Source of the DNA: Rhodothermales bacterium | GTDB taxonomy: Bacteria > Bacteroidota > Rhodothermia > Rhodothermales > JANQRZ01 | DNA: 64,000 bases | Assembly: GCA_965214485.1 (NCBI GenBank) | Contig: CBDCBW010000015.1 | Span: forward strand, 338,000 to 401,999 | Direction of reading: 5' to 3' | Shown: one piece after another, positions 1 to 64,000 of the stretch | How positions within the stretch are numbered: position 1 is the first letter of the stretch | Layout of the letters: the number at the start of each line of letters is the position of its first letter | Position numbers and translations under genes: made by a program | The notes under the pieces: model-generated | The model's input: the letters and a program-made list of their open reading frames with translations, nothing else | The model's database searches: none | What the model was told of the DNA's origin: nothing

Positions 1-9
1 TTCCTTGCC

Positions 10-72
10 ATTCCCCCCATTCCCCCCATTCCCCCCATTCCCCCCATTCCCCCCATTCCCCCCATTCCCCCC
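10..72. repeat. 9-bp tandem repeat (ATTCCCCCC) x7 upstream of a lipoprotein gene
   Basis: Read directly: seven perfect head-to-tail copies at 10-72, then a degenerate AATTCCCT. The repeat ends 16 nt before the ATG at 88. Confidence 0.95.
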
Positions 73-87
73 AATTCCCTCTCTTCC

Positions 88-438
88 ATGAGAGCACGCC
101 CCCTTTCGCTCGCCCTCCTCCTGGTCCTCGTCGCCGGGTGCGGCGGTGAGCAGACCGCGCTCGACGCCCACGTCGAGGGGTTCCGGCTCGTCCGAGAGGA
201 GGACGGGCGGCAGGTCGTCACCGGCTACCTCGTCAACCCGACCGACCGGGCGCTCGCCAGCGCGGTGGTCAACGTGGACCTCTACGACCAGCCGGTCGAG
301 CCGGGCGTCGAGCCGGTCGAGACGATGCGGGTGGAGGTGCGCGAGATCGCGCCGGGCGAGCGCAAGCGGTTCCGGCAGACGGTGGACACGCAGCTCACGC
401 TCAGCGGCGCGCGCTCCGGGCGCATCGTCGTGCGGTGA
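88..438 (+). CDS. Small lipoprotein, function unknown
   Basis: 116-aa ORF. N-terminus MRARPLSLALLLVLVAGCGG is a signal peptide plus lipobox (LVAGC). Confidence 0.7.
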   Translation: MRARPLSLALLLVLVAGCGGEQTALDAHVEGFRLVREEDGRQVVTGYLVNPTDRALASAVVNVDLYDQPVEPGVEPVETMRVEVREIAPGERKRFRQTVDTQLTLSGARSGRIVVR

Positions 439-520
439 AGCAGAGGGCGGTACGTCAGCAATCAGCGTCGTGGGCACGGAGCGCCACGGCTTACCTCGTC
501 CGGTTTTATTCCCCCTCCCC

Positions 521-1264
521 TCACGCCGTCGCCGCGAGCACTGTCATCAGCTTGTTGGCGATCGTCTCCATCTCGGCGGGCTTGACGAGGTAGCCCTCGC
601 TGCTGACGCTGAGGGCCTTGAGGACTGTGTCGGTGTCGTCCTCCGCCGTCAGGAACACCACCGGCACGTCCTTCAGCCGAGCGTCCTCGCACATCAGCCG
701 GGTCGCCTCCAGGCCGTTCATCCTCGGCATTTGGATGTCCATCAGGATGATGTCGGGCGGGCGCTGCGTCGCCGTCGCCACGGCCTCCTCGCCGTCGGCG
801 GCGGAGACGGAGCGGAAGCCGACCTGCTCGAGGTAAAACCGGACCGCGTCGCGGACCGGCTGCTCGTCGTCGACGACGAGCACGAGCGCCTGATCGTAGC
901 CGGCGTCGGTGTGGGTCGGCGGCTCGTGCTTCGGGAGGACGTCCTGCGCCTCCTCCCCGGACCGGACCAGCATCGCCACCCTCTCGCCGAGCCGCTCGCG
1001 CCACGCGTCGAGACCGTCCCGGCTCCCGAAGAACGACGACAGCGCCACGTCGAGCAGGCCGGCCGCCTCGCTGACGCGGGCGAAGCCGTACATCCCGGCG
1101 CTGCCGCGCAGCTTGTGGACCTGCCCGTGGAGCTCCCGGAGATCGCCCTCGCCCGTCGCCCGGTCCCACAGCGTCTGGACCTCCGTCAGGCGGCCGCCGA
1201 GGTCGCGGGCATAGGCACCGCGCTGGGCTTGCATCTGCGCGTGGAAAGTGTGGAGGTCAGACAT
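521..1264 (-). CDS. Hpt-domain / receiver-domain phosphotransfer protein
   Basis: C-terminal 247 aa of track ORF 521..6061, starting at ATG 1264 (MSDLHTFHAQ). Hpt motif HKLRGSAGMYGF. REC motifs LVVDDE and DIILMDIQMPRMNG...KP. Confidence 0.85.
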   Translation of the reverse strand: MSDLHTFHAQMQAQRGAYARDLGGRLTEVQTLWDRATGEGDLRELHGQVHKLRGSAGMYGFARVSEAAGLLDVALSSFFGSRDGLDAWRERLGERVAMLVRSGEEAQDVLPKHEPPTHTDAGYDQALVLVVDDEQPVRDAVRFYLEQVGFRSVSAADGEEAVATATQRPPDIILMDIQMPRMNGLEATRLMCEDARLKDVPVVFLTAEDDTDTVLKALSVSSEGYLVKPAEMETIANKLMTVLAATA

Positions 1265-1431
1265 AGCGGTAGAGGGGCTGATTCGTAGGTGAGGCAGGGG
1301 TGAAGAACGGCGGACCGGGCGGGGACTGAGTCCCGGAGGGCTGGGCGGTGCAAGGAGGGGGGCGAGGGGTTGCGTGGCCGAGGCAAGGCCGGGGCGAACC
1401 CAGGCGCACGCACACCCACGGGCGCTGCGCG

Positions 1432-1821
1432 CTAGGCGTAGCGGTAGCTCCAGATGGCGCGGACCCGCTCCGGCAGGGCGACGGGGTCGAACGGCTTCTG
1501 GATGACCTCGGCGATGCCGAGGGTCTGGTAGTGGTTGACCTCGTGGAGCTGCGCCTTCGCGGTGAGGAAGACCACCGGCGTCGCCGTCAGCGCGGGCCGC
1601 TTGCGCAGCTCGAGGAGCGTCGTCGGGCCGTCCATCTCGGGCATCATCACGTCGAGCAGGATGAGGTCCGGCGTGAACGCGTCGAGGCGGTCGAGGGCCT
1701 CGACGCCGTTTGAGGCGGTCTCGACGTCGAAGCCGCCGATCGTGTCGAGCGACAGGTGGATGATCGAGCGGATGTCCGGGTCGTCTTCGACGACGAGGAT
1801 GCGCTGGAGGGCGTGGGGCAT
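1432..1821 (-). CDS. Single-domain (CheY-like) response regulator
   Basis: 129 aa. Motifs ILVVEDDPDIR, DLILLDVMMPEMDG, FLTAK and KPF. Confidence 0.9.
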   Translation of the reverse strand: MPHALQRILVVEDDPDIRSIIHLSLDTIGGFDVETASNGVEALDRLDAFTPDLILLDVMMPEMDGPTTLLELRKRPALTATPVVFLTAKAQLHEVNHYQTLGIAEVIQKPFDPVALPERVRAIWSYRYA

Positions 1822-1833
1822 GGGGGGCGAGGG

Positions 1834-4800
1834 TTAAGCGGAAACAGGGGGGCCCGGCTCGGGCTCGGCGGGCTCGGTCTCGTCCGGTGCGGTGTGGCCG
1901 ATGGCGCTGCAGACGGCGTAGAGCAGCTCGGCGTGGTCCACGGGGCCCTTGACGAGGTGGCCGACGGCGCGCTGCGCGGCCTCGGCGTCGGTGGCGCGGG
2001 CCGAGCAGATAGCGACGGGCGTCTCGGTCTCCTTGAGGAGCGGGAGCAGGTCTAGGCCGTCGCCGTCGGGGAGGCCGAGGTCGAGGATGGCGAGGTCGAA
2101 GCGCTGCGCCGCGAGGGCGGCGCGGGCCTCGGCAAGCGTGCCGACCTGCACCACCGCGCCGACCTGCGCCAGGAGGGTTGCCGTGACCTCCGCGCAGTCG
2201 AGGTCGTCCTCGACGTGGAGGATGCGCGCGGCGGGCGACGCGGCGACGCGCTGCACGGTGTCGAGGAGCTGGTCCTCGCTGAACGGCTTGTCGAACCAGT
2301 CGGCGACGGGGAGTGCGCCGCCGCGCCAGCCGTCGCCCGAGGCGGTGCCGTCGCCGGCGAGCGCCTCGTCGCCGAGGGCGCTGCGGCGCTCGCTGGCCTC
2401 CACCGAGACCACGATGACGGGAAAGTCGCAGTCGCCCCACTCGCGCAGCAGCTCGACGCCGTCGGCGTCGGGCAGGCGGAGGTCGAGCGTCGCGGCGACG
2501 TAGGCGCGCTCGGCGACGCGGGCGCGCGCCTGCCGCGCGCTCGAGGCGATGTCCACGCGGAAGCCGTTCTGGGTGAGCAGCTCGTTGAGCAGGTGCGCCA
2601 CGTCGAAGTTGTCCTCGACCACCAGCACGGCGGGCCGCCGGTCGTGGGCTGGATGCAGCGCGGGCACCGCCGCTGCCGGCGGCAGCTCGACGAAGAACGT
2701 CGTCCCCTCGCCGAGCTCGGTCTCGAAGCGGAGCGTCCCGCCGTGGAGCTCCACAAGCGACTTGGTCAGGGCGAGGCCCAGCCCGGAGCCGTCCTTCTTG
2801 CGCGTGTCCGAGCTGTCGGCCTGCGCGAACTTGTCGAAGAGGCGCGCCCGGAACGCCTCGGGGATGCCCTCGCCGTGGTCGGTGACGGCGATGCGGACGA
2901 GGCCGTCCTGCTCCTCGGCGACGACCTCGACGGACCCCTCGGGGGGCGAGAACTTGACCGCGTTCGAGATCAGGTTCGCCATGATCTGCATGAAGCGGTC
3001 CGGGTCCACGACGACGTGGGCGTCCGGGGCGGCCTGCCGGAGGCAGAGCACCACGCCGCGCCGCGCGCCGTAGCCCTCGTTGGCCTCGACGGCGGCGTCG
3101 AGCAGCGCGCCGAGCGGCAGCGTGCCGAGCTCGAGCTCCATCTTGCCGGCCTCGATCCTCTGGACGTCGAGCAGGTCGTTGATGAGGCGGACGAGGCGGT
3201 CCGAGTTGCGGCCCGCGATGTCGAGCAGCCGGAGCGTCGGCGCGGGGACCTCGCCCGTCGCCTGCGCCGAGATCAGGCGGAGCGAGCCGGCGATCGAGGT
3301 GAGCGGCGTCCGCAGTTCGTGGCTGACCATCGAGATGAAATCGTTCTTGATCTGGTCGGCCTGCTTGCGCGCGGTGATGTCGACGACCTCGGCGACGAGG
3401 TGCTCGACGGCCCCGTCGGTGCCGGTGACGGCGGCGACGCTGAACAGGCTCCACACGGGGTGGCCGTCGCGGTGGAGGTAGCGCTTCTCGACGGCGAAGC
3501 TGTCGATTGCGCCCGAGAGGAGGTCCTCCAGGCGCGCCTCGCTGCACCTGAGGTCGTCCGGGTGGGTCATCTCCTGAAACGAGCGGGCGAGCAGTTCCTC
3601 TTCGCCGTAGCCGAGGAGGCCGCAGAGCGCGGGGTTGACGCGGAGGAAGCGCCCGGCCGTGTCGAGCAGGCCCTTGCCGATGGCGGCGTTTTTGAACGCA
3701 CTGCGGAAGCGGCTCTCGCTCGCGCGCAGCGCCTCCCCCGCCCGCCGGCGCTCCACCGCGTGGGTGACCCACAGCCCGAGGAGGCGGACGAAGTCGCGGT
3801 CCTGCTCGCTGAAGGGCGTGCCGGGCGGCTCGGCGCTGGAGAAGTTCAGCGTGCCGTAGACCTCGCCGTCGACGCACACCGGGATGCCGAGGTAGGCCTC
3901 GAGCCCGAAGGCCTCGTAGCACGGGTGCCCGCGGTGCTCCGAGCGCTCCATGTGGTCGATGGCGACGACATCGTCGCAGTCGAGCGTGATGGCGCAGTAG
4001 GTCTGGCCGAGGTCGAACGTCTGGCCCGGCGCGAGGTCGGTGCCGGGCGCGTAGACGTTTTCGACGGCGTAGGTCTCCCCCTCGACGCGGCTGAGAATGC
4101 CGATGTCGAGGCCGAGCAGGCGGGTAGTGAGCGAGAGGGTGTTGTGGATCTGCGCGCTGAGGCTTTCCGAGCTGTCCGAGGTCGCCTGGAGCAAAAGCTG
4201 GAGGCGCTCGGCGCTTTCTTGCACCTCCGCCTCGGTCTGTTTGCGCACGGTGATGTCCTGCACCTCGGCGATGAGGTGGAGCACCTGCCCGTCGGCCCCG
4301 ACCTGGCGCGCGACCGAGAGCAGGCCCCACACGACGTGGCCGTCGCGGTGGAGGTAGCGCTTCTCGAGCTCGTAGCTCTTGATCTCGCCCGCGGTGAGCT
4401 GCATGAACTGCTCGACGTCGAGGTCGATGTCCTCGCGGTGGGTGAACTCCGTGAAGTCCATCCCGAGCATCTCGGCCTCGGTGTAGCCGAGCATCGCGCA
4501 CAGCGTCTGGTTGACCTGGAGCGGCTGGCCCTCGGGCCCGACGAGGGCCTTGCCGATGGCGGCGTCCTCGAAGGCGGTGCGGAACAGCTCCTGGCTCTCG
4601 TGCAGCGCCGCCTCGGCGGCCTTGCGCTCGGTGATGTCGCGGATGATGCCGGTGTAGAAGGGCTCGTCGCCCTCGGTCCACGACGAGAGGGCGAGCTCCA
4701 GGGGGAACTCTTCCCCGCTGCGGCGCAGCCCCGTCAGCTCCACGGGCGTGCCGATCACGCGGCTCTCGCCGGTCTGCCGGCGGCGCGCCATGCCGAGCGC

Positions 4801-5733
4801 GTGGCCTTCGCGGAGGCGCTCCGGCATGAGGCGCTCGAGCGCCGTCCCGAGGGCCTCCTCGCGGGCGAGGCCGAAGAGCGCTTCCGCCCCCTGATTCCAG
4901 TCGATGATCCGCCCCTCCGCGTCCGAGAGGATGATCGCGTCGGGGGCCGAGTCGGTGATGTTGCGCAGCCGGGCCTCGCTCCGGCGCAGCGCGTGCTCGG
5001 TGGTCTTGTAGGCCGTCACGTCCCGGAACGTGACGGCGAACCCGTCGCCGCGCCGGACGGCGGTGTTCTCGAAATAGGCCGTGATGCCGTCGTAGTCGTA
5101 GAAGAAGCTGCCGTGGTAGGGGTCGCCGGTTTCGACGACGCCGCAGTAGGCGTCGAACAGGCCTTCCTTCTTGTTGCCCGGCAGCTCGTCCAGCATCCGC
5201 TTGCCGAGCAGGTCGTCCGCCGAGCGCCCAACGACGGCCTCCGCCGCCGGGTTGACCGCCTCGAAGGCGAAGTCGATGATGGTGCCGCGGGCGTCGCGGA
5301 CGGCGTCGAAGACCATCATCCCGTCGCGCGAGGAGGTGAGCACGCCGGCGAGCAGGTCCCGGGATTTTTCCAGCGCGCGCGGAGCCGACAGCAGCGCGGC
5401 CAGGCCGCGGTCGATCCGCTGGAAGTTCCACGCCAGCAGGGCCAGCGAGGCGAGGCTGGCCGTGACGAGGACGCCGAGCACGTACATCCCCACCAGGCCG
5501 TCGGCCGGGAGGCCGGCGAAGGTGAGGAAGACGCAGTGGACCGAGGCGAGTGGAATAAACGCCAGCACCAGCAAGGCTTCCAGCGCGTAGGTCCGGCGTA
5601 GCTGCCCGCTCGCCACGAGCGCCCGCGTGCGCCGGAGGTAGAGCGCGAAGCCCAGCGCCGCGATGCCCAGGTACGGCAGCATCACGCCGAAGCCGTGAAG
5701 CCACTCGTAGAGCATAGACGGATCGTGGGGCAT
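1834..5733 (-). CDS. Hybrid sensor histidine kinase (TM region, PAS x3, GAF, PAS, HisKA, HATPase_c, two receiver domains)
   Basis: Track ORF 1834..5793. Likely start is MPHDPSMLYEW at 5733, with an alternative at 5793. H-box SHELRTPL, ATPase motifs DHGEGI and GSGLGL, REC motifs VLVVEDN...LDLRLPDADG and ILHVEDD...LDLGLPDGDG, repeated PAS-like blocks. Confidence 0.9.
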   Translation of the reverse strand: MPHDPSMLYEWLHGFGVMLPYLGIAALGFALYLRRTRALVASGQLRRTYALEALLVLAFIPLASVHCVFLTFAGLPADGLVGMYVLGVLVTASLASLALLAWNFQRIDRGLAALLSAPRALEKSRDLLAGVLTSSRDGMMVFDAVRDARGTIIDFAFEAVNPAAEAVVGRSADDLLGKRMLDELPGNKKEGLFDAYCGVVETGDPYHGSFFYDYDGITAYFENTAVRRGDGFAVTFRDVTAYKTTEHALRRSEARLRNITDSAPDAIILSDAEGRIIDWNQGAEALFGLAREEALGTALERLMPERLREGHALGMARRRQTGESRVIGTPVELTGLRRSGEEFPLELALSSWTEGDEPFYTGIIRDITERKAAEAALHESQELFRTAFEDAAIGKALVGPEGQPLQVNQTLCAMLGYTEAEMLGMDFTEFTHREDIDLDVEQFMQLTAGEIKSYELEKRYLHRDGHVVWGLLSVARQVGADGQVLHLIAEVQDITVRKQTEAEVQESAERLQLLLQATSDSSESLSAQIHNTLSLTTRLLGLDIGILSRVEGETYAVENVYAPGTDLAPGQTFDLGQTYCAITLDCDDVVAIDHMERSEHRGHPCYEAFGLEAYLGIPVCVDGEVYGTLNFSSAEPPGTPFSEQDRDFVRLLGLWVTHAVERRRAGEALRASESRFRSAFKNAAIGKGLLDTAGRFLRVNPALCGLLGYGEEELLARSFQEMTHPDDLRCSEARLEDLLSGAIDSFAVEKRYLHRDGHPVWSLFSVAAVTGTDGAVEHLVAEVVDITARKQADQIKNDFISMVSHELRTPLTSIAGSLRLISAQATGEVPAPTLRLLDIAGRNSDRLVRLINDLLDVQRIEAGKMELELGTLPLGALLDAAVEANEGYGARRGVVLCLRQAAPDAHVVVDPDRFMQIMANLISNAVKFSPPEGSVEVVAEEQDGLVRIAVTDHGEGIPEAFRARLFDKFAQADSSDTRKKDGSGLGLALTKSLVELHGGTLRFETELGEGTTFFVELPPAAAVPALHPAHDRRPAVLVVEDNFDVAHLLNELLTQNGFRVDIASSARQARARVAERAYVAATLDLRLPDADGVELLREWGDCDFPVIVVSVEASERRSALGDEALAGDGTASGDGWRGGALPVADWFDKPFSEDQLLDTVQRVAASPAARILHVEDDLDCAEVTATLLAQVGAVVQVGTLAEARAALAAQRFDLAILDLGLPDGDGLDLLPLLKETETPVAICSARATDAEAAQRAVGHLVKGPVDHAELLYAVCSAIGHTAPDETEPAEPEPGPPVSA

Positions 5734-6099
5734 GGTTTCGTCGTTGGGGCGGGGTCCCGGGCGCGGTGCCCGGCTGCCCCCCGCTCTCCCCACACTGAGC
5801 CGCCGGGAGGCGCGGACCCGGCGGCGCGCTTCGTGCTGCGGCTTTTGTCAAGGCAGCGTTCCAAATCCCGCCAGAGCTCGGGCCGCCTGCCGCCGCTGCC
5901 TCGGCGCGCGAGGGAAGCTTTTTCCGAGGCCCGCTCGCCCTGGTTGCCGCGCGGCTTCGTTTCGGTTTCGTGATGCCTCGGCGCGGGCCCGGCGGCGATG
6001 TTTGTCTGCCCGAGCCGGTGTTCGTTCGGACGAGTATCTTTCCCACCGCACGCTCCCGCACGCTCCCGCTTCGCTCTTTCCACCCTCCCTCCTACCCCG

Positions 6100-6432
6100 A
6101 TGGAAACGTACTACAAGCCCGAAGACCTGGGCAAATTCGGCGACATCGCCGAGGGCAATGAGCCCCTGGCCGCCGCCTTCTTCAGCTACTACGGCCAAGT
6201 CTTCGAGGACGGCGCGCTCTCGGCCCGGGAGAAGGCCCTGATCGCGCTCGCCGTGGCGCACGCCGTCCAGTGCCCCTACTGCATCGACGCCTACACGTCG
6301 GAGTCGCTCGAGAAGGGCGCGGACCTGGAGCAGATGACCGAGGCCGTCCACGTCGCCGCCGCGATCCGGGGCGGGGCCTCGCTCGTCCACGGCGTCCAGA
6401 TGCTCGAGCACGCTAAAGCCAAGATGATGTGA
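6100..6432 (+). CDS. AhpD-like / carboxymuconolactone decarboxylase family protein (arsenosugar-biosynthesis-associated peroxidase-like type)
   Basis: 110 aa from ATG 6100 (METYYKPEDL). CxxC motif VQCPYCIDAYT. Sits next to an ArsS-type radical SAM gene. Confidence 0.75.
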   Translation: METYYKPEDLGKFGDIAEGNEPLAAAFFSYYGQVFEDGALSAREKALIALAVAHAVQCPYCIDAYTSESLEKGADLEQMTEAVHVAAAIRGGASLVHGVQMLEHAKAKMM

Positions 6433-6786
6433 AGCCGAAGCGTAAGGCCTAGTGCTACGACAACTCGATTCTGACAGGCTCTCGGCAGCCCGTGCGCCGC
6501 GCGTCAGCGTTGACCTCGTCGCCCGATGCGGTGCATCTAGCTCCTCGGTCGCCTTGACTCGCAGCACCCGAACACGCCGATCTACCCGTCATTCTGCTCG
6601 TGTCGAAGCACTAGGCCCCGTCGCGTAGGTCGGTCCGTCGGCGAGCGAGGTGGCCCGCGAGCAAGGCCGCCGGCCCTGCTCCACCGCCCGCCGTTGGCTG
6701 AGCACGACCTGAGCACGGGGCGGCCTGGACGCCCCCCGCCGCCAGCTGTATATAGTCCGCCCAAACGATCCCCAACCCTAGCCTCC

Positions 6787-7944
6787 ATGAGCACCGCCGA
6801 CCCCGGCTACATCGACCTCACCGTGCTGAGCCGCGAGCTGCTCCTCGACTCCGAGGCGGCAGGCCCGAAGCGCACGACGAGCCTGCACGCCCGCCGCACC
6901 CCGCTCACCGAGCCCGCCGCGCAGTTCCGCGCGCTCAACGCCGCCGCAGTCTCCGGCGGCCCCACCGGCACCGGCCACTTCGGGGCCGACCTCGCCGCGA
7001 GCGGCTGGCCCGGCCTGAGGCCCGCCCCGCTCGAGGTCTTCCAGATCAACGTCGGCAAGCTGTGCAACATGACGTGCCGCCACTGCCACGTGGACTCGGG
7101 GCCGGACCGCACCGACGAGAACATGGACCGGGCGACGGTCGACGCCTGCCTCGCGGCCATCGACCAGGTCAGGGCGGCACCGGGCAGCGCCCTCCACACC
7201 GTGGACCTCACCGGCGGCGCGCCAGAGCTCAACCCGCACTTCGAGTACCTCGTCGAGGCGTGCGTGGCGCGCGGCCTCCACGTCATCGACCGCTGCAACC
7301 TGACGGTCCTGCTCGTCCGGCGCTACCGGCACCTGCCGGCGTGGCTCGCCGAGCGCGGCGTCGAGGTGGCGTGCTCGCTCCCGCACTACCGCAAGCTCGG
7401 CACCGACGCGCAGCGCGGCGACGGGACCTACGAGAAGTCCCTCGAAGCGCTTCGGCGGCTGAACGAGGCGGGCTACGGGCAGGGCGACGCGCGGCGCGTC
7501 CTCACGCTCGTCACAAACCCCGTCGGCGCGTTCCTCGCCGGCAGCCAGGGCTCGCTCGAAGCCGAGTGGAAGGCGGCCCTCGCGCAGCGCCACGGCGTGA
7601 CGTTCGACCGGCTCTTCGCGCTCAACAACATGCCGATGAGCCGCTACCTCGAGTGGCTGCTCGAAAAGGGCCTGACCGAGGCCTACCTCGAACGCCTGGC
7701 GACGGCCTTCAACCCGGCGACCATCGACGGGCTGATGTGCCGCAACACGGTCTCGGTGAGCTGGGACGGGCGGCTCTTCGACTGCGACTTCAACCAGCAG
7801 CTCGAGATGGACGCCGCCGTCCCCTTCGCCCACGTCTCCGACTTCGACCTCGCGGCGTGGCAGGCGCGCTCCGTCCTCACGGCGCGCCACTGCTACGGCT
7901 GCACCGCCGGGGCCGGCTCCTCCTGCGGCGGAGCCACGGCCTAG
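6787..7944 (+). CDS. arsS: Radical SAM / Cys-rich-domain protein of the arsenosugar biosynthesis ArsS type
   Basis: Start at ATG 6787 (MSTADPGYIDL). Radical-SAM cluster motif CNMTCRHCHV. C-terminal Cys-rich tail CYGCTAGAGSSCGG. Paired with the AhpD-like gene. Confidence 0.75.
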   Translation: MSTADPGYIDLTVLSRELLLDSEAAGPKRTTSLHARRTPLTEPAAQFRALNAAAVSGGPTGTGHFGADLAASGWPGLRPAPLEVFQINVGKLCNMTCRHCHVDSGPDRTDENMDRATVDACLAAIDQVRAAPGSALHTVDLTGGAPELNPHFEYLVEACVARGLHVIDRCNLTVLLVRRYRHLPAWLAERGVEVACSLPHYRKLGTDAQRGDGTYEKSLEALRRLNEAGYGQGDARRVLTLVTNPVGAFLAGSQGSLEAEWKAALAQRHGVTFDRLFALNNMPMSRYLEWLLEKGLTEAYLERLATAFNPATIDGLMCRNTVSVSWDGRLFDCDFNQQLEMDAAVPFAHVSDFDLAAWQARSVLTARHCYGCTAGAGSSCGGATA

Positions 7945-8051
7945 GGTCGTAGTCCTTTGTTCGTGCGCGCCCCCGGCCGTGCGCCCGCTGAGCGCAGCGA
8001 GCTCAGCGGAAGCGGGGATCGCCCACGAGCAACGGTCTTGCACGCTACGAC

Positions 8052-8414
8052 TTAAGACTCGGTCTCTTCGGTCACTTCGACCTGGTAGAGCCGGTCCTCG
8101 ATCTCGTCGGCGACTTCGCGGAGCTGCGCGTCGGAAAGCCCCTTGAGGACGCGGCGGGCGGCGCTCTTGAGCGCCCGGAGCGTCGCCCCCGCCGCCACGT
8201 CGATGACCTTCGTGACGAGCGGGCTGAGGCTGAAGAGCCGGGCTGGGGCGTAGAAGTGCACGTCGATGCCGACGCGGACGAACGCGTAGACGAGGGCGTC
8301 CACGGCACCGACCTTCTCGGCGCGCGGCGCGTCCGACCGGAGGAGCGCCACGACGCGCTCGGCCTCGGCGGCGAGGTCATCGGAGAGCGGGGTGCCGAGG
8401 AGGTGGTGCGTCAC
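8052..8414 (-). CDS. Hypothetical protein
   Basis: 120-aa ORF with non-repetitive, helix-rich composition (MTHHLLGTPLSDDLAAEAERVV...). No recognisable motif. Confidence 0.55.
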   Translation of the reverse strand: MTHHLLGTPLSDDLAAEAERVVALLRSDAPRAEKVGAVDALVYAFVRVGIDVHFYAPARLFSLSPLVTKVIDVAAGATLRALKSAARRVLKGLSDAQLREVADEIEDRLYQVEVTEETES

Positions 8415-8473
8415 GGTCCGGTGGGGCCTCTGCCACGGCGCGGCGGCGCGCGCCTAGGTGGAGCGGTGCGCGC

Positions 8474-9097
8474 CTAGTCGCCGCCGCAGCTCACGCAGCC
8501 CACGCCGGGGGCCTCGCCGGTGGTGCAGGTGCACGAGCACGCGCTCCCGTCGTCGGTCGTCCCGAAGCCGCCGGTGCAGAACAGGCCGAGCTCGCCCGAG
8601 GGCACGTCGCAGACGTCCTGGACGATGTAGCCGGCGAAGGGCCGGTCCGGGCCCTGGTGGCGGGCCGGGACGGAGATGTAGAGCACGTCGCGCTGGCTCG
8701 CGCACTCGGCGACCGCCGCGCCGGGGAGCACGAACCCGACGAGGTACGGCTCGTCGAGCGCCGGCCCGAGGGTCGTGCGCGCGAAGGCGACGGCCTCGGG
8801 GCTGGAGCGCGCGAGGTCGCTCAGCCACGCCTCGACGCCGCTGCGGTTCAGCCGCCGCGCGTCGGTCGTGTTGACCTCGGCGCGGTAGAGGCCGAAGAGG
8901 CCGTCGGTGAAGGCCTGCCGGAGGTCGTCCTCGGTCTCCTCGTAGAGCGGGTCAGGCTCGGGCTCGGGCTCGGGCTGGGTCACGACGGTCGGCCCCTGCG
9001 CCGTGGGCGGGGGCGGAGGCGGCGCGGTGACCGGCTCCGTGGCGGTGCAGGCTGCGAGGAAGAGGAGGGACAGGGCGAGCAGACGAGGGGACAGCAT
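8474..9097 (-). CDS. Lipoprotein with Cys-rich C-terminus, function unknown
   Basis: 207 aa. Signal/lipobox MLSPRLLALSLLFLAACT. C-terminal CxC-rich tail (ACSCTCTTGEAPGVGCVSCGGD). Confidence 0.65.
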   Translation of the reverse strand: MLSPRLLALSLLFLAACTATEPVTAPPPPPPTAQGPTVVTQPEPEPEPDPLYEETEDDLRQAFTDGLFGLYRAEVNTTDARRLNRSGVEAWLSDLARSSPEAVAFARTTLGPALDEPYLVGFVLPGAAVAECASQRDVLYISVPARHQGPDRPFAGYIVQDVCDVPSGELGLFCTGGFGTTDDGSACSCTCTTGEAPGVGCVSCGGD

Positions 9098-9131
9098 GGC
9101 GGGTTCGGCGAGGGAGGGGAAGGAGCGCTGG

Positions 9132-9446
9132 CTAGCGGTGGACGTTCTTCGACGTGTCGCGGACGCCCTCTTTGTAGCGGAGCACCTGGCGGCGGAGCTG
9201 GCGCACGCAGCCGCTGACGGCCTCCCGGTAGGTCGGGGCCGCGTCCTGCGCCGTCAGCGTTCGCCGCGAGACGTGGACCTTGACCTCTGCCCTCTTCCCT
9301 GACCGCCCTGCCTCGTGCCCGTCGAGGATGACGTGGGCGTCGTGGATGCCGTCGTAGTAACGGTCGAGCTTGGAGACGGACTGCTCGATGTGGGCGCGGA
9401 GTCCGTCGGAGAGGTCGGTGTGGCGGGCCGTGATGCGCGTCTGCAT
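9132..9446 (-). CDS. hpf: Ribosome hibernation promoting factor (HPF/RaiA family)
   Basis: 104 aa from ATG 9446. MQTRITARHTDLSDGLRAHIEQSVSKLDRYYDGI is typical of the sigma54-modulation/HPF family. Confidence 0.85.
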   Translation of the reverse strand: MQTRITARHTDLSDGLRAHIEQSVSKLDRYYDGIHDAHVILDGHEAGRSGKRAEVKVHVSRRTLTAQDAAPTYREAVSGCVRQLRRQVLRYKEGVRDTSKNVHR

Positions 9447-9590
9447 GGGGTCCTCCGGGATGTGAGCGAGAAGGCGAGAGGTGCTTCGTTGCACGGGTGC
9501 TTCGTTGAACGGGTGCTTCGTTGAATACGGGCGTGGTGCCCTCTTTGTCAAGTGAATCCGTACGACGGAGCAGGCCGTGCGCCGCGTCCC

Positions 9591-11501
9591 TCAGGCCGGA
9601 TCGGCGAGGCTGCGGGTGGCGCGGCAGGCGGGGAAGCCGGAGCAGCCGTAGAACGCCCCGTGCGGCCCGTCGCGCCGGACCATCGGGCGGCGGCAGCGCG
9701 GGCAGGCCGGGAGCGGCCCTCCGGCGGCGCTCGGCGCGGCGAGGCCTTTGCGCGCCGCCGGCGGCCGGAGCGCCGGGACGAGGTCGCCGTGGTAGAACTG
9801 CTGGAGCACGGGCCGGTACGCCTCGCGCCCCGTCGCCACCGCGTCGAGCGCGGCTTCGAGGCGGGCCGTGAAGTCGAGGGCGAAGAGCGTGGGGAAGCGC
9901 TGGACGAGGAAGCCGCACGCCCGCAGGCCGAGGTCCGTCGGGCGGAGGTGGCCGTCGCAGACGGCGGCGTAGCCGCGTTCGGTGAGGGTGGCGAGCGTCG
10001 AGGCATAGGTGCTGGGCCGCCCAATCCGGTGCGCCTCGAGCGCCCCGACGAGCGCCGCCTCGGTGTAGGGCTCCGGCGGCGCGCGGTGCGTCCGGCAGTG
10101 CCGGGCGGTGCCGAGCGCGAGCGGCTGCCCTTCGGCAAGCGCCGCCGGCAGCGGGGCCTCCTCCGGCGCGGTGTCTCCGAACTGGAGGAAGCCGCGCACC
10201 TGCCACCGCGCGCCCTGGGCTCGGAAGACGAACTGCCCGGCGGCGTCGGCGGCCTGGGCCGTCGTGCGCTCCCGCGTCGCCGCCGCCGCCTGGCTGACCA
10301 CCGCGCGGCGGTAGACGAGGTCGTAGACGCGGTACTGCTCCGGCGAGAGGTACTTGCGGACGCGCTTGGGGGCGCGCCCGAAGTCGGTCGGGCGCAGGGC
10401 TTCGTGCGCCTCCTGCGCCGCGCTCGCCACCTCGCGCCTGTGCCGGTGCGGACGCGGCGGGAGGTACCCCGGCCCGAAGTCCCGCGCCACCACGTCGCGG
10501 GCGGCGGCGAGGGCCGCTTTCGCCAGGTGGACCCCGTCGGTGCGCGGGTACGTGAGCAGGCCCACGCGCTCGTCGTCGTCGAGCTCGACGCCTTCGTAGA
10601 GCTGCTGCGCCACCCGGAGCGCCGGGCCGGGCGCGAGGCCGAGCTCGGACGAGGCGGCCTGCAGAAAGGCCGCCGTGGTGAACGGCGGCGGCGGCTTGAC
10701 CGACTCCGCGGCCTGCTGCACGGAGCGCACGGTGAACGCCCTGTCCTGCAGGGTCTCGGCGAGGTGCCACGCCGCGCCCTCGTCGAGCGCGTCGTCCGTC
10801 AGCGCCTCCCCGAACGCCTCGCAGAGCCGAGCCGAGAACCGCTCCCCCGTGGGGAGCTGGAACGTGGCCTCGACGCCCCACCGCTCGGCCGGGGCGAAGC
10901 CGGCCACCGCGTGCTCGCGCTCGCAGAGCAGCCGGAGCGCCGCCGTCTGCACGCGCCCCGCCGAGAGCGGCCGGGGGCTGTCGACGGCCCGTTGGAGCAC
11001 CGGGCTGACGGCGTAGCCGACGAGCCGGTCCACGACCCGCCGCGCCTGCTGCGCCGCCACGAGGTCGGCGTCCACGGGCCGGGGCTTCTCGAGCGCGGCG
11101 CGCACCGCCGGAGCCGTCACCTCGCCGAACGAGACCCGCGCCGCGGCGACGCCGGTGCGGGCGAGCGCGTCGGCGAGGTGCTGCGCGAGGGCCTCGCCCT
11201 CGCGGTCGGGGTCGGTGGCGAGCCAGATGCGGTCGCAGCCCTCGGCGTCGCGCCGCAGCCCGGCGAGGAGGGCTCGCTTGCCCTTCGCCGTCGTCCACGC
11301 CGCGTCGAACGTCTCCTCGGTGTCGACGCCCAGCGCGTCCTGCGGCAGGTCCAGAACGTGCCCTTCGGTGGCCCGGACGCGGTAGCCTTCGCCGAGCCAC
11401 CGCGCGAGCGTCTCGGCCTTCGTCGGAGACTCTACGATGAGGAGCTGCACGGGGTCAGGAGCGGAAGCGAGGACGAGCGGAAGCGCGCAAGATAGGGACA
11501 C
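9591..11501 (-). CDS. Type IA DNA topoisomerase (Toprim + Topo IA core + one C-terminal zinc ribbon)
   Basis: 636 aa. Toprim LLIVESPTKA and DPDREGE. Active-site region LTYPRTDG. Zinc ribbon CPRCRRPM...YGCSGFPAC. An alternative GTG start lies at 11450. Confidence 0.9.
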   Translation of the reverse strand: MSLSCALPLVLASAPDPVQLLIVESPTKAETLARWLGEGYRVRATEGHVLDLPQDALGVDTEETFDAAWTTAKGKRALLAGLRRDAEGCDRIWLATDPDREGEALAQHLADALARTGVAAARVSFGEVTAPAVRAALEKPRPVDADLVAAQQARRVVDRLVGYAVSPVLQRAVDSPRPLSAGRVQTAALRLLCEREHAVAGFAPAERWGVEATFQLPTGERFSARLCEAFGEALTDDALDEGAAWHLAETLQDRAFTVRSVQQAAESVKPPPPFTTAAFLQAASSELGLAPGPALRVAQQLYEGVELDDDERVGLLTYPRTDGVHLAKAALAAARDVVARDFGPGYLPPRPHRHRREVASAAQEAHEALRPTDFGRAPKRVRKYLSPEQYRVYDLVYRRAVVSQAAAATRERTTAQAADAAGQFVFRAQGARWQVRGFLQFGDTAPEEAPLPAALAEGQPLALGTARHCRTHRAPPEPYTEAALVGALEAHRIGRPSTYASTLATLTERGYAAVCDGHLRPTDLGLRACGFLVQRFPTLFALDFTARLEAALDAVATGREAYRPVLQQFYHGDLVPALRPPAARKGLAAPSAAGGPLPACPRCRRPMVRRDGPHGAFYGCSGFPACRATRSLADPA

Positions 11502-11513
11502 CTGAACGCAGGG

Positions 11514-12044
11514 CTACCCCTCTTCCGCTCTTCCTTCGCTCCGCTCTTCCGCCCCCAAATACTTGTCTTCGAGCCGCCGCATCGCCGCGCGCTCGGCGTC
11601 GGTCGCGTCGTCGTAGCCCAGCAGGTGGAGGACGCCGTGGAGCACGTAGCGCCGGGCCTCGGCCTCGAACGTCCCGCCGAACTCCGGGGCCCGCTCGGCG
11701 GCGGTGTCGAGGTCCACGTACACCTCCCCGTCGACCCTCCGCTCCGCCAGCGCGCCCTCGTCGAGGCTGAACGAGAGCACGTCGGTCGGGTAGTCGTGGC
11801 CGAGGAACTCGCGGTTGAGCCGGTGGACCGTCGCCCGGTCCGCAAGCACGACGCCGAGCGCATCGACCGTGAACCCCTCGGCTTGGACCATCCGCTCGAC
11901 GAGCGCCCCGAGCGCGGCGGCGTTGAGGTGCCGGGACGGATGGGCGAGGGAGACCTCGATTTCAGGGTTCCGATCTTGGATGTCGGACTTCACTGATGCG
12001 CTCGCGTGCTCATCCACCTTCCCCATTCCACCCTCCCCGCTCAT
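11514..12044 (-). CDS. ybeY: rRNA maturation endoribonuclease YbeY
   Basis: HGVLHLLGYDD metal-binding motif. Start is ambiguous (ATG 12044 or 12026); the track ORF start at 12077 lies inside a repeat element. Confidence 0.85.
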   Translation of the reverse strand: MSGEGGMGKVDEHASASVKSDIQDRNPEIEVSLAHPSRHLNAAALGALVERMVQAEGFTVDALGVVLADRATVHRLNREFLGHDYPTDVLSFSLDEGALAERRVDGEVYVDLDTAAERAPEFGGTFEAEARRYVLHGVLHLLGYDDATDAERAAMRRLEDKYLGAEERSEGRAEEG

Positions 12045-12188
12045 ACCCAATCGCTGAGTTTGTGCGCCCTCCTCCACGTCAAGTCATCCCCGCGAAGGCG
12101 GGAAACCAGGCGAGGGTTGAGCCACGCGCCCTCGCCGTATGGATTCCCGCCTGCGCGGGAAGGACTCAGTCATTCAGAGAAATGGTAT
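12043..12188. repeat. MITE-like ~146-bp element, copy 1 (second copy at 40853..41012)
   Basis: About 90% identical by eye to 40853-41012. Terminal inverted repeats ATACCnAATCGCTGA / TCAGAGAAATGGTAT. Internal hairpins CCCGCGAAGGCGGG and TCCCGCCTGCGCGGGA. Confidence 0.8.
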
Positions 12189-12205
12189 CAGAGTGTGTCT
12201 GTCTC

Positions 12206-12664
12206 TCAGGGCATGTCCCCGAAGAGCGTCTCGCTCATCGAGAGGGCGACGGAGCTCATCATGATCTCGGCCGGGAGCTGGGTGAAGTCCGTCTGGAGGA
12301 GTCGGTCGTCGACGTTGGCGTAGAGTGAGCACCCCGCCCCGCGCTCGACGACCAGGCCGTTCGTGACGCCGCCCCGGCGGGCGAAGAAGATGACCTCGCC
12401 CAGCTCCTCCGAGGCGAGGTAGCCGGTACAGCCCTGGAGTTGGAGGAAGGCGTTCATGCCGTAGACCGAGATCAGCCCCGTCGGCGTCTCGGCGTCGGCG
12501 ACGGCCTCGGGAAGCGTCACCGCCGGGTGGACCTCGAGGACGAGCCGCCGCCCGCTCTCGGCGTCTTCGAGCTCGAACCGGACGAGGGCCCCGTCGCGCA
12601 CCGGCTCCGCGCCAAAGGCGGCGGCGAGCCGGTCGAAGTCAGCATCCGAGAAGGCGAAGGGCAT
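12206..12664 (-). CDS. Hypothetical protein
   Basis: 152-aa ORF (MPFAFSDADFDRLAAAFG...) with balanced composition. No recognised motif. Confidence 0.6.
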   Translation of the reverse strand: MPFAFSDADFDRLAAAFGAEPVRDGALVRFELEDAESGRRLVLEVHPAVTLPEAVADAETPTGLISVYGMNAFLQLQGCTGYLASEELGEVIFFARRGGVTNGLVVERGAGCSLYANVDDRLLQTDFTQLPAEIMMSSVALSMSETLFGDMP

Positions 12665-12781
12665 GGCGAGGGGGGCGGGGCAGGAGAGAAGATAGGCACG
12701 CGAGCAGAGAGGGAAAAGCCCGAGGAGAGGGGGGCGCTCTTTTCCCGCCCGTCTTCCTCCGGCCCCTCCTCCCGTGTACCC

Positions 12782-15664
12782 TCACCCCTGCTCCGCCGGG
12801 GGCGGCTCCTCGGCGGCGGGCGGCGGCGGGCGTGGGGTTTGGTAGAGCTCGCGCAGCTCCTCCGCCGACTGCCGGAACGCCTCGTCGCCGAGCCGCTCGG
12901 CGATGGTGCCGCTGAAGGCCGCGGCCTCGTCGAAGGCTCCGTTTTCGAGGTAGATCGACTGGACCGTCCGGTAGTACTGCACGGCGAGGTTGATCGCGCG
13001 CTGCGAGCCAGCGGTTTCGAGCTGGCGGAGCGCGAGCGGCTCGGCCTCGCGCATGAGCGCCACGGCGCGCTCGCGGTCGCCGAGCGCGGTGTAGGCCTCG
13101 GCGAGGACGTAGAGCGAGATGAAGTCCGCCGGCACGGTCCCGAGCGGGACCTCCTCCTCGACCCGGGCCAGGAGCGCCCGCGCGGCGTCCGGCCTTCCCT
13201 GCTCGGCGAGCGCCTCGGCGGCCGGGCCGAAGACCGACGAGCGGTAGTTGTCGACCATGTTGCGGACGTTCTCGTCGAAGTACACGTCGGGGTCGTCGAG
13301 GTTGGTCAGGCGGAACTTCGAGAGCCGGTCGAGGAGGACCTCGGGGACGACGCGCCCGCCGGGGCGGTCGCTCGGGATCGGGACGACGCGCGTCGCGAGG
13401 CCCTCGGCCTGCATGTAGCCGCCGAGGCTCACCTGGCTGTCCTGCGCCGCCGTCGTCGCGAAGTAGACCGGGCGCTCCCACCCCCGCCGGGCGTTCTCGA
13501 TGAGGATGTCGAGCACGACGCGGTCGTTGACGTAGATCACGTTCCGGCCCTGGGCGTAGGGCCGCCCCTCGACGGTCCACGCCATCGACGGCGGAAGCGC
13601 GGTCGGGTTGCCCCACGCCTGCCGCGTCTCGGCGGACACGTTCTCGACCGGGAGCTCGACCTCGCGCGGCTCCCAGAGCGACGGCTGGAGCGCGTCGATC
13701 TGCTGGTCGGTGAGCGAGATCGGCAGCGGCGCGGACTCGCGCGAGGCCTGGTTCTTGAGCTGCTTGATGTACCACGGCGTCTGGAGCAGCGACAGGTTCG
13801 CCACGCGCACGTCGCGCCGGACGCCCTCGACCTCCTGGAGGTACCACAGCGGGAAGGTGTCGTTGTCGCCGTTGGTGAAGAGGATCGCGTTCGGGGCGAG
13901 GCTCTGGAGCATGTTGTACGCGAAGTCCGGCGCGACGTAGCGCCCGCTCCGGTCGTGGTCGTCGTAGTTCTGGACGAGCATCCAGCCGGGGACCGCGGCG
14001 AAGAGCAGCGCCGCCGCCGCCGCCGCCAGCCCGAGCCGCAGCCCGCTCGACTTCTCGGCGAGCGCCTCGGCCGTGAGCGCGACCAGCCCCGTCGCCCCGA
14101 TCCCGACCCAGAGGCTGTAGGCGAAGAAGCTCGCGACGTAGGAATAGTCCCGCTCGCGCGGCTGCATCGGGTTCTGGTTGAGGTAGAGGATGATCCCCAC
14201 CCCGGTGATCAGGAACAGCACGGCCACGGCGAACGCCCGCCGCCAGTCCTGCACGAAGTGGAACGCCATCCCGATGAGCCCCAGCAGCAGCGGCAGCCAG
14301 AAGTAGACGTTCATCCCCGCCCGCTCGCTCGGCGTCCGCGCCTCAGCGGTGCCGACCGTCCGCACGACCCCGTCGGCCCAGCCGGCGTCCTGCGTGTCGG
14401 CCGCCTTGCCGACGAAGTTCCACAGGAAGTAGCGCAGGTACATGTGCCCGACCTGGTACTTCCAGAAGAACTCCAGGTCGGAGTCGTACTGCGCGTAGAC
14501 CTGGGCGTGCTGCGGCACCGGCGACCAGCGGCGCGGGAAGAACTTGTCGTCGCGCGTGAAGCGGCGCGTCGCGTCGTCGAAGGTCGGCCCCTTGAGCAGC
14601 GGCGTCGCGCCGTACTGCTCGCGCTTGAGGTAGGAGACGATGGCCTCGGTCGTCTCCGGGTCGTTCTCGTCGATCGGCGGGTCCGCCGCCGAGCGGATGA
14701 AGATCAGCGCGTAGCTCGAATACCCGACGAGCAGCATCAGCACCGAGAGCGCGACGAGGTTGCCGACGGGCCGCCGCCGCGTCTGCGTCCACCACACCGC
14801 CCCGACGACCGCGCCGAAGACGACCAGGAGGGTCATCGTCAGACTGCCCAGCGACTCGGCGAGGCTCGGCAGGCCCTGGATCAGGCCGGGGTAGATGAAG
14901 AGGAAGATCACCGAGGCCACGGCCCCCGCCACGACCACCCCGAGCCACCGCTTCGCGGGGGTCCAGTCCGCCCGGTCGAAGTCGGCGAAGTAGACCACGA
15001 GCGCGATGAAGAACAGCGTCAGCACATTGAGCAGGTGCACCCCGATGGCGAGGCCGAAGAGGTAGGCGATCAGCACGAGGTAGCGGTCGCTCTTGAGGCC
15101 GAACGGGTGGTCCCCCTGCGCGCGGAGCGCGGCCTCCTCCTCGAGCTTCTCCTCGCGCCACCGCAGGATCAGCCACACCACGATGGCCGTGAAGAACATA
15201 CTCATCGCGTAGACCTCGGCCTCGACCGCGTTGAACCAGAACGAGTCCGTCACGGCGAACGTCAGCGCCCCGACGACGCCGCCGCCGAGCGCGGCCAGGC
15301 GGTCCGTCGCCGTCCACACGTCCGGCGTGCCCTGCCAGATGCGGACGAGGCGGACGATCACGAGGTGCGTCAGCACGATCGTCAGCGCACTCGCCAGCAC
15401 GCTCACCAGGTTGATCGCCACCGCCGTCGCCCCCGACGCCATGAAGAGGCCGAGCACCGGCCCGAAGACCATCGAGAAGAGCCGCCCGACGAGCATGTAG
15501 AACGGCGCGCCCGGCGGGTGGGACACCTGCAGCCCGTCGGCGATCGCGATGAACTCGCCCGCGTCCCAGAACGACGCCGTCGGCGCGACGGTCATCAGGT
15601 AGAGCACGAGCGAGAAGACGAAGACGCCGGCTGCGACGAGCCGGTCAACCGTGGTTCCTTTCAT
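12782..15664 (-). CDS. DUF2723-family polytopic membrane protein (glycosyltransferase-like) with C-terminal TPR-like region
   Basis: Start MKGTTVDRLV at 15664 (track ORF reaches 15697). N-terminal motif SFWDAGEFIA...HPPGAPFY, many TM segments, and a helical-repeat C-terminus. Confidence 0.8.
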   Translation of the reverse strand: MKGTTVDRLVAAGVFVFSLVLYLMTVAPTASFWDAGEFIAIADGLQVSHPPGAPFYMLVGRLFSMVFGPVLGLFMASGATAVAINLVSVLASALTIVLTHLVIVRLVRIWQGTPDVWTATDRLAALGGGVVGALTFAVTDSFWFNAVEAEVYAMSMFFTAIVVWLILRWREEKLEEEAALRAQGDHPFGLKSDRYLVLIAYLFGLAIGVHLLNVLTLFFIALVVYFADFDRADWTPAKRWLGVVVAGAVASVIFLFIYPGLIQGLPSLAESLGSLTMTLLVVFGAVVGAVWWTQTRRRPVGNLVALSVLMLLVGYSSYALIFIRSAADPPIDENDPETTEAIVSYLKREQYGATPLLKGPTFDDATRRFTRDDKFFPRRWSPVPQHAQVYAQYDSDLEFFWKYQVGHMYLRYFLWNFVGKAADTQDAGWADGVVRTVGTAEARTPSERAGMNVYFWLPLLLGLIGMAFHFVQDWRRAFAVAVLFLITGVGIILYLNQNPMQPRERDYSYVASFFAYSLWVGIGATGLVALTAEALAEKSSGLRLGLAAAAAALLFAAVPGWMLVQNYDDHDRSGRYVAPDFAYNMLQSLAPNAILFTNGDNDTFPLWYLQEVEGVRRDVRVANLSLLQTPWYIKQLKNQASRESAPLPISLTDQQIDALQPSLWEPREVELPVENVSAETRQAWGNPTALPPSMAWTVEGRPYAQGRNVIYVNDRVVLDILIENARRGWERPVYFATTAAQDSQVSLGGYMQAEGLATRVVPIPSDRPGGRVVPEVLLDRLSKFRLTNLDDPDVYFDENVRNMVDNYRSSVFGPAAEALAEQGRPDAARALLARVEEEVPLGTVPADFISLYVLAEAYTALGDRERAVALMREAEPLALRQLETAGSQRAINLAVQYYRTVQSIYLENGAFDEAAAFSGTIAERLGDEAFRQSAEELRELYQTPRPPPPAAEEPPPAEQG

Positions 15665-15770
15665 ACTGGCGGGCGGGTCCGGGAAGAGCGGAGACACAAA
15701 GCGGGAAGATACGCCCGCACCAACGGCCTAGCCCGGCCTGGATTGCTCTCCTATGCAGATGCCCATCTCG

Positions 15771-16244
15771 TTATCGGGATGCCTCTACTTGCACTATGGC
15801 CGTGCCCTGGTCTTGACCGAATGTTGGACTACGCCCACTATATACCATGTAGTTAAATAGGAAAAACCCTGGTTCAGGACCTGTGTCGAAGGTGACAATA
15901 CCCTCGTCGTTGCTATCAGTAATCTCTCCCAGCGCTGTTCCAGTGACAGCAGCGATCCCACCCAAATACAGGGTGTCGCCATTCGCATCGTTATCGTTGG
16001 CAAGAACATCCACAGAGACTGCCCTGTTGACGGTTGCTCTCACATAGTCAGGTTGAGCTCTGGGAGGACTGGGAGGTGCCTCCTTCGAATCACTAGCAGA
16101 TTCTCCACCGAGTGGAAGTATCCCAATTCTTAGTTGAGCGAGACCTACGAGCAGACCAAGTACCCCAACTGGAAGACCCAGAGCCGTATGCGTGCTAGGT
16201 AGCGACCATCTCAGCCATTGCTTACGAGAGGGGATTGAACTCAT
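15771..16244 (-). CDS. Membrane-anchored protein with a cadherin/VCBS-like Ig domain
   Basis: Start MSSIPSRKQW at 16244, one TM helix, and VSVDVLANDNDANGDTL, a motif typical of VCBS/cadherin-like repeats. The local sequence has visibly lower GC. Confidence 0.55.
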   Translation of the reverse strand: MSSIPSRKQWLRWSLPSTHTALGLPVGVLGLLVGLAQLRIGILPLGGESASDSKEAPPSPPRAQPDYVRATVNRAVSVDVLANDNDANGDTLYLGGIAAVTGTALGEITDSNDEGIVTFDTGPEPGFFLFNYMVYSGRSPTFGQDQGTAIVQVEASR

Positions 16245-16260
16245 ACGCGCAGGAGATACG

Positions 16261-16449
16261 TTATCGCTTGCCGGTCGCCCCCGTACCGGAGACTCCCGCC
16301 GCTCTCGGCTTGAGTTGCACAACGTTCCGCCCGTCCTCATCTTGCCTCTTGCGAAGGTCCCGGCAGATCGCTTTCACGTCAAAACCGAATCGTGCAGCGT
16401 ACTCCTCGCGGGCCTCACGCACCTCGGCAACAATGGGATCATCTTTCAT
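16261..16449 (-). CDS. Small protein downstream of a PIN gene (possible antitoxin partner)
   Basis: 62 aa from ATG 16449 (MKDDPIVAEVREAREEYAARFGFD). Lies 5 nt downstream of the PIN-domain gene stop. Confidence 0.45.
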   Translation of the reverse strand: MKDDPIVAEVREAREEYAARFGFDVKAICRDLRKRQDEDGRNVVQLKPRAAGVSGTGATGKR

Positions 16450-16453
16450 AGGG

Positions 16454-16927
16454 CTACGCCTCCAAGAGTTCTTCGGGGGTGCATAGGATGGGCGGTTCGC
16501 ATCCACTTGAACGGCACACCCACTCTATCTTGTTTCGCATCGCGGCGTTGGCGATGTGCTTGCAGTTCCACGTCAACAAATACTCCATGCCGTGGATGGC
16601 AGCTGTAGCGATGTGGACCGCATCCAGGGCCGCTTTTTGCGGAAGAGGCCCTTCGCGGAGCAGGCGTTCAGCGATCTCTTCTACGTCTTCGGCGATGTCG
16701 AGGAGCGGCAGAAGAGAGAGTGCCGTAAGCCTAGACTCGGCTGCTGTCTTGTCTCCCCGACCGGCCTCATCGAGAACTGGTTTTGAGGTGTAAAGCGTGA
16801 AGTCCCCACGCCTGTCATGCCACCACCGGTCCGTGATCTGCTGATGGGCCGCGACAATGAGGTCCGCACTGGGTCGAGACGTGAGGTAGCCAACGACACT
16901 GGTTTCGATGTAGACCTTCGGCTTCAT
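16454..16927 (-). CDS. PIN-domain protein (VapC-like toxin)
   Basis: 157 aa from ATG 16927. MKPKVYIETSVVGYL has a conserved acidic residue; DAVHIATAAIHGMEYLLTWNCKHI is typical of PIN domains. Confidence 0.7.
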   Translation of the reverse strand: MKPKVYIETSVVGYLTSRPSADLIVAAHQQITDRWWHDRRGDFTLYTSKPVLDEAGRGDKTAAESRLTALSLLPLLDIAEDVEEIAERLLREGPLPQKAALDAVHIATAAIHGMEYLLTWNCKHIANAAMRNKIEWVCRSSGCEPPILCTPEELLEA

Positions 16928-17001
16928 AAACCAAAGGTACTCAGGTTCAGGGCGCGCGGTCTCGGTAGCTTGCGGCCCCTCGCCTCCGACACCCGCCCCC
17001 G

Positions 17002-18639
17002 ATGCGCCTCCTCCTTGTCTCTCTCCTTCTGCTCCCCTTCCTTCTGCTCCCCGTCGCCGTGTCCGCCGTCGCACAGCCCGCGCCTGCCGATCCCGTCGGC
17101 CCTGCCGGCTACCGCCCCGGCGTCGACGCCGAGCGCTACACGTTCCGGCTCGGCCTCACCGACGCCTCGGACCGGATCGAGGGCGAGGCCGACGTCGCGG
17201 TCCGCTTCACCGCCGCCGGCCTCCCCGCGCTCGTGCTCGACCTCGTCGGGCCGAGGGCGGACGGCACCGGGATGACCGTCGGGCGCGTCACCGAGGACGG
17301 CCGGCCGGTGGCCTTCGAGCAGACCGACACCGCGCTGCGGATTCCGCTCGCCACGCCGCCGGCACCCGACGAGCGGCGGACCTACACCGTGGGCTACGCC
17401 GGGGTCCCCGCCGACGGCCTCGTCATCGCCACGAATCGCCACGGCGACCGGACGTTCTTCGGCGACAACTGGCCCAACCGCGCCCGCCACTGGCTCCCGA
17501 CGGTCGATCACCCCTCGGACAAGGCCCTCATCGAGTGGGCCGTCACCGCGCCCGACCACTACCAGGTCGTGGCGAACGGGCGGCTGCGCGAAGAGACCGA
17601 CGTGGGCGGCGGCCTCCGCCTGACGCGGTGGGCCTCGACCGCCCCGCTCGCCACCAAGATCGCGGTCGTCGGCGTGGCCCGATTCGCCGTGGACTACGTC
17701 GACGAGGTCGGCGGGGTGCCCGTCGCGTCGTGGGTCTATCCGCAGGACCGCGAGGCCGGGTTCTTCGACTACGCCCGCGCCGAGCGGGTGCTGGAGGTGT
17801 TCACCCTGCTCCTCGGCCCCTACCCCTTCGCCAAGCTCGCGAACGTGCAGTCCACGACGCGCTACGGCGGGATGGAGAACGCGAGCGCGATCTTCTACGA
17901 CGAGAACTCGGTCACCGGCACGCGCTCGTCGGAGAGCCTGATCGCGCACGAGGTGGCGCACCAGTGGTTCGGCAACGCCGTCACCGAGCGCGACTGGCCG
18001 CACCTGTGGCTGAGCGAGGGCTTCGCGACCTACCTCACCCACGTCTACCACGAGTTCACCTACGGCCGCGACGCCCTCGAAGCCCGCCTCCGCGCCGACC
18101 GCGACCGCGTCGTCGCCTTTGCCCAGGCGCAGCCGACCCGCCCGCTCGTGGACACGACCTACGCCGCCCCGACCGACCTCCTCAACCCGAACTCGTACCA
18201 GAAGGGCGGGTGGGTGCTCCACCTGCTCCGCCGGCATGTCGGCGACGAGGCGTTCTTCGACGGGCTGCGCGCGTTCTACGACCGGCACCGGGGCGAGAAC
18301 GTGACCACCGCCGACTTCCGCCGCATCATGGAGGACGTCTCCGGGCAGGACCTCGGGACCTTCTTCGCGCAGTGGACCGAGCGCCCCGGCGTCCCCCGCC
18401 TCGACGCAACCTGGAGCTGGGGCGACGGCACCCTCAGCCTCGACCTCCGGCAGGGCGGCGAGGTGTGGGCCTTCCCGCTCGACGTCGGGATCGTGACGGC
18501 AGAGGGCGTGCGCGTTGAAACTGTGACGGTAGATGAATTGACGGAGACCGTGGCGATACCGCTCGACGCACCGCCGCAGGACATCGTTCTCGATCCGAAC
18601 GTGAACCTGCTGGCCGCGCTCTCGCTCCGTGCGGAATGA
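17002..18639 (+). CDS. Secreted M1-family zinc metallopeptidase (aminopeptidase N-like)
   Basis: 545 aa. Signal peptide, GMEN exopeptidase motif (YGGMENAS), HEVAHQWFG zinc motif and WLSEGFATY. Confidence 0.9.
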   Translation: MRLLLVSLLLLPFLLLPVAVSAVAQPAPADPVGPAGYRPGVDAERYTFRLGLTDASDRIEGEADVAVRFTAAGLPALVLDLVGPRADGTGMTVGRVTEDGRPVAFEQTDTALRIPLATPPAPDERRTYTVGYAGVPADGLVIATNRHGDRTFFGDNWPNRARHWLPTVDHPSDKALIEWAVTAPDHYQVVANGRLREETDVGGGLRLTRWASTAPLATKIAVVGVARFAVDYVDEVGGVPVASWVYPQDREAGFFDYARAERVLEVFTLLLGPYPFAKLANVQSTTRYGGMENASAIFYDENSVTGTRSSESLIAHEVAHQWFGNAVTERDWPHLWLSEGFATYLTHVYHEFTYGRDALEARLRADRDRVVAFAQAQPTRPLVDTTYAAPTDLLNPNSYQKGGWVLHLLRRHVGDEAFFDGLRAFYDRHRGENVTTADFRRIMEDVSGQDLGTFFAQWTERPGVPRLDATWSWGDGTLSLDLRQGGEVWAFPLDVGIVTAEGVRVETVTVDELTETVAIPLDAPPQDIVLDPNVNLLAALSLRAE

Positions 18640-18748
18640 CGTTCATGGCAAAGCCCGGACCCGCTGACGCAAACGCGCAGCAGGACCTGGCTTTGCCGTT
18701 CGGGTAGGGGCAGGTTTCAAACCCGCCCCTACAACGCTTCCATCAACC

Positions 18749-18905
18749 TCACGCGATCAGCGGGGCGATCACGAGCGCGACGACCGCGATGAGCTTGAGC
18801 AGACGCCCACTCGGACCCAAGGCGTCCTTGCCGTAGGCGACACCGTCGAAGGGCACACGCCGCCCTCGATGCGCCCCGCGTTGTCCCACACGCCGCCGGA
18901 AACCC
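18749..18905 (-). pseudogene. Degenerate remnant of the hppA 3' end (copy 1, internally deleted)
   Basis: TCACGCGATCAGCGGGGCGATCACGAG... aligns with the real hppA end at 29898 onward. It is followed by a similar GTAGGGGC...GCCCCTAC hairpin as the real gene. Confidence 0.75.
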
Positions 18906-18966
18906 CCGGCACTCCCCCTCGTTGATCGCTATCAAAGTGATAGCACCCACCATCCGGTTTTCCCTT

Positions 18967-19203
18967 ATGGCTCAACTCCTGATCCGTGGTCTTGAAGACG
19001 CGACGGTCGAGCGCCTCAAGGCCCGGGCACGGGCGCGCAACCGCTCGCTCCAAGCCGAGACCCGCCGCATCCTCGAACAGGCCGCCGCCACCGACCCCGA
19101 CAGCTTTTGGTCGCAGGCTGATGCGTTCCGCCGTCATCTCGCAGCGAAGGGCGGTCCCGTGACAGACACCACGGCCGACCTCCGAGAGGACCGAGACCGG
19201 TGA
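18967..19203 (+). CDS. RHH-type antitoxin (FitA/VapB-like)
   Basis: 78 aa from ATG 18967 (MAQLLIRGLEDATVERLKARARARNRSLQAE). Its stop overlaps the start of the PIN gene. Confidence 0.8.
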   Translation: MAQLLIRGLEDATVERLKARARARNRSLQAETRRILEQAAATDPDSFWSQADAFRRHLAAKGGPVTDTTADLREDRDR

Positions 19204-19622
19204 GGCCGCTCATCGTCGATGCGAGCGTGGCCGCGAAGTGGCTCTTCGAGGAAGAGCACAGCGAGGCCGCCGGTCGGCTCCGGGCCTACGCCTTCGACCT
19301 CCATGCTCCCGACTTCGTGCGGGTCGAGTTGGTGAACGTCGTCGCCAAGCACGAGCGGCGGGGTGCCCTCACCACGGCTGAGGCCCTGGAGGCGTCCCGC
19401 CTCATTCTCGCGCTCCCGCTCCAGCTTCATGCGTGGCAGGACCTGCTCGGCCCGGCCTTCGACCTAGCCCTGGAGACGAAACGGAGCGTGTATGACTGCC
19501 TTTACCTCGTCCTCGCCGTTGCTCTCGATGGGACCCTCGTGACCGCGGACCGGAAGTTTCACGCCACGCTCCCTGGAGCTCATGCTGCCCGCCTGCTCTG
19601 GGTCGAGGACATTCCGGCCTGA
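19200..19622 (+). CDS. vapC: PIN-domain toxin VapC
   Basis: 140 aa. GTG start overlaps the antitoxin stop (GTGA). Motifs LIVDASVAAKW and YDCLYLVLA...LVTADRKF. Confidence 0.85.
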   Translation: MRPLIVDASVAAKWLFEEEHSEAAGRLRAYAFDLHAPDFVRVELVNVVAKHERRGALTTAEALEASRLILALPLQLHAWQDLLGPAFDLALETKRSVYDCLYLVLAVALDGTLVTADRKFHATLPGAHAARLLWVEDIPA

Positions 19623-19744
19623 CGCACACGCTGCGCCCGCAGCAGAAAGCCCGGCCCCGCCAACGCAACTGCGCAGCAGGACCGGGCTTTGCCGTTCAGG
19701 TAGGGGCGAGTTTCAAACCTGCCCCTACAACGCTTCCATCAACC

Positions 19745-19995
19745 TCACGCGATCAGCGGGGCGATGACGAGGGCCACCACCGCGATCAGCTTCACCAGGA
19801 TGTTCAGGCTCGGGCCCGAGGTGTCCTTGAGCGGGTCGCCCACGGTGTCGCCGACGACGGCGGCCTTGTGGACCTCGGTGCCCTTGCCGTAGGTGACCCC
19901 GCCGAAGGTCACGCCGCCCTCGATGCGCTTCTTGGCGTTGTCCCACGCACCCCCGGTGTTCGACTGGAAGATCGCGGGGCACGCCCGAGACCGCC
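19745..19995 (-). pseudogene. Remnant of the hppA 3' end (copy 2, about the last 78 codons)
   Basis: Track ORF 19745..20014 translates to ...[69 protein letters not shown]. This is near-identical to the HppA C-terminus encoded at 29898-30130. There is no N-terminal body. Confidence 0.9.
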
Positions 19996-20015
19996 CGCCC
20001 CGATGAGATAGCAAG

Positions 20016-20049
20016 AGGCCCTGCCGACGGCGAAGAGTCGGCAGGGCCT
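20016..20049 (-). terminator. Hairpin terminator downstream of the subtilase-like gene
   Basis: AGGCCCTGCCGAC-n8-GTCGGCAGGGCCT. The same hairpin recurs at 24725-24758. Confidence 0.7.
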
Positions 20050-20091
20050 CTGAGTCAGGACACCTGCTGGGTCAGAGCATCTGCTCCCGCC

Positions 20092-22551
20092 TTAGCGCAG
20101 CAGCGTCACCCGCTCTGTGCCGACGAAGTCCCCCGCCGTGAGGCGCACGACGTAGACCCCGCTCGGGAGGCTGCGCCCGTCGAAGCGCGCCGTGTGATGA
20201 CCGGCCTCGTGTGGTCCCTCGGCGAGGCGGGCGACCTCGCGCCCGACGAGGTCGTAGACGGTGAGCCGGACCTCGGCGGCCTCGGGCAGCGCAAAGCGGA
20301 CCGTGGCTCCATCGCGGAACGGGTTCGGGGCTGCGCCCGAGAGCGCGTACGCTGCTGGCAGTGACGGTTCGGCACGCGCCGCCGCCGTCTCTCCAGTTCC
20401 AATATCCTCTCCGTTTATGCCAGTGCCTTTGCCGCTGACGAGGTAGATGGTCCGTGTGGCTGAGGCTGTCGTGCCGTCGCTGTCGGTGACCCTGACGCGG
20501 AGTCGGAAGGTGGGGGGGCTGGTCTCCGAGATGCGGAAGGAGAGTTGGGAGCCGGTACCGGCCGCCCTCCAGATTCCACATATAGGATTGTCTGGGCCTC
20601 GGCTGGCTATTGCACCGCTCCCGAGGTGCTGAAGTCTCGTGGGCAGGCGATGGGGCAGCGGAGTCGCCGCTGATGCCGCAGCCTCCACGCCTGTGTCCCC
20701 GCTGCGGCAATAGGGGTTGCTGCCGGTGCAATCATCGTCGTCGCACTCGTAGAGATATTCCCAGATGTAATCGCGGTAAGACGGTTCCCCTCCACTAAGG
20801 CGAGCCGTCCAGGTGTAATGCTGGCTTCTGACGACCTCGGCCGGGCCTTCGATACGCACGCTCAACGGCGGTCGCGGGGTTACCATCGTGTAGGCCACCT
20901 CGTAGGTCTGGGGGGACCGGGGGAGGTCTCCATACTCTATGATCCGCCCCAGGGCGTCGTAGAAAGTAGCCCTCCAGTAGTAGCCCTCAACGTTGAACCC
21001 TGAAGCGTCCACCGAGGTGACGCTGAGCGACTTGAGGAGAAAGTCGTTCACGCTCTCGTAATGGTTGTCCTCGGCAACGATTCGCGTATCCGTCCCGTCG
21101 CTCTCCGCCCAGCGGGCCCACACGTCGGGGGCGCTCGACGGGGAGATGTCGCCGAAGTTGACGCGTCCGGTAAAGCGCTTGAGTTGCCCGGTCGCTCTGG
21201 CGAACGCACGCCCTTGCGGAGTGAAGTTGCCCCAGTTCGTGAGCGTGACCGTGCGCGAGTCCGCCGTCTGCGTGCTGACGTTCGAGACACCCGTAGCCGT
21301 TTTGTGCCGGAACACGTTGGCTTTGGCGTAGCGGAGCGCGCGTCCGGCGTCCACGACTCCGAAGCCCGTGGCGTCGTCGAAGCCCGCCGTGCCTACGTCG
21401 CGGGCCGTCCGCTGCAAGACCTGCTCAATGTCCTCGCCGGTGAGGTGAAAGCGCCTGGCTTTGATGAGCGAGGCGACACCCGCCGTGATGGAGGCCGCCG
21501 CGACGGTCCCGCCGAAGTCCGTCCGGTAAGCCGAGTTGGATTCGCCCGACGTAGCGACGACGTCCTTCGCCATCGCCGCCACATCCACGTAGGGCCGCCG
21601 CACTGTCTGATCCCAGACAACAGGTTGGTTGGCTTGGTTTAGCTCTACACCGCCGACGGTGACGACGTAGCGGTCGCTGAGCGCGGGAGCGTAGCTGATC
21701 CCGTCGGAGTACGGGCCGTGGTCCCCCATCGGCGCGACGACTACGTCCCCGTCCACGGTCACGGCGCTGGCCGTCTCAACCTGGAAGGCGCGGAATGGTG
21801 TCGGTGGGCTGGAACAGCCGCTCCCGAAGCAGAGGTCTCGGAAGAGCGTGCCGATGGATTCGCTAAGGCTGTTGACCGCGGGCTGAGGTGGATTCGTAGT
21901 GGGGAACTGCTGTGGGAGAGGGTTGGGCGGTGGGAAGTTCTCGGCGGCTATACCGGAGACGGCTCCTTGGCTGAGGTAGTCGTTGAAGAGGCCCGATGGG
22001 ATACTGTAGGTGATAAGGTGTACCTCCACACTGTGATCCTGTCGGGCCTGCGCCATGCGCTCGGCAAGCACCCCCTCACGGAAGCGAAACGTCTCGGAGC
22101 CAAGGTTGAGGAGGTGGCACTCGTCGTCGCCTGAGCTGCACCCCCCTGACTCCAGCAGGCTATACGTCCGTATGCCAGTCTGCCGAGCGACGCCCGCCAT
22201 ACCGAGGGCATTGTTGGTACGGGCTCCGGCGATGCCGGCTGCTTCGGTGGCGTAGCCGAGGCCGGGACGGTCCACGCCGTTGTCTCCGGAAGGCGGTAAC
22301 GCGCGCCCGTCGAGGTCTTCGTGCCCATAGCGGATGCCGGTGAGCGACTGTACGCCGATGCGGGCGTAGGGCGAGCCTTGCGTCACCGCCCACGCCTCGT
22401 CTACGTGGTGGACGTCGAAGAGGTAGTCCTGATCGCCGGAGATGACAAAGGGATCGTTCGTCTGGCCGTAAGCGACGCCCGTCGAGAGACAGAGCGCGAG
22501 AAGGAGGAGAACCGCGTGGCGGTAGCTGGAGTATGGATGTGATCGTGTCAT
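20092..22551 (-). CDS. Subtilase-fold (S8-like) secreted protein lacking the catalytic triad, with a Cys-containing Ig/PKD-like region and a T9SS C-terminal sorting domain
   Basis: 819 aa from ATG 22551 (MTRSHPYSSYRHAVLLLLALCLSTGVAYGQ). Aligns with paralog 24801..27344, but D->Q (IGVQSLTG vs AIIDSGVD), H->Y (GYATEAAG vs GHGTPVAG) and S->V (GGTVAAAS vs GGTSNASP). C-terminus ...VYVVRLTAGDFVGTERVTLLR is a T9SS CTD. Confidence 0.85.
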   Translation of the reverse strand: MTRSHPYSSYRHAVLLLLALCLSTGVAYGQTNDPFVISGDQDYLFDVHHVDEAWAVTQGSPYARIGVQSLTGIRYGHEDLDGRALPPSGDNGVDRPGLGYATEAAGIAGARTNNALGMAGVARQTGIRTYSLLESGGCSSGDDECHLLNLGSETFRFREGVLAERMAQARQDHSVEVHLITYSIPSGLFNDYLSQGAVSGIAAENFPPPNPLPQQFPTTNPPQPAVNSLSESIGTLFRDLCFGSGCSSPPTPFRAFQVETASAVTVDGDVVVAPMGDHGPYSDGISYAPALSDRYVVTVGGVELNQANQPVVWDQTVRRPYVDVAAMAKDVVATSGESNSAYRTDFGGTVAAASITAGVASLIKARRFHLTGEDIEQVLQRTARDVGTAGFDDATGFGVVDAGRALRYAKANVFRHKTATGVSNVSTQTADSRTVTLTNWGNFTPQGRAFARATGQLKRFTGRVNFGDISPSSAPDVWARWAESDGTDTRIVAEDNHYESVNDFLLKSLSVTSVDASGFNVEGYYWRATFYDALGRIIEYGDLPRSPQTYEVAYTMVTPRPPLSVRIEGPAEVVRSQHYTWTARLSGGEPSYRDYIWEYLYECDDDDCTGSNPYCRSGDTGVEAAASAATPLPHRLPTRLQHLGSGAIASRGPDNPICGIWRAAGTGSQLSFRISETSPPTFRLRVRVTDSDGTTASATRTIYLVSGKGTGINGEDIGTGETAAARAEPSLPAAYALSGAAPNPFRDGATVRFALPEAAEVRLTVYDLVGREVARLAEGPHEAGHHTARFDGRSLPSGVYVVRLTAGDFVGTERVTLLR

Positions 22552-22729
22552 GGTGGTACCTGGTCTGGAATAGCAGGGGACATCGTGGCATGTGGCCTCC
22601 GCTCCCACTGAGGCCGGGGCCGCCGCGGCAACGGCGTGCTCCGGTCGGGATCGGGGGCCTCGTTGGTTCAGGCGTGCGTGGGTCTCGTCATAGGCAACGA
22701 GTGGTTGGTTGGAAAGAGATGAAGCCGAC

Positions 22730-23800
22730 TCAGTAACCGAGACGGCCTCCGCTGGGCGGAGGGAGAGGCGGGAACACCGGTACCGAGTCCGGCAGCGCGG
22801 GCCACAGCACGCGCTCCTGCCCCGAGCCGAGGTCGTAGGCGAAGGGGATCCAGCGCGCTCCCGGTCCCCGGTCCACGTCCCGGATGAAGAAGAACGAGGA
22901 GCCGTCGGCGGCCCAGCGCGGAACGTTGCCGCCGAACTCCGTGATGCGCCGCACATCGCCCCCGTCGCTGTTCATCAGGAACAACTGGTCGGCGTTCTCG
23001 ACCTCGCGCTGGAGCACGACCGTCTCGCTGACCGGACTCGGCACAGCAAAAATGGTGTAGATGGAGTCGCTCGGCACGTTGGTGATGTAGCGCCACGCGC
23101 CGGTCGCGAGGTCGTAGCGCGCCCAGTTGCCGTCGTACTCCTCGAAGAGCGGGTCCTCCCGGTAGACAAACTTTTGTCCGGTAACGTAAGTCTCATTTCC
23201 ACCGAGATACGTTGCCTGCATCAGTTCGAGGAGCGGCCCCTCGATCTCACCCGTCTCGGTGTCGAGGATGTAGAGGCCCCGCGCGTAGGCCTGCTGATAG
23301 CCTGTCGAAGCCACTGAGACCAGCAGCCGTCGCCCGTCGGCAAACCACCCGCCCCAGGCAGCGTTCTCGAAGTTGAAGAACAGGCTGTCCGCTCCCGACC
23401 ACTGCCGCGTCTGGCGCGTCTCCAGGTCCAGCGTGTAGAGGTAGACGTTCAGCCCAACCACAACGTTGACGGCGAGGCGTTCCTCACTCGGGTGCCAGAA
23501 GACGCTGCCGGTGTTGACGCCGATGAACTCGGGGTCGCTGCCGTCGGCGTCGACGATCCAGAGCTGCCTGCGCGGGCTGAGTTGCTCGTCCGGCGTGCGC
23601 TGCCGCACGAGGGCGATGCGGCTGCCGTCGGGACTCGGCGCGAACTGCGTCAAGTGCTCGGTGCCAGGGAGGGCGTCGCCGCCGTAGTCGCCCGGCGCGA
23701 AGAGCGGCTCCTCCTCCGGCGGCGGAGCCACGGGCGAGGAGCATCCAGCCACTAGCAGGGGCACAGTGATGAAGCAAAGGAGAGACGGAAGAAGACGCAT
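22730..23800 (-). CDS. PD40/TolB-like beta-propeller lipoprotein
   Basis: 356 aa from ATG 23800 (MRLLPSLLCFITVPLLVAGCSS lipobox). Repeated SPDG/ADG-type blades (SPDGSRIALV, WAADGSSFFF). Confidence 0.75.
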   Translation of the reverse strand: MRLLPSLLCFITVPLLVAGCSSPVAPPPEEEPLFAPGDYGGDALPGTEHLTQFAPSPDGSRIALVRQRTPDEQLSPRRQLWIVDADGSDPEFIGVNTGSVFWHPSEERLAVNVVVGLNVYLYTLDLETRQTRQWSGADSLFFNFENAAWGGWFADGRRLLVSVASTGYQQAYARGLYILDTETGEIEGPLLELMQATYLGGNETYVTGQKFVYREDPLFEEYDGNWARYDLATGAWRYITNVPSDSIYTIFAVPSPVSETVVLQREVENADQLFLMNSDGGDVRRITEFGGNVPRWAADGSSFFFIRDVDRGPGARWIPFAYDLGSGQERVLWPALPDSVPVFPPLPPPSGGRLGY

Positions 23801-23909
23801 ATGGATCAGCGGGGGGGTAGGCGGAGCACACAACTTACCCATGTTCTACAGCGAAGTCCACCGAAAAACTTGGCATTTCCGGGCACCCTTTCCCACCGAA
23901 AGTCCGTGA
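23801..23909 (-). promoter_or_regulatory. Conserved intergenic region between the AraC-like and propeller genes (duplicate at 28417..28530)
   Basis: Nearly identical to 28417-28530 by eye. On the minus strand it contains TGGGTAAGTTGTGTG about 25 nt before the ATG, resembling a Bacteroidota -7 element (TAnnTTTG). Confidence 0.45.
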
Positions 23910-24263
23910 CTAACGCCCCTGCACCCGCCGTCGGTACGCCCGCATCGAGCACCCCACCTCCCGCTTGAAGGCCCGCGCCCCGCTGTCGGCTCGCGCCCAC
24001 CCCACCGCTCGACATACTTCGGCGATCCGCAGGTTCGTCTTGGCCAGTAACCGCTTCGCTTGCTTGACGCGTACCCGCCGGAGGTGGTCGATCAGCGCCA
24101 CCCCGGCCTCCTGTCGGAAGACCCGCTGCAGCGTCCCGACCGGTACCCCGAACGCCTCCGCTATGCCCTCCGGCCCCATGATCCGAGCGTAGTGGCGCTC
24201 TACGTAGACTTGAACTTCTCGAATATCGACGGACACGGCAACCAGGGTTTCTCCAAGAGGCAA
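23910..24263 (-). CDS. AraC-family HTH-only transcriptional regulator
   Basis: 117 aa. Two HTH units (GPEGIAEAFGVPVGTLQRVFRQ, IAEVCRAVGWARADSGARAFKREVG). No ligand-binding domain. Paralog at 28531..28884. Confidence 0.8.
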   Translation of the reverse strand: MPLGETLVAVSVDIREVQVYVERHYARIMGPEGIAEAFGVPVGTLQRVFRQEAGVALIDHLRRVRVKQAKRLLAKTNLRIAEVCRAVGWARADSGARAFKREVGCSMRAYRRRVQGR

Positions 24264-24453
24264 CCCTCATAGACACCCGAAGCCTGCAGACATAACCCTA
24301 TTAACGCAGATGTACAAAGCCCGGCCCTGCCGACGCGACTGCGCAGCAGGACCGGTCTTTTCCAGAAGACGGAGGACAGTAGACGAGAAACGGTGGTGCA
24401 GAGTCCGGCGACCGAGGTAGCTTTCCCAGCTTCGCCTGTCCTCTGTCCTCTGG

Positions 24454-24705
24454 TCAGGCGATCAGCGGCGCAATGACGAGCGCGACGACGGCGATGAGCT
24501 TGACCAAGATGTTCAGGCTCGGACCCGACGTGTCCTTGAGCGGGTCGCCCACGGCGAAGGCCGACGACGGCGGCTTTCGCTGATCGGAGATCAGCGTGGA
24601 CCTCGGTACCCTTGCCGTAGGTCACGCCGCCTTCGATGCGCCCCGCGTTGTCCCACGCGCCGCCCGCGTTGCTCTGGAAGATCGCGGGGCACGCCAGAGA
24701 CCGCC
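24454..24705 (-). pseudogene. Remnant of the hppA 3' end (copy 3, with indels/frameshift)
   Basis: TCAGGCGATCAGCGGCGCAATGACGAG...GGTCGCCCACGG aligns with the hppA end. A foreign insert lies around 24555-24600. It has the same upstream junction (CTGGAAGATCGCGGGGCACGCC) as copy 2. Confidence 0.8.
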
Positions 24706-24724
24706 CAAGCCGACGAATTGGAAA

Positions 24725-24758
24725 AGGCCCTGCCGACTTTTCGCTGTCGGCAGGGCCT
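24725..24758 (-). terminator. Hairpin terminator downstream of the S8 peptidase gene
   Basis: AGGCCCTGCCGAC-n8-GTCGGCAGGGCCT, a duplicate of 20016-20049. Confidence 0.7.
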
Positions 24759-24800
24759 CTGGGTCAGGACACCTGATGGGTCAGAGCATCTGCTCCCGCC

Positions 24801-27344
24801 TTAGCGCAGCAGCGTCACGCGCGAGGTCCCGACGAAGTCTCCGGCGGTGAGGCGCACGACGTAAACCCCGCTCGGGAGGCTCCGCCCGTCGAACCGCGCC
24901 GTGTGCCACCCGGCTTCGCGTGGTCCCTCGGCCAAGTGGGCGACCTCGCGCCCGACGAGGTCGTAGACGGTGAGCGTCACTTCGGCGGGCTCAGGAAGCG
25001 CAAAGCGGACCGTAGCTTCATCGCGGAAGGGGTTCGGGGCTGCGCCGTCGAGCGCGTAAGCCTCCGGGATTGAGGTCCCGCTCCGAGCCTCGGTTCCGTT
25101 TGCAACGGTTGCCCCACCGGAGCCGCCCCTCCCGCCGCTTACGAGATAGATCGTCTTGATGACGGTCTTTGTCGTGCCGCCAGCATCGGTAACGGTGAGG
25201 CGGAGCTTGAACGTATACACCTCGCTGCTGGGAACACGAAACGAGAGAGCCTGCCCACTTCCTGCGAACTTCCAGGTGCCGCAGTCAGGGACGTCTGGCC
25301 CTCGGCTGGAGATAACCGAAGCCGGGAGCCTCTCGGCGACGGAGGACTCCAGCGCCGGGGTCTTACCCCCGCCCGCATCGCGGCAGTAAGGGTTGCTCCC
25401 AGTGCATGAGTCGATGTCGCAATCGTAGTAGTACTCCCAGTGATAGGAGTAGGGCGCGGCCCCGCCGCTAGCGATGCCCGTCCAGGTGTAGCGCCGCCCA
25501 GCGGTGACCTCGGCCGGGCCGGAGATGCTCGCACTCAGCGGAGCCAGCCGCCCTACGACGGTAAAACCGAAGTCAACATCATCTGGAGCCGACGGATAGT
25601 ATGCGTTAATCTGTCGGCCTTGACTGTCACTCGTGACCCAGTAGACGTAGGTCTCGTAGTCGAACCCGGCAGTCGTAACGTTGGTGATGTTGATCCACGG
25701 TTCTTGGTAGAGAGGGTTGCTGTCATCCCACCCCTTAAGACGGCTCATCTTCGCCCAGACCTGGGGCGGCGTCTGGTACGCCCTCGAGAACGAGACGTGA
25801 CCGCTAACGCGGTACTGCCGCACGCCGTAGTATACACCGTTAGCGAGCGGACCACCCCCTGCGGCCCGGTAGAACGTGTGGGAGTGATTCCCCCATGTCT
25901 GCTCTACGGTTCCATCTGTTCGGGTGAAGTGCGTCACCGTGTTGGGAGCTTGGACGAATCGGAGCGCCTCGTAGGCGTTGACCCGGCCATCGCCGTACTC
26001 CGGGTGAAAGTCCTGTCCACCCATCGCCTGCACGTTGTCTGCCGTGCGACGGATGATCTCGCGGAGATCGTCGCCGGTGAGACCGAGGTTCCGGTCCCGG
26101 CTCTCGGAGAGCAGAAGTCCGGCGACGCCTGCCGTCATCGGAGACGCATTGGACGTGCCGCCGAACGACTCCACACCTCCGCCCATCCTGGTGGACGAAT
26201 ATCCTGTACCCGGCGCGACGACGTCGAGCGAGTTGCCATAAGCGGAGAAATCTGTTTTCCGGTCGTCTCGGTTACTTGCGCCGACGGCCATGACCATGTG
26301 GTAGCTGGCCGGTGGTTCGACGTAATAATCGTCATCGAGCCCGTTGTTGCCCGCCGACGCGACAATGAGGACCCCGCTCCGCCACGCGTTCGTGATCGGC
26401 TCTACAATCATGGAGCGGGGGTTACCATTGTAATCATAGGGGTCAGGGAAGATCGGATCGTCAGAGTCCGGGAAGGAGAGGCTTATGTTGATGATGTCAG
26501 CCCCCTCTTGGCGAGCGTAGTCGAAGCCTTGTGCCACATCGCTGAAAAGGTGCTGCCCGCTACAAGGACCTACGCGCACCGGCATCAGTTGGACATCCCA
26601 CATCACGCCGGCTACGTCGCGGTCGTTGTCGGTGATCGCCCCAACCACACCGGCGACGGGGGTGCCGTGACCTTTGCAGTCGTCTGGGTCATCATCGTCT
26701 TGGAAGAAATCGTAGCCCTGGATGACGCGGCTGCGGTCGCCGGGGTCGAGGTCGGGGTGCTCGTAGTCCACGCCGCTGTCGATGATGGCGACGACGACGT
26801 CGCTTCGCCCGGTCTGAATGTCCCACGCTTGCGGAGCGTGGATGTCGTTCCCCGGCGTCTGGAAGTTGTACAACCCCCACTGGTTGTCCGCTTCAAACTC
26901 GGGGTCGTCGGGGAAAGTCGCATTGGAATACATGTAGTAGTCCGGCGACGCAGCGAGAACCTCAGGTGCCGCCATCAGCTTTTCAGCGAGCGCTTCGATG
27001 TCAGTGCCAGCCTCCACTTCCAGGCGATACCACCGCGAGAGGTCTATGAGGTCTACCGTCTCCTCACGCTTCGAGGTGAAGAGGGTATCCTGCGGCATGA
27101 AGTCGCGGAACAGCTTGGTACCTGCGGTGAAGCGCGCCTGCCCAAGCGCCTGCCGAGCGGCGGGTACTGAGGAGAGGTCGGCGGCAGTGAGCGATGGCTT
27201 GACCTGGGGGAGCGCCTCCGGGGCGAGCTTCACGAGGACCACGCCGGGGGCGTAGCGCTCGCTGGAGGGCGTGGGTTGGGCGTAGGCGCTGGCTCCGAGG
27301 ATCATCAGGAGGCACAGCACCGTTGGAAGGGTCGTTCTCAACAT
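24801..27344 (-). CDS. Secreted S8 (subtilisin-family) serine peptidase with propeptide-like N-terminus, Cys-containing Ig/PKD-like region and T9SS C-terminal sorting domain
   Basis: 847 aa from ATG 27344 (MLRTTLPTVLCLLMILGASAYAQ). Intact triad motifs AIIDSGVDYEHPDL, GHGTPVAG, SAGNNG and GGTSNASPMTAG. T9SS CTD ...VYVVRLTAGDFVGTSRVTLLR. Confidence 0.9.
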   Translation of the reverse strand: MLRTTLPTVLCLLMILGASAYAQPTPSSERYAPGVVLVKLAPEALPQVKPSLTAADLSSVPAARQALGQARFTAGTKLFRDFMPQDTLFTSKREETVDLIDLSRWYRLEVEAGTDIEALAEKLMAAPEVLAASPDYYMYSNATFPDDPEFEADNQWGLYNFQTPGNDIHAPQAWDIQTGRSDVVVAIIDSGVDYEHPDLDPGDRSRVIQGYDFFQDDDDPDDCKGHGTPVAGVVGAITDNDRDVAGVMWDVQLMPVRVGPCSGQHLFSDVAQGFDYARQEGADIINISLSFPDSDDPIFPDPYDYNGNPRSMIVEPITNAWRSGVLIVASAGNNGLDDDYYVEPPASYHMVMAVGASNRDDRKTDFSAYGNSLDVVAPGTGYSSTRMGGGVESFGGTSNASPMTAGVAGLLLSESRDRNLGLTGDDLREIIRRTADNVQAMGGQDFHPEYGDGRVNAYEALRFVQAPNTVTHFTRTDGTVEQTWGNHSHTFYRAAGGGPLANGVYYGVRQYRVSGHVSFSRAYQTPPQVWAKMSRLKGWDDSNPLYQEPWINITNVTTAGFDYETYVYWVTSDSQGRQINAYYPSAPDDVDFGFTVVGRLAPLSASISGPAEVTAGRRYTWTGIASGGAAPYSYHWEYYYDCDIDSCTGSNPYCRDAGGGKTPALESSVAERLPASVISSRGPDVPDCGTWKFAGSGQALSFRVPSSEVYTFKLRLTVTDAGGTTKTVIKTIYLVSGGRGGSGGATVANGTEARSGTSIPEAYALDGAAPNPFRDEATVRFALPEPAEVTLTVYDLVGREVAHLAEGPREAGWHTARFDGRSLPSGVYVVRLTAGDFVGTSRVTLLR

Positions 27345-27513
27345 GAGTAGGTTTGGGTTGGTAGACCGAAGTCTGCTTGAGAGAGCATGAGACCCCGGCA
27401 GGCGGTGCGGCAGCGCGAGCGGTCCTGGCAGATCAGACTCGCGCAGTGACACCGGGCCTGTCGGGGGTTTTTTGTTGATGCGATAGGTACCTCGGGACCC
27501 GTAGGTGGTACGG

Positions 27514-28416
27514 TCAGAAGGTGAGTTGCTGTCGGTCGGAGCCGTTGGGAGCGATGCTCCAGAGCACCAAGCGGTCCTGTTCCGGCGCGAGCGCTTGGAA
27601 GACGATCCGCTGCCCGTCGGGCGTCCACGCCGGGTACGCCCCCCCACGCGCGAGCCGCACCAAGCGGCGCTGCGCCGAGCCGTCGGCGCGCATCAGCCAG
27701 AGCGCGAGCCGACCGTCGCCCTCCTGCGCCGCCCACGCGATGTGCTCGCCGCCAGGGCTGAGCGCCGGGTCACGGTTGTAGCGGAAGTCGTTGGCGGTGA
27801 GCTGCACGGGGTTCGCTCTGCTCGTGTCCGAGCGCCAGAGCTGGCCGAGGCCGTCGCCCTGTTCGTCCAGGAAGCCGAAGACGATCTCGTCCCCGTCGGG
27901 GAACCAGTCGGCGGGGCTGGCCCCGAAGCCGAACTTGGTGCGCGTGGTGTCGGCCACATTGATGAACCACAGGCCCACCTCTTCTTGGTTGCCCGAGCGT
28001 CCATAGGAGATCGTCTCGCCCGAGGGCGACCAGCGGGGGAAGAAGGCGCTGCCGTGGTCGGTGAGGTAGCGGAAGTCGCTCCCGTCGGGGCGCACCACGG
28101 CGATGCCGCCCGCCTTCACCGCCAGCCGCTCCCCATCGGGACTCCAGTCGGGACTCCACACCCCACCAGACTTCACGAGACTGCGCTCCCCGCTTGCGAG
28201 GTCGAACACGTAGAGGCCCGTCGGGTAGGCCTCCTCGCGCTCCGGCTCCGCTTCGTAGTGCCAGTAGGCGAGGCTCTTCCCGTCGGGGCTGACGGCAGGG
28301 TAAGCGTCTTCGGGAATGATGGGTGGCGCGGGCGTGGGGCCCCCGCCGCTGTCGCAGCCCATCGGGAGTAACAAGGCAGCAGCGACCGCACAGAAAAGAG
28401 CTAGACGAAAACGCAT
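27514..28416 (-). CDS. PD40/TolB-like beta-propeller lipoprotein
   Basis: 300 aa from ATG 28416 (MRFRLALFCAVAAALLLPMGC lipobox). Blades VSPDGKSLAYW, WSPDGERLAV, WSPSGETISY, WFPDGDEIVF, LSPGGEHIAWA and WTPDGQRIVF. Confidence 0.8.
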   Translation of the reverse strand: MRFRLALFCAVAAALLLPMGCDSGGGPTPAPPIIPEDAYPAVSPDGKSLAYWHYEAEPEREEAYPTGLYVFDLASGERSLVKSGGVWSPDWSPDGERLAVKAGGIAVVRPDGSDFRYLTDHGSAFFPRWSPSGETISYGRSGNQEEVGLWFINVADTTRTKFGFGASPADWFPDGDEIVFGFLDEQGDGLGQLWRSDTSRANPVQLTANDFRYNRDPALSPGGEHIAWAAQEGDGRLALWLMRADGSAQRRLVRLARGGAYPAWTPDGQRIVFQALAPEQDRLVLWSIAPNGSDRQQLTF

Positions 28417-28530
28417 ATTGACCGATCGGGGGGGGGTTAGGCGGAGCACACAACTTACCCATGCCCTGCAGCGAAGTCCACCGAAAAAACTTGGCATTTC
28501 CGGGCACCCTTTCCCACCGAAAGACCGTGA

Positions 28531-28884
28531 CTAACGCCCTTGCACCCGCCGTCGGTACGCCCGCATCGAGCATCCCATCTCCCGCTTGAACGCTCGCGTT
28601 CCACTGTCGGCTCGCCTCCACCCGACAGCCCGACACACCTCGGACACCTGCAACTCTGTCTCGGCCAAAAGCTGCTTTGCCCGCTCGACGCGCACCTGCC
28701 GGAGGTAGTCCGTCAGCGCCACCCCAACTTCCCACCGGAAGCTCCTGCGCAGCGTCTCGACCGGCACACCGAATGCTTCGGCGACCGCCTCCGGCCCCGT
28801 GATCCGAGCGTAGCGGCGCTCTACGTAGACTTGAACTTCTCGAATATCGACGGACACGGCAACCAGGGTTTCTCCAAGAGGCAA
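28531..28884 (-). CDS. AraC-family HTH-only transcriptional regulator
   Basis: 117 aa. Close paralog of 23910..24263, with the same first 22 residues (MPLGETLVAVSVDIREVQVYVE). Confidence 0.8.
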   Translation of the reverse strand: MPLGETLVAVSVDIREVQVYVERRYARITGPEAVAEAFGVPVETLRRSFRWEVGVALTDYLRQVRVERAKQLLAETELQVSEVCRAVGWRRADSGTRAFKREMGCSMRAYRRRVQGR

Positions 28885-29020
28885 CCCTCATAGACACCCG
28901 AAGCCTGCAGACATAACCTCAGCGATGCAGATAAAAAAGCCTGGCCCCGCACGTAGCGAGACCGGGCCTCGTCCAGCGAACCGCCCGCCGGGCTCGCGCG
29001 GTGAGCGAGAGGGGCACTCT

Positions 29021-29503
29021 TTACTCCCCCGCCAGGCGCAGCACCTCCCGCACCAGAGCGATGTCCACGCGGAACCCCACCGCTTGAAGCTCCTCGACCA
29101 GCGGCCCTACAGCCTCGACGAGGCCGCTTCGCTTGGCGCGGACGAGGAGGCCGAGTGTGCCGACGGTCCGGACCCCAAGCGCCTCTGCGCACCGCCGGGC
29201 ACCTCGGTCGTCCAGCACGGCCGTAGCTTCCGGGTGCTCCAGCACGTAGGCCAGCACCGCGCTCTCACCGGCCCCTACGTCCCAGGCTGCTATTCGCTGC
29301 GGGACCGGACGCGGCGGCTCGACCTCCAGGGCCGCCGCGTCGAGCCACCGCCGCGCGGGGTCCGCCGGTGGAGCCGCTGCGACCTCTTCGGCCACGGCCG
29401 CCGGGACGACGAGTTGCTCCCCCAGCTCCAGCATTAGATCGGCCCGCCCGATGTGCGCGAGCACGATCAGCGGCGAGGCGTCGGCGACGTAGCGCTCAGC
29501 CAC
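29021..29503 (-). CDS. DUF3368-type PIN-like toxin
   Basis: GTG start at 29503 overlaps the antitoxin stop by 8 nt ([19 protein letters not shown]...). C-terminal [15 protein letters not shown] motif is typical of DUF3368. Confidence 0.7.
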
Positions 29504-29750
29504 CGTCCACCTCGCGCCGCAGCTCCTCCGGTGTCGCCTGGAACGGGGAGACGCCGAAGCGGGCGAGGGAGTGGAGGAACGCGGCACGCGTGAGCCCGGC
29601 TAGCTCGGCGGCTCTCGCCTGCGACAGCCGCCCCTGCCCGTACCACGCCGCCGCCGCTGCGAGCCGCATCTCGGCGGCGAGCTCAGCCGGGCTGCTCCGC
29701 AGCGCGGCAACGGCGTCCTCGGGCAGGTCGATGTGGATGCGGACGGGCAT
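29496..29750 (-). CDS. UPF0175-family antitoxin
   Basis: 84 aa. [11 protein letters not shown]...[35 protein letters not shown] matches the UPF0175 pattern. Confidence 0.7.
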
Positions 29751-29856
29751 GGCGGCGGCCTGTGGAGGGAGAGTGGTACCGCCCTTTGCTGCTCCGGGTC
29801 CCGACGACGAAGCCCGGTCCTGCGGTGCACAGGTCCGGGCTTCGCCGCTCAGGACT

Positions 29857-29884
29857 GTAGGGGCGAGGCATGCCTCGCCCCTAC
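29857..29884 (-). terminator. hppA terminator hairpin
   Basis: Perfect palindrome GTAGGGGCGAGGCA/TGCCTCGCCCCTAC, 14 nt after the hppA stop. Related hairpins follow hppA remnants 1 and 2. Confidence 0.75.
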
Positions 29885-29897
29885 ACGCTTCCGCCGC

Positions 29898-32012
<2,115 letters not shown>

Positions 32013-32061
32013 GAGAAAAAGAGGGTGGGTGAGGGGGGGTTGGGTGAGAGGGTAGAGGGAA

Positions 32062-32106
32062 GGGGTTTGAGGCGGCAGGGGCGCGAAACCCCCACCCTCA
32101 AACCCC
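32062..32106 (-). terminator. Hairpin downstream of pth
   Basis: GGGGTTTGAGG...CCTCAAACCCC stem, located 8 nt after the pth stop. Confidence 0.55.
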
Positions 32107-32113
32107 GGACGTC

Positions 32114-32689
32114 TTACCGTCTGTTGTACCGGTTCATGGCGGTCGCCAGGCCCTCACGCACGAACGTGAGCGCCGCCTCGGCCGCCGTCTCCACCGCCGC
32201 CTCGATCGCGGGCTGCTCCTCGGCGTCGAAGGGCGCGAGCACGTAGTCGACTTGGCGGCTAGGCGGGAAGCTAGACCCGATGCCGACCCGCAGACGGGGG
32301 AAATTCGACGAATTGAGCCGGTCGATGAGGTCCTGCACGCCGTTGTGCCCGCCGGCCGAACCGCCGGGCCGGAGCCGGATTTGCCCGAGGTCCAGCGCGA
32401 GGTCGTCGTAGACCACGAGGAGGTCGTCGGTCTCGACCCGGGCCAGCGCGACGAGCTTCGCCGCCGCCGTCCCGCTGCGGTTCATGAAGTCCAGCGGCTT
32501 GGCGACGCCGAGCGGCGTCCCCCGGTGGCTGCCCCACGCGCTCGCGAACGGCCCGCCGCCGGTCTCGAACGCGAGGCCCGCCTTGCGCGCCACCGCGTCG
32601 GCAACCATGAACCCGGCGTTGTGGCGGGTGCCCTCGTAGTCCGGCCCGGGGTTGCCCAGCCCGATGATGATCCGTTTGGCACGTGCCAT
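32114..32689 (-). CDS. pth: Peptidyl-tRNA hydrolase
   Basis: 191 aa from ATG 32689. [20 protein letters not shown] and GGHNGVQD motifs. Confidence 0.95.
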
Positions 32690-32773
32690 CGTGAGTGACG
32701 AGGTACGAACGCCGAGCGGCGAACGGTCACCCCGCAACCGTTCGTCACTCGGCGTTCGTCGTTCGCAGTTCGG

Positions 32774-33448
32774 CTAGCCTTCGTCGTCGGACTCGCCCTC
32801 GGCCCCGGCGTCTGCGGCGGCTTCGCCCTCTTCGCCCTCGGGCAGCTCGCCCTCGGCGAGCTCGCCTTCGAGCAGGAGGCCTTCGTCCTCCTCGGGCTCC
32901 TCCTCGGCGCGGGGCACGGTGATCGTCACGACCGTCCGGGCCGGGTCGGTCAGGATCTCGACGTTCTCGACCTCGAGGTCCGAGACGTGGAGCGAGTCGC
33001 CGATCTCCATCTCGCCGACGTTGACCTCGATCTGCCCGGGGATGTCCTTCGGCAGGCAGCGGACCTCGAGCTCGTTGAGCGGCTGCGAGAGCAGGCCGCC
33101 GGCCTTGACGCCGGGCGCGATGCCGACGGTGACGACCGGGATCACCATGTCGAGCGTCTCCCCGGCCGTGAGGGCGAGGAAGTCGAGATGGATCGGCACG
33201 TCGGTGACCGGGTGGAAGTCGATGTGCTTGACGATGGCCTCGTAGTCCTCGCCGCCGAGCGTGAGCGCGACGACGTGGGTCTCGGCGGTGTAGATCAGCG
33301 AGCGCAGGTCGAGGATCGGCACGCGGAAATGGACCGGGTCGGTGTGCTGCCCGTAGAGCACGCAGGGCACCTCTTCGGCGCGGCGGATGGCTTTGGTGGC
33401 ACGTTTGCCGGTGTCGCGCGGCTGCGCGTCGAGCGTGATGGCGTCCAT
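32774..33448 (-). CDS. rplY: 50S ribosomal protein L25 / general stress protein Ctc, with acidic tail
   Basis: 224 aa. L25/Ctc N- and C-domains (RRAEEVPCVLYG..., IEVNVGEMEIGDSLHVSDL). Conserved pth-ctc-prs gene order. Confidence 0.9.
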   Translation of the reverse strand: MDAITLDAQPRDTGKRATKAIRRAEEVPCVLYGQHTDPVHFRVPILDLRSLIYTAETHVVALTLGGEDYEAIVKHIDFHPVTDVPIHLDFLALTAGETLDMVIPVVTVGIAPGVKAGGLLSQPLNELEVRCLPKDIPGQIEVNVGEMEIGDSLHVSDLEVENVEILTDPARTVVTITVPRAEEEPEEDEGLLLEGELAEGELPEGEEGEAAADAGAEGESDDEG

Positions 33449-33558
33449 GAGGGATGCAGGGTTCGGTCGGATAGGGACTAAAACGTACGGCGTAAAACGT
33501 AAAGGTGCCCGAAGCGGAGCGTCGGCGCAACGCGCCTTTACGTTTTACGCTTCACGTT

Positions 33559-34500
33559 TTACGGGATGAAGAGCGTCGAGACGGACTCGTCGGCGTAGAT
33601 GCGGTGGATGGCGTCGGCGAAGTGGTCGGCGACGGAGATCACCTCGATCTTGTCCGAGGTCCGCTTGAGTGGGACGGTATCGGTGACGAGGAGGCGGCGG
33701 ATCGGCGAGGCCTCGAGGCGGTCGTAGGCCGGGCCGGAGAGCAGGGCGTGCGTCGCGGCGGCCTCGATGCTGAGCGCGCCGGCGTCGGACAGCGCTTCGG
33801 CGGCGGAGACGAGCGTCCCGGCGGTGTCCACCATGTCGTCGAGCAGGAGCACGTCGCGCCCGCGCACATCGCCGATGATGTGCATCACCTCGGCCACGTT
33901 CTGGCGGGGCCGCCGCTTGTCGATCAGCGCGAGCTCCGAGTGGAGCCGCTTAGCGTAGGCGCGGGCGAGCTTGAGCGAGCCCACGTCCGGGGCAACGACG
34001 ACGAGGTTGTCGTCGGCCTGCTCGCGCAGGTGCTCGATGAGGACCGCCGAGCCGTAGAGGTGATCGACGGGGATGTCGAAGAAGCCCTGGAGCTGCGAGG
34101 CGTGGAGGTCCATCGTCAGCACCCGGTCGACGCCGACGGTCGTGAGGACGTTGGCGAGGGCCTTCGAGGCGATCGAGACGCGGGGCTGGTCCTTGCGGTC
34201 CTGCCGGGCGTAGCCGAAGTACGGCATGACCGCCGTGACCCGGGACGCGCTCGCGCGCTTCGCCGCGTCGATCAGGAAGAGCAGCTCGAGCCAGTTCTCC
34301 GCCGGCGGCGGCGTCGTCTGGATGATGAAGAGGTCGGTCCCGCGAATCGACTCGTCGTAGCGGACGTAGATCTCCCCGTCCGAGAAGTCGCGGATCGTGA
34401 CGCCGCCGAGCTCCTGTCCGTAGGCGCGGGCCACCGCCTGCGCGAGCGCGGGGTGGGAGCGCCCGGCGAAGAGCGAGATCGGGAGGTCGTTGGAGAGCAC
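33559..34500 (-). CDS. prs: Ribose-phosphate pyrophosphokinase
   Basis: 313 aa from GTG 34500 (VLSNDLPISLFAG). Motifs FSDGE, MPYFGYARQDRK and LLLDDMVDTAGT. The longer track ORF would run up against the tRNA gene. Confidence 0.9.
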   Translation of the reverse strand: MLSNDLPISLFAGRSHPALAQAVARAYGQELGGVTIRDFSDGEIYVRYDESIRGTDLFIIQTTPPPAENWLELLFLIDAAKRASASRVTAVMPYFGYARQDRKDQPRVSIASKALANVLTTVGVDRVLTMDLHASQLQGFFDIPVDHLYGSAVLIEHLREQADDNLVVVAPDVGSLKLARAYAKRLHSELALIDKRRPRQNVAEVMHIIGDVRGRDVLLLDDMVDTAGTLVSAAEALSDAGALSIEAAATHALLSGPAYDRLEASPIRRLLVTDTVPLKRTSDKIEVISVADHFADAIHRIYADESVSTLFIP

Positions 34501-34591
34501 GGGGCAGGGGTTGGGTGAGCAACCGGAGCGGAGAAACGGGCAACGTCCACCCGTGAGAGGCGGCGCTGGAGGGGAACCCCTCAACGGGGGA

Positions 34592-34662
34592 TCCCTCGAC
34601 GTTGCCCGGGGAGGACTCGAACCCCCACTAACAGGACCAAAACCTGCTGTGCTGCCATTACA
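34592..34662 (-). tRNA. tRNA-Gln (anticodon TTG)
   Basis: Minus-strand sequence TGCCCGGTGGTGTAATGGCAGCACAGCAGGTTTTGGTCCTGTTAGTGGGGGTTCGAGTCCTCCCCGGGCA folds as a cloverleaf. Acceptor TGCCCGG/CCGGGCA, anticodon loop TTTTGGT, T-loop GGTTCGAGTCC. CCA is not encoded. Confidence 0.9.
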
Positions 34663-34906
34663 CCACCGGGCAGGGTGCGGATAAGCGTGCGCCGTGCGGC
34701 GGCAGAGGTCTCACCCGGACAGAAGGGCAAAAATAGCGCTCCGCCCCGCCCGCTGTCAACGACGCAGGGCGGCCCGAAGGAACGCGCGCGCGGCCTGCGT
34801 CGTGCCACCCGCCCGCTGAGGCCCGCACGGGGAGCTACTGCGCCTCTCGCCCGCGACGCCGGGCGCGCGCTTCGCCCCGTCCTCGCCCCGATTTCGCGAG
34901 GCCTTC

Positions 34907-35755
34907 ATGCCCTCGTCTCCCGCTTCTCTCCCCCCGATGGACGACCGCAACGCGATCGACGAACGCAGCGCGATCGGCGTCGTCGGCGGGCTCGGACCCT
35001 ACGCCGGGCTGGACCTCGTCAAGAAGGTCTTCGACAACACCGCCGCCTCGACCGATCAGGAGCACCTCCCGGTCGTGCTGATCTCGTACCCCGGCCATTT
35101 CCCCGACCGTTCGACCTACATCGCGGACCCGTCGAAGCCGAACCCGGTCCCGGCTCTCGCCGAGGTGCTCCGGCGGCTGGACGACGCGGGCTGTGCCGTC
35201 GCCGGGATGCCGTGCAACACGGCCCACGCGCCGGTGATCTTCGACGTGCTCCGCGAGAGGATGCAGCGCGAGGGACGGACCATCCGGCTCCTCAGCATCA
35301 TCGACGCCTGCGCCGAAGCGGCCCTGCGGCGCGACGCCGCCATCCGCCGCGTCGGCGTCCTCGCCACGAACTCGTCGCTGAAGACTCGGCTTCACTCCAT
35401 CGCGCTGGAGAAGGTCGGGCTGGAGGGGGTACAGCCGGACTGGACCTTCCAGAACGAGGTCATCAACCCGGTGATCTTCGACGAGACGTGGGGCCTGAAG
35501 GCGCAGAGCGACCCGCCGACCGAGGAGTCGCGCCACCGCCTCCTGGCCGGCATCCGCCACCTCCGCGAGCGCGGGGCCGACGCCGTGGTGCTCGGCTGCA
35601 CCGAGCTTCCGCTCGCCGTGCCCGAGCCGGAGTTCGAGGGCACCCCCCTCATCGACTCGACGAACGCGCTCGCCCGGGCGCTCATCCGGGCGGGGCACGC
35701 GGACAAGCTCAAGCCGCTCCCCGAAGCGCTCGCGGAGAAGGCCGGGGGGGCGTGA
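34907..35755 (+). CDS. Aspartate/glutamate racemase family protein
   Basis: 282 aa. The two catalytic-Cys motifs are MPCNTAH and LGCTELP. Confidence 0.85.
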   Translation: MPSSPASLPPMDDRNAIDERSAIGVVGGLGPYAGLDLVKKVFDNTAASTDQEHLPVVLISYPGHFPDRSTYIADPSKPNPVPALAEVLRRLDDAGCAVAGMPCNTAHAPVIFDVLRERMQREGRTIRLLSIIDACAEAALRRDAAIRRVGVLATNSSLKTRLHSIALEKVGLEGVQPDWTFQNEVINPVIFDETWGLKAQSDPPTEESRHRLLAGIRHLRERGADAVVLGCTELPLAVPEPEFEGTPLIDSTNALARALIRAGHADKLKPLPEALAEKAGGA

Positions 35756-35836
35756 GGAAGGGGCACCGAGAGCGGGAGATTCTGCGCTTCAACGCCAGGC
35801 CCTTCTTCCGCTCTTTCCCGCTTCCGCTCCTCCGCT

Positions 35837-35887
35837 CTTCAGAGGGCGAATCTCTTCAGAGGGCGAATCTATTCAGAGGGCGAATCC
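35837..35887. repeat. 17-bp tandem repeat x3 (CTTCAGAGGGCGAATCT) upstream of the sugar-transferase gene
   Basis: Read directly: two perfect copies plus one copy with two changes, about 140 nt upstream of the ATG at 36030. Confidence 0.9.
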
Positions 35888-36029
35888 ACAGACCCTTTCT
35901 CAACGAACCGCGCGGCGGGGTTATATTTCCGCATTGTTTCCCCGCGCTCAACCGTTCCCCGTCGGCCCTGCCTATGCTGAGATTGGCTACTGCACGCTGC
36001 TAACCTGTCTCTTCTACCGACGCTGACTG

Positions 36030-37424
36030 ATGCTGAAAGAGCGCAGCCGCCTGCTCCAGCGGCTCCTGTTCGCCGCCGACCTGGGCCTGATCGCCCTGGC
36101 GTGGGCGCTGGCGTGGATCATCCGGTTCGAGATGCTCACGCCGCCGGAGTGGATCCCGCCGGGCCGCTACCTCGGTTTTCTGCCTTTCGTGCTCGTGGTC
36201 TGGGGCGCGGTGTTTCTGCTCTCCGGGCTGTACCAGACGCGGCGCGCGCAGCGGCTGCCGCTCGTCGTGTTCGCGGTGGCGCGGGCGGTGACGCTCGGGC
36301 TTTTCGCGTCGATCGCGGCGGTGTTCTTCTACCGCGAGTTCTCGTTCTCGCGGCTGCACATGCTGCTCTTCGGGGTGCTGAGCTCGGCGTTCCTCGTCCT
36401 GCTCCGGCTTACGATCTACGCCGGGCTGCGGCGGGCGCGGCAGCGCGGCCAGAACCTCCGGCGCGTGCTCGTGGTCGGGGCCGGGCGGGCGGGGCAGCGG
36501 CTGGCGAACGCCTTCCGGCAGTACCCGTGGATGGGCTTCGAGGTCGTCGGGTTCCTCGACGACGAGAAGGCCGGCGAGGACGGCGTGCTCGGCAGCGTGG
36601 ACGATTTTGTGCCGGTGATGGACAGCCTCTCGGCGACGGGGCGCGCGGTCGACCTGGTGTACATCTGCCTGCCGTCGTGGGCGGCGGGCAAGATCGAGCA
36701 GCTCATCGACGACGCGGCGACGCGCTTGGCGCACGTCTGCTTGGTTCCGGACCTGTTCCAGTTCGAGATGATCCTCAACAGCCGGGTCTCGGACATCGAC
36801 GGGCTGCCGGTGATCCACCTGATCGACGAGACGCCGTTCGACTTCCGGCGCATCGTCAAGCGCGGGGCGGACATCGCGTTCTCGCTCGCGGTGCTGGTCT
36901 TCCTCGCGCCGGTCTTCCTCGCGATTGCCCTCGCCGTCAAGCTCTCGTCGCCGGGGCCGGTGTTCTACCGGCAGGAGCGGATGGGGCTCAACGGGCGCTG
37001 CTTCAACATGCTCAAGTTCCGCTCGATGCCGGTGAATGCCGAGGCGCAGAGCGGCGCGGTGTGGGCCTCGCCGGGCGAGGACCGGGCGACGCCGGTCGGC
37101 GCGTTCCTCCGGCGGACGAGCCTCGACGAGCTGCCGCAGTTCCTCAACGTGCTCCGGGGCGACATGTCGGTCGTCGGCCCCCGCCCCGAGCGGCCCGTCT
37201 TCATCGCCGACTTCAAGGACCGGGTGCCGCACTACATGCTCCGCCACAAGGTCAAGGCCGGGATCACCGGCTGGGCGCAGGTCAACGGCTGGCGCGGCGA
37301 CACGTCGATCGAGAAGCGGATCGAGTTCGACCTCTACTACATCCAACATTGGTCGCTGTGGCTCGACGTGAAGATCGTCTTCCTGACGCTCTTCAAGGGG
37401 TTCGTCCACGAGAACGCCTACTAG
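36030..37424 (+). CDS. Undecaprenyl-phosphate hexose-1-phosphate transferase (WcaJ/EpsB-type initiating sugar transferase)
   Basis: 464 aa. N-terminal TM segments. C-terminal bacterial sugar-transferase domain (KRGADIAFS, MLKFRSM, LDELPQFLNVLRGDMSVVGPRP). Confidence 0.9.
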   Translation: MLKERSRLLQRLLFAADLGLIALAWALAWIIRFEMLTPPEWIPPGRYLGFLPFVLVVWGAVFLLSGLYQTRRAQRLPLVVFAVARAVTLGLFASIAAVFFYREFSFSRLHMLLFGVLSSAFLVLLRLTIYAGLRRARQRGQNLRRVLVVGAGRAGQRLANAFRQYPWMGFEVVGFLDDEKAGEDGVLGSVDDFVPVMDSLSATGRAVDLVYICLPSWAAGKIEQLIDDAATRLAHVCLVPDLFQFEMILNSRVSDIDGLPVIHLIDETPFDFRRIVKRGADIAFSLAVLVFLAPVFLAIALAVKLSSPGPVFYRQERMGLNGRCFNMLKFRSMPVNAEAQSGAVWASPGEDRATPVGAFLRRTSLDELPQFLNVLRGDMSVVGPRPERPVFIADFKDRVPHYMLRHKVKAGITGWAQVNGWRGDTSIEKRIEFDLYYIQHWSLWLDVKIVFLTLFKGFVHENAY

Positions 37425-37543
37425 GCGTGGACGAGCGGAGGCACGAGCGAGCGGGAGAGTCCAGGGTGCACCGCCGAGCCCTTCCTCCCCGCTTCCACTC
37501 GCCGGTTTGCTCCTCCTTCCGGTCGTCGGTCTTCCGGTCGTCG

Positions 37544-38619
37544 GTGGCGCTGGCGGCGGTGGGGGCCGCGTTCGTGCTGAAGTACGGGGCCGAGGTCAGT
37601 CCGCTGGCGGGTGTCGCCGCGCTCGCGTTCGGGACCGCGTACGTCGCCGCCGTGTGGGCGGCGCGGCGCGTCGAGGCGGAGGCAGCGGCGCGGGGAGCCC
37701 TCGTGCTGGAGGTGCTGCTCGTCGGGGGCGCGCTGGCGCTGGCGCTCGTCAGCCCGCTGGAGAACGAGGTCGCCCGCCTCCCCGCCCTCGACGTGTGGCT
37801 GGACCGGATTGCCGCGGGGGCGTACCCCTACGGCTCGCCAGTCCGGCCGTCGGGCTTCCCCGGCCTGTTCCTCGCTGCGCTCCCGTTCTGGGCGCTCGGC
37901 CTGCTCCGCCTGCTTCCGGTCGTCGGTCTCGTCGTCTTCCTCGCCCTCCTGCGCCGGGCCGAGGTCGGTCGCCGGCTCGCGGTGCTCGTCGGCCTCGCGC
38001 TGCTGCCGCCGGTCTATTACGAAGTGGTGGTCCACAGCGAGCTGTTTCTGAACAGCACCCTCGCGCTCGGGTCGCTCGTCGTCGTCGAGCGAGCGCGGCG
38101 GCGCGGCGAGGCGCTGCTGCTGGTCGGCGTCCTGGCGGGGCTCGTGCTCTCGACGCGGCTCTACGTCGGCGTAGTCTACGCGGTGTACGGCGCGTATGCC
38201 TTCCGCCCAGCCTGGGCGCGCGGCGCGGCGTTCGCGGGCGTCGCCCTCGCGGTGTGGGCCGCGACGTGGCTTCCCTTCTGGGCGTGGGACCCGCAGCGCT
38301 TCGGTACCTTCGGGCCGTTCGCGGTGCAGACCCTCTACCTCCCGGGGGGGGTCGCGGCGCTGACGGTGCCGGCGGCGCTCGCGTTGGGATGGTGGGCGCG
38401 GGACCTCGCAGCCGTGATCGCCCGTACCGGGTGGCTGCTGTTCGGCCTCGTCGCCTTCGCCGGCATCGTGTCCGTGGACCGGGCGCTGCCCCTGGCGGCG
38501 TTCGCCGGATTCGACGTAGCCTACCTGATCGTGCCGGTCCCCTTCCTGCTCCTCTCCCTGAGCCGACGGCCTCGCTCCGCATCCGTTCGTCGCTCGACCC
38601 TCGTAGCTCGACCCTCCAG

Positions 38620-38623
<4 letters not shown>
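37544..38623 (+). CDS. Polytopic membrane protein of unknown function (possibly a glycosyltransferase/polymerase-type partner of the upstream gene)
   Basis: Tail of track ORF 36101..38623. Candidate GTG starts at 37544 or 37427. About 9-10 hydrophobic segments. Its stop overlaps the ABC-F start (ATGA). Confidence 0.5.
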
Positions 38624-40713
<2,090 letters not shown>

Positions 40714-40852
40714 CGTTCTCAGCCGCGCACCGCTTCCCAGAACTCGCGTGCAGCGGCGGGTAATCTGCACCCGTCAGGGCTCCCTGCGAAGGAGCCGATC
40801 CTACCCCATCCGTTTGATCCGCGCGCGATTGTTTATACCAACGCGATTGCTT

Positions 40853-41012
40853 ATACCAAATCGCTGAGTTTGTGCGCCCTCCTCCACGTCAAGTCATCCC
40901 CTTCAAGTCATCCCCGCGAAGGCGGGGAACCCTGCGAGGGATGAGCCCCGCGCCCTCGCCGCATGGATCCCCGCCTGCGCGGCAAGGACTCAGTCATTCA
41001 GAGAAATGGTAT
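40853..41012. repeat. MITE-like element, copy 2 (with a 14-bp internal duplication)
   Basis: Aligns with 12043-12188. Carries an extra TTCAAGTCATCCCC. Its left flank carries an 18-bp direct duplication (CGCGATTGYTTATACCAA). Confidence 0.8.
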
Positions 41013-41039
41013 TAGCGACCCCACACCCCCCAATGCGTA

Positions 41040-41125
41040 GGGAGAGGGTATGGGGCGTGCCCTTCTACGACCGGCTGCTGGCGCGCTTCGACGAACGGGA
41101 CTTCAAGCTGCGTGCGTAAACTGTC
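41040..41125 (+). mobile_element. Remnant of the 3' end of an IS481-family transposase gene
   Basis: Translates as FYDRLLARFDERDFKLRA*, parallel to the C-terminus LYFYDRLLARLDERSGLRLRP* of the IS481-like transposase at 46800-46878. Confidence 0.6.
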
Positions 41126-41405
41126 ACCCCCCAGCCCAGTCCGATCCCACGGCATCACGATGCGAAGTACGCAAGGCCCGCGACCAGGAAGCAGAACAAC
41201 CACTGACCGAGCACCAAGTAGCGGCGCTCTACGCCTCGCCCGACCACGGACACCGTAGCGAACCAAGCCAACCCGCACAAAGCGAAGTAGGCGCTGAGTA
41301 TGAGGAGGATGGACGGCTCCTCTGGGACTACGTCCGTGAACCCGATTAAGAGAAAGAGGAGGGCGGCAGCGAGCAAGCTGACCAAAACCCAATGCCAACC
41401 ACTCA

Positions 41406-42259
41406 GAGGCTGACTACGAATGGAGTGTGATGGGACGTTGAGCCCGTCCCCCTCGACCGATCGCACGCATGGCACACAGGCCGTACTCGACAGACCTCAC
41501 CGACGCCCAGTGGGCCATCGTCGCCCCGCTGCTGCCCCCGCCCCGCCCGCGCGGTCGCCGACCGACCGTCGACCGCCGCCGCGTCCTTGACGCCATCTTC
41601 TACCAAGCCAAGAACGCCTGCACATGGCGCGACCTCCCGCGCGACTTCCCCAACCACAAGACGGTCTACGCCTATTTCGAGCGGTGGCGCGACGACGGCA
41701 CCCTCGCCTCGGTCTACGAGGCGCTCCACCGCCGGTGGCGTCGGGAGAACGGGCGCGACGAGGACCCGTCGGCCGGGTCCGTCGACAGCCGGAGCGTCCA
41801 GGCTGCGCCCGAGGCCGCCGAGCGGGGGAAGGACCCGAACAAGAAAGTCGTCGGTCGCAAGCAGCACCTGTGCGTCGACACCGAGGGGCTCCCGATCTCG
41901 GTCAGGGTCACCGTCGCCTCAGCCAACGACAAGGCAGCGGCCTACGACCTCATCGACGCGGCGGCCGAGCGGAGCCCGCGGCTGAAGAAGCTGTGGGCCG
42001 ACGGGGCCTATGTGAGCGGCCCGCTCGCCGACCACGCCGCCGAGAAGGAGATCGACTTCGAAGTCGTGAGCCAGCAGAAGGGGCCGTTCGCGCCGATCCC
42101 GCGCCGGTGGGTCGTCGAGCGGACGTTCGCCTGGCTGAAGCGGTACCGCCGGCTGGTGCTCGACTTCGAGCGTCTCGCGCGGACGGTCGAGGCGTTCATC
42201 TACCTCGCGCTGACGCGGCTCCTGCTCAACCGCTTGGCCCCACGTTCATAGTCAGCCTC
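41406..42259 (+). mobile_element. IS5-family (IS427/IS1031-like) insertion sequence, 854 bp
   Basis: Imperfect terminal inverted repeats GAGGCTGACTACGAATG / CGTTCATAGTCAGCCTC. Flanked by a 3-bp direct repeat TCA (41403-41405 and 42260-42262). Single transposase ORF. Confidence 0.85.
41469..42251 (+). CDS. IS5-family DDE transposase
   Basis: 260 aa. N-terminal DLTDAQWAIVAPLLPP motif, DSRSVQA, LWADGAYVS, and the C-terminal VERTFAWLKRYRRL motif typical of the IS5/IS427 group. Confidence 0.9.
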   Translation: MAHRPYSTDLTDAQWAIVAPLLPPPRPRGRRPTVDRRRVLDAIFYQAKNACTWRDLPRDFPNHKTVYAYFERWRDDGTLASVYEALHRRWRRENGRDEDPSAGSVDSRSVQAAPEAAERGKDPNKKVVGRKQHLCVDTEGLPISVRVTVASANDKAAAYDLIDAAAERSPRLKKLWADGAYVSGPLADHAAEKEIDFEVVSQQKGPFAPIPRRWVVERTFAWLKRYRRLVLDFERLARTVEAFIYLALTRLLLNRLAPRS

Positions 42260-42423
42260 TCAGCGCCTGAACCCATGCCGTCCGAGGTTTCCCCGCGTCG
42301 GGGTTGGGAGCGAATTCCTGGAACTCCCGCGCTCCGACGACGGCGTGAGCGCCGAAGGCGAGGAGGGTGAGGGTACCGGCGATGACGGCGAGGACATTCA
42401 TTCCTCAGTTAAAGGTTTCAAGG

Positions 42424-42553
42424 CCGTATACCAAAGGGCCGCTCACCCACGCGGGGAAAACAGGATGATGGTCGGACGAAGCTGCGGAAGCGGTGGAGTT
42501 CGGACGAGGCAAGACCGTGTAGCCCTTCGTCGGCGTGCAGCGGCGGGTTAGGC
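42424..42553 (-). repeat. attC-like site A1
   Basis: Left box degenerate (GTATACC). Inner arms GGGCCGCTCACCC / GTGCAGCGGCGG. Right box GTTAGGC. Confidence 0.65.
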
Positions 42554-42561
42554 AGCCGTGG

Positions 42562-43179
42562 CTACCCACTCACGCCCTGGAACACTTTCAGCACCTCGCT
42601 CTCCGGCACCTGGTTGCTCCGTGGCAACAGGTCTTTGCCCGCGAGCGCCGCTGCCACGCGCGCTACCGACGCCCCATGCTGCCGCCCGCCTTCCAGGGCC
42701 TCGTCCTGGACTCCAACTGGCTCCATGCGCCGCCCGCCCGTCCGCGCGTGAGGCCCCCACCGCGAGCCGGTCGTCTCGCTCCCCGGCGACGACTTCGGAA
42801 ACGGAACCAAAATCATCCCGCACTCCGCCAGTGGGCCGAGCATGGCGAGTTGAGTCAGCTCGCTCCCGCTCCCAGCGTCGCCGTACCCGCCCCCGGTCGT
42901 GAACGCAGCTGCGACCTTCCCGACAAGCTCGTCCGTGAGCCAGAGGTGGTACACGGCGGCGTCGATGAACCGCTTGACGCGCCAATCGAGCATCCCCATG
43001 TGGACCGGCGAACCGAGGATGAGGGCGTCGCAAGCACGTACCTCTTTCTCTGTCGCCTCCTCGACGCCCCGCATTACGACCTCAGTACCGGAGACGGAAC
43101 CCGCGCCCTCACCGACGGCTTCGGCCAGCTTCTTCGTGTTCTCGAAGAGGGTGGTGTAGACGATCAGGACGTTTGCCAT
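42562..43179 (-). CDS. Flavodoxin-fold NAD(P)H-dependent oxidoreductase (WrbA-like); cassette 12
   Basis: 205 aa. MANVLIVYTTLFENTKKLAEAV...LILGSPVHMGMLDWRVKRFID is typical of the flavodoxin-like fold. Stop lies 8 nt from A1. Confidence 0.7.
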   Translation of the reverse strand: MANVLIVYTTLFENTKKLAEAVGEGAGSVSGTEVVMRGVEEATEKEVRACDALILGSPVHMGMLDWRVKRFIDAAVYHLWLTDELVGKVAAAFTTGGGYGDAGSGSELTQLAMLGPLAECGMILVPFPKSSPGSETTGSRWGPHARTGGRRMEPVGVQDEALEGGRQHGASVARVAAALAGKDLLPRSNQVPESEVLKVFQGVSG

Positions 43180-43235
43180 GTCGGTAGGGCCTCGTTTGGT
43201 TATGATACGGTGGAGTTGGCTACGCTGTCACGGGG

Positions 43236-43366
43236 CCGCCTAACAGATTGCCACTCAGCCGCGAAGGGCTGACGGCACGGTGGTAGAACGGAGCGAAAGT
43301 AGCGCCGACGCTCAGGCGAGCCGAGAACGCTGACGCCCTTCGTCGGCTTGCGGCGGCGGGTTATGC
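43236..43366 (-). repeat. attC-like site A2
   Basis: Plus-strand boxes GCCTAAC ... GTTATGC. Arms TGCCACTCAGCC / TGCGGCGGCGG. Confidence 0.75.
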
Positions 43367-43684
43367 CGCAACGATATACGAGCGGCCCGGACGTACCGAC
43401 GGCAAGAGCGCGTTCAACTTCGGTAGTAGCGGTTCGAGGTCTGCCAGGTCTGAACTCGGCGCTCGGACGACGATTACCGCGAGGTCGAGTGCTGCCACGT
43501 TCTGTTGGTACTGCAAGTTGGAGTCGAGCGTCACGAAGACGTCGAACTCTGCCGCTGCGGCTCGAAGCAACTCCCCGTTCTTCTTCCCGCTCCATCCTCG
43601 GTACTTCACCGTCACGACGTCGTGGGCTGCGTCGAAGCCTCGCCGGAGCCGCCAGTCGAGGTTCTCATCCAGGAGCACCCGCAT
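43361..43684 (-). CDS. DUF5615-type PIN-like toxin; cassette 11
   Basis: 107 aa (MRVLLDENLDWRLRRGF...). Paralog of 44856..45176. Its TAA stop lies inside the GCATAAC box of A2. Confidence 0.7.
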   Translation of the reverse strand: MRVLLDENLDWRLRRGFDAAHDVVTVKYRGWSGKKNGELLRAAAAEFDVFVTLDSNLQYQQNVAALDLAVIVVRAPSSDLADLEPLLPKLNALLPSVRPGRSYIVAA

Positions 43685-43702
43685 CAGGCAGGAGCACTCG
43701 CA

Positions 43703-43915
43703 TCAGGTGGTCGCGAGGACGGCGTCCTTCGCCAACGCCAGAAATGCAACCGCCTGCTCACGGCTGACGCTGGGAAACCCTTCTAAGAAGTAATCGAGCG
43801 GTCGGCCTGCCGCGAGATAGTCGAGGAGGTTCTGAACGGGGACGCGCGTGCCTTGAAAGACAGGCGTGCCTCCCAAGATGTCGGGGTCGGAATGGTAAAC
43901 TTGGTGCCTTTCCAT
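43703..43915 (-). CDS. DUF433-type antitoxin; cassette 11
   Basis: 70 aa from ATG 43915 (MERHQVYHSDPDILGGTPVFQGTRVPVQNLLDYL). The ILGG.PVF.GTRVP motif is typical of DUF433. Confidence 0.75.
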   Translation of the reverse strand: MERHQVYHSDPDILGGTPVFQGTRVPVQNLLDYLAAGRPLDYFLEGFPSVSREQAVAFLALAKDAVLATT

Positions 43916-44002
43916 CGGGTCTACGTGGCTGGCGGGTCTACGTGGCTGTTCGGAGAATCGAACGCCTTCTGCCACCTTTCCGATCCAGCACCGGCGCAGT
44001 TG

Positions 44003-44122
44003 CGGCATAACAGGGGGCCGCTCAGCCGCACAGCGCGGCGATTGAACGAGACAAAGTAGGTGGCAAGGTTCGGACGAGGCAAGACGGCGGAGCGCCGTGT
44101 CGGCCTGCAGCGGCGGTTATAC
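44003..44122 (-). repeat. attC-like site A3
   Basis: Boxes GCATAAC ... GTTATAC. Arms GGCCGCTCAGCC / CTGCAGCGGCG. Confidence 0.75.
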
Positions 44123-44130
44123 AGCCGGGG

Positions 44131-44724
44131 CTACATGCCGTCCTGATCCAGCCGGTACGCGAACACCCCGTTCATCTCACAGATGAAGGCGACGTACCGC
44201 TCGTCCGGCGAGAGCGTCAGGCTGTGACAGTTCTCAAACCCGCTCGTCCAGAGCGTCTCCGGTTCCGCGCCGGTCCGAGTTATCACGAACGCGGTGCTCA
44301 TGCCCTCCTGGTGTAGCTCGACGGAGGTACCCCCTTTGGTACGCATGGAGCGAGGGGCAAAGTTCGCGGCCTCCTGCCAGGCAGTGGCTTCGGGTGCTTC
44401 CGCGACAGACTCGCCCGACTGGAGGGCACCGAGCGGAAGATCACCCCGCCATGTCGCCCCGACAAGGGCAAGAGAGTCGAGGCGAACCGAATACCAAATC
44501 CCGGCTACGTTCGCAGCGAGCCGTGAGCCGTCTGGCGACCAGACCGGGAACTCGTCCACAGCTTGGGAGGGGACAATCAGCGCGGTGCTCGCTCCGAGGC
44601 GGGTGAGTTCAGCATCGAGGGATTGAAGAGTGTAGGAGGTGTCAGGCGGTGCATCAGCCTCCTTCTCTTGCGCAAAGGATGGGCTGGCAGCCAAGAGCAG
44701 TAGAGGGAGAACGAGTCTGTACAT
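44131..44724 (-). CDS. Secreted protein with PD40-like motifs; cassette 10
   Basis: 197 aa from ATG 44724 (MYRLVLPLLLLAASPSFAQ signal peptide). Motifs WSPDGSRLAA and LSPDERYVAF. The longer track ORF start would lie inside attC A4. Confidence 0.6.
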   Translation of the reverse strand: MYRLVLPLLLLAASPSFAQEKEADAPPDTSYTLQSLDAELTRLGASTALIVPSQAVDEFPVWSPDGSRLAANVAGIWYSVRLDSLALVGATWRGDLPLGALQSGESVAEAPEATAWQEAANFAPRSMRTKGGTSVELHQEGMSTAFVITRTGAEPETLWTSGFENCHSLTLSPDERYVAFICEMNGVFAYRLDQDGM

Positions 44725-44730
44725 TGGGAG

Positions 44731-44861
44731 GCTGTATAGCAGAGGGCTGCTCATCCGCCTAGGGCAAGCAGCACGAGGGTGGAACGAGGCAGTGTAAGCG
44801 GCGCAGGTTGCACGAGGCAAGACCGTGCAGCCCTTCGTCCGCCTGCAGCGGCGGGTTATAA
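44731..44861 (-). repeat. attC-like site A4
   Basis: Left box degenerate (GTATAGC), right box GTTATAA. Arms GGGCTGCTCATCC / CTGCAGCGGCGG. Confidence 0.65.
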
Positions 44862-45176
44862 TGCCACGCGGATTACGCGCCCCGGAGCCGCCTCCTGCAA
44901 CGCTGCGTTGATCGACGCCACCAACGGGAGCAGGTCATCGATGTCGTTGCTCACGGCCGAGAGCACGATCAGACACAGCTCGATCCCCGTCAGGTTCTGC
45001 TGATACTCGATCCCCCGGTCTATCGTCAGCAGCACGTCGAACTCCAAGGCCGCCAGCCGGAGCAGTGGGCCGTTCTTGATGCCGCCCCACCCACGCTCGG
45101 GCACCGTCAGCGCCTCCGCCTCCAGCGAGCACTTCAGCTTGCGCGGCAGGTTCTCGTCGAGCAGGACCCGGATCAC
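44856..45176 (-). CDS. DUF5615-type PIN-like toxin; cassette 9
   Basis: 106 aa. GTG start overlaps the antitoxin stop (GTGA). Sequence IRVLLDENLPRKLK. Its TAA stop lies inside the TTATAAC box of A4. Confidence 0.7.
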   Translation of the reverse strand: MIRVLLDENLPRKLKCSLEAEALTVPERGWGGIKNGPLLRLAALEFDVLLTIDRGIEYQQNLTGIELCLIVLSAVSNDIDDLLPLVASINAALQEAAPGRVIRVAL

Positions 45177-45385
45177 GCCTCAGCCACCAACTCCTGCTCA
45201 GCCAACTCGAGCAAGGCTTCGGCCTGCTCCCGGCTGACCGTGGGGAAATCGTCACGGAAGTCCTCGATCCGCTTCCCCTTGCGGAGGTAGACGAGCAGCG
45301 TGTCAATAGGCACGCGGGTGCCGGTGAAGACCGGCGTGCCGCCGAGGATTTCGGGATCGGAGTGGTAAACGTCAGTGCGCTTCAT
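45173..45385 (-). CDS. DUF433-type antitoxin; cassette 9
   Basis: 70 aa (MKRTDVYHSDPEILGGTPVFTGTRVPIDTLLVYL). Confidence 0.75.
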   Translation of the reverse strand: MKRTDVYHSDPEILGGTPVFTGTRVPIDTLLVYLRKGKRIEDFRDDFPTVSREQAEALLELAEQELVAEA

Positions 45386-45465
45386 CGCTTCGGCTCATAT
45401 CGTTTCAGGTTGCTCGCCTGACTTCAAACGCCCCTGCTCCCGTTCGGATTCAGCGCGTCGGGAGT

Positions 45466-45598
45466 GGCCGTATAACAGATGGCCGCTCACCCGCGCAGGG
45501 CAAGCAGCACGATGGTCGGACGAAGCTACGGAAACGCAGACGTTCGGACGAGCCGAAAACGCTCGCGCCCTGCGTCGGCGTGCAGCGGCGGGTTATGT
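45466..45598 (-). repeat. attC-like site A5
   Basis: Boxes GTATAAC ... GTTATGT. Arms GGCCGCTCACCC / GTGCAGCGGCGG. The IS481-like element is inserted about 17 nt beyond its right box. Confidence 0.8.
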
Positions 45599-45680
45599 GC
45601 ACGGGCGGTACAGACCGGGCTGATGGTTTACACAATAGTCCAGGCACATGGTTTACACGGACACCCTTCCGTGAGTTGCC

Positions 45681-46878
45681 ATGCCCTTCCAGACTACCGA
45701 CCCGCCTATGGAGCGCGCCCGCCTCGTCGCCGCTCACCTCGACGGCCTCTACTCTGTCGCCGAACTCGCCGACCGCTTCTCGGTCTCCCGGCCCACCGTT
45801 TCTCGGTCTCCCGGCCCACCGTTTCTCGGTCTCCCGGCCCACCGTCTACAAGTGGATCGAGCGATACGCTGAGGGTGGCACCGAGGCGCTCCTCGACCGT
45901 AGCCGAGCCCGACATACCCAGCACGCTAAGACCGACCCGGAGGCGGAGCGCCTGCTCATTGAGGCCCGGCGGGCGCACCCCACCTGGGGCGCACGCAAGC
46001 TGCTGCCCTACCTCGCCCGGCGGCACGAGGGCGTCCGCTGGCCTGCGCCGTCTACGGCAGCGGCCATCCTCCAGCGCCACGGGCTGACGAAGACGCGCCG
46101 CAAGCGCCGGGTGCCGAAGCACCCCGGCTCCGCCCCGCTGGTGACGACGGCCCCCAACGAGGTCTGGACGGCCGACTTCAAAGGCCAGTTCAAGACCCGC
46201 GACGGGGTGTACTGCTACCCGCTGACGGTCTGCGACGCCCACTCGCGCTTTGTGCTCGGCTGCACCGGCCTGCCATCGGTCAAGCAGAAGGGCGCGAAGG
46301 ATCAGTTCGAGCGCCTGTTCCAGAAGTACGGCCTGCCCGAGGCGATCCGTAGCGACAACGGCGTACCGTTCGCCACGCAGGCGCTCTGCGGCCTGAGTCG
46401 GCTGAACGTGTGGGGGCTCAAGCTCGGAATCGGGCACGACCGGATCGCACCAGGGCAGCCTCAACAGAACGGACGCCACGAGCGGATGCACAAGACCCTG
46501 AAGGCCGAGACGGCACGACCACCCGAGCGTGAGATGGCACGGCAGCAGGTGCGCTTCGACGGCTGGCGCACGGAGTTCAACGACGAGCGCCCGCACGAGG
46601 CCCTCAGCTATGAGACTCCCGCTTCACTCTACGTGGCCTCGCCCCGCGCAATGCCCGACGTGCTCCCGAAGCCGGAGTACCCCGGCCACTTCGAGGTGCG
46701 CTGGCTCTCGAAGAGCGGCAACATCAAGTGGAAGCGGCAGCAGCTCTTCGTCAGTCAGGCGCTGGCGCACGAGTGGGTCGGGCTCGAGGAAGTCGCCGAC
46801 GGGGTGTGGAGCTTGTACTTCTACGACCGGCTGTTGGCGCGGCTTGACGAGCGCTCGGGGCTAAGGCTTCGGCCGTGA
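45681..46878 (+). pseudogene. IS481-family transposase (HTH + rve integrase core), frameshifted by a 23-bp tandem triplication
   Basis: MPFQTTDPPMERARLVAAHLDGLYSVAELADRFSVSRPTV (frame of 45681) continues as YKWIERYAEGGTEALLDRSR... only in the +1 frame after 45844. The core contains WTADF...D...RSDNGVPF...E. Confidence 0.8.
45776..45844 (+). repeat. Perfect 23-bp tandem repeat x3 (TTCTCGGTCTCCCGGCCCACCGT) inside the transposase gene
   Basis: Read directly at 45776-45798, 45799-45821 and 45822-45844. Two extra units add 46 bp, which shifts the frame by +1. Confidence 0.95.
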
Positions 46879-46935
46879 GGGGTGTAAACGATGTGGTCAG
46901 ACAAAACTGTAAAGGAACTGACCGGCTCCTACAGG

Positions 46936-47769
46936 TCAGACTTCGTACAGATCGTGGAGGAGTTGTATGGTGTCCCGTGCGAACTCTCGGGCCTCAGACT
47001 TCGATACAGTTCGGTTCCCGTGTACGATGCGGCTCAGGTCAGCGTAGAGATCGCTGATCGGCCCCCGGAATTTCTTGAAGTGATTGCTCCTGTCCAACAG
47101 CGCCCGGAGGTCGGCAGGTTGCATCTGATAATCCTCAGGAATGCGGAAACTCCGGTTCTGCTCTCGCGCTTTTCGCTCGTAGTACGACTTGGTGATGCCG
47201 TAATTCTGGTGCTCAGGGTCGAAGAAGCCTTCGAGTTGACACAGGTGGCGCAGCGCAATCTCAATCACCGTTCGGCAAAGGACGCAAACGGCGAGGTACT
47301 GCTCGAAGGCGTAGCACTGCCGCATCTCCTGCAAGAAGGAGCCGAACTCGGTGGGGGTGTCGTCAGCGCGAGCTACAAGCGCGCCCACTTCCAACATGCC
47401 GGAGACGTATTCGTAGTGGCTGTACCACGGGAAGAAGTGCTCCTCCGCAAGCTCGTCCAACTCGTCGAAGGTGTGCTCGTCATCGAAGAGGTCTGAGAGT
47501 GGAGTGTCCGAGACTACCTCTTCCAGAGGGAGCTTCTTGCCGAGCACGATCCTCTGGACGGTCGCTCGCACATCCCGCGACGCATCATCGGGCAGGAGCG
47601 CAGCCGGTGAATCGAGGAAGTGCTGTTTGATCGAGCGCTTGATCTGACCGTGCTCCTCGACCAGCGCACCGAGCGGCTTGAAGTCCTTCTTGTCGAACGC
47701 CAGAGACAGTGCGTCCGGGAACTCCTGCTCAATCTGCCGGAGGCGTTCGATCTGCTCAGCGAAGTCCAT
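46936..47769 (-). CDS. Hypothetical protein with a DUF4145/HEPN-like C-terminal region; cassette 8
   Basis: 277 aa. The helical C-terminus (CRTVIEIALRHLC ... LYADLSRIVHGNRTVSKSEAREF) is reminiscent of DUF4145/Abi-type HEPN. This is a recall-level assignment only. Confidence 0.5.
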   Translation of the reverse strand: MDFAEQIERLRQIEQEFPDALSLAFDKKDFKPLGALVEEHGQIKRSIKQHFLDSPAALLPDDASRDVRATVQRIVLGKKLPLEEVVSDTPLSDLFDDEHTFDELDELAEEHFFPWYSHYEYVSGMLEVGALVARADDTPTEFGSFLQEMRQCYAFEQYLAVCVLCRTVIEIALRHLCQLEGFFDPEHQNYGITKSYYERKAREQNRSFRIPEDYQMQPADLRALLDRSNHFKKFRGPISDLYADLSRIVHGNRTVSKSEAREFARDTIQLLHDLYEV

Positions 47770-47791
47770 CAGTGGGCACGGTGGGAAGGAA

Positions 47792-47914
47792 GCATAACAG
47801 GTTGCGCTTCAGCCGCGCCGGAACGCGACCGTGGAGTGGAAAGCTACGATGAGTGCTAGCACACCGACGGCAAAACCGCACAGCCCGGCGTCGGTCTGCA
47901 AGCGCGGGTTATAC
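47792..47914 (-). repeat. attC-like site A6 (divergent arms)
   Basis: Boxes GCATAAC ... GTTATAC. Arms GTTGCGCTTCAGCC / GGTCTGCAAGCGCGG still pair, so the structure is conserved rather than the sequence. Confidence 0.7.
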
Positions 47915-48472
47915 CGCCGGGCTTGGCAGTTTTTGTATAGCAAGACCTCGTCCTGATACCCAATCAACGTATTCCCCCCATCCCCCCACTTGAAATACAA
48001 CCTCCACTTGGTCCATTCTCGATAGGTAATTAAGCACGTTCCGATGTTCCGGCTTGTCAGCGAAGCGGATAGACATCCTCGTCACGGACCAAGGAATTCG
48101 AGAGGAATCCTGGTGGTAGATAGCAGATAGCTTCACCTCACCAGCAAAGGTGCTGATGTCATCAACAACCATCTTCGCGGCGGTAACAGGATTAGAAAGG
48201 TCGCAATTATCGCCTGTCAGCGGGTAATCATTCGCCCGAATTGAAGTCATACTGGAATGCCTCTCAGATATGTCGAGTAGTTCTTGCAGCAGTTCAGGAG
48301 CAGGTCGAAAATCATTGCCAGTGGAGATCGTCAAGGCAACCAACCGATCCTTCTCCCTTTGTTGAATGTCCTTCAGTCGTTTGGTTTCGGAGCGCGCCTT
48401 CCGAGTCGCTAACGCTTGCAGATAAAAGGCTAACGCTATACTGGCAACTAAAATAGTTAGGAAAAAGAGCAT
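47909..48472 (-). CDS. Membrane-anchored orphan protein; cassette 7
   Basis: 187 aa. N-terminal TM helix MLFFLTILVASIALAFYLQAL. Lower-GC sequence. Its TAA stop lies inside the GTATAAC box of A6. Confidence 0.6.
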   Translation of the reverse strand: MLFFLTILVASIALAFYLQALATRKARSETKRLKDIQQREKDRLVALTISTGNDFRPAPELLQELLDISERHSSMTSIRANDYPLTGDNCDLSNPVTAAKMVVDDISTFAGEVKLSAIYHQDSSRIPWSVTRMSIRFADKPEHRNVLNYLSRMDQVEVVFQVGGWGEYVDWVSGRGLAIQKLPSPAV

Positions 48473-48487
48473 AGATCAGGACGCGAG

Positions 48488-48619
48488 GCGGTATAACAGA
48501 CGGCCGCTCACCCACGCAGGGCAAGCAGCACAATGGTTGGACGGGGCAACGTAGACACCGATGCTCGGACGAGCCCAGAACGCTTGCGCCCTGCGTCGGC
48601 GTGCAGCGGCGGGTTATAC
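48488..48619 (-). repeat. attC-like site A7
   Basis: Boxes GTATAAC ... GTTATAC. Arms GGCCGCTCACCC / GTGCAGCGGCGG. A second stem is CGCAGGGCAAGC / GCTTGCGCCCTGCG. Confidence 0.8.
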
Positions 48620-48674
48620 AGAATCATTCTTGGTACCTCTGTTCAGGCTAAATAATATTTGATATTTAAGGCTT

Positions 48675-49727
48675 CTAAAATAGCGTAGTCTGCTCAACTG
48701 ACACTTCTGTTTCCGTTGCGCCGTCACCCGAAATAGCCGGGTCAAGCTCATCAAAGCGGAACCGGGAGCTTTCGAGGTACTCTTCCTCAAGCTCGAAGGC
48801 GAGGTAACGGCGGCCCATTTCCTGCGCCACCTCGCCGGTCGTGTTGCTCCCGGCGAAGGGATCAAGCACGAGATTACCTTCTTCAGTAGTAAGGCCGATG
48901 ATGAACTCGGGGAGCGCCTTCGGGAAGCGGGCAGGATGCCGCTTGGCTCCGGTCTCGCGGCACCGCCGCTGATAGCGGTCGTTGCTGGACGTGTTCGACG
49001 CCGCTACGACATTGACGGGGACGGGTTCACCGATCTCGTGCTCAAAGGCGTCATCCTCTAGGATGTTTGGCGGAATCGCGCCGCCGTTGTTCTTTCCGAA
49101 CTTGTCTGAGATGTCGTGTTCGCTCGGGCGGAGCTTCGGCGTGTAGCCGTTCTTCATCAGGTGCTTCTGCGCCTTGCTGTAAGGCTTCAGCACACTCCGG
49201 TTCGTCACTTTCCCGTCCTTCTCATCAACGACGGCAGAGGGGCGAAGCCACCAAACGGTGTTGACTGCATCCTTGACACGGATGCGGCGGACGGTCACCC
49301 ACTCGGCAGGCGTCGGCAGCTTGGCCGGATTGTACCAGTAGAGTTCTTGCGCGAGGAAGAAACCGAACTCCCCGCCTTCCTCGACTGGCTTGCACAGCCG
49401 AAGCAGAAACTCGTAATGGTAGAGGCTGCGATACGGTAGCCCTTTGATCCACGTACCGCCTAAGTCAATGACGAGCGAACCGTCGGGTTTAAGGATGCGC
49501 TTGAACTGCTCTGCAAAGGGTCTAAACCACTCGACGTACTTCTCAGACGTGACGTTGCCGTAGCCTTTCTGTCGGAGTAGCGCAAACGGCGGCGACGTGC
49601 AGATGAGGTCCACGGACTCATCGCCAAGCTGCTTCATCAGTTCCACGCTGTCGCCGAGGTAGGCCGCGCCAGCTTCCGTGGTGTAGTAAGGCTGGGCGTC
49701 GCCGAGGGTTGGGAGCGGCATGGGCAC
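48675..49727 (-). CDS. Beta-class DNA methyltransferase (N4-cytosine or N6-adenine); cassette 6
   Basis: 350 aa. Motif IV TSPPF lies near the N-terminus and motif I DPFAGSNTTG near the C-terminus. The first ATG is at 49721; the track start at 49727 is GTG. Confidence 0.85.
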   Translation of the reverse strand: MPMPLPTLGDAQPYYTTEAGAAYLGDSVELMKQLGDESVDLICTSPPFALLRQKGYGNVTSEKYVEWFRPFAEQFKRILKPDGSLVIDLGGTWIKGLPYRSLYHYEFLLRLCKPVEEGGEFGFFLAQELYWYNPAKLPTPAEWVTVRRIRVKDAVNTVWWLRPSAVVDEKDGKVTNRSVLKPYSKAQKHLMKNGYTPKLRPSEHDISDKFGKNNGGAIPPNILEDDAFEHEIGEPVPVNVVAASNTSSNDRYQRRCRETGAKRHPARFPKALPEFIIGLTTEEGNLVLDPFAGSNTTGEVAQEMGRRYLAFELEEEYLESSRFRFDELDPAISGDGATETEVSVEQTTLF

Positions 49728-49756
49728 CTCTTTAGATTGATTGCGCGATGGAAAGG

Positions 49757-49882
49757 CTTGACAACGTCAAGCGGGGAGCGCTACGTTAACGGCAATTTAT
49801 GCGCTCGCGCCAAAGGGTAGGGCATCTACCTTCGGGCCGAGCGCGCTGAACCATACTACGACAACGCCTTGACTAAGTCAAG
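49757..49882. promoter_or_regulatory. Divergent R-M control region with two copies of the palindrome CTTGAC-n3-GTCAAG
   Basis: CTTGACAACGTCAAG at 49757-49771 and CTTGACTAAGTCAAG at 49868-49882. The second copy overlaps the putative TTG start of the HTH gene. Confidence 0.6.
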
Positions 49883-50111
49883 CAGTTTTTCGCCAGAGGA
49901 CTTCAAGCCGGACGATTGGGTTTCGCAATCGGAGGCAGCGGACATCCGCGGCGTCTCTCGACAGGCGATCCACCAACTCGTGCAGAAGGGCCGGTTCCGC
50001 ACCTACGCTGTGGCCGGACGGACGCTCGTGCTACGGGAGGATGTGGTACAGTACGAACCGGACAAGGGAGGGCGTCCGCCCACCTCGGACGAGACCGAAC
50101 AAGGGGCATAG
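49869..50111 (+). CDS. Small HTH DNA-binding protein (excisionase/MerR-like HTH; candidate controller of the R-M unit); cassette 6
   Basis: 80 aa. WVSQSEAADIRGVSRQAIHQLVQKGRF reads as an HTH. The only in-frame start is TTG at 49869. Confidence 0.55.
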   Translation: MTKSSSFSPEDFKPDDWVSQSEAADIRGVSRQAIHQLVQKGRFRTYAVAGRTLVLREDVVQYEPDKGGRPPTSDETEQGA

Positions 50112-50112
50112 C

Positions 50113-51567
50113 GTGGCATCTGCAAAGAAGGAGAGCCAAATCCCCGTCGGCACGGGCTTCAGCCCCGATCTCGTGAGCCTGCCAGACTACGTTCGCGCCG
50201 CCGTTCGGCACAGCGGGGATTTGGACGCGCTGGAAGAAGCGCTCAACACACCGCCCGTCTGGATCGGCAAGAAGCTGAGGACGACGCGGCGCACCCGCCG
50301 CCACCCGATGGAAGCGGGGGCGCAGTACGGACTGCTCACGCCGGGGAGCTACGAAGCAACCGACCTCACGCGAAAGCTCGCCCGGCTGAGCGAGGACGAT
50401 TTGTACCAAGCGTTTGCGCGGCACATCGTTCTGAACGTCGGTGGTCTCCGTGTCGTGGAGGGAGCGCAGGAGATGCATCTTGACGGGCGGAAGGTCACCG
50501 GCGACTCGCTCGCGCAGTACCTCTCGGATCAGGGCTTCCGGGTCAGCGTCCACAACACCGCGATCAACACGATGCGGATGTGGCTGGCGAAAGCAAAGCT
50601 GTTCCCCGAAAGCGGGCGTGGGGCAGGAGCATGGCGACCGGACCCGGCGGTAAAGGAGCAACTTGTGGGGATGGACGACGATGCTATCGCGGCGCTGGCA
50701 GCATTGACGCCCGAACAGGTCGCGTTTGCTAAAACGCTCGCTCGCCTCGACCCGGACGACTGGACACCGGCGGCAGAGGTACGGGACCTTGCCGAAGCCG
50801 CTGAGGGCGTGCGGATTGGTCGCGGCTCGTTGCCGAACGAAGTGCTCCGTCCATTGGAGGCAGCGGGGCTGATCGAGTACCGAACGGGCGGCACCAGCAG
50901 CGGGAAGACTTCGGAGTTGAGAACGACGGAGGCGTTTCGGGCCGAGGTGCTGGAGCCGTTTCTGGAGCGGACGCTGAAAGACCTCGACCCGGCACTGACG
51001 GCCTACTACCGCACCCGGCCCGCCGACATTTACACTGCTCTCGGCTCGAAGGACAAGCACGAAAAGGGGCAGGCGCTTGAAGCGTTCGCCGTGATGGTGA
51101 TGCGTCTGCTCGGACTCCGGTTCGTCGGCTGGCGGCGGCGGGCCGAGGAAACCGGATACAGCGAAGTGGACGTGCTGATGGCCGGGCTGTTTGGGGCGGT
51201 GCCTACGACGTGGCAGGTGCAGTGCAAAAACACGCCGTCGGGACAGGTCCGCTTGGAGGATGTAGCGAAGGAAGTCGGGCTGATCCCGCTTATGCGGGCA
51301 ACGCACATCCTCGTGCTGGCAAACGCGCCGTTCACCCGCGATGCCCGGCGCTACGCCGACGCGATCATGCAGAACTCGTCGGTTACGGTTTTTCTGCTGG
51401 ACCGGACGGACTTCGAAGCAATTCGGGAGAGTCCCGCTAACCTGGGTCGCATTCTTCAGGCACAGGCCGAGCGCATCCGCGATCTCAAGATGGCAACGCC
51501 GGTATGGCGAGAAGGCGATGCACGCGGGGGACCGGATCAACCCTCGCTCGGTCTACCGCTGGGCTGA
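50113..51567 (+). CDS. Restriction endonuclease-like protein with a C-terminal Mrr-type PD-(D/E)xK domain; cassette 6
   Basis: Likely GTG start at 50113, just after the HTH gene stop. The C-terminus (GYSEVDVLMAG...WQVQCKNTPSGQV) fits the Mrr_cat D...(E/Q)xK pattern. Its stop abuts attC A8. Confidence 0.65.
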   Translation: MASAKKESQIPVGTGFSPDLVSLPDYVRAAVRHSGDLDALEEALNTPPVWIGKKLRTTRRTRRHPMEAGAQYGLLTPGSYEATDLTRKLARLSEDDLYQAFARHIVLNVGGLRVVEGAQEMHLDGRKVTGDSLAQYLSDQGFRVSVHNTAINTMRMWLAKAKLFPESGRGAGAWRPDPAVKEQLVGMDDDAIAALAALTPEQVAFAKTLARLDPDDWTPAAEVRDLAEAAEGVRIGRGSLPNEVLRPLEAAGLIEYRTGGTSSGKTSELRTTEAFRAEVLEPFLERTLKDLDPALTAYYRTRPADIYTALGSKDKHEKGQALEAFAVMVMRLLGLRFVGWRRRAEETGYSEVDVLMAGLFGAVPTTWQVQCKNTPSGQVRLEDVAKEVGLIPLMRATHILVLANAPFTRDARRYADAIMQNSSVTVFLLDRTDFEAIRESPANLGRILQAQAERIRDLKMATPVWREGDARGGPDQPSLGLPLG

Positions 51568-51568
51568 T

Positions 51569-51695
51569 TCTGTATAACAGAGGGCCGCTCACCCGCAGAG
51601 GGCCGCGCGGCGGTGGGACGAGGCAACGTAGACGCCGAGGTTCGGACGAGGCAAGACCGTGCAGCCCTTCGTCGGCGTGCAGCGGCGGGTTAGGC
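51569..51695 (-). repeat. attC-like site A8
   Basis: Boxes GTATAAC ... GTTAGGC. Arms GGGCCGCTCACCC / GTGCAGCGGCGG. Confidence 0.8.
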
Positions 51696-51713
51696 AGAAT
51701 GCGGGCAGTGGAG

Positions 51714-53066
51714 TTAGTTCAGAGTTGCCCTCAGCGAAGGGAAGAAGGCTGAAACCGGATTGTCTACAGAGTCCGGATCGTCAAGAGCTTTCCGGACCTG
51801 GCTGGCGATCTCAGACTTGTACACCTCAAGCCTTGGCACCAGTGCAAAGATGCTCGAGGTATCAATCTGAATCGTCCTCACTTGATTGAGGTCGAACGGA
51901 ATGTGGTCTGCTGCCCGCATGATCTGGACAGTCGGCAGACGACAGGCGTGCCTCAAGGCCAACTCGTAGAATACGTTGGGGTTATGATAAGACAGATCTG
52001 CGATGACTAACTTTGACTTGAGGATGTACTCGATGATCTGGGCCGTGATGATACCAGGCTCCGCGATATAGTCCGCACGCACCAGCTTCAGTCCAAACGG
52101 CTCCAAGGCGGGCTCGATAATAGAGCCCATGAAGAGATCTGAGTGCTGACGCTGCTCCGATTCCTCATCACCTATCGGCGTGATGTAGAAACAAATATGA
52201 TCGAAGTCAGCGCTTGAACTGGCGGGTTTGGCGCGACCTGTCGCAACTACTCCGTCAGGGGCCGGGCGTCCACCCCGGCTTGGGGCACGAACGGCGCGCT
52301 CCAGTCCTTCAAGGGCGTGGTCGAACGTCAAGAGGCGTTCAGCACCTGAAAGAGTTCTGAGAAGGCCCAGATACCGAGCGTTGACGATGAATATGTCAAC
52401 GCACTCGTTCGATCTCTGCTCTGACATACCGGTCTCACGTAACGCGTCGCGCAAAAGAGAACTCGACGGCATTCGTGAGCCTGCAAATGTCTCATAAAGC
52501 AACTTGAACGGCTCGACACCCATTATCCCAAGCTCAATCCGAGCCTTAGTCCGCTCGTGCTCGGACACGTCGTCGCTGGTCGCCTTGTCACCTTCGGGAG
52601 TCAACTGAAGATGCTCCGCTTTATGACTCCCCTTCACAAGACCGTACTTGCTCGCGTTCGTGAGAAGCTGCCGACTCTGACTACTCTCAGGAGACTTGCC
52701 GAACTCATCGAACAAGGTGAGACGACGGACCTGGTTGCTTCCTGCAGTCTCTTGGATGAACTGCGCAAAGCTCACGACCTCCTCAAAGGAGGCATTAGGG
52801 TAGGGTAGCGGCGTTCGCTGTCTGGGCTTCTTTGCGGCAGGCTTCTTCTTATCAGCAGGCTTCTTCTTCCGTGTCGTCTTCTTCCCAGCATTGGCCTTTG
52901 GCTTCCGGCTGGCGGGTTTCTTAGCCGTAGCCTTTTGAGCCGACTCCGCCTTCTTCGCTGGCTCCGCTGCCTCAGTTGACTGTTCGCCCTCCGACATGGG
53001 CTCGGCGTCAGAGGACTTCGACTCTGATTCCCCGAAGAGGTTGGTGCCATTCGCTCCTACTTCCAT
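51714..53066 (-). CDS. Three-part protein: Lys/Pro/Ala-rich basic tail, two winged-helix-like repeats, and a C-terminal nucleoside 2-deoxyribosyltransferase/TIR-like domain; cassette 5
   Basis: 450 aa. Basic tail KKPASRKPKANAGKKTTRKKKPADKKKPAAKKPRQR. C-terminus CFYITPIGDEESEQ...VRADYI...LVIADLSYHNPNVFYELALRHA matches the NDT-like pattern (recall-level). Confidence 0.6.
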   Translation of the reverse strand: MEVGANGTNLFGESESKSSDAEPMSEGEQSTEAAEPAKKAESAQKATAKKPASRKPKANAGKKTTRKKKPADKKKPAAKKPRQRTPLPYPNASFEEVVSFAQFIQETAGSNQVRRLTLFDEFGKSPESSQSRQLLTNASKYGLVKGSHKAEHLQLTPEGDKATSDDVSEHERTKARIELGIMGVEPFKLLYETFAGSRMPSSSLLRDALRETGMSEQRSNECVDIFIVNARYLGLLRTLSGAERLLTFDHALEGLERAVRAPSRGGRPAPDGVVATGRAKPASSSADFDHICFYITPIGDEESEQRQHSDLFMGSIIEPALEPFGLKLVRADYIAEPGIITAQIIEYILKSKLVIADLSYHNPNVFYELALRHACRLPTVQIMRAADHIPFDLNQVRTIQIDTSSIFALVPRLEVYKSEIASQVRKALDDPDSVDNPVSAFFPSLRATLN

Positions 53067-53131
53067 TGGACTAACCGGTCTGTTTCAAGAGCCTGAACAA
53101 GTTCGCGTAGAAGATACTCGGTCGGGGCATT

Positions 53132-53261
53132 CTGCCTAACAGAGGGCCGCTCACCCGCAGAGGGCCGCGACCAGGATGGACTCGAAGATATGACGGCGTG
53201 GGCGCTCGACCGCAGGCAAGACGACCGAGGCCCTATGTCGGCGTGCAGCGGCGGGTTAGCA
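53132..53261 (-). repeat. attC-like site A9
   Basis: Boxes GCCTAAC ... GTTAGCA. Arms GGGCCGCTCACCC / GTGCAGCGGCGG. Confidence 0.8.
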
Positions 53262-53628
53262 CGCAGGCGTTGAGGGCACACCGTTGGAACTGCGAAGCTT
53301 ACCCCCCTCCTACCTACGACGCGGGTCCGCCCGCCTCGGTGAGACTCTGGACACGGCTGCGTAGCGGCGGTGACCGCACTCGCTCTGGATTGGGTGCCCG
53401 GCTGTGGGGGCCGAGCAGACGGAGGAACTGCGACGCCGAGCTCGCACGGCTGGCAGAACCTCCCGCGACGCTGGTAGGCACCCACGAGCACACGCTCACC
53501 CGAGGCCGCCTCTGCCGGGCCGTGGAGGCGAGCACGGGCCACTCGGTCCACAAGAACACCGAGGCTGGCAAGGGCGCGAGTGGTTCCGCCTTGCAAGGAA
53601 ACGGACTCCGCCCCACGACGAGGGCCTG

Positions 53629-53759
53629 CGTGCTAACAGAGGGCCGCTCACCCGCGCAGGGCAAACAGCACAATGGTCGAACGAAGCTACGGAAGCGCAG
53701 GCGTTCGGACGAGCCGAGAACGCTCACGCCCTGCGTCGGCGTGCAGCGGCGGGTTAGCC
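53629..53759 (-). repeat. attC-like site A10
   Basis: Boxes TGCTAAC ... GTTAGCC. Arms GGGCCGCTCACCC / GTGCAGCGGCGG. Confidence 0.8.
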
Positions 53760-54569
53760 GGACCCGTGGGGCACGGCAGTTGGGGACAGCATCTCTTGAA
53801 CCTCCTCAATCGTGTACGGTGGAGACTTCCGGTGGATTACGGCGTGGCAGTTCGGACAGACTGGACGGAGGTCGTCTACCGGATCTACCTCGTACCGCTC
53901 GCCCAACTCTGACACCGGGCGGAGGTGATGGACGTGGATGAAGCCCTCGGTGGCGGCACCGTAGGCACGGGCGAAGTCGAACCCGCAGACGATGCACGCA
54001 ACGCCGTAGTAGGCAAGGCACCGCCGCCGTGCCTCCGGGTTGCGCTCGTACACGTTGAGGCTGACGGCGCGCGGGGTGCCCTCGTACAGCGGGCGCGGCT
54101 CAGCGCTCCGGTTAGAATCCGGCGGGGAGGCCGAGCCGATGACGGAACCCCACTCCCGTTCCAGCGCTTCCGCAACGTGAGGCGGGATCGAGGTACCCGA
54201 CGCCTGGGTGTTCCAGTAGACGTCAGCGAACTCGGGCGCGTCCAGCCGCTCGCGCGGGAGGATCGGATCAGTCTCGGGATCTTGCAGCGCGTCGAACTCC
54301 ACTTCGACGAACCAGCCTGGCGTGTCGCGCTCCGGGTCCCAATGATCGTCTTGGTACGACGGCGTTGTGACGGAGCCGCTGGCGATGATCCCGCGTGGTT
54401 CGAGACCCTGGCGGAGCAAGAAAACGCGGTCGCCCTGCTCGATCCGTTTCGTGTTTCCGCAACTCCAACGACGGACCAATCGCCCGCGCTCGGCAACCTC
54501 GTTTGCGTCGGCGGCGAGGCCGTCCCACTTCCACCGCTTCGGGTTCCACGTCAGGAGATACGTCGCCAT
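53754..54569 (-). CDS. PUA-like (EVE/ASCH-type) domain fused to an HNH nuclease (candidate modification-dependent restriction enzyme); cassette 3
   Basis: 271 aa. N-terminus YLLTWNPKRWKW...GDRVFLLRQG..GIIASG. C-terminal HNH CIVCGFDF...FIHVHHLRPV...CPNCHAVIH. Its TAA stop lies inside the GGCTAAC box of A10. Confidence 0.75.
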   Translation of the reverse strand: MATYLLTWNPKRWKWDGLAADANEVAERGRLVRRWSCGNTKRIEQGDRVFLLRQGLEPRGIIASGSVTTPSYQDDHWDPERDTPGWFVEVEFDALQDPETDPILPRERLDAPEFADVYWNTQASGTSIPPHVAEALEREWGSVIGSASPPDSNRSAEPRPLYEGTPRAVSLNVYERNPEARRRCLAYYGVACIVCGFDFARAYGAATEGFIHVHHLRPVSELGERYEVDPVDDLRPVCPNCHAVIHRKSPPYTIEEVQEMLSPTAVPHGSG

Positions 54570-54590
54570 AGCACAGCGATTCGGAGGGTA

Positions 54591-54720
54591 CGGCTAACAG
54601 TTGACCGCTCAGCCGCGTGGGGCAAACAGCACGGAAGTTGAACGAAGCGAAGGTAGCGCCGACGCCAGAACGAGCCGAGAACGCTCACGCCTCACGTCGG
54701 CCTGCAGCGGTGGGTTATGT
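54591..54720 (-). repeat. attC-like site A11
   Basis: Boxes GGCTAAC ... GTTATGT. Arms GACCGCTCAGCC / CTGCAGCGGTGG. Confidence 0.75.
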
Positions 54721-54745
54721 GGCGTACAGTAGATGTCCACTCATT

Positions 54746-55441
54746 CTAATGTCCGAACCGATACGAACCTAGGTCGATCAGGTCTAACTCCTCGATTCGA
54801 ATCGCCATCGCCTCGTAGGAGACGCCGAAGAGTTCAGCAATTGGCTTCACGGGGTTCCCGGCGAACATTCCAGCCTTTGCCAAGCGAAGAGAGAGTGGCC
54901 GCATATCGGGACTTGTAGCTAGCAGAGGTCCCAAATCTTTAATCCCGAGGGAGAATGCCGAGTCGTTGGATACGATAAACCGATCAGATCCGAAGATCGC
55001 TCGGAATGCCTCTCTCATCACGGACTCGGGCATCAAGAAGTATGCGGCGAACTTGTCGGCTTCATACTCCACTTGTGGGCGGTGGCCCCGAATCAGCGAG
55101 CCATCAAGGCCACGATCTCTGAACTGTTTGTCTGCTTTGTGGAGAATCGCATGACCAAGCTCATGCGCCGCCGTGAAAGCCTGGACCACTGGTACGAACT
55201 GCTCTGATACGGCAGCGTATCGCTTCGGTTTGTCGATGAACCCAGCCACCTCGGTTACGTCGCCACCATCGATGATCTGTCCCAAGAATGGAGCGCGCTC
55301 AAAAGTGTAGCCGAAAGCATGAAATGCGGAGGGCGGATCAAGAACATCGATGACGCCTCTGTCGGTACCGTCTGTCCATATGTCTGACCTATTTCTCCAA
55401 AGGTCGTTCTGGACGTTTTTAGCGATGGAGTGAACGACCAC
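54746..55441 (-). CDS. ImmA/IrrE-family zinc metallopeptidase; cassette 2
   Basis: 231 aa. HEXXH motif AAHELGHAILH followed by EYEADKFAAYFLMP. The GTG start is embedded in the IS200-like end hairpin, so the true N-terminus is uncertain. Confidence 0.75.
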   Translation of the reverse strand: MVVHSIAKNVQNDLWRNRSDIWTDGTDRGVIDVLDPPSAFHAFGYTFERAPFLGQIIDGGDVTEVAGFIDKPKRYAAVSEQFVPVVQAFTAAHELGHAILHKADKQFRDRGLDGSLIRGHRPQVEYEADKFAAYFLMPESVMREAFRAIFGSDRFIVSNDSAFSLGIKDLGPLLATSPDMRPLSLRLAKAGMFAGNPVKPIAELFGVSYEAMAIRIEELDLIDLGSYRFGH

Positions 55442-56020
55442 CCCCAGAGGGGGTGGCTTCTGTATTCCTCACGGCGACCCCTGAAAGGGGATCGCGCGCT
55501 CACGAGAACAGATCGTAGTTGGCCTGCTGCCGCTCCTGTTTCTTCTCCTCCTGCTCCTGATACTGAACGTAGCGCCGGATCAGATCCTCGTTCAAACCCA
55601 CCGTGTTCACAAAGTACCCTCGCGACCAGAAATGATTGCCCCAATACGGCTTCTTCCGCAGACGGGGGTAGCTCTTGAACAGCTTGATCGCCAGCTTCCC
55701 CTTCAGAAAGCCCATGAACTGCGAGACCGCCAGCTTCGGTGGGATCGAGCAGAGCAGGTGGATGTGGTCGGGCTGCACGCTTAGCTCCATCACCTCGACC
55801 TGCTTCCACGCACACAGCACCCGGATGTCGTGCTCGACGGCCTCTTTGATAGCCCCTTCGAGCACACGGTAGCGGTACTTCGGCGTCCAGACGATGTGGT
55901 AGTTGCACTGGTAGACCGTGTGCGTGAGCTTTCGATACTTCGCGTTGCGCTCTGCCATGCTGCCAGTTTACGGCATAGCCGAACACACATCACCACCGTC
56001 AAAGACGGTGGGTTGCTACG
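55440..56020 (-). mobile_element. IS200/IS605-family element (tnpA only; ends approximate) inside cassette 2
   Basis: The Y1 transposase gene is flanked by subterminal hairpins: CCACCGTCAAAGACGGTGG at 55994-56012, and GACCCCTGAAAGGGGATC and CCACCCCCAGAGGGGGTGG at 55437-55492. Confidence 0.7.
55500..55958 (-). CDS. tnpA: IS200/IS605-family Y1 transposase TnpA
   Basis: 152 aa. YHIVWTPKYRYRVL, the HUH motif (DHIHLL) and the catalytic-Tyr region WSRGYFVNTVG. Confidence 0.9.
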   Translation of the reverse strand: MAERNAKYRKLTHTVYQCNYHIVWTPKYRYRVLEGAIKEAVEHDIRVLCAWKQVEVMELSVQPDHIHLLCSIPPKLAVSQFMGFLKGKLAIKLFKSYPRLRKKPYWGNHFWSRGYFVNTVGLNEDLIRRYVQYQEQEEKKQERQQANYDLFS

Positions 56021-56769
56021 CTAAACTCAATCTCCGAGTCAGTATACTTCGAGTCGATTAGACTCTTGTCTCGAATGAGGTTGATGTCCAATCCGAAGCC
56101 GTCATTCGAAGCTTGTGCGCCAGACCTCAACTCCAAGACTCTGGTTTGCAGTTCAGTGCCGATGAGGCGAGCGCGTTCCTCCAACTTTTCCGCGCGAGCT
56201 AGCAACTCCACGATCTCGCTCTCCCCGTTGAAGCTCTTGAGGTTGAGGTACACGATCGAAATAGCGCCGGTCGCTCCAGACAGGGCGGAGTCGATAGCCA
56301 CCTCCGAGTCGCCTCGGGCAGCCTTAAACCCAATGTCGAATACGGTGACGGCGTGTTCGGCGAGCGCCAAACAGCTCTCAGCTATTTCAAGAGGAATTTC
56401 ACTGGCAACATGCAACTCATCCAAAGCCTGCTTCCCATACCTCCATCTCTGGGCGGGATCGGTCTCGGCGTTTCTTGCAAGTCGCGCCTTGATGACCTTG
56501 TCAAACTGAACTGAGTCCTCGTCGAACGCTTCCCACAGCTTGGGCTCGATGTCATTGGTGATGGACTCCTCGATACTGTTAAGCTCGGCTACGGCTTCTT
56601 CATGTTCATGGCCGCCACGTCGCTTCGAAAGATCGATGACGGTTTTCGTCAGAGCGCACGAGATCAGGCCGAGCAGCGCGGCTGCGCTACCCGAACCGGG
56701 CTTGTGCCCGCCAGCGCCGAACTTCCTCAGAAGCTCGTCTAGGGGAAGCTTTGCTAGATCGACTGCCAT
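55999..56769 (-). CDS. Cyclodeaminase/cyclohydrolase (FTCD C-terminal) family protein; cassette 2. Its C-terminus may be altered by the IS200 insertion.
   Basis: 256 aa. N-terminus LPLDELLRKFGAGGHKPGSGSAAALLGLISCALTKTVIDLS matches the FTCD_C pattern (PGGGSAAAL). The last 7 codons run into the IS end. Confidence 0.6.
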   Translation of the reverse strand: MAVDLAKLPLDELLRKFGAGGHKPGSGSAAALLGLISCALTKTVIDLSKRRGGHEHEEAVAELNSIEESITNDIEPKLWEAFDEDSVQFDKVIKARLARNAETDPAQRWRYGKQALDELHVASEIPLEIAESCLALAEHAVTVFDIGFKAARGDSEVAIDSALSGATGAISIVYLNLKSFNGESEIVELLARAEKLEERARLIGTELQTRVLELRSGAQASNDGFGLDINLIRDKSLIDSKYTDSEIEFSVATHRL

Positions 56770-56837
56770 GCCTCTCTGATCTGTGAACCTCGGGAGCTAA
56801 CGCACGCATCCGTAGCAGGTTGCCTTGTGCTCCCGCT

Positions 56838-56970
56838 AGCCACATAACAGACGGCCGCTCAACCGCGAAGGGCAAACGGCATGATGGTGAATCAGAGCGC
56901 AGGATACGCCGACGGTCGGACAACGCGAAAACGCTGACGCCCTTCGTCGGCTTGCAGCGGCGGGTTATGT
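56838..56970 (-). repeat. attC-like site A12
   Basis: Boxes ACATAAC ... GTTATGT. Arms GGCCGCTCAACC / TTGCAGCGGCGG. Confidence 0.8.
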
Positions 56971-57540
56971 GCACGGCTTGTAGCGCGCGGTGATTACGAT
57001 CTCCTGATCGAAGCGAAAACGACCGATCCCTCGGCTCCGCATCCTCATCCGCATCTCGGAGGTCAAGGGAATACCGTTTACTTGCTCGAACGTGATCTCG
57101 GACTCCACCGGCTCCATCAGGAAGCCCGCTAGTCCCGACAGCTCCGGCGAATGCACGATGACACTCTTCAACTCGGCTGGGTCCTTCTGAAACGTGAAGT
57201 CGGCCCCTGGCACCTCAGCCTCAGCCTCCGAGGGTTTCAGGCGCACCGCGCGGACCCGTAGCTCGTTCGACTGGTGGCTAGGAAGCTCGTGGCGCTTGAA
57301 CTCGTCGCCGCTCAACATGGGGAGGAGGTCTTCTTCCTCCGCGTTGGCTTCGGGATCGTCCAGCCGCTGCTCTCCTTTCTCGACCGAGGACGCAGGACCG
57401 AAAGCGCCGTGCTTGATCTGCTTGGATTCGCTGACGGCACATACGCCCCGGACGGCTTCCTGACGACGCTCGAACTGAGCGACGACTTCGGCGATGATCT
57501 GGCGGGCGCCGCCGCTCAGCAGGGTGTCAGTTTGGCTCAT
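56965..57540 (-). CDS. Orphan acidic protein; cassette 1 (junction-proximal)
   Basis: 191 aa from ATG 57540 (MSQTDTLLSGG), 10 nt after the terminal GTTATGTGCAC box. Its TAA stop lies inside the ACATAAC box of A12. Confidence 0.6.
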   Translation of the reverse strand: MSQTDTLLSGGARQIIAEVVAQFERRQEAVRGVCAVSESKQIKHGAFGPASSVEKGEQRLDDPEANAEEEDLLPMLSGDEFKRHELPSHQSNELRVRAVRLKPSEAEAEVPGADFTFQKDPAELKSVIVHSPELSGLAGFLMEPVESEITFEQVNGIPLTSEMRMRMRSRGIGRFRFDQEIVITARYKPCT

Positions 57541-57546
57541 AGGTGA

Positions 57547-57557
57547 GTGCACATAAC
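57547..57557 (-). other. Terminal cassette junction (half-site GTGCACATAAC; minus strand GTTATGTGCAC)
   Basis: Perfect 11-bp reverse complement of the right box of A12 (GTTATGTGCAC at 56964). No attC arms follow it, so this is the candidate attI-side junction of the first cassette. Confidence 0.6.
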
Positions 57558-57714
57558 CAGTGATTGAGCGGAAGCGCGCGGCATAGCGTGTGTCGGCGAA
57601 AGCCGAACCGTTCGGCATAGCATAACGCGATCTGCAAAAAGACGCAAGACTACTGCCTTTCCTCCGTGCTATGCCGACTCAGGCCCGCGCTATGCCGAAA
57701 CAAGGTCGCCCTCG

Positions 57715-58746
57715 CTATTCGTTCCACCCGGAGCGTGGCTGCGGGTCGCGGCGCTCGCCGTAGGGGTGAGTCGCGGTCTGCGTCTCCTCGCCCTGCTCCT
57801 CCTTGCCGGCACCCTCGTCGGTGGAGGGCGTCGCGGCCTCGCGTACGACCTTCTCGGTCTCGACGACCCGCACGGCGTCCTCGTCCGGGCGGATGTGTGC
57901 GCCATAGCGCTGCGCCCAGATTTGCGTAAACTCGGCCCCGACGAGCAGGATCAGAGCCGTGTAGTAGATCCACACGAGGATCACGACGATGGAGCCGGCA
58001 GCCCCGAACGCCTCGCCGGGGTCCGAGCGCCCGAGGTAGAACCCGATCAGAAACTTCCCGAGCACGAACAGCAGCGCCGTCACGAGACCGCCCACCCACA
58101 CGTCGCGCCACGTGATCTGCGCGTCGGGCAGCACCTTGAAGATCGCGGCGAAGAGGAACGTGAACAAAGCGAGGCTGACGGCGATTTCGCCGACCCACGC
58201 GAACGCCGCCCCGACCGGCCCGAGCGAGGCCTCGATCTGACCGAACAGCCCCGAGAGCAGCGCGCTCGCCGCGAGCGAGACGATGAGGAAGAACGCGATC
58301 GTGAGCACCATCCCGAACGAGAGCACGCGCTTCGTGAGGAAGTTGACGACCCCGCTCCCGGATTCGTCGGGCCTGACCTCCCAGGCGCGGTTGAGCGACT
58401 GCTGAAGCTGGACGAACGCCCCCGTCGCGCCGAAGAGCAGCGCGAGCAGCCCGAACAGTTTGCCCACCAGCGATCCCCCGCCGAGGTCGCCCGCGTTCTC
58501 GATCATCGTCCGAATCTCCTCTGCGCCCCGCTCGCCGAGGAGGCCGCCGACCTGCCCCGTGATCTGCTCCTGCACGGTCTCCGCCCCGAAGACCGCGCCG
58601 GCTACGCCGACGAGGATGGCGAGCAGCGGCGGGAGCGAGAGCAGCGTGTAGTAGGCAATGGCCGCGCTCATGCTGGTGCAGTTGTCGTCGGCGACCTCTT
58701 GGCCGGTCTGTTTGACGAGGGCGAGGGCGTTGGAGAACGAAATCAT
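57715..58746 (-). CDS. YihY/BrkB-family membrane protein
   Basis: 343 aa from ATG 58744-58746 (MISFSNALALVKQTG). SAAIAYYTLLSLPPLL and six TM segments are typical of YihY. Confidence 0.8.
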   Translation of the reverse strand: MISFSNALALVKQTGQEVADDNCTSMSAAIAYYTLLSLPPLLAILVGVAGAVFGAETVQEQITGQVGGLLGERGAEEIRTMIENAGDLGGGSLVGKLFGLLALLFGATGAFVQLQQSLNRAWEVRPDESGSGVVNFLTKRVLSFGMVLTIAFFLIVSLAASALLSGLFGQIEASLGPVGAAFAWVGEIAVSLALFTFLFAAIFKVLPDAQITWRDVWVGGLVTALLFVLGKFLIGFYLGRSDPGEAFGAAGSIVVILVWIYYTALILLVGAEFTQIWAQRYGAHIRPDEDAVRVVETEKVVREAATPSTDEGAGKEEQGEETQTATHPYGERRDPQPRSGWNE

Positions 58747-58842
58747 GGCGGGGGAGGCGAAGGGGAGGGAACGTGGACGCTCCGAACTCTTTTCTACAGA
58801 CGTGAATCTAAGCACCCCTACCGACGCGCTTCCGTTCCGCCG

Positions 58843-59166
58843 ATGCCCCGCCTCTCCGACGACGGCACGACCGTTACCCTCGACCTCCACGGCGCGCACG
58901 TGGACGACGCGCTCGACCTCGCCTGCCGCACGGCGGCGCTCGCCGCCCGGCGCGGGCGCTCGGCGCTCCGCCTTATCCACGGCACCTCGACCTCCGACCC
59001 GTGCGCGCGCAACCGCACCATCAAGCACGCCCTCTACGACCTCCTCGACGACGGCGACCTGCCCGAAGCACAAAGCGCCGTCCGGCTCGGAGGCGAGACG
59101 CTCGTTAGCCTTCCGCTCGGCGCACGCCCCGATGCCACCCCGATCCGCCTTTCCGATGTCTCCTGA
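58843..59166 (+). CDS. Smr-domain protein
   Basis: 107 aa (MPRLSDDGTTVTLDLHGAHVDDALD...LRLIHGTS). LDLHG...IHG is the Smr signature. Confidence 0.7.
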   Translation: MPRLSDDGTTVTLDLHGAHVDDALDLACRTAALAARRGRSALRLIHGTSTSDPCARNRTIKHALYDLLDDGDLPEAQSAVRLGGETLVSLPLGARPDATPIRLSDVS

Positions 59167-59248
59167 GGACGGTGGACAGTCAACTCCGGCACGAGGGCAC
59201 GCTGCGCCACGGTCTCGGTAGCTTTGCAGGTTTCCTCCCCCTCCTCCC

Positions 59249-59935
59249 ATGCGTCCACGCATCGGCATCACGACCTCGCTCAACGACGGCGAGCAGCGGC
59301 TCGACCGGCGCTACGTGCTCGCAGTGGAGCGCGCGGGCGGCCTGCCGCTCATCGTCCCGATGCTGGAGACGGACGCGGCGGCGGCGGCCTTCGCCGCGCT
59401 GCTCGGCGGCCTCGTGGTGACCGGCGGCCCGGCGATCACCCGGGGCCTGCTCGGCGAACTTCCGCCGGAGATTGAAGAAACAGCGGAGGCCCGTCTCGCG
59501 TCTGATACGCGGCTTCTTTCCTCGTTCCTCGCGGCTCGACGTCCCGTGCTCGGCATCTGCTACGGTATGCAACTCGGCAACGCCCTCGCGGGCGGGACGC
59601 TCTATGCCGACGTGCAGGCACAGCTCGGCGGCGCGGCGGTCCACAGCCAAGAGCGCGGCGCGACGGAGCACTCCGTCCGCGTCGAGCCCGGCACGTACCT
59701 GAGCCGGCTCCTCCCCGAACACGTTGCCGTCAACACCCGCCACCTGCAGGCGGTGGAGCGGCCCGGCGCGGGCCTCCGCGTGGCAGCCCGCGCGCCGGAC
59801 GGCGTCGTCGAGGCCGTCGAGAGCGAAGACGGGCGGTTCGTCGGCGTGCAGTGGCACCCGGAGCGGATGGACGCTGCGATGGAGCCGCTCTTCCGTGATC
59901 TCGTTGAGAGGGCGGCGCGGGCTTCACCGGTGTGA
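59249..59935 (+). CDS. Class I glutamine amidotransferase / gamma-glutamyl-GABA hydrolase (peptidase C26) family
   Basis: 228 aa. Nucleophile motif LGICYGMQL and VGVQWHPE. Confidence 0.85.
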   Translation: MRPRIGITTSLNDGEQRLDRRYVLAVERAGGLPLIVPMLETDAAAAAFAALLGGLVVTGGPAITRGLLGELPPEIEETAEARLASDTRLLSSFLAARRPVLGICYGMQLGNALAGGTLYADVQAQLGGAAVHSQERGATEHSVRVEPGTYLSRLLPEHVAVNTRHLQAVERPGAGLRVAARAPDGVVEAVESEDGRFVGVQWHPERMDAAMEPLFRDLVERAARASPV

Positions 59936-60016
59936 TTTTTGATGCCCTAGCGCCCGACTGTCCTGCCTTCGCTCGTTGTACTTTTCGTCTCCCTTTTCCA
60001 GCACGGCTTTCTCCCC

Positions 60017-61852
60017 ATGGCTGACCTCCCTTCCGAACCGCCCCGCCCCGAACGCCGGTCGCTCGCCGAGTACCTCACCGACCCGAGCGCCCGCCGCATC
60101 GAGTGGCTCGCGCTGCTGTTCATCGTCGCTTTCGGCGTGTTCGCTCTCGTGATCACGCGGGCCGACCTCGTCGCGCAGGGCGTCCCCCCGGAGACGGCCG
60201 CTGAGGCCGAGACCGAGCCGGAGCCGGCCCAGCCGGAGGCTCCGCGCGGGCCGTACACGTTCGCCGCGCTCGACATCCACCCGGACCGGACCTACGCGGC
60301 GTACCTCTCGGACGCCTTCATGCAGTCGGCGGACGCCGACTCGGCCGCCTCGGACGTGACGCTCGATGACTTCCGCGCGCAGCTCGACATCTACGAGAAG
60401 CGGCAGGGCGTCGACGACAACTTCTCGATCCGCGTGCTCGACAACCGGACGGCGAAGACGCTTGAGGTGTTTACGCTCCGCGCCCAGCGCGAGCGCTACC
60501 AGGAGACGGGCGAGGCCAACTGGGACCACGTGGACCAGGACCGCCGCGGTGCCACCAACCAACTCATCCGCAAGTGGATCGCCCGCGGCGTCCCGAAGCC
60601 TGCCGTCTCGATCCGCTGGGGCCGTGCCAACCAGGTGGCCGAAGCGCGTGAGCGCGACCTCCCGACGATCGAGTATGAGGTCCGCTTCGCCCGCCAGCTC
60701 GGGCTGAGCCTGCTCGCCACCGAGATCGGGACGGTCGAGACGTTCAACCAGGATTGGATGGTCTCGCCGGCTGGGGCGAAGGGGCGGTACCAGATGATGC
60801 CGGACATCCTCGACCTGTTCGACGTGAACACGTACGCGCTCCCGGCGCAGTCGGGGGCGGTACAGGTGCGCGAGGAGCTGCACCCGCTGCTCTCGCTCCA
60901 GGGGTCGTTCCTCCTCGTGCGCGGCTACGCGAACTCGGTCGGCCACGAGATTCCCGGCATCTCGGCCTACCACACGGGGCCGGGCAACATCTTCCACCTC
61001 TACCAGACCTTCCTCCGTGCCAACGCCGCGGACGAGAACCTGGGGAGCAAGACCGTCACCGACGCCTACATGTGGGGCGTGACCGACGGGTTCGAGCGCG
61101 TCCGCAAGCAGTCGTCCTTCGGGCCGCACTCGCGGGCCTACGTGCTCCAGGCCTACGGCTCGCTCCGCGCGGTCGAGGACAAGGAGATCGACCCGGACGA
61201 GACGCTGCGCACCGAGCAGGTGGCCCTCAAGCCCGGCACGTCGGTCTCGCTCAGCGCGCTCCTGAACGCCCTCGAGCCGCACGACGCCCGCCTCGACTGG
61301 GGGCCGGACAACGACCACGCGAACCTCTACAGCCGCTTCTGCGCGCTCAACCCTCACATGAAGCTCGCGGTCTCGGGCAGCGACGAGCGGGTGGGCGTGC
61401 CCGCCGCGGGCGACGTCACGCTTACGCGGTCCGTGGACGGCAAGCGCGTCCGCTTCTTCCTCCCCTACGGGGCCTCCGAGGTCCTCGCGCAGATCGGCAC
61501 CGACCTCCTCGACCCTGGTGCCCTCGTCCGCTTCGACGAGGACGCCTTTGCGGACCCGGCCAAGACCGGCGAGCAGACGCAGTACGACCGCGCCTACGAC
61601 CGGCTCATCCAAGACATCGGGCGTTTCGGGTTCAACAACGCCAACAAGCGCCGCCTCGACGCGCTCTACACCAAGTTCCAGGAGCTCGCCGAGGAGCAGC
61701 CGACGCCGTACCGCATCGCGCAGTTGAAGATCATCACGATCCACCGGCGGACGTGGGGCACGGCGGCGTTCCGCGAGCTTGCCGGGACCGTGCAGAACGT
61801 CCTCGCCTCGCGGGCGGCCCCCGCCTCGGCCACGAGCGGGACGGCGTCGTAG
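60017..61852 (+). CDS. Membrane-anchored protein with a lytic-transglycosylase (SLT)-like region
   Basis: 611 aa. N-terminal TM helix WLALLFIVAFGVFALVI. ATEIGTVETFNQDWMVSPAGAKGRYQMMPD resembles the E...S.AGA.G..Q.MP motif of SLT domains. Confidence 0.55.
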   Translation: MADLPSEPPRPERRSLAEYLTDPSARRIEWLALLFIVAFGVFALVITRADLVAQGVPPETAAEAETEPEPAQPEAPRGPYTFAALDIHPDRTYAAYLSDAFMQSADADSAASDVTLDDFRAQLDIYEKRQGVDDNFSIRVLDNRTAKTLEVFTLRAQRERYQETGEANWDHVDQDRRGATNQLIRKWIARGVPKPAVSIRWGRANQVAEARERDLPTIEYEVRFARQLGLSLLATEIGTVETFNQDWMVSPAGAKGRYQMMPDILDLFDVNTYALPAQSGAVQVREELHPLLSLQGSFLLVRGYANSVGHEIPGISAYHTGPGNIFHLYQTFLRANAADENLGSKTVTDAYMWGVTDGFERVRKQSSFGPHSRAYVLQAYGSLRAVEDKEIDPDETLRTEQVALKPGTSVSLSALLNALEPHDARLDWGPDNDHANLYSRFCALNPHMKLAVSGSDERVGVPAAGDVTLTRSVDGKRVRFFLPYGASEVLAQIGTDLLDPGALVRFDEDAFADPAKTGEQTQYDRAYDRLIQDIGRFGFNNANKRRLDALYTKFQELAEEQPTPYRIAQLKIITIHRRTWGTAAFRELAGTVQNVLASRAAPASATSGTAS

Positions 61853-62102
61853 GGTCCGGACAGGCCTCAACCTCTCCCTGGACGGGGAGTCCCCGGACGG
61901 AGAGAAGGGCGACAGCACACGAGCAACCCGCCTCGACCCTAGGCTCTGTCACGTAGGGCGGTCCGTCGGCGAGCGAGAGACCCTGGAGGGACCCGGCCAG
62001 GCGTCCGACGAGCCAGATGCCGTAGCATCGGGCGAGGAGGACAACGCCGCAGGGCGCTTCAGGGGCCCCGCCGAGCCAGGAGCCGGATTAACGGGACGGG
62101 GC

Positions 62103-62801
62103 CTAGAGCCGGGAGGCCCTGCGCCCCGAGACCACCGCGACGGCCCCGGCGGTGATCACGCTCATCACCGCAAGCTCGCCGCCGTCCTCCACGACGAGCA
62201 GGAAGAAGCTCAGCCCCCACACCGTCTGGAGCGCTTGGTGCAGCAGATCCACGCCTACGCCCAGCCCGGCGAGCACCACCACTGCCCCCGCCGTGTAACG
62301 CGCGACCCTCCGAGCGGCCTCGTCACTGCGGCGGTACGTCGCCACCCCGAGGCCGAGCGCTACCGCTCCCACCCCGCCGGCGAACAGCACCTCACCGACG
62401 TCTCGGGCACGCAGAGGGGGAAGAGCCCCCAGCCCCCATGCAGCCGCGAGGTACTCCCCGGCCAACTCGTGGAGGGTTAGGGAGTCGTCGAGCAGAAAGA
62501 AGCAGAAGAGGGCACTCAGGACGAGGTAGACCGGCTGCCGGGTCTTCCACAGCAGGAGGGCGAAGCAGAACCCTATGGCGAACTCCTTGACGTACTGGAA
62601 CACCTCGGAGTACCCCTGGTCGTGAGCGAGGGAGAACGCAGGGTTTTCCAGCCACCCCACCTTCAGCCCGAAGGAGAGCCCGACGAAGAGCACATCGGCG
62701 GCGAGCAGGGGAACCAGGAGGAGGAGCGGATCAACGCCCCACGTTCGGCGCTGGAGAAGGGGATGCGCGCCCAGGTGCGACGCGCCAGAGAGGGGTCTCA
62801 C
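62103..62801 (-). CDS. Polytopic membrane protein, unknown function
   Basis: 232-aa ORF with about 6 hydrophobic segments. The start is uncertain. Confidence 0.55.
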   Translation of the reverse strand: MRPLSGASHLGAHPLLQRRTWGVDPLLLLVPLLAADVLFVGLSFGLKVGWLENPAFSLAHDQGYSEVFQYVKEFAIGFCFALLLWKTRQPVYLVLSALFCFFLLDDSLTLHELAGEYLAAAWGLGALPPLRARDVGEVLFAGGVGAVALGLGVATYRRSDEAARRVARYTAGAVVVLAGLGVGVDLLHQALQTVWGLSFFLLVVEDGGELAVMSVITAGAVAVVSGRRASRL

Positions 62802-62955
62802 GGAGGGGAAGGGATGGGTTGGAAGACAGAAGTGCCAGCCCCCACCTCGCCGAATCTATACGAGGTCGGTGCGCCGAGCCGGACGGACGGGTCGAAAGAT
62901 GACCCAGGGGGCCTCGGGCCGAACGGGCCGGGCCGGTCCGGTCTTCGGCCTCGCC

Positions 62956-64000
62956 CTACGCCAACTTGGGCTTGACGAAGCTCAGCCAGCCGCTCTCCTC
63001 CTTGTAGCCCTCGACGACCTCGGCGAGCTTGCTCTGGCGGACGGTGCTCATGATGCCCTCGACGTCTTGCTTGAGCGTCGTGAGAGCGTTCGAGACCAGG
63101 TCGCCGCGGAAGCCGCGCGTGCCGAGCTCGATCGTGAGGTCCATCGAGACGACGCGGCTGAGGGCCTGGCCGAGCTCGACGAGCTTGCGCTGCGGAAGCT
63201 GCGCGTCGAGCTCGAAGTCGAGCGCGTCGCGGAGGTACTCGGCGGCGCGGGCCGTGAGGTCGTCCTGCTTGAGGTACTGGTAGAGGTTGGTCTCCTTGAT
63301 GCGGCGCATCCCCTTCATCACGGCCTCGGTGACCTGCTGGTAGAGGATGTCGTTGGAGCCTTCGAAGATCTGGAACGGGCGGCTGTCGACGAAGCTGCGC
63401 CCGGCGATGTGGTCGAGGCGGTAGCCCTTGGCACCGGTGAGCTGGAGGAGCGAGTTGGCCGCGCTCTGCATCATGTCCGAGCAGATCGACTTGATGGCGT
63501 TGGCCTGCACCGCGTCCTTCGAGAGGTCGCGGTCGATGCCGGCGTTTTCGCTCGCGTAGAGGCACATCGCCGAGGCGGTGGTATACTGCGCCTGCATCCG
63601 GGCGATGCGCGCGCGGACCTGGTCGTAGTCGAAGAGCGGGCGGTTGCTGACGAGGCGCTCCTTGCAGTGGCCGAGGGCCTCGTCGAGCATCCGCTTGATG
63701 AAGCCCATGCCCATGCCGGGGAACTGGGTCCGGCTGCGGTGCAGCGTGTCGAGCATCATCTTGATGCCGGTCGTCGTCGGGACGAGGCGGTGCGATTGGG
63801 GGACTCGGGCGTCGATGCGGTTGCGCCCGTAGCGGATCATGTAGAGGCCGAGGTTCTCGTAGAACTCCTCGACCGTGATGCCCTGCTCAGGGACGTTCTC
63901 GTCGCAGAGGAAAAAGTCGATGTCGCGGCTGAGCTCGCCGGTCTCGTCGCGGCGGCGGGCGGTGACGAGCCAGAAGTCCGCCCAGCCGGTGAGGCCGCCC
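62956..64000 (-). CDS. Acyl-CoA dehydrogenase family protein (5' end outside the window)
   Basis: C-terminal ACAD domain (FEGSNDILYQQV, RIARMQAQY). The reading frame stays open upstream of track start 63840 to the window edge (…GLTGWADFWLVTARRRDETG…). Confidence 0.85.
   Translation of the reverse strand, partial: GGLTGWADFWLVTARRRDETGELSRDIDFFLCDENVPEQGITVEEFYENLGLYMIRYGRNRIDARVPQSHRLVPTTTGIKMMLDTLHRSRTQFPGMGMGFIKRMLDEALGHCKERLVSNRPLFDYDQVRARIARMQAQYTTASAMCLYASENAGIDRDLSKDAVQANAIKSICSDMMQSAANSLLQLTGAKGYRLDHIAGRSFVDSRPFQIFEGSNDILYQQVTEAVMKGMRRIKETNLYQYLKQDDLTARAAEYLRDALDFELDAQLPQRKLVELGQALSRVVSMDLTIELGTRGFRGDLVSNALTTLKQDVEGIMSTVRQSKLAEVVEGYKEESGWLSFVKPKLA

Follow-up and report, generated by a model that had tools for sequence, protein, structure and literature searches.

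A linear integron gene cassette starts at the TT of one R' (GTTRRRY) and ends at the G of the R' that follows, so that its attC is complete in the circular form alone. The ACID paper (PMC2674596) draws the same limits, from the first T of R' up to the G of the following R', and takes the attC that "belongs" to a cassette to be the one seen in circular form. A pattern of extrahelical bases has been described for attC bottom strands (PMC5027507), and clusters of attC sites lacking integron-integrase are known as CALINs (Cury et al. 2016, PMC4889954).

Within a 64-kb stretch of a Rhodothermales genome (64,000 nucleotides, hereafter the window; host GC content of about 70%), the region from 42.4 to 57.7 kb is very probably a chromosomal integron cassette array, built from 12 cassettes with one attC site each, and with an attI head at 57557 and the minus strand as top/coding strand. 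Twelve full attC-like sites (S1 to S12), all in one orientation, were found with nhmmer, together with one lone left half-site (57547-57557). The sites are 112-123 nt long, their right boxes read GTTA in all 12 cases, and their left boxes read TAAC in 10, the exceptions being S1 (TACC) and S4 (TAGC). A scan against Rfam, which holds no attC family, gave a single match at the gathering threshold, a tRNA. From attI outward, the features are as follows.

57557..57699, minus strand: attI, with the crossover between 57556 and 57557 (plus TAA|C, minus CTG|GTTA)
56848..57556, minus strand: cassette 1, nearest to attI and thus the most recently inserted; attC S12 (56845-56967); minus-strand ORF from about 57534 to 56965, ending at the TAA inside R''; R'/R'' pair GTTATGTGCAC / GTGCACATAAC
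54598..56847, minus strand: cassette 2; attC S11 (54595-54717); three minus-strand ORFs at 55999-56769 (FTCD_C-like), about 55255-55986, and 54746-55441 (M78 peptidase, CapP/ImmA-like); R'/R'' pair GTTATGTGGC / GCCACATAAC
53637..54597, minus strand: cassette 3; attC S10 (53634-53756); minus-strand ORF 53754-54569 (EVE plus HNH nuclease), its stop being the TAA in R''; 8 of 9 extension bases paired (GCCGGACCC / GCCGTACCC)
53140..53636, minus strand: cassette 4; attC S9 (53137-53258); small ORF; R box of 14 bp (GTTAGCACGCAGGC)
51578..53139, minus strand: cassette 5; attC S8 (51575-51692); R box of 14 bp (GTTAGGCAGAATGC); minus-strand ORF 51714-53066, 450 aa, with a weak TIR-effector match
48497..51577, minus strand: cassette 6; attC S7 (48494-48616); R box of 14 bp (GTTATACAGAATCA); minus-strand ORFs 49903-51540 (545 aa) and 48675-49727 (type II DNA methyltransferase)
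47798..48496, minus strand: cassette 7; attC S6 (47795-47911); R box of 11 bp (GTTATACCGCC); minus-strand ORF 47909-48472, its stop being the TAA in R''
45476..47797, minus strand: cassette 8, composite; attC S5 (45473-45595); minus-strand ORF 46936-47769 and an insertion sequence (IS; element at about 45605-46935) with a plus-strand rve-type transposase gene (45580-46878)
44740..45475, minus strand: cassette 9; attC S4 (44737-44858); toxin-antitoxin pair on the minus strand, DUF433 (45173-45385) and DUF5615/PIN-like (44856-45176)
44011..44739, minus strand: cassette 10; attC S3 (44008-44119); one ORF from 44131 upwards with a weak PD40 match; 5' end GCTATACAGCC, in which the conserved GTT has become GCT (plus-strand TAGC at 44737)
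43244..44010, minus strand: cassette 11; attC S2 (43241-43363); R box of 13 bp; toxin-antitoxin pair on the minus strand, DUF433 (43703-44008, with its ATG inside GTTATGCCGCAAC) and DUF5615/PIN-like (43361-43684, with its stop TAA inside R'')
42432..43243, minus strand: cassette 12; attC S1 (42429-42550), whose left box is degenerate (TACC, top strand GGTA); ORF 42562-43179, flavodoxin/FMN-reductase-like
40746..42431, minus strand: decayed distal array end, with a minus-strand ORF interrupted by an IS4/IS5-like element
41469-42251, plus strand: IS4/IS5-like transposase, inside the split ORF
41046-41130: fragment of a second rve-type IS
40746-40762: attC fragment of 17 nt, GCGTGCAGCGGCGGGTA, directly past an ABC-F gene

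Defence-type and toxin-antitoxin genes are plentiful among the cassettes.

The initial annotation had reported that the right box of one site is an extended reverse complement of the left box of the next, while the two boxes of one physical site match only over TAAC/GTTA. All 14 of its box strings are present and its seven pairs are exact reverse complements; the right-box strings lie exactly where it had placed them and the left-box strings 0 to 5 nt from its approximate positions, and GTTATGTGCAC was found additionally at 45592. Across all 12 junctions, the consecutive complementary bases past the 4-nt core numbered 3, 9, 7, 2, 2, 7, 10, 10, 10, 4, 6, and 7 (sum 77), compared to 0, 0, 1, 2, 1, 1, 3, 0, 1, 2, 0, and 4 (sum 15) within the physical sites. 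Five junctions were absent from the original seven pairs, four of them being complementary with one or two mismatches. The fifth, S5-S6, which is also the IS-bearing junction, is not complementary, making cassette 8 the only one of the 12 with noncomplementary ends (GTTATGTGCAC versus ..GGAAGCATAAC); the other 11 have complementary ends. At cognate junctions, positions 1 to 7 past the core were paired in 9 to 12 of the 12 cases, and pairing had fallen to background level by position 11. The same holds for 71 adjacent attC pairs of related genomes, with a mean of 5.97 bases across the cassette versus 1.2 within the site and 1.09 for random pairs.

These numbers bear on whether the sites might be a generic palindromic intergenic repeat of the REP/MITE kind, in which a single conserved consensus, lacking any covariation specific to the units, would account for the complementarity. 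Over their inner 110 nt, the sites are indeed 60 to 93% alike, and TAAC/GTTA is common to nearly all of them, as such a repeat would have it. However, the extensions differ from unit to unit (TGCCGCAAC, TACAGCC, TACCGCC, TACAGAATCA, GGCAGAATGC, GCACGCAGGC, TGTGGC, and TGTGCAC) and match their cross-cassette partner only: the 144 nonadjacent pairs showed a mean of 0.97 paired bases past the core, and none of 200,000 permutations reached the sum of 77. In addition, such sites in relatives are neighbors of genuine integron integrases and of a conserved attI, and the units travel as cassette plus attC. The pairing matrix thus refutes a generic repeat, to which we assign next to no probability.

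Complementarity across the cassette is instead the long-known footprint of cassettes that enter singly as circles, which is established integron biology and no new inference. Each cassette would formerly have been a circle bearing a single whole attC. The bottom strand of this attC (the plus strand of the window) would fold into a hairpin in which R' (5'-...TAAC) is joined to R'' (GTTA...-3') by a stem of 11 to 14 bp, made up of the 4-nt core and a cassette-specific extension. [quoted passage not shown] All physical sites are therefore hybrids: in plus-strand terms, the left box up to TAA comes from the low-coordinate cassette, farther from attI, and everything from the C through GTTA and the extension comes from the high-coordinate cassette, which is the owner of the site. 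This hybrid make-up accounts exactly for the complementarity across the cassette. Catalysis by IntI at this array is predicted from what is known of integrons.

The proposal that every unit was once a circle with its own attC, so that array sites are hybrids, gained support from folding as well as from shared cassettes. Circularized sites folded better than the physical ones by about 6 kcal/mol: the mean DNA minimum free energies (MFE) for the two strands were -37.0 and -34.7 kcal/mol for reconstituted sites, -30.7 and -28.3 kcal/mol for physical sites, and -30.0 and -28.0 kcal/mol for noncognate chimeras. A consensus of 42 sites showed an 18-bp stem, with compensatory changes in 11 of the 18 pairs, and a variable apical region. 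Both this consensus and the MFE folds of the 12 sites carry three single-base bulges on the plus-strand 3' arm, at positions 16 (C), 20 (variable), and 24 (invariant T) from the outer end, in agreement with the extrahelical-base pattern of attC bottom strands. The sites share with known attC sites the AAC/GTT triplets, the R and L boxes, and a length inside 57 to 141 nt. They differ from canonical ones in their first extrahelical base (C, usually G), in an asymmetric unpaired central spacer (AGAGG x GG, 5 x 2 nt, instead of about 5 x 6, with 5 to 6 nt per arm), and in a reconstituted R-box stem of 11 to 14 bp instead of 7 bp.

Since the complementarity and folding tests are symmetric, they cannot by themselves orient an array. 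The initial annotation had implied cassettes on the plus strand, with crossover in the GTTA right boxes, which under the same integron mechanism would put the attC on the high-coordinate side of each cassette. That arrangement fits the complementary pairs and the better folding just as well, its reconstituted sites averaging -37.6 kcal/mol. Nevertheless, all cassette genes with Pfam support are on the minus strand, three of them stopping at the box TAA; the bulged bases on the plus-strand 3' arm represent bottom-strand topology; judged by intI in four relatives, the motif is a bottom-strand one; the array closes on the right with a single half-site joined to attI instead of a full attC; and shared cassettes bring their low-coordinate attC, the high-coordinate side being attI in one related locus (L032). 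The plus-strand arrangement is thus contradicted on every one of these points and very unlikely, and the agreement of ORF direction, bulges, intI position in relatives, attI half-site, and the two shared cassettes establishes the minus-strand orientation. Recombination at G|TT, as first proposed, stands, but the cut falls at the minus-strand G|TT and not in the GTTA right boxes of the plus strand. In plus-strand terms, crossover is at TAA|C in the left boxes, and the attC of each cassette is the one at its low-coordinate end; circularizing at the right-box G/TT would assign the wrong attC to each cassette body.

The attI contains two direct repeats of CTATGCCG (at about 57576-57587 and at 57610-57621) and two inverted copies of the motif (57667-57679 and 57687-57699). 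No attC lies to its right in the window, and beyond it, at 57715, begins the 3' end of brkB/yihY, with no intI there. The stretch 57557-57630 can be aligned with the sequence immediately upstream of intI in L025 and L042, as well as with six further loci, and conservation ends directly after GTT (CTG|GTT). No integron integrase was detected in the 64-kb window by tblastn with IntI1 and L042 IntI as queries, down to an E value of 10; the IntI1 query was approximate, and intI matches were confirmed with NCBIfam. A TIGR02249 intI adjoins attI, as in a complete integron, in L042, L025, L034, and L047 but not at this array, where 12 attC sites without an intI within 64 kb correspond to a CALIN (at least two attC sites and no integrase nearby).

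The attC motif CGTCGGCNTGCAGCGGCGGGTTA was found in 47 stretches of Rhodothermales, Rubrivirga, and Salinibacteraceae genomes. Four of these carry an IntI gene, and in each the motif lies on the intI strand, upstream of the intI start; IntI proteins of relatives scored 448 and 418 bits against TIGR02249 (cutoff, 265). The initial annotation had suggested looking for the same cassettes in other genomes, and two are indeed shared, with exactly the same boundaries. The toxin-antitoxin cassette 43244-44010 recurs in a Rhodothermales MAG, both at attI (L032) and beside a different attC (L006), and cassette 44740-45475 recurs in L009. Homology starts and stops inside the box AAC, the ends being AAC|...TAA|C in three different contexts.

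The lack of an intI in the window, the mutated GTT at S1 and S4, and the loss of two complementary bases in one cassette suggest that the array is now partly decaying. That it is altogether a fossil, with cassettes brought in by an integrase whose gene has since been lost here and an immobile array decaying by IS insertion and point mutation, is a serious possibility, though we rate it slightly below an even chance. In its favor, the window holds no intI and attI adjoins the brkB 3' end; GTT is mutated at two junctions (GGT at S1 and GCT at S4); cassette 9 has only 5 of 7 extension bases paired, two being mutated relative to its L009 homologue with a perfect 13-bp pair; and the array includes two IS elements and ends in a truncated attC. 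On the other hand, intact AAC/GTT and a good R-box complement are kept at 10 of the 12 junctions, attI is intact, and related genomes combine several attI-headed arrays that lack a neighboring intI with an intI that is linked to an attI at another place in the genome. Given such genomes, an integrase could act on the partly decaying array in trans from outside the window. As for the IS insertions, there is an IS whose distance from an attC is always the same.

The long cassette-specific stem of the R box (11 to 14 bp) exists only in the excised circle, while hybrid sites in the array pair over about 4 to 5 bp. This difference could bias the system toward insertion, and we advance, as an unlikely reading, a "capture-and-hold" integron in which circle insertion is far more efficient than excision and one IntI per genome serves several attI-headed arrays in trans. 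As a separate point, advanced with the same reserve, an rve-type (IS481-like) IS appears to recognize attC sites, inserting at a set spacing from R''. The value of the locus as a discovery is small. Cross-cassette complementarity is already built into the definition of the cassette and is classical evidence for circular units inserted at G|TT. The practical value lies in recognizing the region as an integron array, in a high-GC lineage that has received little study, with exact cassette and attC boundaries and the correct strand. Of possible interest to specialists are the unusual length of the R-box stem, the recurrence of attI-headed arrays that lack an integrase, the richness of the cassettes in defence genes, and the IS that seemingly targets attC.

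Compared to known systems, the array behaves like integron gene cassettes in that its ORFs run toward attC, stop codons fall inside R'', junctions are hybrid, and insertion is at attI. It resembles sedentary chromosomal integrons, an example being the superintegron of Vibrio cholerae with its VCR repeats, in being a long chromosomal array with attC sites of 60 to 93% similarity and toxin-antitoxin and defence-type cassettes, but it differs from that superintegron in having no integrase beside attI in the window, a modest size (12 cassettes), and an unrelated attC sequence family. With CALINs it shares, besides its attC sites without a nearby integrase, signs of decay that include IS insertions and mutated core triplets. 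Unlike a CALIN, however, it is still headed by an intact, recognizable attI, and this layout of attI without intI recurs in related genomes.

Twelve repeat copies of 112-123 nt each, all in one shared orientation, lie within 42.4-57.7 kb of the window; on the plus strand, ..TAAC opens each copy and GTTA.. closes it (sites S1 to S12 by rising coordinate, each physical site comprising a left and a right box). The GC content of the array segment is 54-66%, versus ~70% in the flanks. The array is interrupted by two insertion sequences, and every gene with Pfam support that lies between the repeats is encoded by the minus strand.

Cassette genes (Pfam) and half-site of the array
Minus strand: two DUF433/DUF5615 (PIN-like) toxin-antitoxin pairs
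Minus strand: type II DNA methyltransferase
Minus strand: EVE-HNH nuclease
Minus strand: M78 (CapP/ImmA-like) peptidase
Minus strand: flavodoxin-like protein
Minus strand: FTCD_C-like protein
57547-57557: lone left half-site, GTGCACATAAC

Defence-type genes are abundant among the cassettes (48675-54569), and the type II methyltransferase found there is accompanied by a 545-aa partner of unknown function. A weak TIR-effector match was obtained for a 450-aa cassette protein and a weak type IV restriction match for the EVE-HNH nuclease, while the M78 peptidase of the array is CapP-like; two toxin-antitoxin cassettes also lie within the array. An Rfam scan of the window returned one tRNA as its sole match and no attC family. 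This tRNA gene (34602-34672, minus strand) adjoins the PRPP synthetase gene (33559-34584) and is unrelated to the array.

The initial annotation had claimed that the right box of each site is an extended reverse complement of the left box of the next site, as a footprint of the insertion of circular cassettes. All the strings that it quoted are present, the right boxes exactly where it placed them and the left boxes at most 5 nt away, and each of its box pairs is an exact reverse complement. Counting consecutive complementary bases past the 4-nt TAAC/GTTA core, we obtained 3, 9, 7, 2, 2, 7, 10, 10, 10, 4, 6, and 7 for the junctions between the right box of one site and the left box of the next (sum, 77), versus 0, 0, 1, 2, 1, 1, 3, 0, 1, 2, 0, and 4 for the two boxes within one physical site (sum, 15) and a mean of 0.97 for non-adjacent box pairs (n = 144). 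Not one of 200,000 left-box permutations reached 77. The extensions vary from site to site and match only their cognate partner, and the unit-specific covariation that had been named as the critical test was thus borne out. Positions 1 to 7 past the core are paired in 9 to 12 of the 12 junctions and background is reached by position 11, indicating an R-box stem of typically 11 bp and at most 14 bp. In 71 junctions of related loci, complementarity across the cassette averaged 5.97 bases, whereas the boxes of a single site averaged 1.2 and random pairs 1.09.

Complementarity is lacking at a single junction, that of the S5 right box (TGTGCAC) with the S6 left box (TGCTTCC). Its cassette carries an rve-type insertion sequence (IS), and an IS-linked rearrangement is a plausible cause of the loss. 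In cassette 9 (44740-45475), two extension bases are mutated; its relative in L009 (L numbers denote stretches of related genomes with the same attC motif) retains a perfect 13-bp pair.

We then folded the sites with ViennaRNA (DNA parameters, 10-nt flanks).

Mean minimum free energy (MFE; kcal/mol), plus strand / minus strand
Physical sites: -30.7 / -28.3
Sites rebuilt by circularising the unit: -37.0 / -34.7
Chimeras with non-cognate partners: -30.0 / -28.0
Mirror-image circularisation (cut in the right boxes): -37.6 / -35.6

Reconstituted sites were thus predicted to fold better than physical ones, as the initial annotation had anticipated. The gain was equal in the mirror-image model, showing that complementarity and folding cannot tell which box is cut, and folding was therefore rejected as a test of orientation.

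Five independent lines indicate that the coding (top) strand of the array is the minus strand. The supported cassette genes all lie on that strand. Several of them start at or beside a reverse-complemented left box, such as the gene at 43703-44008, whose ATG lies within GTTATGCCGCAAC, and the stop codon of three Pfam-supported genes is the TAA of a reverse-complemented right box. Single-base bulges interrupt the stem at three positions, all on its plus-strand 3' arm; counted from the outer end, these are 16 (C), 20 (variable), and 24 (invariant T). The bulges were seen in each of the 12 site folds as well as in a consensus built from 42 sites of the window and its relatives, and they match the extrahelical bases described for attC bottom strands (PMC5027507); 11 of the 18 stem pairs show compensatory changes. 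One metagenome-assembled genome (MAG) contains the toxin-antitoxin cassette at 43244-44010 twice, at 76% identity, beside attI (L032) and beside another attC (L006). This homology starts at AAC/AG of the S2 left box, spans S2 and the body, and ends with ..GCGGCATAAC; the second toxin-antitoxin cassette (44740-45475) behaves alike in L009. The relatives themselves came from a scan with CGTCGGCNTGCAGCGGCGGGTTA, one genome per species, which gave 47 stretches, almost all from Rhodothermales, Rubrivirga, Salinibacteraceae, or other Bacteroidota MAGs. Tyrosine recombinases, located with an IntI1 query, are encoded in 4 of them, and both of the two that were scanned score as integron integrases (TIGR02249, 448 and 418 bits; cut-off, 265). 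In all four intI-bearing stretches, the motif shares its strand with intI and precedes the start of that gene, meaning that the motif represents the bottom strand of an array diverging from intI. Taken together with the attI alignment given below, which is the fifth line, the orientation evidence indicates that each cassette owns the attC on its low-coordinate side and that the crossover, TAA/C in the left boxes, is G/TT on the minus strand. The reading as circular cassettes and hybrid sites therefore stands, but the strand implied in the initial annotation has to be exchanged for the minus strand.

These data fit the standard integron pathway, whose catalytic steps we take from established knowledge. 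In a circular cassette, with a predicted junction form of GTGCACATAA/C...attC, the bottom strand of attC would fold, R' and R'' pairing through the core and the cassette-specific extension. IntI would cut between A and C of R' and join the cassette to attI, and the bases 5' of the cut would move to the far end of the linear cassette and supply the outer half of the physical site that follows. Array sites are thus hybrids and only the circle has the complete attC, a definition already in use in the field (PMC2674596). The cross-cassette complementarity restates a textbook property of integrons.

On the minus strand, 57557-57630 aligns with the intI-proximal region of L025, L042, and six other loci. 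The alignment reads GTGCTATGCGGAwCGGwTCCGCTTTCGCCG..CTATGCCG..CCGCTCAATCACTG/GTTA, and conservation stops directly after GTT, indicating that the lone half-site is the junction of attI and the first cassette; there is no attC to its right. This attI adjoins the 3' end of brkB/yihY. No intI is present in the 64-kb window: the candidate open reading frames (ORFs) of 320-440 aa turned out to encode PRPP synthetase, a racemase, a beta-propeller protein, and others, and beyond attI, on its right, the ORFs are brkB/yihY and a spurious antisense one. None of brkB, peptidase C26, and ABC-F was found to be syntenic with the intI loci over the 8 kb that these loci span. Arrays without adjacent intI begin with a conserved attI, in which CTATGCSG motifs recur, both in the window (57557-57699) and in at least four related loci.

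attI heading arrays without adjacent intI in relatives
L032, 3380-3448
L043, 6057-6123
L003, 4600-4670
L023, 3961-4041

An inverted CTATGCSG motif overlaps the start codon of intI in both L025 and L042. Related genomes combine several attI-headed arrays without adjacent intI with one attI-linked intI elsewhere in the genome (L042, L025), and, judging from this layout, several arrays per genome might be served in trans by IntI. The same attC family occurs on contigs assigned to other phyla, namely, L028 (Saprospiraceae bin; CBDCDD010000002.1, a 6.7-kb contig with ~11 very short cassettes of 244-720 bp) and L008 and L017 (Chloroflexales and Acidobacteriota MAGs), which could be due to horizontal spread or to binning error.

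Copies of the rve-type IS
Window 45605-46935: IS with rve/HTH_32 (IS481-like) transposase at 45580-46878, plus strand
L018, 3017-4312: further copy
L014, about 7380, to L024, 700: further copy
L031, about 6501-7790: further copy
L030, 1-about 80: further copy

In at least four independent copies, whose flanks differ, the left end of this IS is placed exactly 15 nt past the G of the GTTA of an attC; insertions read GTTATG, 9 variable nt, and GGTACAG, in one orientation throughout. This placement suggests that the rve-type IS targets attC. Known elements that target attC belong to the IS1111-attC group or are group IIC-attC introns, rather than being of the DDE/rve type. We found neither a convincing target-site duplication nor clear terminal inverted repeats, and only an imperfect repeat of ~9-17 nt around CCGGGCAG. 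That the element is itself a cassette was rejected, since its right end runs into unrelated cassette bodies and has no box. A degenerate 3'-end fragment of a second rve-type IS lies at 41046-41130 (81% identical over 52 nt to 46802-46853). The other, IS4/IS5-like element (41404-42260; DUF4096 and DDE_Tnp_1 transposase at 41469-42251) has terminal repeats around GAGAGGCTGACTA and divides an ORF of the minus strand in two at the array's distal end. Tandem-like short direct repeats (40820-40870 and 40885-40915), gattgtttatacca and gattgcttatacca, plus caagtcatcccc twice, are located between the ABC-F gene and what remains of the array there.

The distal end of the array, degraded by the IS4/IS5-like element, terminates in a 17-nt attC fragment, and GTT is mutated at two junctions, to GGT at S1 and to GCT at S4. 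The tested features that define attC sites and gene cassettes were found; of those of a complete integron, only an adjacent integrase is lacking. As Cury et al. (PMC4889954) define the term, the array is a CALIN, but one that has retained its attI. Our literature search returned no paper on integrons in Rhodothermales. Three features depart from the classical description of attC sites: an R-box stem of 11-14 bp instead of 7 bp, a C instead of a G as the first bulged base, and an asymmetric spacer (5 x 2 nt).

Follow-up and report, generated by a model that had tools for sequence, protein, structure and literature searches.

The 64-kb stretch of Rhodothermales bacterium DNA analysed here, hereafter the window, contains an integron gene cassette of 3081 bp (48497..51577, minus strand) that houses a complete three-gene restriction-modification (R-M) unit: a methyltransferase gene on the minus strand and, diverging from it, a small helix-turn-helix (HTH) gene followed by the gene of a 484-aa putative restriction endonuclease. 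The hallmark of an integron cassette is an attC site with an inverse core RYYYAAC, a core GTTRRRY and an imperfect hairpin, one such site lying at the 3' end of the cassette. The window has 11 attC-like repeats of about 125 bp each between positions 40746 and 56967, all in a single orientation, and all folding into imperfect hairpins. The alignment of the 11 copies delimits the cassette's own attC (48491..48620, minus strand), with cores GTATAAC at 48491-48497 and GTTATAC at 48614-48620 and a DNA hairpin of -35.6 kcal/mol (z = -3.8), and the attC of the preceding cassette (51572..51697, minus strand), whose GTATAAC core is the 5' boundary of the R-M cassette. The cassette runs from the TT of the upstream G/TTATAC core as far as the G in the core of its own attC. 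A copy from another sample (locus L098), 88% identical over 3 kb, has the same breakpoint: its homology stops precisely at the GTATAAC core 51572-51578, and at the other end enters the attC at 48588.

The first-pass annotation had placed the R-M unit inside one 2.9-kb cassette at 48620-51568. The single cassette is confirmed, but its true span is slightly wider, because its own attC belongs to it. Two further claims hold: the methyltransferase gene lies on the cassette strand, sharing the orientation of array transcription with the neighbouring cassette genes, every one of which is a minus-strand gene followed by its attC; and the sequence is AT-richer than its host, with 61.6% GC in the cassette versus 69.1% in the flanking host DNA. 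An ABC-F ATPase gene borders the array on one side and a membrane-protein gene on the other. No integrase-like ORF adjoins it, so that within the window the attC sites form a cluster that lacks an integrase, although the genome may have intI at another place. [quoted passage not shown] The present array differs from these integrons in having no integrase within the window and in a host that appears to be high-GC and Rhodothermales/Bacteroidota-like, and the cassette differs in that it carries three genes, on both strands, around an internal bidirectional control region.

The methyltransferase gene (48675..49721, minus strand) encodes a beta-class DNA methyltransferase of 348 aa, a product already on record in identical form. 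The ORF as listed, 48675-49727, begins with GTG at 49727; the conserved start is the ATG at 49721, which follows an AAGAGG Shine-Dalgarno sequence, is common to the related loci L001, L082 and L088, and opens the conserved sequence ATGCCGCT. The protein has the catalytic and AdoMet motifs that had been annotated, TSPPF and then DPFAGSNTTG, in beta-class order, with the SPP(F/Y) motif IV N-terminal to motif I. It matches Pfam N6_N4_Mtase (2.4e-39), PADLOC MTase_II (5e-108) and, over residues 12-335, the structure of M.PvuII (PDB 1BOO, E = 6e-91). N4-cytosine methylation had first been proposed as a weak inference; the end-to-end match with M.PvuII in fact makes a strong case for it. The methylation target is probably CAGCTG, or something close. 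This hexamer occurs 3 times in the window for 12.5 expected, but several other palindromes are more depleted, and its scarcity gives no particular indication of the target.

The HTH gene (49869..50111, plus strand) encodes a protein of 80 aa, the putative controller of the system. Its TTG start, at 49869, was described as the only possible one, and it is indeed the sole in-frame ATG, GTG or TTG after the stop at 49818 that leaves the HTH intact; it has no Shine-Dalgarno sequence. The protein matches Pfam HTH_17 (2.6e-6) and also the TIGR01764 "excisionase family", and the Pfam search gave no match to HTH_3 or HTH_31. Its AF2 model (pLDDT 81) has a beta-alpha-alpha-beta-beta topology, and the best fold matches, with rmsd of 1.2-1.7 A over about 45 residues, are Pukovnik Xis, BldC, the phage P2 DNA-binding protein 4lhf and RdfS; N-terminal domains of MerR proteins match as well. 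The family, of which 990 homologues were found, has an invariant C-terminal G-R-P motif.

Classical controller (C) proteins are Xre-type, all-helical HTH proteins of about 80 aa that belong to Pfam HTH_3/HTH_31. A canonical Xre-type C protein was rejected as the identity of the window protein, whose best Pfam match is HTH_17 and whose model is a winged helix of the Xis/BldC/MerR kind. Its gene nevertheless occupies the position of a C gene, directly upstream of the nuclease gene with a 1-nt gap. The same layout, with the methyltransferase diverging from the HTH and nuclease genes and an HTH/nuclease junction of -1 to +3 nt, recurs in loci L001, L013, L082-L088 and L098. In Salinibacter ruber, in Methylobacterium dankookense and in two metagenomes, HTH homologues that are about 50% identical also diverge from a PvuII-like methyltransferase (46-50% identity, SPPF or SPPY), and what follows them is a small nuclease-like gene of a different kind.

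Between the divergent genes, the first-pass annotation had noticed two palindromes CTTGAC-n3-GTCAAG, the second of them overlapping the HTH start codon. Both are exact: op1, CTTGACAACGTCAAG, at 49757..49771, in the methyltransferase leader, and op2, CTTGACTAAGTCAAG, at 49868..49882, over the TTG at 49869. A distance of 111 bp separates them, and no further exact copy exists in the 64 kb, where 0.16 matches would be expected by chance even with one mismatch allowed. Each coincides with a predicted promoter element. The methyltransferase promoter P_M (49853..49881, minus strand) would consist of TTGACT at 49881-49876, within op2, a 17-nt spacer whose proximal part op2 also covers, and TAGTAT at 49858-49853; the HTH/nuclease promoter P_CR (49758..49787, plus strand), found by a mechanical scan, would consist of TTGACA, within op1, an 18-nt spacer and TACGTT. 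The corresponding transcription starts would lie near 49846 (minus strand) and 49794 (plus strand). Both promoters are predictions of sequence scans, for a probably Rhodothermales/Bacteroidota-like host whose promoter rules are not established.

Comparison with related loci separates the two palindromes. A match to op2 lies at the HTH start in 13/13 independent related loci, with 0-2 arm mismatches: the arms are conserved, and the N3 spacer and the flanks are variable. In all 12 aligned loci the right arm of op2 supplies the -35 of a promoter directed at the methyltransferase gene, TTGAC[A/T]-17-TAnnnT. Its TTGAC is invariant (12/12). At 17 nt from it, the -10-like hexamer begins with TA in 11 of the 12 loci and ends with T in 11 of the 12; a stricter promoter scan is passed by P_M in 10/12. 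Just upstream of this -35, the minus strand carries an A-tract (GAAAAACTG, 49884..49892) that is conserved as A-rich in 12/12 loci, and whose plus strand encodes HTH codons 6-8; its position is that of an UP element, a role it may play. Only five loci have op1, with 0-1 mismatch: the window, L001, L082, L088 and L098, and the last four also keep the P_CR pattern TTGACN-18-TA(C/A)(G/A)TT. Since op1 is absent from L013, L083, L084 and L087, four of the nine close loci, a symmetric two-operator model is limited to a sub-clade.

On these comparative grounds, op1 is a sub-clade addition overlapping the HTH/nuclease promoter, and the role in which op2 is universally conserved is not autoregulation alone: it serves the divergent methyltransferase promoter, as its -35 and as its putative operator. 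The controller-protein autoregulatory circuit that was first proposed must be amended in this respect, and in respect of the fold of its regulator; the comparative data do support its other half, namely that the palindromes behave like operators. Between the two predicted transcription starts lies a long hairpin-forming inverted repeat (49796..49850; -31.4 kcal/mol, z = -3.6). L098 has an equally strong hairpin at the same place (-31.7, z = -3.05) with a different stem sequence, and the hairpin is much weaker in L001, L082 and L088.

We propose the following mechanism, which we consider rather probable. The methyltransferase would protect host DNA, and the nuclease would recognise DNA through its N-terminal winged-helix region and cut unmodified DNA with its C-terminal domain. 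The HTH protein would be the controller, two copies of it binding the dyad TTGAC-N3-GTCAA. At op2, it would occlude the -35 of the strong divergent P_M and so hold the methyltransferase in check after establishment of the system. Because op2 also lies at about +75 on the HTH/nuclease transcript and at the start of the HTH ORF, the protein bound there would in addition act as an elongation roadblock, that is, as negative autoregulation. In the sub-clade, op1 would be the mirror image, covering the -35 of P_CR and, in the methyltransferase leader, falling at about +75. The two promoters would therefore face each other, and each would have its -35 within one operator and meet the other operator further along its transcript. 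The nuclease would be kept low or late by the weaker P_CR, with its 18-nt spacer and its TACGTT, by the TTG start of the HTH gene, which lacks a Shine-Dalgarno sequence, and by the translational coupling of the nuclease gene to the HTH gene.

The sign of the regulation could be the opposite. The HTH protein might activate the HTH/nuclease promoter, low occupancy of op1 switching the nuclease on and repression setting in only at high concentration. Such a scheme would suit the sub-optimal P_CR, and classical C proteins are described as activating from sites beside or over the -35 (PMC2175313, PMC2504287). We consider it unlikely: op1 spans the -35 hexamer together with the initial half of the spacer, the geometry of a repressor, and it is missing from almost half of the close loci, whereas op2 is universal on the methyltransferase promoter. 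Moreover, each promoter has a single dyad, TTGAC-N3-GTCAA, which differs in sequence from the C-boxes, and not the classical pair of adjacent C-boxes, one distal and activating, the other proximal and repressing.

It could also be argued that the palindromes bind no regulator: that they are TTGAC -35 elements on both strands, with an added coding constraint on the first HTH codons, and that the HTH protein regulates another target or has some other function. One arm of each palindrome does form a -35 hexamer, with a -10 at a suitable distance, so that part of the conservation of op2 is expected without any regulator, and op2 does overlap the first HTH codons in the window, in L001 and in L084. 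However, the distal arm of op2 falls in the promoter spacer, where no particular sequence is needed, yet it is an exact inverted repeat in 8/12 loci and one mismatch off in 3 more. In L013, L083 and L087 the HTH start codon is downstream of op2 and the palindrome is non-coding, so its conservation is not a coding constraint. The promoter scans found no usable -10 behind the plus-strand TTGACT of op2. Finally, in the layouts of the best 80 loci discussed below, the palindrome strictly accompanies the HTH gene and is not found in the HTH-less loci of the same R-M family. This explanation of the palindromes is thus quite unlikely, and we retain the one in which they are operators of the HTH protein.

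The proposed mechanism also supposes that the nuclease is the partner of the methyltransferase. Its gene (50113..51567, plus strand) starts with GTG at 50113, one base past the HTH stop, and should therefore be translationally coupled to the HTH gene; homologues begin at the same MxxxKESxIPVGT sequence. An N-terminal region of about 310 aa, helical and winged-helix, precedes the Mrr-type PD-(D/E)xK domain (nt ~51067-51414) that had been annotated at the C-terminal end. Nuclease-fold support in a profile search had been suggested as a check, and Pfam Mrr_cat provides it: residues 319-434 match at 7e-8, with 33 bits for a curated cut-off of 21 bits. The residues E323, D353 and Q370-C-K372, hence the D...QxK signature, are invariant in 24 homologues, and the predicted AF2 model (pLDDT 82.8) matches MspJI, AspBHI, EcoT38I and winged helices of the PadR type.

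Relatives of the nuclease occur at 396 loci of species-representative genomes. In 74 of the best 80 of these loci, the nuclease adjoins a PvuII-like methyltransferase that is 42-87% identical to that of the window, and all four arrangements are seen, namely tandem in either order, convergent and divergent, in bacteria and archaea. Adjacency that survives such shuffling indicates a genuine R-M pair, and the description of the cassette as a complete R-M unit, whose three genes are all present, is borne out.

The Mrr_cat match, and the fact that the best nuclease fold matches, MspJI and AspBHI, are modification-dependent enzymes, could instead suggest a Type IV (Mrr/MspJI-like) nuclease directed against foreign methylation and paired with an epigenetic, non-cognate methyltransferase. 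We find this very unlikely. The MspJI and AspBHI matches are limited to the catalytic domain (whole-protein TM ~0.2), and the N-terminal region consists of winged helices and not of the MspJI DNA-recognition domain; modification-dependent enzymes have a domain that reads modified bases and no cognate methyltransferase, whereas here one methyltransferase family is almost always adjacent, the signature of a cognate pair. Expression of the nuclease also appears to be tied to the regulator of the adjoining methyltransferase. We thus return to a Type II system, and hold it rather probable that the locus is an autonomous three-gene Type II R-M module that an integron captured as a single cassette. 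The module is found outside integrons as well, which makes the capture secondary.

The matches of the HTH protein to HTH_17, to the "excisionase family" and, best of all by fold, to a phage Xis might suggest a recombination directionality factor, with the palindromes as recombination or architectural sites for movement of the module, but this is highly improbable: no integrase accompanies the module, whose copy in L001 lies between an amidohydrolase gene and hutU without a recombinase, the attC sites account for mobility in the window, and the palindromes are internal, at promoters, and not at the module ends.

How, then, does a transcriptional controller of this fold compare with known systems? 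In the PvuII system, the methyltransferase is a full-length homologue of that of the window, with the same SPPF motif. The topology is also the same: the methyltransferase diverges from a small regulator gene, and the nuclease gene is next. R.PvuII, at ~160 aa, is a small PD-(D/E)xK enzyme that is not related to the 484-aa Mrr_cat protein found here. The regulators differ in fold, Xre-type helical in one case and HTH_17, Xis/MerR winged helix in the other, and so do their sites: a C-box pair upstream of the C gene, against TTGAC-N3-GTCAA over the methyltransferase -35 and the regulator start codon. In PvuII the nuclease is described as co-expressed with the regulator (PMC2175313), as would be the case here.

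The closest known mechanism is that of Kpn2I: C.Kpn2I has its site inside the beginning of its own coding sequence, where it obstructs the -35 of the strong methyltransferase promoter that points the other way and acts as a roadblock to transcription of the C.Kpn2I gene (PMC6237814). The location of op2 relative to P_M is the same, at the level of sequence, in 12/12 loci, and the predicted outcome is the same combination of methyltransferase repression and roadblock autoregulation; by this analogy, the regulatory logic of the window system likely resembles that of Kpn2I. The differences are that C.Kpn2I is an XRE-family protein whose motif has an A/T tract between the halves of a 3-nt inverted repeat, that the nuclease gene of Kpn2I is transcribed constitutively from a promoter of its own while that of the window would be translationally coupled to the regulator, and that the window sub-clade has a second dyad on the regulator's own promoter. 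In Esp1396I, a single C protein governs the nuclease promoter and the methyltransferase promoter, each by way of its own operator, and the operators differ in affinity; this is a classical Xre-type C protein with other operator sequences, and the abstract does not describe face-to-face promoters that share operators (PMC3488213). RptR is, like the window protein, a small non-classical regulator outside the C-protein family that is genetically linked to R-M systems, and it represses an R-M promoter, as is predicted here; it differs in fold (all-helical), in site (6-bp TAGCTA direct repeats over the -10) and in R-M type (Type I systems, in Gammaproteobacteria) (PMC12255303).

The proteins that share the predicted fold, phage Xis, BldC, 4lhf and RdfS, are not described as R-M controllers, and the window protein differs from them in its inverted-repeat site and in the G-R-P motif of its family. 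Among proteins of Xis/MerR fold, P2 Cox and BldC act as transcription regulators. BldC and excisionase-type proteins are usually described on direct repeats, head-to-tail, and no dimerisation element is apparent in the window protein, so that its binding to an inverted repeat cannot be taken for granted.

Controller proteins determine whether the arrival of a restriction system is lethal to its new host and, to our knowledge, the well-studied ones all belong to a single Xre-type family. We tentatively suggest, at somewhat less than even chances, that HTH_17 proteins form a previously unrecognised and widespread class of R-M controllers, associated with M.PvuII-like m4C methyltransferases and interchangeable nucleases. 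In this class, a single dyad would be both the methyltransferase -35 and the start of the regulator ORF; its duplication in a sub-clade would have produced a symmetric face-to-face switch whose overlapping 5' leaders contain a structurally conserved hairpin, possibly with an antisense-RNA layer. The controller's job appears to have been taken on by an unrelated fold, with an operator design that mirrors the recently described roadblock logic of Kpn2I: if this reading is true, the regulatory design is convergent. It offers a directly testable 15-bp operator and two predicted promoters, together with natural variants that have one or two operators and two different nucleases. The analysis also documents a widespread and uncharacterised nuclease family, with relatives in 396 species-representative genomes, and it indicates that an integron can capture intact a multi-gene, bidirectionally transcribed and self-regulated defence unit.

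The methyltransferase of the module is a protein of 348 amino acids encoded on the minus strand (48675-49721), with a conserved ATG start at 49721 preceded by AAGAGG; exactly this product is already on record. Its motifs, SPPF then DPFAGSNTTG, come in the order of the beta class, and the protein matches both the Pfam family N6_N4_Mtase (2.4e-39) and the PADLOC model for Type II methyltransferases (5e-108). The first-pass annotation had offered N4-cytosine methylation as a weak inference: this is now well supported, as the crystal structure of the N4-cytosine methyltransferase M.PvuII (1BOO) aligns over residues 12-335 with an E-value of 6e-91, and we predict an M.PvuII-like m4C enzyme with CAGCTG as a possible target. 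Site avoidance was rejected as a guide to its target: under a maximal-order Markov model, CAGCTG occurs 3 times in the whole window versus 12.5 expected, yet other 6-bp palindromes are depleted more, namely GGCGCC (2 versus 57.6), GCATGC (1 versus 9.8) and CCATGG (1 versus 9.3). Avoidance this extreme suggests long-standing exposure to several restriction systems.

The second enzyme, of 484 amino acids, is encoded on the plus strand (50113-51567) from a GTG start. A profile search provides the support for a nuclease fold that the earlier description called for: Pfam Mrr_cat is matched at residues 319-434, above its curated threshold. Homologues measure 460-490 amino acids, share a common N-terminus, and keep E323, D353 and Q370-C-K372 invariant. 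In the AlphaFold model (pLDDT 82.8), MspJI, AspBHI and EcoT38I are matched through the nuclease domain only, and the N-terminal region matches winged helices of the PadR, ScpB and ORC types. No solved structure was matched in a profile search of PDB sequences, neither NCBIfam nor PADLOC yields a name, and the two distant matches among plasmid records are annotated merely as “restriction endonuclease”.

Neither M.PvuII-like methyltransferases nor Mrr-type nuclease domains are new; the decisive evidence that the two form a true restriction-modification (R-M) pair is comparative. Relatives of the nuclease are encoded at 396 loci of species-representative genomes. Among the best 80 of these, which come from many bacterial phyla and from archaea, 74 have an adjoining PvuII-like methyltransferase, 42-87% identical to that of the window, and the two genes are found in tandem in either order, convergent, or divergent. 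By this linkage, the pair is predicted to be genuine.

Between the two enzymes lies a plus-strand gene for a protein of 80 amino acids (49869-50111), whose TTG start at 49869 is the sole canonical start that leaves the helix-turn-helix (HTH) domain intact. The protein matches Pfam HTH_17, the “excisionase family”, and its model, with topology beta-alpha-alpha-beta-beta, superposes on phage Xis, BldC, a phage P2 DNA-binding protein, RdfS and the N-terminal domains of the MerR family: it is thus outside the classical Xre-type family of C proteins. The family is large (990 search matches), and both its recognition helix region, RGVSRQAI, and a C-terminal G-R-P are invariant. In the family alignment A3, this G-R-P sits directly past the folded domain and resembles the core of an AT-hook. 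A single base separates the HTH stop from the GTG of the nuclease gene, and this tight junction, conserved across related loci, implies that the nuclease would be translationally coupled to the HTH gene.

The divergent region contains two exact copies of the palindrome CTTGAC-N3-GTCAAG, op1 (49757-49771) and op2 (49868-49882), and the window has no others. Every related locus has op2 where the HTH gene begins, with zero to two mismatches in the arms and a central triplet that varies, while the remaining intergenic sequence has diverged. In three loci (L013, L083 and L087) op2 precedes the HTH start codon; what is conserved is therefore the DNA sequence itself. The protein's N-terminal residues, MTKSSSF in the window and LSTNF in distant relatives, seem to be set by the operator and A-tract DNA and not by protein function. 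A metagenome scan with the HTH alignment gave one short locus, L081, which has no recognisable GTCAA anchor in the stretch searched and was left out.

On the strand of the methyltransferase, op2 has in its right arm a TTGAC that is invariant in 12 of 12 loci and is preceded by an A-tract. At exactly 17 nucleotides past it stands a hexamer resembling a -10 element: 11 of the 12 loci have TA at its first two positions, and 11 of the 12 have T at its sixth. In the window, a promoter scan reports the corresponding predicted promoter of the methyltransferase, P_M (TTGACT-17-TAGTAT, 49881-49853, minus strand), and a uniform scan detected this promoter in 10 of 12 loci. The other arm of op2 falls in the spacer of P_M, where it would be constrained solely by a bound protein. 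The palindrome op1 is restricted to five loci (the window, L001, L082, L088 and L098), in which its left arm supplies the -35 of a promoter on the plus strand, TTGACN-18-TACGTT, directed toward the HTH and nuclease genes; we call this predicted promoter P_CR. The predicted transcription starts are near 49794 (plus) and 49846 (minus); the two promoters face each other, and each candidate operator stands at about +75 on the opposite transcript.

Other readings of the palindromes were considered. A scan flagged op2 and its T-run as terminator-like; we reject RNA hairpins or attenuators as the main reading because the folding energies are low (-7.5 to -8.8 kcal/mol, weak hairpins), mostly unremarkable against shuffled sequences, and because the T-run fits an A-tract upstream of the P_M -35. 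A leaderless HTH mRNA starting at the TTG codon was dismissed, since no -10/-35 pair is positioned for transcription to start at 49869.

A different structure, a hairpin of about 55 nucleotides (49796-49850, -31.4 kcal/mol, z -3.6), coincides exactly with the overlap of the two predicted face-to-face transcripts. The related locus L098 has a hairpin of equal strength at the same place between op1 and op2, with the same 5-nt loop size and a largely different stem sequence; consequently, the structure is conserved and the sequence is not. In L001, L082 and L088 the counterpart is far weaker. The hairpin may serve as a shared 5' stabiliser or as an antisense “kissing” element.

C.Kpn2I was shown experimentally to bind where its own ORF begins; there it prevents sigma from contacting the -35 of the strong divergent methyltransferase promoter, and it stalls RNA polymerase within its own gene (PMC6237814). 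The arrangement of op2 matches this, and from this likeness we propose the following sequence of control. On entry into a new cell, a strong P_M would fire and methyltransferase would accumulate. The HTH protein and the nuclease would rise slowly, because P_CR is weak, the TTG start has no Shine-Dalgarno, the nuclease is coupled, and transcription from P_CR must pass P_M. The HTH protein would then bind op2, lowering the methyltransferase and limiting its own synthesis; in the sub-clade with op1, it would also bind there and shut P_CR. All steps of binding and activity are inferred, and the main caution concerns the inverted repeats: small proteins of the Xis/BldC fold are usually described on direct repeats.

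Kpn2I is thus a precedent for the control logic, as Esp1396I is for dual control (PMC3488213). In the literature searched, we found no description of an R-M controller with the HTH_17 fold, none of a TTGAC-N3-GTCAA operator fused to a methyltransferase -35, and no work joining controller protein, restriction-modification and excisionase. Judged by titles and abstracts, papers naming HTH_17 together with restriction-modification apparently do not deal with R-M controllers. The recently reported non-classical regulator RptR (PMC12255303) belongs to a different family, unrelated to the HTH protein.

R-M systems in integron cassettes are already known (10.1101/2024.07.02.601686). Here, a lower-GC stretch at roughly 40.7-57.0 kb of the window, whose GC content is about 69%, contains eleven copies, all in one orientation, of a repeat of about 125 bp ending in GCGTGCAGCGGCGGGTTA, against a chance expectation of 0.14. 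All are laid out like an integron attC site, with xxTAAC, GCCGCTCA, a variable loop, TGCAGCGGC and GTTAxxx, and fold into long imperfect hairpins. The array (40746-56967) is flanked by genes for an ABC-F ATPase (37507-40713, plus) and a membrane protein (57715-59283, minus), and no integrase was found when its flanks within the window were searched. Genes between repeats are nearly all on the minus strand, starting just past one repeat and stopping just ahead of the next, which bears out the minus cassette strand of the first-pass annotation.

The module cassette runs from 51577 to 48497 (3081 bp, minus), with its own attC at 48491-48620. Its recombination boundary is fixed by L098, an independent copy from a different sequencing run, 88% identical over 3.0 kb: the homology begins within the same attC and stops exactly past the GTATAAC core (51572-51578). 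The cassette is the largest of those without an insertion sequence, other large intervals between attC sites being due to such insertions.

Neighbouring cassettes have contents of their own. One encodes a fusion of an EVE domain and an HNH nuclease (53754-54569, minus) that resembles a modification-dependent (Type IV-like) restriction enzyme; it shares the array with an m4C methyltransferase. By Pfam match, another encodes an IrrE/ImmA-type Peptidase_M78 protein and yet another contains an rve-type insertion-sequence transposase; two more ORFs resemble IS200-type and IS5-type transposases, judged by translation alone (jointly 54746-55441 and 55500-55958, minus, and 45580-46878 and 41469-42251, plus). 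The next cassette upstream on the cassette strand (51714-53066, minus) encodes a protein of 450 amino acids, lysine-rich in its N-terminal third, for which Pfam gives no match; a transcript running out of this cassette would enter the nuclease gene in antisense and lead in sense toward the methyltransferase gene.

The same three genes are also found outside integrons. In a Rhodothermaceae genome (L001) they are flanked by an amidohydrolase gene and hutU, in housekeeping surroundings with no attC around them; elsewhere, again without attC, they adjoin conjugation, partition or replication genes (L083, L084, L088) or other defence genes (L082, L087). The module is thus autonomous, and its capture in a cassette secondary.

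Distant members of the HTH family, at about 50% identity, extend the comparison to Salinibacter ruber and Methylobacterium dankookense, among others: in four of the four loci examined, the HTH gene is divergent from a PvuII-like methyltransferase (46-50% identical, SPPF or SPPY), and a different gene follows it. In three of these (L092, L093 and L094), the products, of about 220-233 amino acids, align with each other and have no Pfam match; a D...(V/I)QVK and ETQ pattern makes them look like another PD-(D/E)xK nuclease. In the Salinibacter ruber locus (L091), the gene encodes 208 amino acids without clear alignment to these products, and McrBC-like genes come after it. Comparison of these loci thus points to the pair of regulator and methyltransferase as the conserved core of the system, and to the nuclease as its exchangeable part.

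Follow-up and report, generated by a model that had tools for sequence, protein, structure and literature searches.

Within the 64-kb window, by which we mean the whole stretch of DNA analysed, a gene of 450 codons occupies positions 51714..53066 of the minus strand, from its ATG start to a stop codon at 51714-51716. It fills one 1562-bp cassette (51578..53139, minus strand) of an array that counts 12 attC sites in the window. The cassette starts with TTAGGC at 53139, complementary to its own R'' core GCCTAA (51694..51689), and ends with the G of the R' core GTTATAC at 51578. Its own attC (51572..51694, minus strand) lies 20 nt downstream of the stop codon, and the R' core of the attC of the preceding, upstream cassette (53134..53260, minus strand) is the junction where the cassette begins, 68 nt before the ATG. 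The complementary R''/R' cores and the single ORF ending beside its own attC identify the element as an integron cassette. Minus-strand reading of the array, and with it the sense orientation of the gene, follows from additional bases in the plus-strand 3' arm and from the stop-to-attC geometry, seen in eight of nine cassettes. The first-pass annotation had placed it among defence cassettes, and this setting is borne out: attC repeats stand on both sides, and an RM system, an EVE-HNH endonuclease and an M78 peptidase are encoded in neighbouring cassettes. The ORF has a GC content of 55.4%, the chromosome around it 69%. Neither intI nor attI was found beside the array within the window, the edges being occupied by an IS5-family transposase and a BrkB-family gene, with no tyrosine recombinase. 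The array within the window is of CALIN type, and an intI may lie beyond it. No sigma-70-like promoter was recognised in the cassette, including the 68-nt interval before the ATG, and neither a Pc promoter nor an integrase in the 64-kb window; this bears on the expression of the cassette and counts against the main reading proposed below.

The coding status of the ORF is beyond doubt, since more than 2000 database proteins match it at E<=0.001, the best at about 55% identity. The best 120 of these are full-length, and the top homologs align across 80-95% of the length with E ~1e-138. The previously proposed ORF is real, with the minus strand now added to a call that had carried none, and it is indeed the sole credible ORF of the cassette, the other ORFs of at least 50 aa overlapping it in a shadow-like manner. 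Nearly all homolog starts align to Met24, so that the ATG at 52997 (minus strand, 427 aa) may be the true start; to judge by this alignment, the annotated one is uncertain. Exact-sequence look-ups of the protein from either start, and of three neighbouring proteins, returned no identical entry.

The protein had been described as a histone-H1-like tail followed by two internally similar helical modules and an NDT/TIR-like C-terminal domain. The tail is present: residues 1-85 (52812..53066, minus strand) form a disordered, acidic-then-basic segment (AF2 pLDDT <50), rich in Lys, Pro and Ala in the zone 47-86, where K/R make up 18 of 40 residues. Its histone-H1-like character did not hold as a mark of the family, the segment being a dispensable low-complexity tail of variable length, with database matches of low complexity only. 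A basic tail as a defining feature was rejected, because many homologs have none.

Both helical modules show the H1-(beta)-H2-H3-beta-beta order of a winged-helix (wHTH) topology in AF2 models with pLDDT >90. Module 1, residues 88-165 (52572..52805, minus strand), carries a recognition helix 'SPxSxxSRQLxTNxSKYGL' that is highly conserved among homologs, with S128, R132 and Y141 invariant and V113, R114, R115 and K124 nearly so. A helical bridge and module 2 follow at residues 169-260 (52287..52562, minus strand), and the wing motif 'G.ER' of the latter (G241, E243, R244) is invariant. The presumed internal similarity thus stands at the level of fold, both modules being winged-helix, but their mutual sequence similarity is marginal: BLAST aligns them at 26% over 62 aa (E=0.07), hhalign joins 21 columns only (P=0.028), and the weak likeness is confined to the recognition helix and the wing. 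A clear sequence duplication was rejected on these grounds. Foldseek searches with the modules returned generic neighbours only, the wH domains of SelB, O-methyltransferases, DtxR/MntR, FokI and Stn1, at E 0.03-0.3, and a tblastn search of plasmids and phages with the tandem-wHTH region gave zero relatives. The N-terminal part resembles a nucleic-acid binder in its two modelled wHTH folds, in the Arg/Lys/Gln/Asn residues conserved on the recognition helix of module 1 and in the basic tail next to them. Domains of the wHTH type may instead bind protein, RNA or small ligands, or autoregulate transcription, and this, like the weakness of the fold neighbours, counts against the main reading. A variable linker, residues 261-288 (52203..52286, minus strand), is predicted to be disordered (pLDDT ~37-39) and is gapped in the alignment; the whole-protein pTM of 0.49 suggests no fixed packing of the C-terminal domain, hereafter the head, against the wHTH part.

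The head, residues 289-450 (51717..52202, minus strand), is modelled as an alpha/beta domain of the TIR/NDT superfamily, of ThsI type as argued below. The NDT/TIR-like assignment could be confirmed at the superfamily and fold level. The top Foldseek match in the PDB is MilB (4ohb, E=9e-4, TM to target 0.54), followed by NDTs, DNPH1 and the TIR domain of TcpB/BtpA, the top matches ranging from E 1e-3 to 1e-2 with TM to target of 0.5-0.6. The TIR matches (TcpB/BtpA, RUN1 and SARM1, E 3e-3 to 1e-2) are no better than those to NDT-type enzymes. In BFVD, the head is 32% identical to a phage 'CMP/hmCMP hydrolase'. Across all architectures, at least 95% of heads retain Glu368 (codon 51963..51965, minus strand), within the motif N-P-N-V-F-Y-E-L, together with 16 further residues of polar or structural kind; R330, D332, D357, N362, N364, Y367, R372, H373 and P390-F391-D392 are conserved along with Glu368. 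In the AF2 model Glu368 stands at the start of the helix after beta3, where NDT, DNPH1, MilB and TIR enzymes have their catalytic Glu, the two being putatively equivalent to judge by their motifs. The stretch 'FYELA' is likewise a putative counterpart of the aromatic-Glu-(L/I)-(G/A) motif that holds the nucleophile Glu of NDT-type enzymes. On the basis of conservation and position, Glu368 is a candidate catalytic residue. The N-glycosidases NDT, DNPH1 and MilB (PF05014 clan) appear to share with the head, besides the fold found by Foldseek, a Glu after an aromatic residue at the helix start after beta3 ('YEL(A/G)') and a Gly-containing loop after beta1, whereas the head has an extra TIR-like 'RAD...PG' loop after beta2 and many additional invariant Arg, His and Asp residues.

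Profile searches place the head outside the existing sequence models. Pfam gave zero matches, PF05014 included, for the cassette protein and 11 other family heads even at E<=10, and searches of PDB sequences with the head profile and the full-family profile gave zero matches as well. A phage relative of the head, SA13 gp16, reaches PF05014 at E=0.0032, with 18 bits against a cut-off of 28.8. The Pfam models TIR, TIR_2 and ThsB_TIR are not matched by the cassette protein at E<=10, and none of the 18 PADLOC TIR models matched by a canonical TIR control is matched by its family. The PADLOC check did agree with the TIR-like call in one respect, a match to PDLC00733 'Effector/TIR' at E=3e-9, the only PADLOC model matched and one that the canonical TIR control does not match. 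The absence of cross-matches puts the family and the canonical TIR domains in two separate clades. PDLC00733 is a CBASS-type 'Effector' model, which relatives of the head match down to E 2e-17; of its 388 positions only ~250-357, corresponding to the head, are matched. As for a CD-NTase context, no cyclase-type family is found among the recurrent neighbours, and a homolog search from phage SM1 gp11 yielded near-identical streptococcal prophage variants and did not reveal the CBASS effector behind PDLC00733. The head superfamily is large (16,186 clusters at E<=1e-3), and across it heads are joined to wHTH modules, TPR-S, assorted helical or beta tails, or a second head.

A sharper assignment came from BLASTP, in which residues 310-448 match the head of a plasmid protein at E=5e-23, with 34% identity over 137 aa. 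This protein, a head joined to TPR-S, is encoded beside two ThsB_TIR genes and SLATT on an IncP plasmid; judged by its architecture and operon, it matches ThsI, which a preprint of December 2025 (10.64898/2025.12.03.692087) describes as the effector of type VIII Thoeris, of 'CMP-hydrolase' kind. According to the same work, which also gives the ThsI/ThsH layout that the plasmid operon matches, type VIII Thoeris protects against T2, cADPR alone arrests the growth of cells that carry it, and ThsI has been demonstrated to act as a toxic effector in defence. Judged by homology, the C-terminal domain of the cassette protein is the head of ThsI-type Thoeris effectors, which is more specific than the NDT/TIR-like call. 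The two have in common the motifs CFxxxxxG, RAD, PG/GII, (V/I)xAD(L/I)S..N.N..YEL..RH, PFD/HFD and a C-terminal D.P tail, and both are mobile and defence-associated. Their organization differs: the head is N-terminal in ThsI and C-terminal here, and the place of the TPR-S sensor is taken by two N-terminal winged-helix modules. Pfam detects no TPR or TPR-S in the cassette protein or in eight family members. Whereas ThsI has an adjacent TIR gene, searches with three TIR seeds found no TIR-like ORF in the 64-kb window and one within 6 kb at only one of 80 homolog loci. With neither TPR-S nor an adjacent TIR, the family is presumably outside cADPR control. The single exception is a Terracidiphilus homolog, 51% identical and of the same architecture, which is followed after 13 bp by a ThsB-like TIR gene (PADLOC ThsB1 4e-34; Pfam TIR_2 3.5e-18). 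It makes a signal-dependent mode possible and in that respect counts against the main reading; a TIR neighbour as a general partner was rejected in view of its occurrence at one locus in 80.

Other defence proteins offer more distant comparisons. The canonical TIR NADases (ThsB, TIR-SAVED, TIR-APAZ/SPARTA, SpbK, AbTir) have the superfamily and fold of the head and a conserved Glu in what appears to be the equivalent position; they also have a logic in common with it, in which a sensor, fused to the effector or acting as its partner, turns the effector on. The NDT-like effector of Retron-Eco1 (Ec86) and the DUF4062 'NIR'/Swarozyc TIR-like NADases are divergent members of the same fold class that were recruited as defence effectors. 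The Retron-Eco1 effector is a reported NAD+ hydrolase, partnered by a reverse transcriptase and msDNA, while Swarozyc relies on phage-protein-triggered assembly; NAD+ hydrolysis is reported for the DUF4062 proteins too. No sequence-level relationship of the cassette protein to the Retron-Eco1 or DUF4062 effectors was detected. In genetic layout it resembles the single-cassette defence systems of integrons (Kieffer 2025, Darracq 2025, Getz 2025, cited in 10.64898/2026.03.17.712381), which are likewise compact, self-contained and held in one cassette of an array with RM and other defence cassettes. The integron literature examined does not mention this type of protein. That the combination of domains is not a described system, as had been suspected, is upheld: the family has neither a Pfam family nor a PADLOC system model, and it is absent from the integron-defence literature examined and from a TIR survey that set aside stand-alone proteins.

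For the neighbourhood comparison 80 genome loci were kept, all with full-length genes, from more than 12 phyla and at ~50% identity, and neighbour genes were chosen by an amino-acid-composition filter. No neighbour family recurs among them, which agrees with the single-gene organization proposed earlier. The largest neighbour cluster comprises at most 11 of the 80 loci, and each Pfam or PADLOC family is seen in at most two of the 147 nearest neighbours, TIR not being recurrent. The downstream ORFs of ~210-250 aa present at 24 of 78 loci were considered as one divergent partner, and this was rejected since they share no Pfam/PADLOC family. The distribution of the family is patchy: a search across the genomes of 185,579 species gave only 551 pattern-matched stretches. 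The gene often adjoins integrases, transposases, toxin-antitoxin or restriction genes, and its recorded neighbours include HipBA, PIN toxin-antitoxin pairs, AAA_15/21 and a reverse transcriptase. Several homologs lie amid housekeeping genes, twice beside purine-biosynthesis genes, which counts against the main reading. Attachment sites resembling attC, sought by self-BLAST for dispersed repeats, a procedure that recovered the array of the window, appear at only two of the 80 loci, and the family is thus mostly found outside integrons. The full-length gene occurs in two predicted prophages (IMG/VR), and relatives that consist of the head alone occur as antisense morons in temperate phages of Staphylococcus and Streptococcus, where they are auto-annotated 'CMP/hmCMP hydrolase' or 'nucleoside 2-deoxyribosyltransferase'. 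With its place in an array with RM and EVE-HNH, its foreign GC, patchy spread, neighbours and prophage copies, the gene behaves like a defence or mobile gene.

The reading that we favour, though tentatively and at somewhat less than an even chance, is that the cassette is a self-contained, one-protein defence module of the abortive-infection type, with an N-glycosidase head and an N-terminal nucleic-acid sensor. The earlier proposal of a single-gene defence effector is in this sense supported, through the ThsI-type head and the stand-alone gene, the defence function itself being putative. The head would be a TIR/NDT-superfamily N-glycosidase, the same as in ThsI, which, once active, would destroy NAD+ or a nucleotide or deoxynucleotide by means of a site centred on Glu368, and the loss of this essential metabolite would stop phage and infected cell alike. 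The head of the Thoeris effector is switched on by TPR-S, which senses the cADPR that the partner TIR protein makes. Here TPR-S and TIR are missing, and their place is taken by two winged-helix modules, often after a basic tail, on a flexible linker. This N-terminal part could sense a nucleic acid associated with infection, in the simplest case DNA that is invading or replicating, and its binding would release the heads or assemble an active oligomer. A bolder version, which we consider possible and yet rather doubtful, would make the whole family signal-independent, DNA-triggered Thoeris effectors, in which, within one polypeptide, the tandem wHTH would directly recognise nucleic acid that enters the cell and switch on a ThsI-type head, TIR and cADPR being bypassed; in its radical form, the head would act on the bound DNA. 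If this radical form were true, it would give the TIR/NDT fold its first DNA glycosylase.

The identity of the head with that of ThsI could also mean that the protein is a Thoeris-type effector still in need of a TIR-made signal, the wHTH part perceiving cADPR or a related molecule and the TIR protein being encoded elsewhere in the genome or, as in the Terracidiphilus homolog, next to the gene in some strains. We regard this as unlikely, given the rarity of TIR genes near the family and their lack of recurrence among the nearest neighbours; the closest Acidobacteria relatives have no TIR either. Furthermore, integron cassettes are mobilised singly, so that an effector dependent on a partner in trans would in most cases no longer work once transferred, and wHTH domains are not known to sense cADPR. 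The DNA-binding type of the modules covalently joined to the head points in another direction, that of a DNA-directed glycosylase in which wHTH and basic tail place the head on DNA to excise phage bases, possibly modified ones, a direct restriction instead of metabolite depletion. The best structural neighbours, MilB (a hydroxymethyl-CMP hydrolase) and DNPH1 (an hmdUMP hydrolase), are specific for modified pyrimidine nucleotides, and the neighbouring EVE-HNH cassette, a modification-reading nuclease, suggests that the array was selected by phages with modified DNA. The known NDT, DNPH1 and MilB enzymes, however, act on free nucleotides through a 5'-phosphate pocket and not on polymers, the cADPR-activated ThsI head is toxic to uninfected cells, which points to a host metabolite as substrate, and most head relatives lack any DNA-binding domain; a DNA-directed glycosylase is therefore quite unlikely.

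Toxicity of the active head is equally what a selfish, autoregulated toxin or addiction module would require, in which the wHTH part, a typical autorepressor domain, represses its own promoter or restrains the head and the toxin stabilises the cassette, the array or a mobile element. Chromosomal integron arrays do carry stabilising toxin-antitoxin cassettes, and the homolog neighbourhoods are rich in HipBA, PIN-RHH and PIN-DUF433 pairs. The gene itself has no separate antitoxin and no recurrent neighbour, and conservation at ~50% over more than 12 phyla, both wHTH modules included, suggests a universal ligand and not the operator of each host. We attribute to such a module a probability as low as that of the glycosylase, and addiction and defence are not mutually exclusive. 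The head-only relatives of temperate phages, with their hydrolase and deoxyribosyltransferase auto-annotations, and the homologs located amid housekeeping or purine-biosynthesis genes would suit a scavenger acting in counter-defence or on signalling nucleotides, or else a plain nucleotide-salvage enzyme or regulator without a conflict role. Either is very unlikely in view of the patchy distribution and of a gene that is cassette- and prophage-borne with foreign GC. The phage copies stand on the lysogeny side and run antisense to the lytic genes, an arrangement that belongs to prophage-encoded defence and not to lytic-cycle counter-defence, and the nearest characterised relative is a toxic immune effector.

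What is new here is a C-terminal domain that lies outside the canonical TIR and NDT models and is, by sequence, homologous to the ThsI-type head. A large family that so far has neither a Pfam nor a PADLOC system model thereby gains a testable hypothesis and, with Glu368, a candidate catalytic residue. The recently described ThsI head seems to extend beyond Thoeris as a widely reused effector module, which comes with TPR-S, with tandem wHTH, with many unrelated tails, as tandem heads and in short prophage forms. The substrate and the activation mechanism of the head may be most easily approached in the wHTH version, since this presumably needs neither partner nor second messenger. The family could also exemplify a sensor swap in an immune effector, a second-messenger sensor having been exchanged for a putative direct nucleic-acid sensor, and as such bears on the interconversion of signalling-based and direct-sensing immunity. 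Finally, as a GC-poor foreign cassette in a GC-rich chromosomal attC array that has no integrase within the window, it supplements the view that integron arrays outside Vibrio act as defence reservoirs.

The minus-strand ORF at 51714..53066 encodes a protein of 450 aa, hereafter the query. All other ORFs of at least 50 aa in the cassette interval overlap it and look like shadow ORFs, which bears out the first-pass annotation of this ORF as the only gene of the cassette. The database contains more than 2000 relatives, and the best 120 of them show about 55% identity over 80-95% of the length (E about 1e-138); every one is labelled 'hypothetical', and none carries a precomputed Pfam domain. Since the start codons of almost all homologs in a 40-sequence alignment fall at query Met24, the true start may be the ATG at 52997, giving 427 aa. 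The attC boundaries and orientation place the cassette on the minus strand, running from 53139 to 51578. Within it, the gene lies in sense orientation; 68 nt separate it from the upstream junction, and 20 nt after the stop codon the cassette's attC (51694..51572, minus strand) follows. The GC content of the ORF is 55.4%, compared with 61% for the attC array and 69% for the flanks, and the ORF is therefore foreign DNA.

A pattern search revealed 12 copies of an attC-type repeat on the plus strand, from about 42426 to 56970; 100 shuffles contained no instance of either search pattern. A ..YTAAC core opens each repeat and GTTA.. closes it, the closing core of one repeat being complementary to the opening core of the next; since this relationship is symmetric, it gives no orientation of the array. 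On the plus strand, the repeats carry unpaired extra bases in the 3' arm and a longer spacer in the 5' arm, which we take to be the pattern of an attC bottom strand. In eight of nine cassettes, the stop codon of a credible minus-strand ORF lies -5 to +56 nt from the attC below. This gene-then-attC layout is canonical and constitutes more decisive evidence than the arm asymmetry; on both grounds the array is read on the minus strand. It is bordered by an IS5-family transposase gene on the left (41469-42251, plus strand) and a BrkB-family gene on the right (57715-59283, minus strand). Since neither edge carries an integrase, and no integron integrase is present within the window, the array is integrase-less (CALIN-like) within the window. 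Two insertion sequences, an IS481-like rve transposase (45580-46878, plus strand) and an IS200/IS605-type TnpA (55500-55958, minus strand), lie inside the array, and either would enlarge the cassette it interrupts and probably immobilise it.

The query cassette sits among restriction genes. A 3-kb cassette (48619-51572) carries a complete restriction-modification set, composed of an N6_N4 methylase on the array strand (48675-49727, minus) and, opposite to that strand, a small HTH_17 protein (49869-50111) and a 508-aa Mrr_cat endonuclease (50041-51567). Another neighbouring cassette encodes an EVE-HNH endonuclease (53754-54569). With attC sites on both flanks and these two cassettes nearby, the earlier placement of the gene in an integron cassette beside defence genes holds. 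A single cassette further on (54720-56842) carries an FTCD_C (cyclodeaminase-like) protein (55999-56769) and an M78/IrrE-type peptidase (54746-55441) with the IS200 TnpA between them, and may be a two-gene system interrupted by the insertion sequence. The short cassette of about 370 bp at 53260-53631, between two attC sites, contains no credible ORF, only GC-rich shadows running into the attC sites.

An AlphaFold2 model of the query, built on the family alignment (mean pLDDT 78.8), comprises a disordered tail (residues 1-85, pLDDT below 50), a winged-helix module (88-165) and a helical bridge with a second winged-helix module (169-260), both with pLDDT above 90, a disordered linker (261-288, pLDDT about 37-39) and a C-terminal α/β domain, the head, of order b1-a1-b2-a2-b3-a3-b4-b5-a (289-450, pLDDT 75-94). 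Modelled by itself, the middle region reached pLDDT 91.9 and pTM 0.85. Residues 1-85 vary across the 40-sequence alignment, whose strong conservation starts at residue 86, with 62 invariant columns. The basic tail described in the first-pass annotation is present, 18 of the 40 residues at 47-86 being Lys or Arg; many homologs in the alignment have none, and its database matches are of low complexity only. The two modules, described there as similar to each other, share a predicted winged-helix fold, whereas their sequence similarity is marginal (BLAST, 26% over 62 aa, E=0.07; hhalign, P=0.028 over 21 columns covering the recognition helix and wing). In Foldseek, the tandem matches generic winged-helix domains, those of SelB WH2-4, an O-methyltransferase wH, DtxR/MntR, FokI and Stn1 (E 0.03-0.3).

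The proposed relation of the C-terminal domain to nucleoside 2'-deoxyribosyltransferases (NDT) and TIR domains was also recovered. Searched against the PDB with Foldseek, the head matched MilB, a hydroxymethyl-CMP hydrolase (4ohb, E=9e-4), then nucleoside 2'-deoxyribosyltransferases, DNPH1 and the TIR domains of TcpB/BtpA, RUN1 and SARM1, the scores of all being similar and modest. Among viral models, the best match was to a siphovirus protein of 303 aa (32% identity), automatically named 'CMP/hydroxymethyl CMP hydrolase'. Profile searches of the head gave no match to Pfam or to PDB sequences, and the query matches neither the family profiles of canonical TIR domains nor that of NDT; one phage relative shows a sub-threshold match to Pfam Nuc_deoxyrib_tr (E=0.003). 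In PADLOC, the query has one match, PDLC00733 ('Effector', TIR; E=3e-9), and four family members and two phage relatives likewise match PDLC00733 only, down to 2e-17. Since a canonical TIR protein used as control matches 18 PADLOC TIR models, PDLC00733 not among them, the head forms its own clade within the TIR/NDT superfamily. By eye, it combines what are presumably an NDT-like β1 Gly loop and 'FYEL(A/G)' with a TIR-like 'RAD...PG' loop, which serves as a lead.

An exhaustive HMMER scan with the head, against 50%-identity clusters, returned 16,186 matches at E<=1e-3, 6,522 at 1e-10 and 306 at 1e-30. The best 150 fall into two main architectures, wHTH-wHTH-head (380-490 aa) and a large sister group of about 250-340 aa with an N-terminal head (44-50% identity) and unrelated C-terminal tails. 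These tails are helical, beta-rich, a 460-aa extension or a second head, and five that were tested gave no convincing Pfam match. The protein P0271 (329 aa) is such a tandem, whose more divergent second head keeps RAD, NPNV.YE and P.D; this hints at a dimeric or higher oligomeric working form of the head. In 49 phage records the head stands alone, in proteins of 216-219 aa, and all those inspected are temperate Staphylococcus or Streptococcus phages. In phages SA13 (gp16, 4492-5142 of locus L090) and SM1 (gp11, 4495-5154 of locus L091), the gene is a solitary insert on the strand opposite to the early and replication genes; in SM1, this is the integrase strand. This layout is that of lysogeny-expressed morons, and the phage proteins could be prophage-encoded defence or counter-defence. 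Across all head forms, 17 positions are at least 95% conserved (C292, F293, G299, D310, P319, R330, D332, D357, N362, N364, Y367, E368, R372, H373, P390, F391 and D392), and the polar signature around Glu368, the candidate catalytic residue, is intact superfamily-wide.

The head was found on 82 plasmids, none of which carries the wHTH part, and tblastn with the tandem-wHTH module gave no match in plasmids or phages. In an operon of the E. coli IncP plasmid pKMi029_2 (6013-9209 of locus L092), a 402-aa protein carries the head at its N-terminus and TPR-S/MAP3K_TRAF_bd over the remainder; downstream of it come two ThsB_TIR genes, the first after 4 bp, and then a SLATT_1/SLATT_3/DUF4231 protein. 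The query head aligns with this protein at E=5e-23 (34% identity, 137 residues). The type VIII Thoeris effector ThsI consists of a 'CMP hydrolase' domain and TPR, the type VII effector is the SLATT protein ThsH, and rare operons contain both (10.64898/2025.12.03.692087). In that survey, from which stand-alone proteins were purposely left out, the Thoeris TIR produces canonical cADPR upon infection, cADPR arrests growth of cells with type VIII Thoeris, and the system protects against T2, the substrate of ThsI being still unknown (10.64898/2025.12.03.692087). The 402-aa protein matches ThsI by architecture and operon rather than by comparison with the authors' sequences. The pKMi029_2 operon combines Thoeris-like components of types VIII and VII on a conjugative plasmid. 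The PGAP start of the 402-aa protein is probably too short, as an upstream in-frame 'LSKKKLSLLCFVV' restores the conserved β1 motif. Under the PGAP name 'TRAFs-binding', the head-bearing protein was matched on many Enterobacterales plasmids, the operon inspected being that of pKMi029_2 only. The query would work in the manner of a ThsI-type effector. Of three testable features of ThsI, it shares the homologous head, whereas it has neither TPR-S nor a TIR partner gene; because of these two differences, it is not to be filed as Thoeris.

With one genome taken per species (185,579 species), a pattern scan yielded 551 stretches whose encoded relative includes at least the head; of these, the best 80 are full-length without exception (44-57% identity) and belong to Gamma-, Beta- and Alphaproteobacteria, Acidobacteriota, Planctomycetota, Verrucomicrobiota, Actinomycetota, Bacteroidota, Chloroflexota, Nitrospirota, Elusimicrobiota, Fibrobacterota and Bacillota. 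When flanking ORFs within 6 kb were clustered, no neighbour family exceeded 11 of the 80 loci, with variable distance and strand, and among the 147 nearest credible neighbours each Pfam or PADLOC family occurred at most twice. Since no neighbour recurs and, in a search with three TIR seeds, Terracidiphilus alone has an adjacent TIR gene (one of 80), the family has no partner gene. In Terracidiphilus (10001-11848 of locus L025, identical to L001-L003), a gap of 13 bp separates the wHTH-head gene from the downstream gene of a 232-aa ThsB-like TIR protein (PADLOC ThsB1 4e-34, PDC-S66 5e-59), and the pair may be a wHTH-head-based Thoeris variant.

Besides housekeeping genes, the neighbours include methylases of types II and III, ResIII, PIN, M78, PtuA, mad2/3 and PbeA. 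Annotated homolog contexts include HipBA, an AAA_15/21 pair, a prophage-like segment with a serine recombinase and a KAP NTPase, a tyrosine integrase, transposases, PIN-RHH and PIN-DUF433 pairs, an HD protein and a reverse transcriptase; one consists exclusively of housekeeping genes. Purine-biosynthesis genes adjoin the homolog in two Acidobacteria-type loci (5222-9264 of L001; 4897-5646 and 10882-13944 of L096), purF/purL in one and purQ/purL in the other, which may reflect a lineage-specific insertion hotspot or coincidence. In Dyella and Nitrospiraceae, attC-like short direct repeats with ends GCGTTAGGC, GCGTTAAC or ATAGTTAGG adjoin the homolog (9964-9996 and 11240-11272 of L010; 3921-3975 and 5167-5221 of L016), suggesting that the family occurs in further integron-like arrays. 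Two IMG/VR predicted prophages carry a full-length gene (8001-9155 of L098, 4-1191 of L099; 47-49% identity) and nine more viral contigs the head only. The query gene is horizontally mobile.

By its sequence, the head is homologous to a demonstrated toxic immune effector. We propose that it would act as an N-glycosidase on NAD+ or a nucleotide, and that the two wHTH modules, together with the basic tail where present, would serve as the sensor by binding infection-associated nucleic acid. Binding would lift inhibition or drive oligomerisation, which enzymes of the TIR/NDT fold class usually need, and the outcome would be growth arrest and abortive infection. Taken as a whole, this chain is tentative, somewhat short of probable, while a defence role is reasonably probable and catalytic activity of the head likely. 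The earlier reading as a defence effector is supported and sharpened to a partner-less protein with a ThsI-type head.

A Thoeris-type effector still requiring a TIR signal is kept alive by the single TIR-adjacent homolog, but the 79 loci without TIR and the logic of single-cassette mobility make it unlikely. The specificity of MilB and DNPH1 for modified pyrimidines, together with the DNA-binding-type modules of the query, would suit a DNA-directed glycosylase; ThsI toxicity is independent of phage DNA, however, and most heads have no DNA-binding domains, so that we consider this quite unlikely. An autoregulated toxin or addiction module is equally improbable, and a counter-defence or housekeeping role very improbable.

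As first suspected, the wHTH-wHTH-head protein matches no described system among the Pfam families, the PADLOC system models and the integron-defence and TIR-survey literature compared; the architecture may have been mentioned earlier in silico. Modular sensor swapping is a familiar theme; what is new here is the architecture, in which a known effector head occurs without a partner and with another putative sensor. The family is large, spans many phyla without a Pfam match and is immediately testable; through it, the substrate of the ThsI head and the way this head is activated may be most simply worked out.

Follow-up and report, generated by a model that had tools for sequence, protein, structure and literature searches.

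The locus raises two questions: whether the lone gene at 53754..54569 of the window, by which we mean the whole 64,000-nt stretch of Rhodothermales DNA that was analyzed, encodes a modification-dependent restriction enzyme, and whether it is carried as an integron cassette. We consider it likely that the product is a solitary type IV endonuclease with EVE-HNH architecture, dependent on DNA modification but not on NTPs, and that the gene is present as one promoterless integron cassette. The sequence-only reading of this DNA had named the open reading frame (ORF) without its strand. We found the ORF on the minus strand, with a product of 271 aa in which all of the peptide motifs quoted in that reading (YLLTWNPKRWKW, WSCGNTKRIEQGDRVFLLRQG, CIVCGF, HVHHLRP, and CPNCHAVIH) are present. 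The start codon is backed by an invariant M1 and a conserved MATYLLTWNP N-terminus across 38 homologues. The gene and its domains are as follows.

53754..54569, minus strand: EVE-HNH gene (from the ORF list), ATG at 54569, TAA at 53756..53754, 271 aa
54174..54560, minus strand: EVE (PUA-superfamily) domain, a candidate modified-base reader, residues 4-132, Pfam PF01878
54045..54131, minus strand: predicted flexible interdomain linker, residues 147-175, pLDDT <50
53829..53996, minus strand: HNH (beta-beta-alpha-Me) nuclease domain with a Cys4 zinc site, residues 192-247, Pfam PF01844

Both domain calls lie above the curated Pfam cut-offs, with 26.8 bits against 23 for EVE over residues 4-132 and 27.6 bits against 21.4 for HNH over residues 192-247. 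Scanning the family members singly, we obtained HNH matches for 38 of 38 and EVE matches for 28 of 38; these members form the alignment (A1) that underlies our conservation calls, profile, and AlphaFold model. The N-terminus that had been described as PUA-like can therefore be specified as EVE and not ASCH. The AlphaFold (AF2) model from A1 has a mean pLDDT of 85 and contains two confident domains joined by a disordered linker at residues 147-175. Values of 86-98 were obtained across residues 1-140, and the structured part of the EVE domain extends to about residue 145. In A1, the linker varies in both length and sequence, and the EVE half has a series of invariant or near-invariant positions, namely W8, W13, W15, W35-S36, G38, D47, F50, P58, G60, H76-W77, W119, Q122, and S124-G125. 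A profile and structure search had been suggested as the check on the N-terminus, and the structure search agreed with Pfam. Foldseek comparison with the PDB returned EVE domains as the best matches (2ar1, 2eve, 2g2x, 2gbs, THYN1 5j3e, and 1zce; E 5e-6 to 5e-4), together with full-length VcaM4I (6yex), which aligned to the model over 288 columns at E 7e-6 and 12-13% identity. YTH domains were next best, from about E 1e-3, and EcoKMcrA (6ghc) also matched through the HNH half.

The C-terminus had been called a textbook HNH nuclease, and we found it intact. Invariant or near-invariant positions of the nuclease half in A1 are C192, C195, H212, H214-H215, D233, the C238-P-N-C241-H242 motif, and H246. 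Conservation at the HNH site residues (C192, C195, H214-H215, D233, C238, N240, C241, H242, and H246) is complete or no lower than 90%; the candidate residues for catalysis and zinc binding (H214, H215, N240, H242, H246, and the four cysteines) do not vary in the 38 sequences. PADLOC reported a weak match to a type IV methyl-directed REase model via the HNH half (E 1.4e-4). An NCBIfam scan of the protein gave nothing significant, the only insignificant match being a phosphorothioate-restriction model. In searches of PDB sequences, the HNH half alone gave matches, the best of which was EcoKMcrA (6ghc; family profile, E 3.7e-6); ScoMcrA and colicin DNases came next, with insignificant scores. 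No part of residues 1-150 matched EcoKMcrA, ScoMcrA, or other SRA-HNH proteins in these searches, and VcaM4I (6YEX) was absent at E <= 1 whether the query was the whole protein (phmmer), its first 145 residues, or the 38-sequence profile (hmmsearch). The protein thus has the VcaM4I architecture, but its EVE domain is distant from that of VcaM4I and its HNH is of another, McrA-like subtype.

This architecture bears on how the protein may act. The EVE-HNH enzymes TspA15I, VcaM4I, and CmeDI prefer 5hmC (and 5mC) DNA and restrict the 5hmC phage T4gt, not lambda, and four further EVE-HNH proteins were inconclusive in vitro (Lutz et al. 2019, PMC6765204). Members of the TspA15I group are 46-50% identical to TspA15I. 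In VcaM4I, P24, W82, and Y130 form the pocket into which the EVE domain flips 5mC/5hmC (Pastor et al. 2021, PMC7897488; PDB 6YEX, 6YJB). Its HNH dimer is auto-inhibited by a linker helix, and its active site comprises Ser-His224, N241, and D250/D254, with zinc or cysteines going unmentioned in that paper (PMC7897488). The proposal that reader-nuclease fusions of this kind are type IV-like is borne out for the architecture, since EVE-HNH is an experimentally established type IV arrangement (PMC6765204, PMC7897488) and since the same EVE subtype is also fused to McrB beside McrC.

The latter connection emerged from tblastn searches, in which the N-terminal 150-170 residues of the window protein recurred at 38-41% identity inside plasmid-encoded "AAA family ATPase" proteins. 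In the pK101b ATPase of Sinorhizobium, Pfam recognized both EVE and AAA_5. In the pRsa ATPase of Fuscovulum it recognized AAA_5, and the tblastn match to the N-terminus of the window protein falls inside this ATPase, with Pfam EVE not passing E 1e-3. On both plasmids the overlapping downstream gene is Pfam McrBC (E 1e-57 to 1e-73). These loci are McrB/McrC-type operons, the Sinorhizobium one demonstrably EVE-McrB. By BLASTP, the window EVE domain and the pK101b EVE module are 38% identical over residues 3-171 (E 3e-30) and have the motifs LLxWNPxRWxWD, RWxC, GDRVFL, HW, and WNxQxSG in common. The pairing of an EVE reader with different type IV effectors agrees with the survey in the preprint of Bell et al. 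2020. We regard the use of one reader module with two type IV effectors as the strongest computational argument here for the reading of modified DNA.

Which modification would be read is a narrower question. By analogy with VcaM4I, a cytosine substituted at position 5, for example 5mC or 5hmC, is the probable target. However, given the missing sequence match to VcaM4I and a structural identity of 13%, VcaM4I specificity is not confidently transferable. We therefore weighed a reading in which architecture and defence role are the same and the EVE domain recognizes another modification (N6-methyladenine, N4-methylcytosine, 5hmU, or a hypermodified base), or in which the enzyme mainly nicks. The lack of detectable sequence similarity between the window EVE and VcaM4I points in this direction, as do the m6A-reading YTH domains that rank next among the structural matches (E ~1e-3) and the several invariant tryptophans that could form an aromatic cage. 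A precedent is the PUA-HNH enzyme ScoA3V, whose nicking is stimulated by 6mA (PMC6765204). On the other hand, EVE structures outscore those of YTH about 100-fold, Pfam assigns EVE, and the array in which the gene lies also encodes an N6/N4 methyltransferase, such that a 6mA/4mC nuclease would risk host DNA, depending on sequence context. Altogether, we regard a different target or a nicking mode as unlikely and favor the cytosine-directed type IV endonuclease.

The favored type IV enzyme would work as follows. We infer that the protein could flip bases, read a modification, cleave DNA, and restrict phage, and that its cassette may be mobile at present. The EVE domain would bind DNA and flip the modified base into a conserved aromatic pocket, as VcaM4I does, with W8, W15, W35, W77, W119, and Q122 as candidate pocket residues chosen by conservation only. 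A flexible linker of ~30 residues would join it to the McrA-type HNH domain, in which four cysteines are predicted to hold a structural zinc and the His-His pair to serve as metal ligand and general base. The HNH domain would then cleave nearby DNA with Mg2+ or Mn2+, probably as a dimer. The absence of a methyltransferase partner would be explained by host DNA that does not carry the targeted modification. As a cassette, the gene could be stored silently and be excised or relocated to a promoter-proximal position where an IntI integrase is present.

Relatives of the protein are numerous. In a collection of 5.8 billion proteins, at least 6,595 of the 8,000 candidates scored matched at E <= 1e-3, and among the 120 matches listed, most were of 260-275 aa, 45-82% identical, and aligned nearly end to end. 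Many carry the JGI name "5-methylcytosine-specific restriction enzyme A" ("McrA"). In GTDB (one genome per species), 587 stretches encode EVE-HNH relatives in Chloroflexota, Bacteroidota, Planctomycetota, Acidobacteriota, Verrucomicrobiota, Pseudomonadota, and other phyla, the nearest being 78% identical and located in a Rhodothermales MAG. Comparison of the window gene with four homologues gave dN/dS = 0.13-0.18 (Nei-Gojobori), which implies that the gene is under purifying selection.

We then turned to the genetic context, for which the relevant features are listed below.

53637..54597, minus strand: complete EVE-HNH cassette (961 nt), beginning with the TT of the upstream R' and ending with the G of its own R'
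53631..53759, minus strand: own attC of the cassette, R'' GGCTAAC at 53759..53753 and R' GTTAGCA at 53637..53631, covariance model 147 bits, E 2.5e-40
54592..54720, minus strand: attC of the upstream neighbor cassette, covariance model 140.7 bits, E 1.6e-38
42418..56977, minus strand: cassette array (CALIN within the window), 12 attC sites of ~129 nt
48675..49727, minus strand: N6/N4 DNA methyltransferase, PADLOC MTase_II, 5e-108, the one nearest to EVE-HNH, two cassettes off

The sequence-only reading had described a mobile cassette of about 830 bp with the stop codon inside the attC box. The latter detail is correct, as R'' GGCTAAC (53759..53753) contains the TAA. The single-gene, attC-bounded nature of the cassette likewise stood, with EVE-HNH as its sole ORF. 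The size did not: taken between its two G|TT points, the cassette spans 961 nt and consists of a 28-nt leader, the 816-nt ORF, and the remaining 117 nt of attC, so that ~830 corresponds to the ORF plus a few bases. This length equals the spacing obtained by repeat finding, and the R' of the upstream neighbor (GTTAGCC, 54598..54592) forms the 5' boundary. When folded as single-stranded DNA, the cassette's own attC formed an imperfect hairpin in which the R box is paired, the spacer (5 nt / 2 nt on the two arms) is unpaired, and the L-box stem is long and has three bulged bases, located on the coding-strand R''-L'' arm. Canonical attC sites carry extra bases on the R''-L'' arm. The bulges thus fit the minus strand as the "top" strand, which the gene orientation indicates too. 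All elements of an attC site were accordingly found (R'' RYYYAAC, R' GTTRRRY, hairpin, spacer, and extrahelical bases), with the R' box deviating from strict RRRY at one or two positions.

The array was delineated by repeat finding, motif search, and a covariance model made from 11 aligned copies. All 12 attC sites lie on the minus strand of the 64-kb window (covariance model, E 1e-15 to 1e-42), and each reads there as RYYYAAC, a spacer, an imperfect inverted repeat, and a GTTRRRY-like box. Every array ORF with a protein-family match is likewise encoded on the minus strand, and two ORFs (53754..54569 and 56965..57618) have their stop codons within R''. The result is an array of co-oriented cassettes whose ORFs terminate in R'' or close to it. 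With 54-67% G+C against ~70% in the flanks and genome, the array forms a low-G+C island. An IS200-type Y1 transposase inside it led us to consider the 129-nt repeats as REP/RAYT elements. We rejected this explanation on the basis of the R''/R' boxes, the single co-oriented ORFs that the repeats bound, the low-G+C island, and the occurrence of the same repeat family beside IntI. A separate Rfam scan returned tRNA only.

Support for the attC family came from metagenomes. The exact 21-nt attC arm pattern led to 54 metagenome loci, in which the covariance model identified 85 sites, often in arrays of 5-9. At one of these loci (L122), an attC lies 575 nt from a divergent IntI gene whose product is 45% identical to IntI1 residues 10-233 (E 3e-51). 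The window attC family is therefore a genuine integron family. The L122 layout predicts an integrase past the high-coordinate end of the array, and none was found there in the window. An EVE-HNH homologue was found in 0 of the 54 metagenome loci with window-type attC.

A tblastn search with IntI1 found no integrase anywhere in the 64-kb window, in which the array is consequently a CALIN, an attC cluster lacking an integrase. The gene might then be kept as a silent copy in what remains of a decayed integron, neither expressed nor mobile here, whatever its biochemical potential. The window is without intI, attI, or a Pc promoter. The high-coordinate, promoter-proximal side of the array adjoins a 217-aa ORF and a BrkB-family gene, and the EVE-HNH cassette occupies the fourth inter-attC interval from that end. 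Decay would also be consistent with the IS5-family transposase that abuts the distal side and with the IS200-type transposase inside the array. Against this, the ORF is intact with a strong signal of purifying selection, the R boxes and hairpin of the attC are intact, and an integrase could lie elsewhere in the genome, given that the source contig is ~509 kb. We consider a silent copy possible but lean against it. Moreover, it concerns the expression state of the gene and is compatible with a type IV enzyme.

The neighboring cassettes bear on whether the type IV enzyme belongs to a defence repertoire. The N6/N4 methyltransferase (48675..49727) shares its inter-attC interval with an unassigned 545-aa ORF (49903..51540), which may be its nuclease partner. 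Other cassettes encode a 450-aa protein with a TIR-like C-terminus (PADLOC, 3e-9), an M78 (CapP/RmrA-like) peptidase, DUF433 and DUF5615/PIN toxin-antitoxin-type genes, and a flavodoxin-like protein. These neighbors fit published work in which integron arrays serve to store compact defence genes (Darracq, Littner et al., bioRxiv 10.1101/2024.07.02.601686), and phage defence systems have been described in mobile integrons ("Mobile Integrons Encode Phage Defense Systems," bioRxiv 10.1101/2024.07.02.601719). The same setting could be read in the opposite way, with the cassette having captured a protein that has no role in defence, either an EVE reader of modified RNA (e.g., tRNA) or an HNH nuclease of a selfish or addiction type. 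Toxin-antitoxin cassettes occur in integron arrays including the present one, HNH domains are also found in homing endonucleases and toxins (colicin DNases matched weakly here), and elsewhere EVE domains have been proposed to bind modified RNA bases (preprint of Bell et al.). However, the 961-nt cassette contains no immunity or antitoxin partner, the HNH domain is of the McrA restriction type, and the EVE subtype is fused to McrB beside McrC, a DNA restriction system. The family is, furthermore, widespread as a stand-alone chromosomal gene in many phyla and hence a poor fit to a homing element. A role outside defence is thus highly improbable in our judgment.

Returning to the type IV gene as a cassette, we compared its copies elsewhere. 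The window attC model had no match in the best 80 of the 587 relative loci, nor in six contigs that carry the closest homologues. With a generic scanner for AAC...GTT hairpins, 4 of the 80 loci were flagged, one of them (L025) plausible. Applied to the window, this scanner finds 4 of the 12 true sites along with several false positives, which makes the negative result for foreign attC types a soft one. Most members of the EVE-HNH family are apparently not cassette-borne, with the sensitivity to foreign attC types being low. A Rhodothermales locus (L001) is ~85% identical to the window in DNA, with homology running from ~22 nt upstream of the ATG (CCCTCCGAATC) to the stop codon, where L001 reads GGCTGA and the window GGCTAAC. 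Together with L081, it has the same ~22-nt 5' leader as the window, homology that ends exactly at the stop codon, and the same upstream neighbor gene, without attC. A further locus, L083 (82% identical), has GTTAGC at the position of the window cassette boundary. With attC missing from L001 and L081 and the boundary GTTAGC present in L083, cassette and non-cassette copies of one lineage coexist. One could go further and propose that the abundant EVE subtype, comprising the McrA-type HNH and McrB fusions, reads a modification other than the 5mC/5hmC of VcaM4I, and that the window and its non-cassette Rhodothermales-like orthologues may capture the conversion of a chromosomal gene into a cassette. 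We regard this combined proposal as quite unlikely.

Publications already exist both on type IV enzymes of the EVE-HNH kind and on integron cassettes with defence genes, and neither the architecture nor the cassette context alters current understanding. What the locus adds to the defence genes stored in integrons is a compact, single-gene type IV candidate from a high-G+C environmental bacterium. We found no characterized member in the literature for the subfamily that combines EVE with a McrA-type HNH, which has thousands of members, often named "McrA." The specificity of a large protein group could therefore be established biochemically, and the subfamily is possibly a source of a useful modification-dependent enzyme.

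In comparison with the published integron-cassette defence systems, the locus likewise presents a compact single-gene defence candidate in an attC-bounded cassette, in an array that also has methyltransferase, TIR-like protein, M78 peptidase, and toxin-antitoxin cassettes. We did not find EVE-HNH named among the cassettes of those studies (bioRxiv 10.1101/2024.07.02.601686, 10.1101/2024.07.02.601719). It differs in that the window is without an integrase and in its host, which is a high-G+C environmental bacterium and not a Vibrio or the bearer of a clinical mobile integron. With the GTP-dependent EVE-McrB/McrC systems, the protein has the EVE subtype in common, whereas its effector is a single-chain HNH and theirs is an AAA+ translocase with the PD-(D/E)XK nuclease McrC. 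EcoKMcrA (6GHC) is the closest among solved structures by sequence, with an HNH domain that has the same CxxC...HH...CPNCH motifs and preceding helix. The logic of an N-terminal reader and a C-terminal HNH is the same in EcoKMcrA and in the SRA-HNH proteins (ScoA3IV/TagI and ScoMcrA), but the reader here is EVE, in contrast to the EcoKMcrA N-terminal domain, the SRA, or the sulphur-binding domain of those enzymes. Lastly, the protein resembles TspA15I, VcaM4I, and CmeDI in the order of EVE reader, linker, and HNH from N- to C-terminus, in being encoded by a solitary gene without a methyltransferase, which is absent from the cassette, in the intact catalytic residues of its HNH, and, at 271 aa against ~300 aa for VcaM4I, in size. 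It nevertheless falls outside their sequence group, both by sequence similarity and by its HNH site, which has an H214-H215 pair and a CxxC...CxxCH Cys4 zinc where VcaM4I has Ser-His ... Asp.

When we compared the EVE-HNH gene and its leader (window 54597..53754) with three loci carrying close homologues (L001 4975-5810, L081 315-1149 and L083 105-1024), we found 78-82% amino acid identity to the window gene and a 5′ leader of ∼22 nt common to all four. These close homologues occur at a cassette-like boundary as well as outside cassettes. At L083, GTTAGC is present where the window's cassette boundary falls. At L001 and L081, no attC was found at the homologue, which is preceded by the same neighbor gene in both loci. 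Between the window and L001, homology ends exactly at the stop codon, that is, at the start of the window's R'' box. The coexistence of cassette-like and non-cassette homologues may be informative about the origin or decay of cassettes.

Other intervals of the array contained the following genes, all on the minus strand:

54746..55441, 55500..55958, 55999..56769, minus: M78 peptidase, Y1 transposase and FTCD_C genes (three ORFs)
51714..53066, minus: cassette-encoded 450-aa protein, TIR effector model (PADLOC)
49903..51540, minus: 545-aa ORF upstream of the methyltransferase ORF, no family matches
48675..49727, minus: N6/N4 DNA methyltransferase ORF (Pfam 2.4e-39; PADLOC MTase_II 5e-108)
44856..45176, minus: second DUF5615 gene
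43703..44008, minus: DUF433 gene, paired with the next
43361..43684, minus: DUF5615/PIN-like gene

On one side of the EVE-HNH cassette, a single inter-attC interval (54720-56842) holds the three genes for an IrrE/CapP-like M78 peptidase, an IS200-type Y1 transposase and a cyclodeaminase-like FTCD_C protein; this could be a multi-gene cassette or a cassette with an inserted IS. On the other side, an interval of ∼370 nt (53261-53631) is flanked by good attC sites (53132-53261 and 53631-53759), and its scanned ORFs gave no protein-family matches, hence it may be a non-coding or empty cassette. Within the 450-aa protein, C-terminal residues 302-403 match the TIR effector model (E 3.3e-9), the N-terminus is rich in lysine/alanine, and Pfam returned no matches. 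The methyltransferase and 545-aa ORFs share a single inter-attC interval of ∼3 kb (48619-51570) and may together form a restriction-modification cassette of two genes, in which the nuclease would be of an unclassified type. The cassettes at 43361..44008 and 44856..45176 are toxin-antitoxin-like.

Adjoining the distal end of the array we found a transposase whose flanking sequences recur elsewhere in the window at 81-90% identity, including within the array near 46.8 kb:

41469..42251, plus: DDE transposase, IS4/IS5 family
12070-12191 / 40894-41015: repeat pair, in the 81-90% identity range
41046-41097 / 46802-46853: repeat pair, same range

These recurrences point to additional IS copies or fragments. 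Upstream of a tRNA (34602-34672), the segment 18650-30130 contains several direct repeats that are long (100-300 nt), share 81-94% identity and recur at spacings of ∼1, 4.7 and 10 kb; they indicate duplicated segments or a repeated gene family. At the extreme start of the window (8-88), a 9-nt unit is present in ∼8 tandem copies, CCATTCCCC.

Lastly, an attC of the window's family lies on a metagenome contig (L122), 575 nt from a divergent integrase gene:

L122 343-486, minus: attC of the window's family
L122 1061-1732, plus: IntI1-like gene

The attC sites of this family are probably serviced by the L122 type of integrase, which shares 45% identity with IntI1 (E 3e-51).
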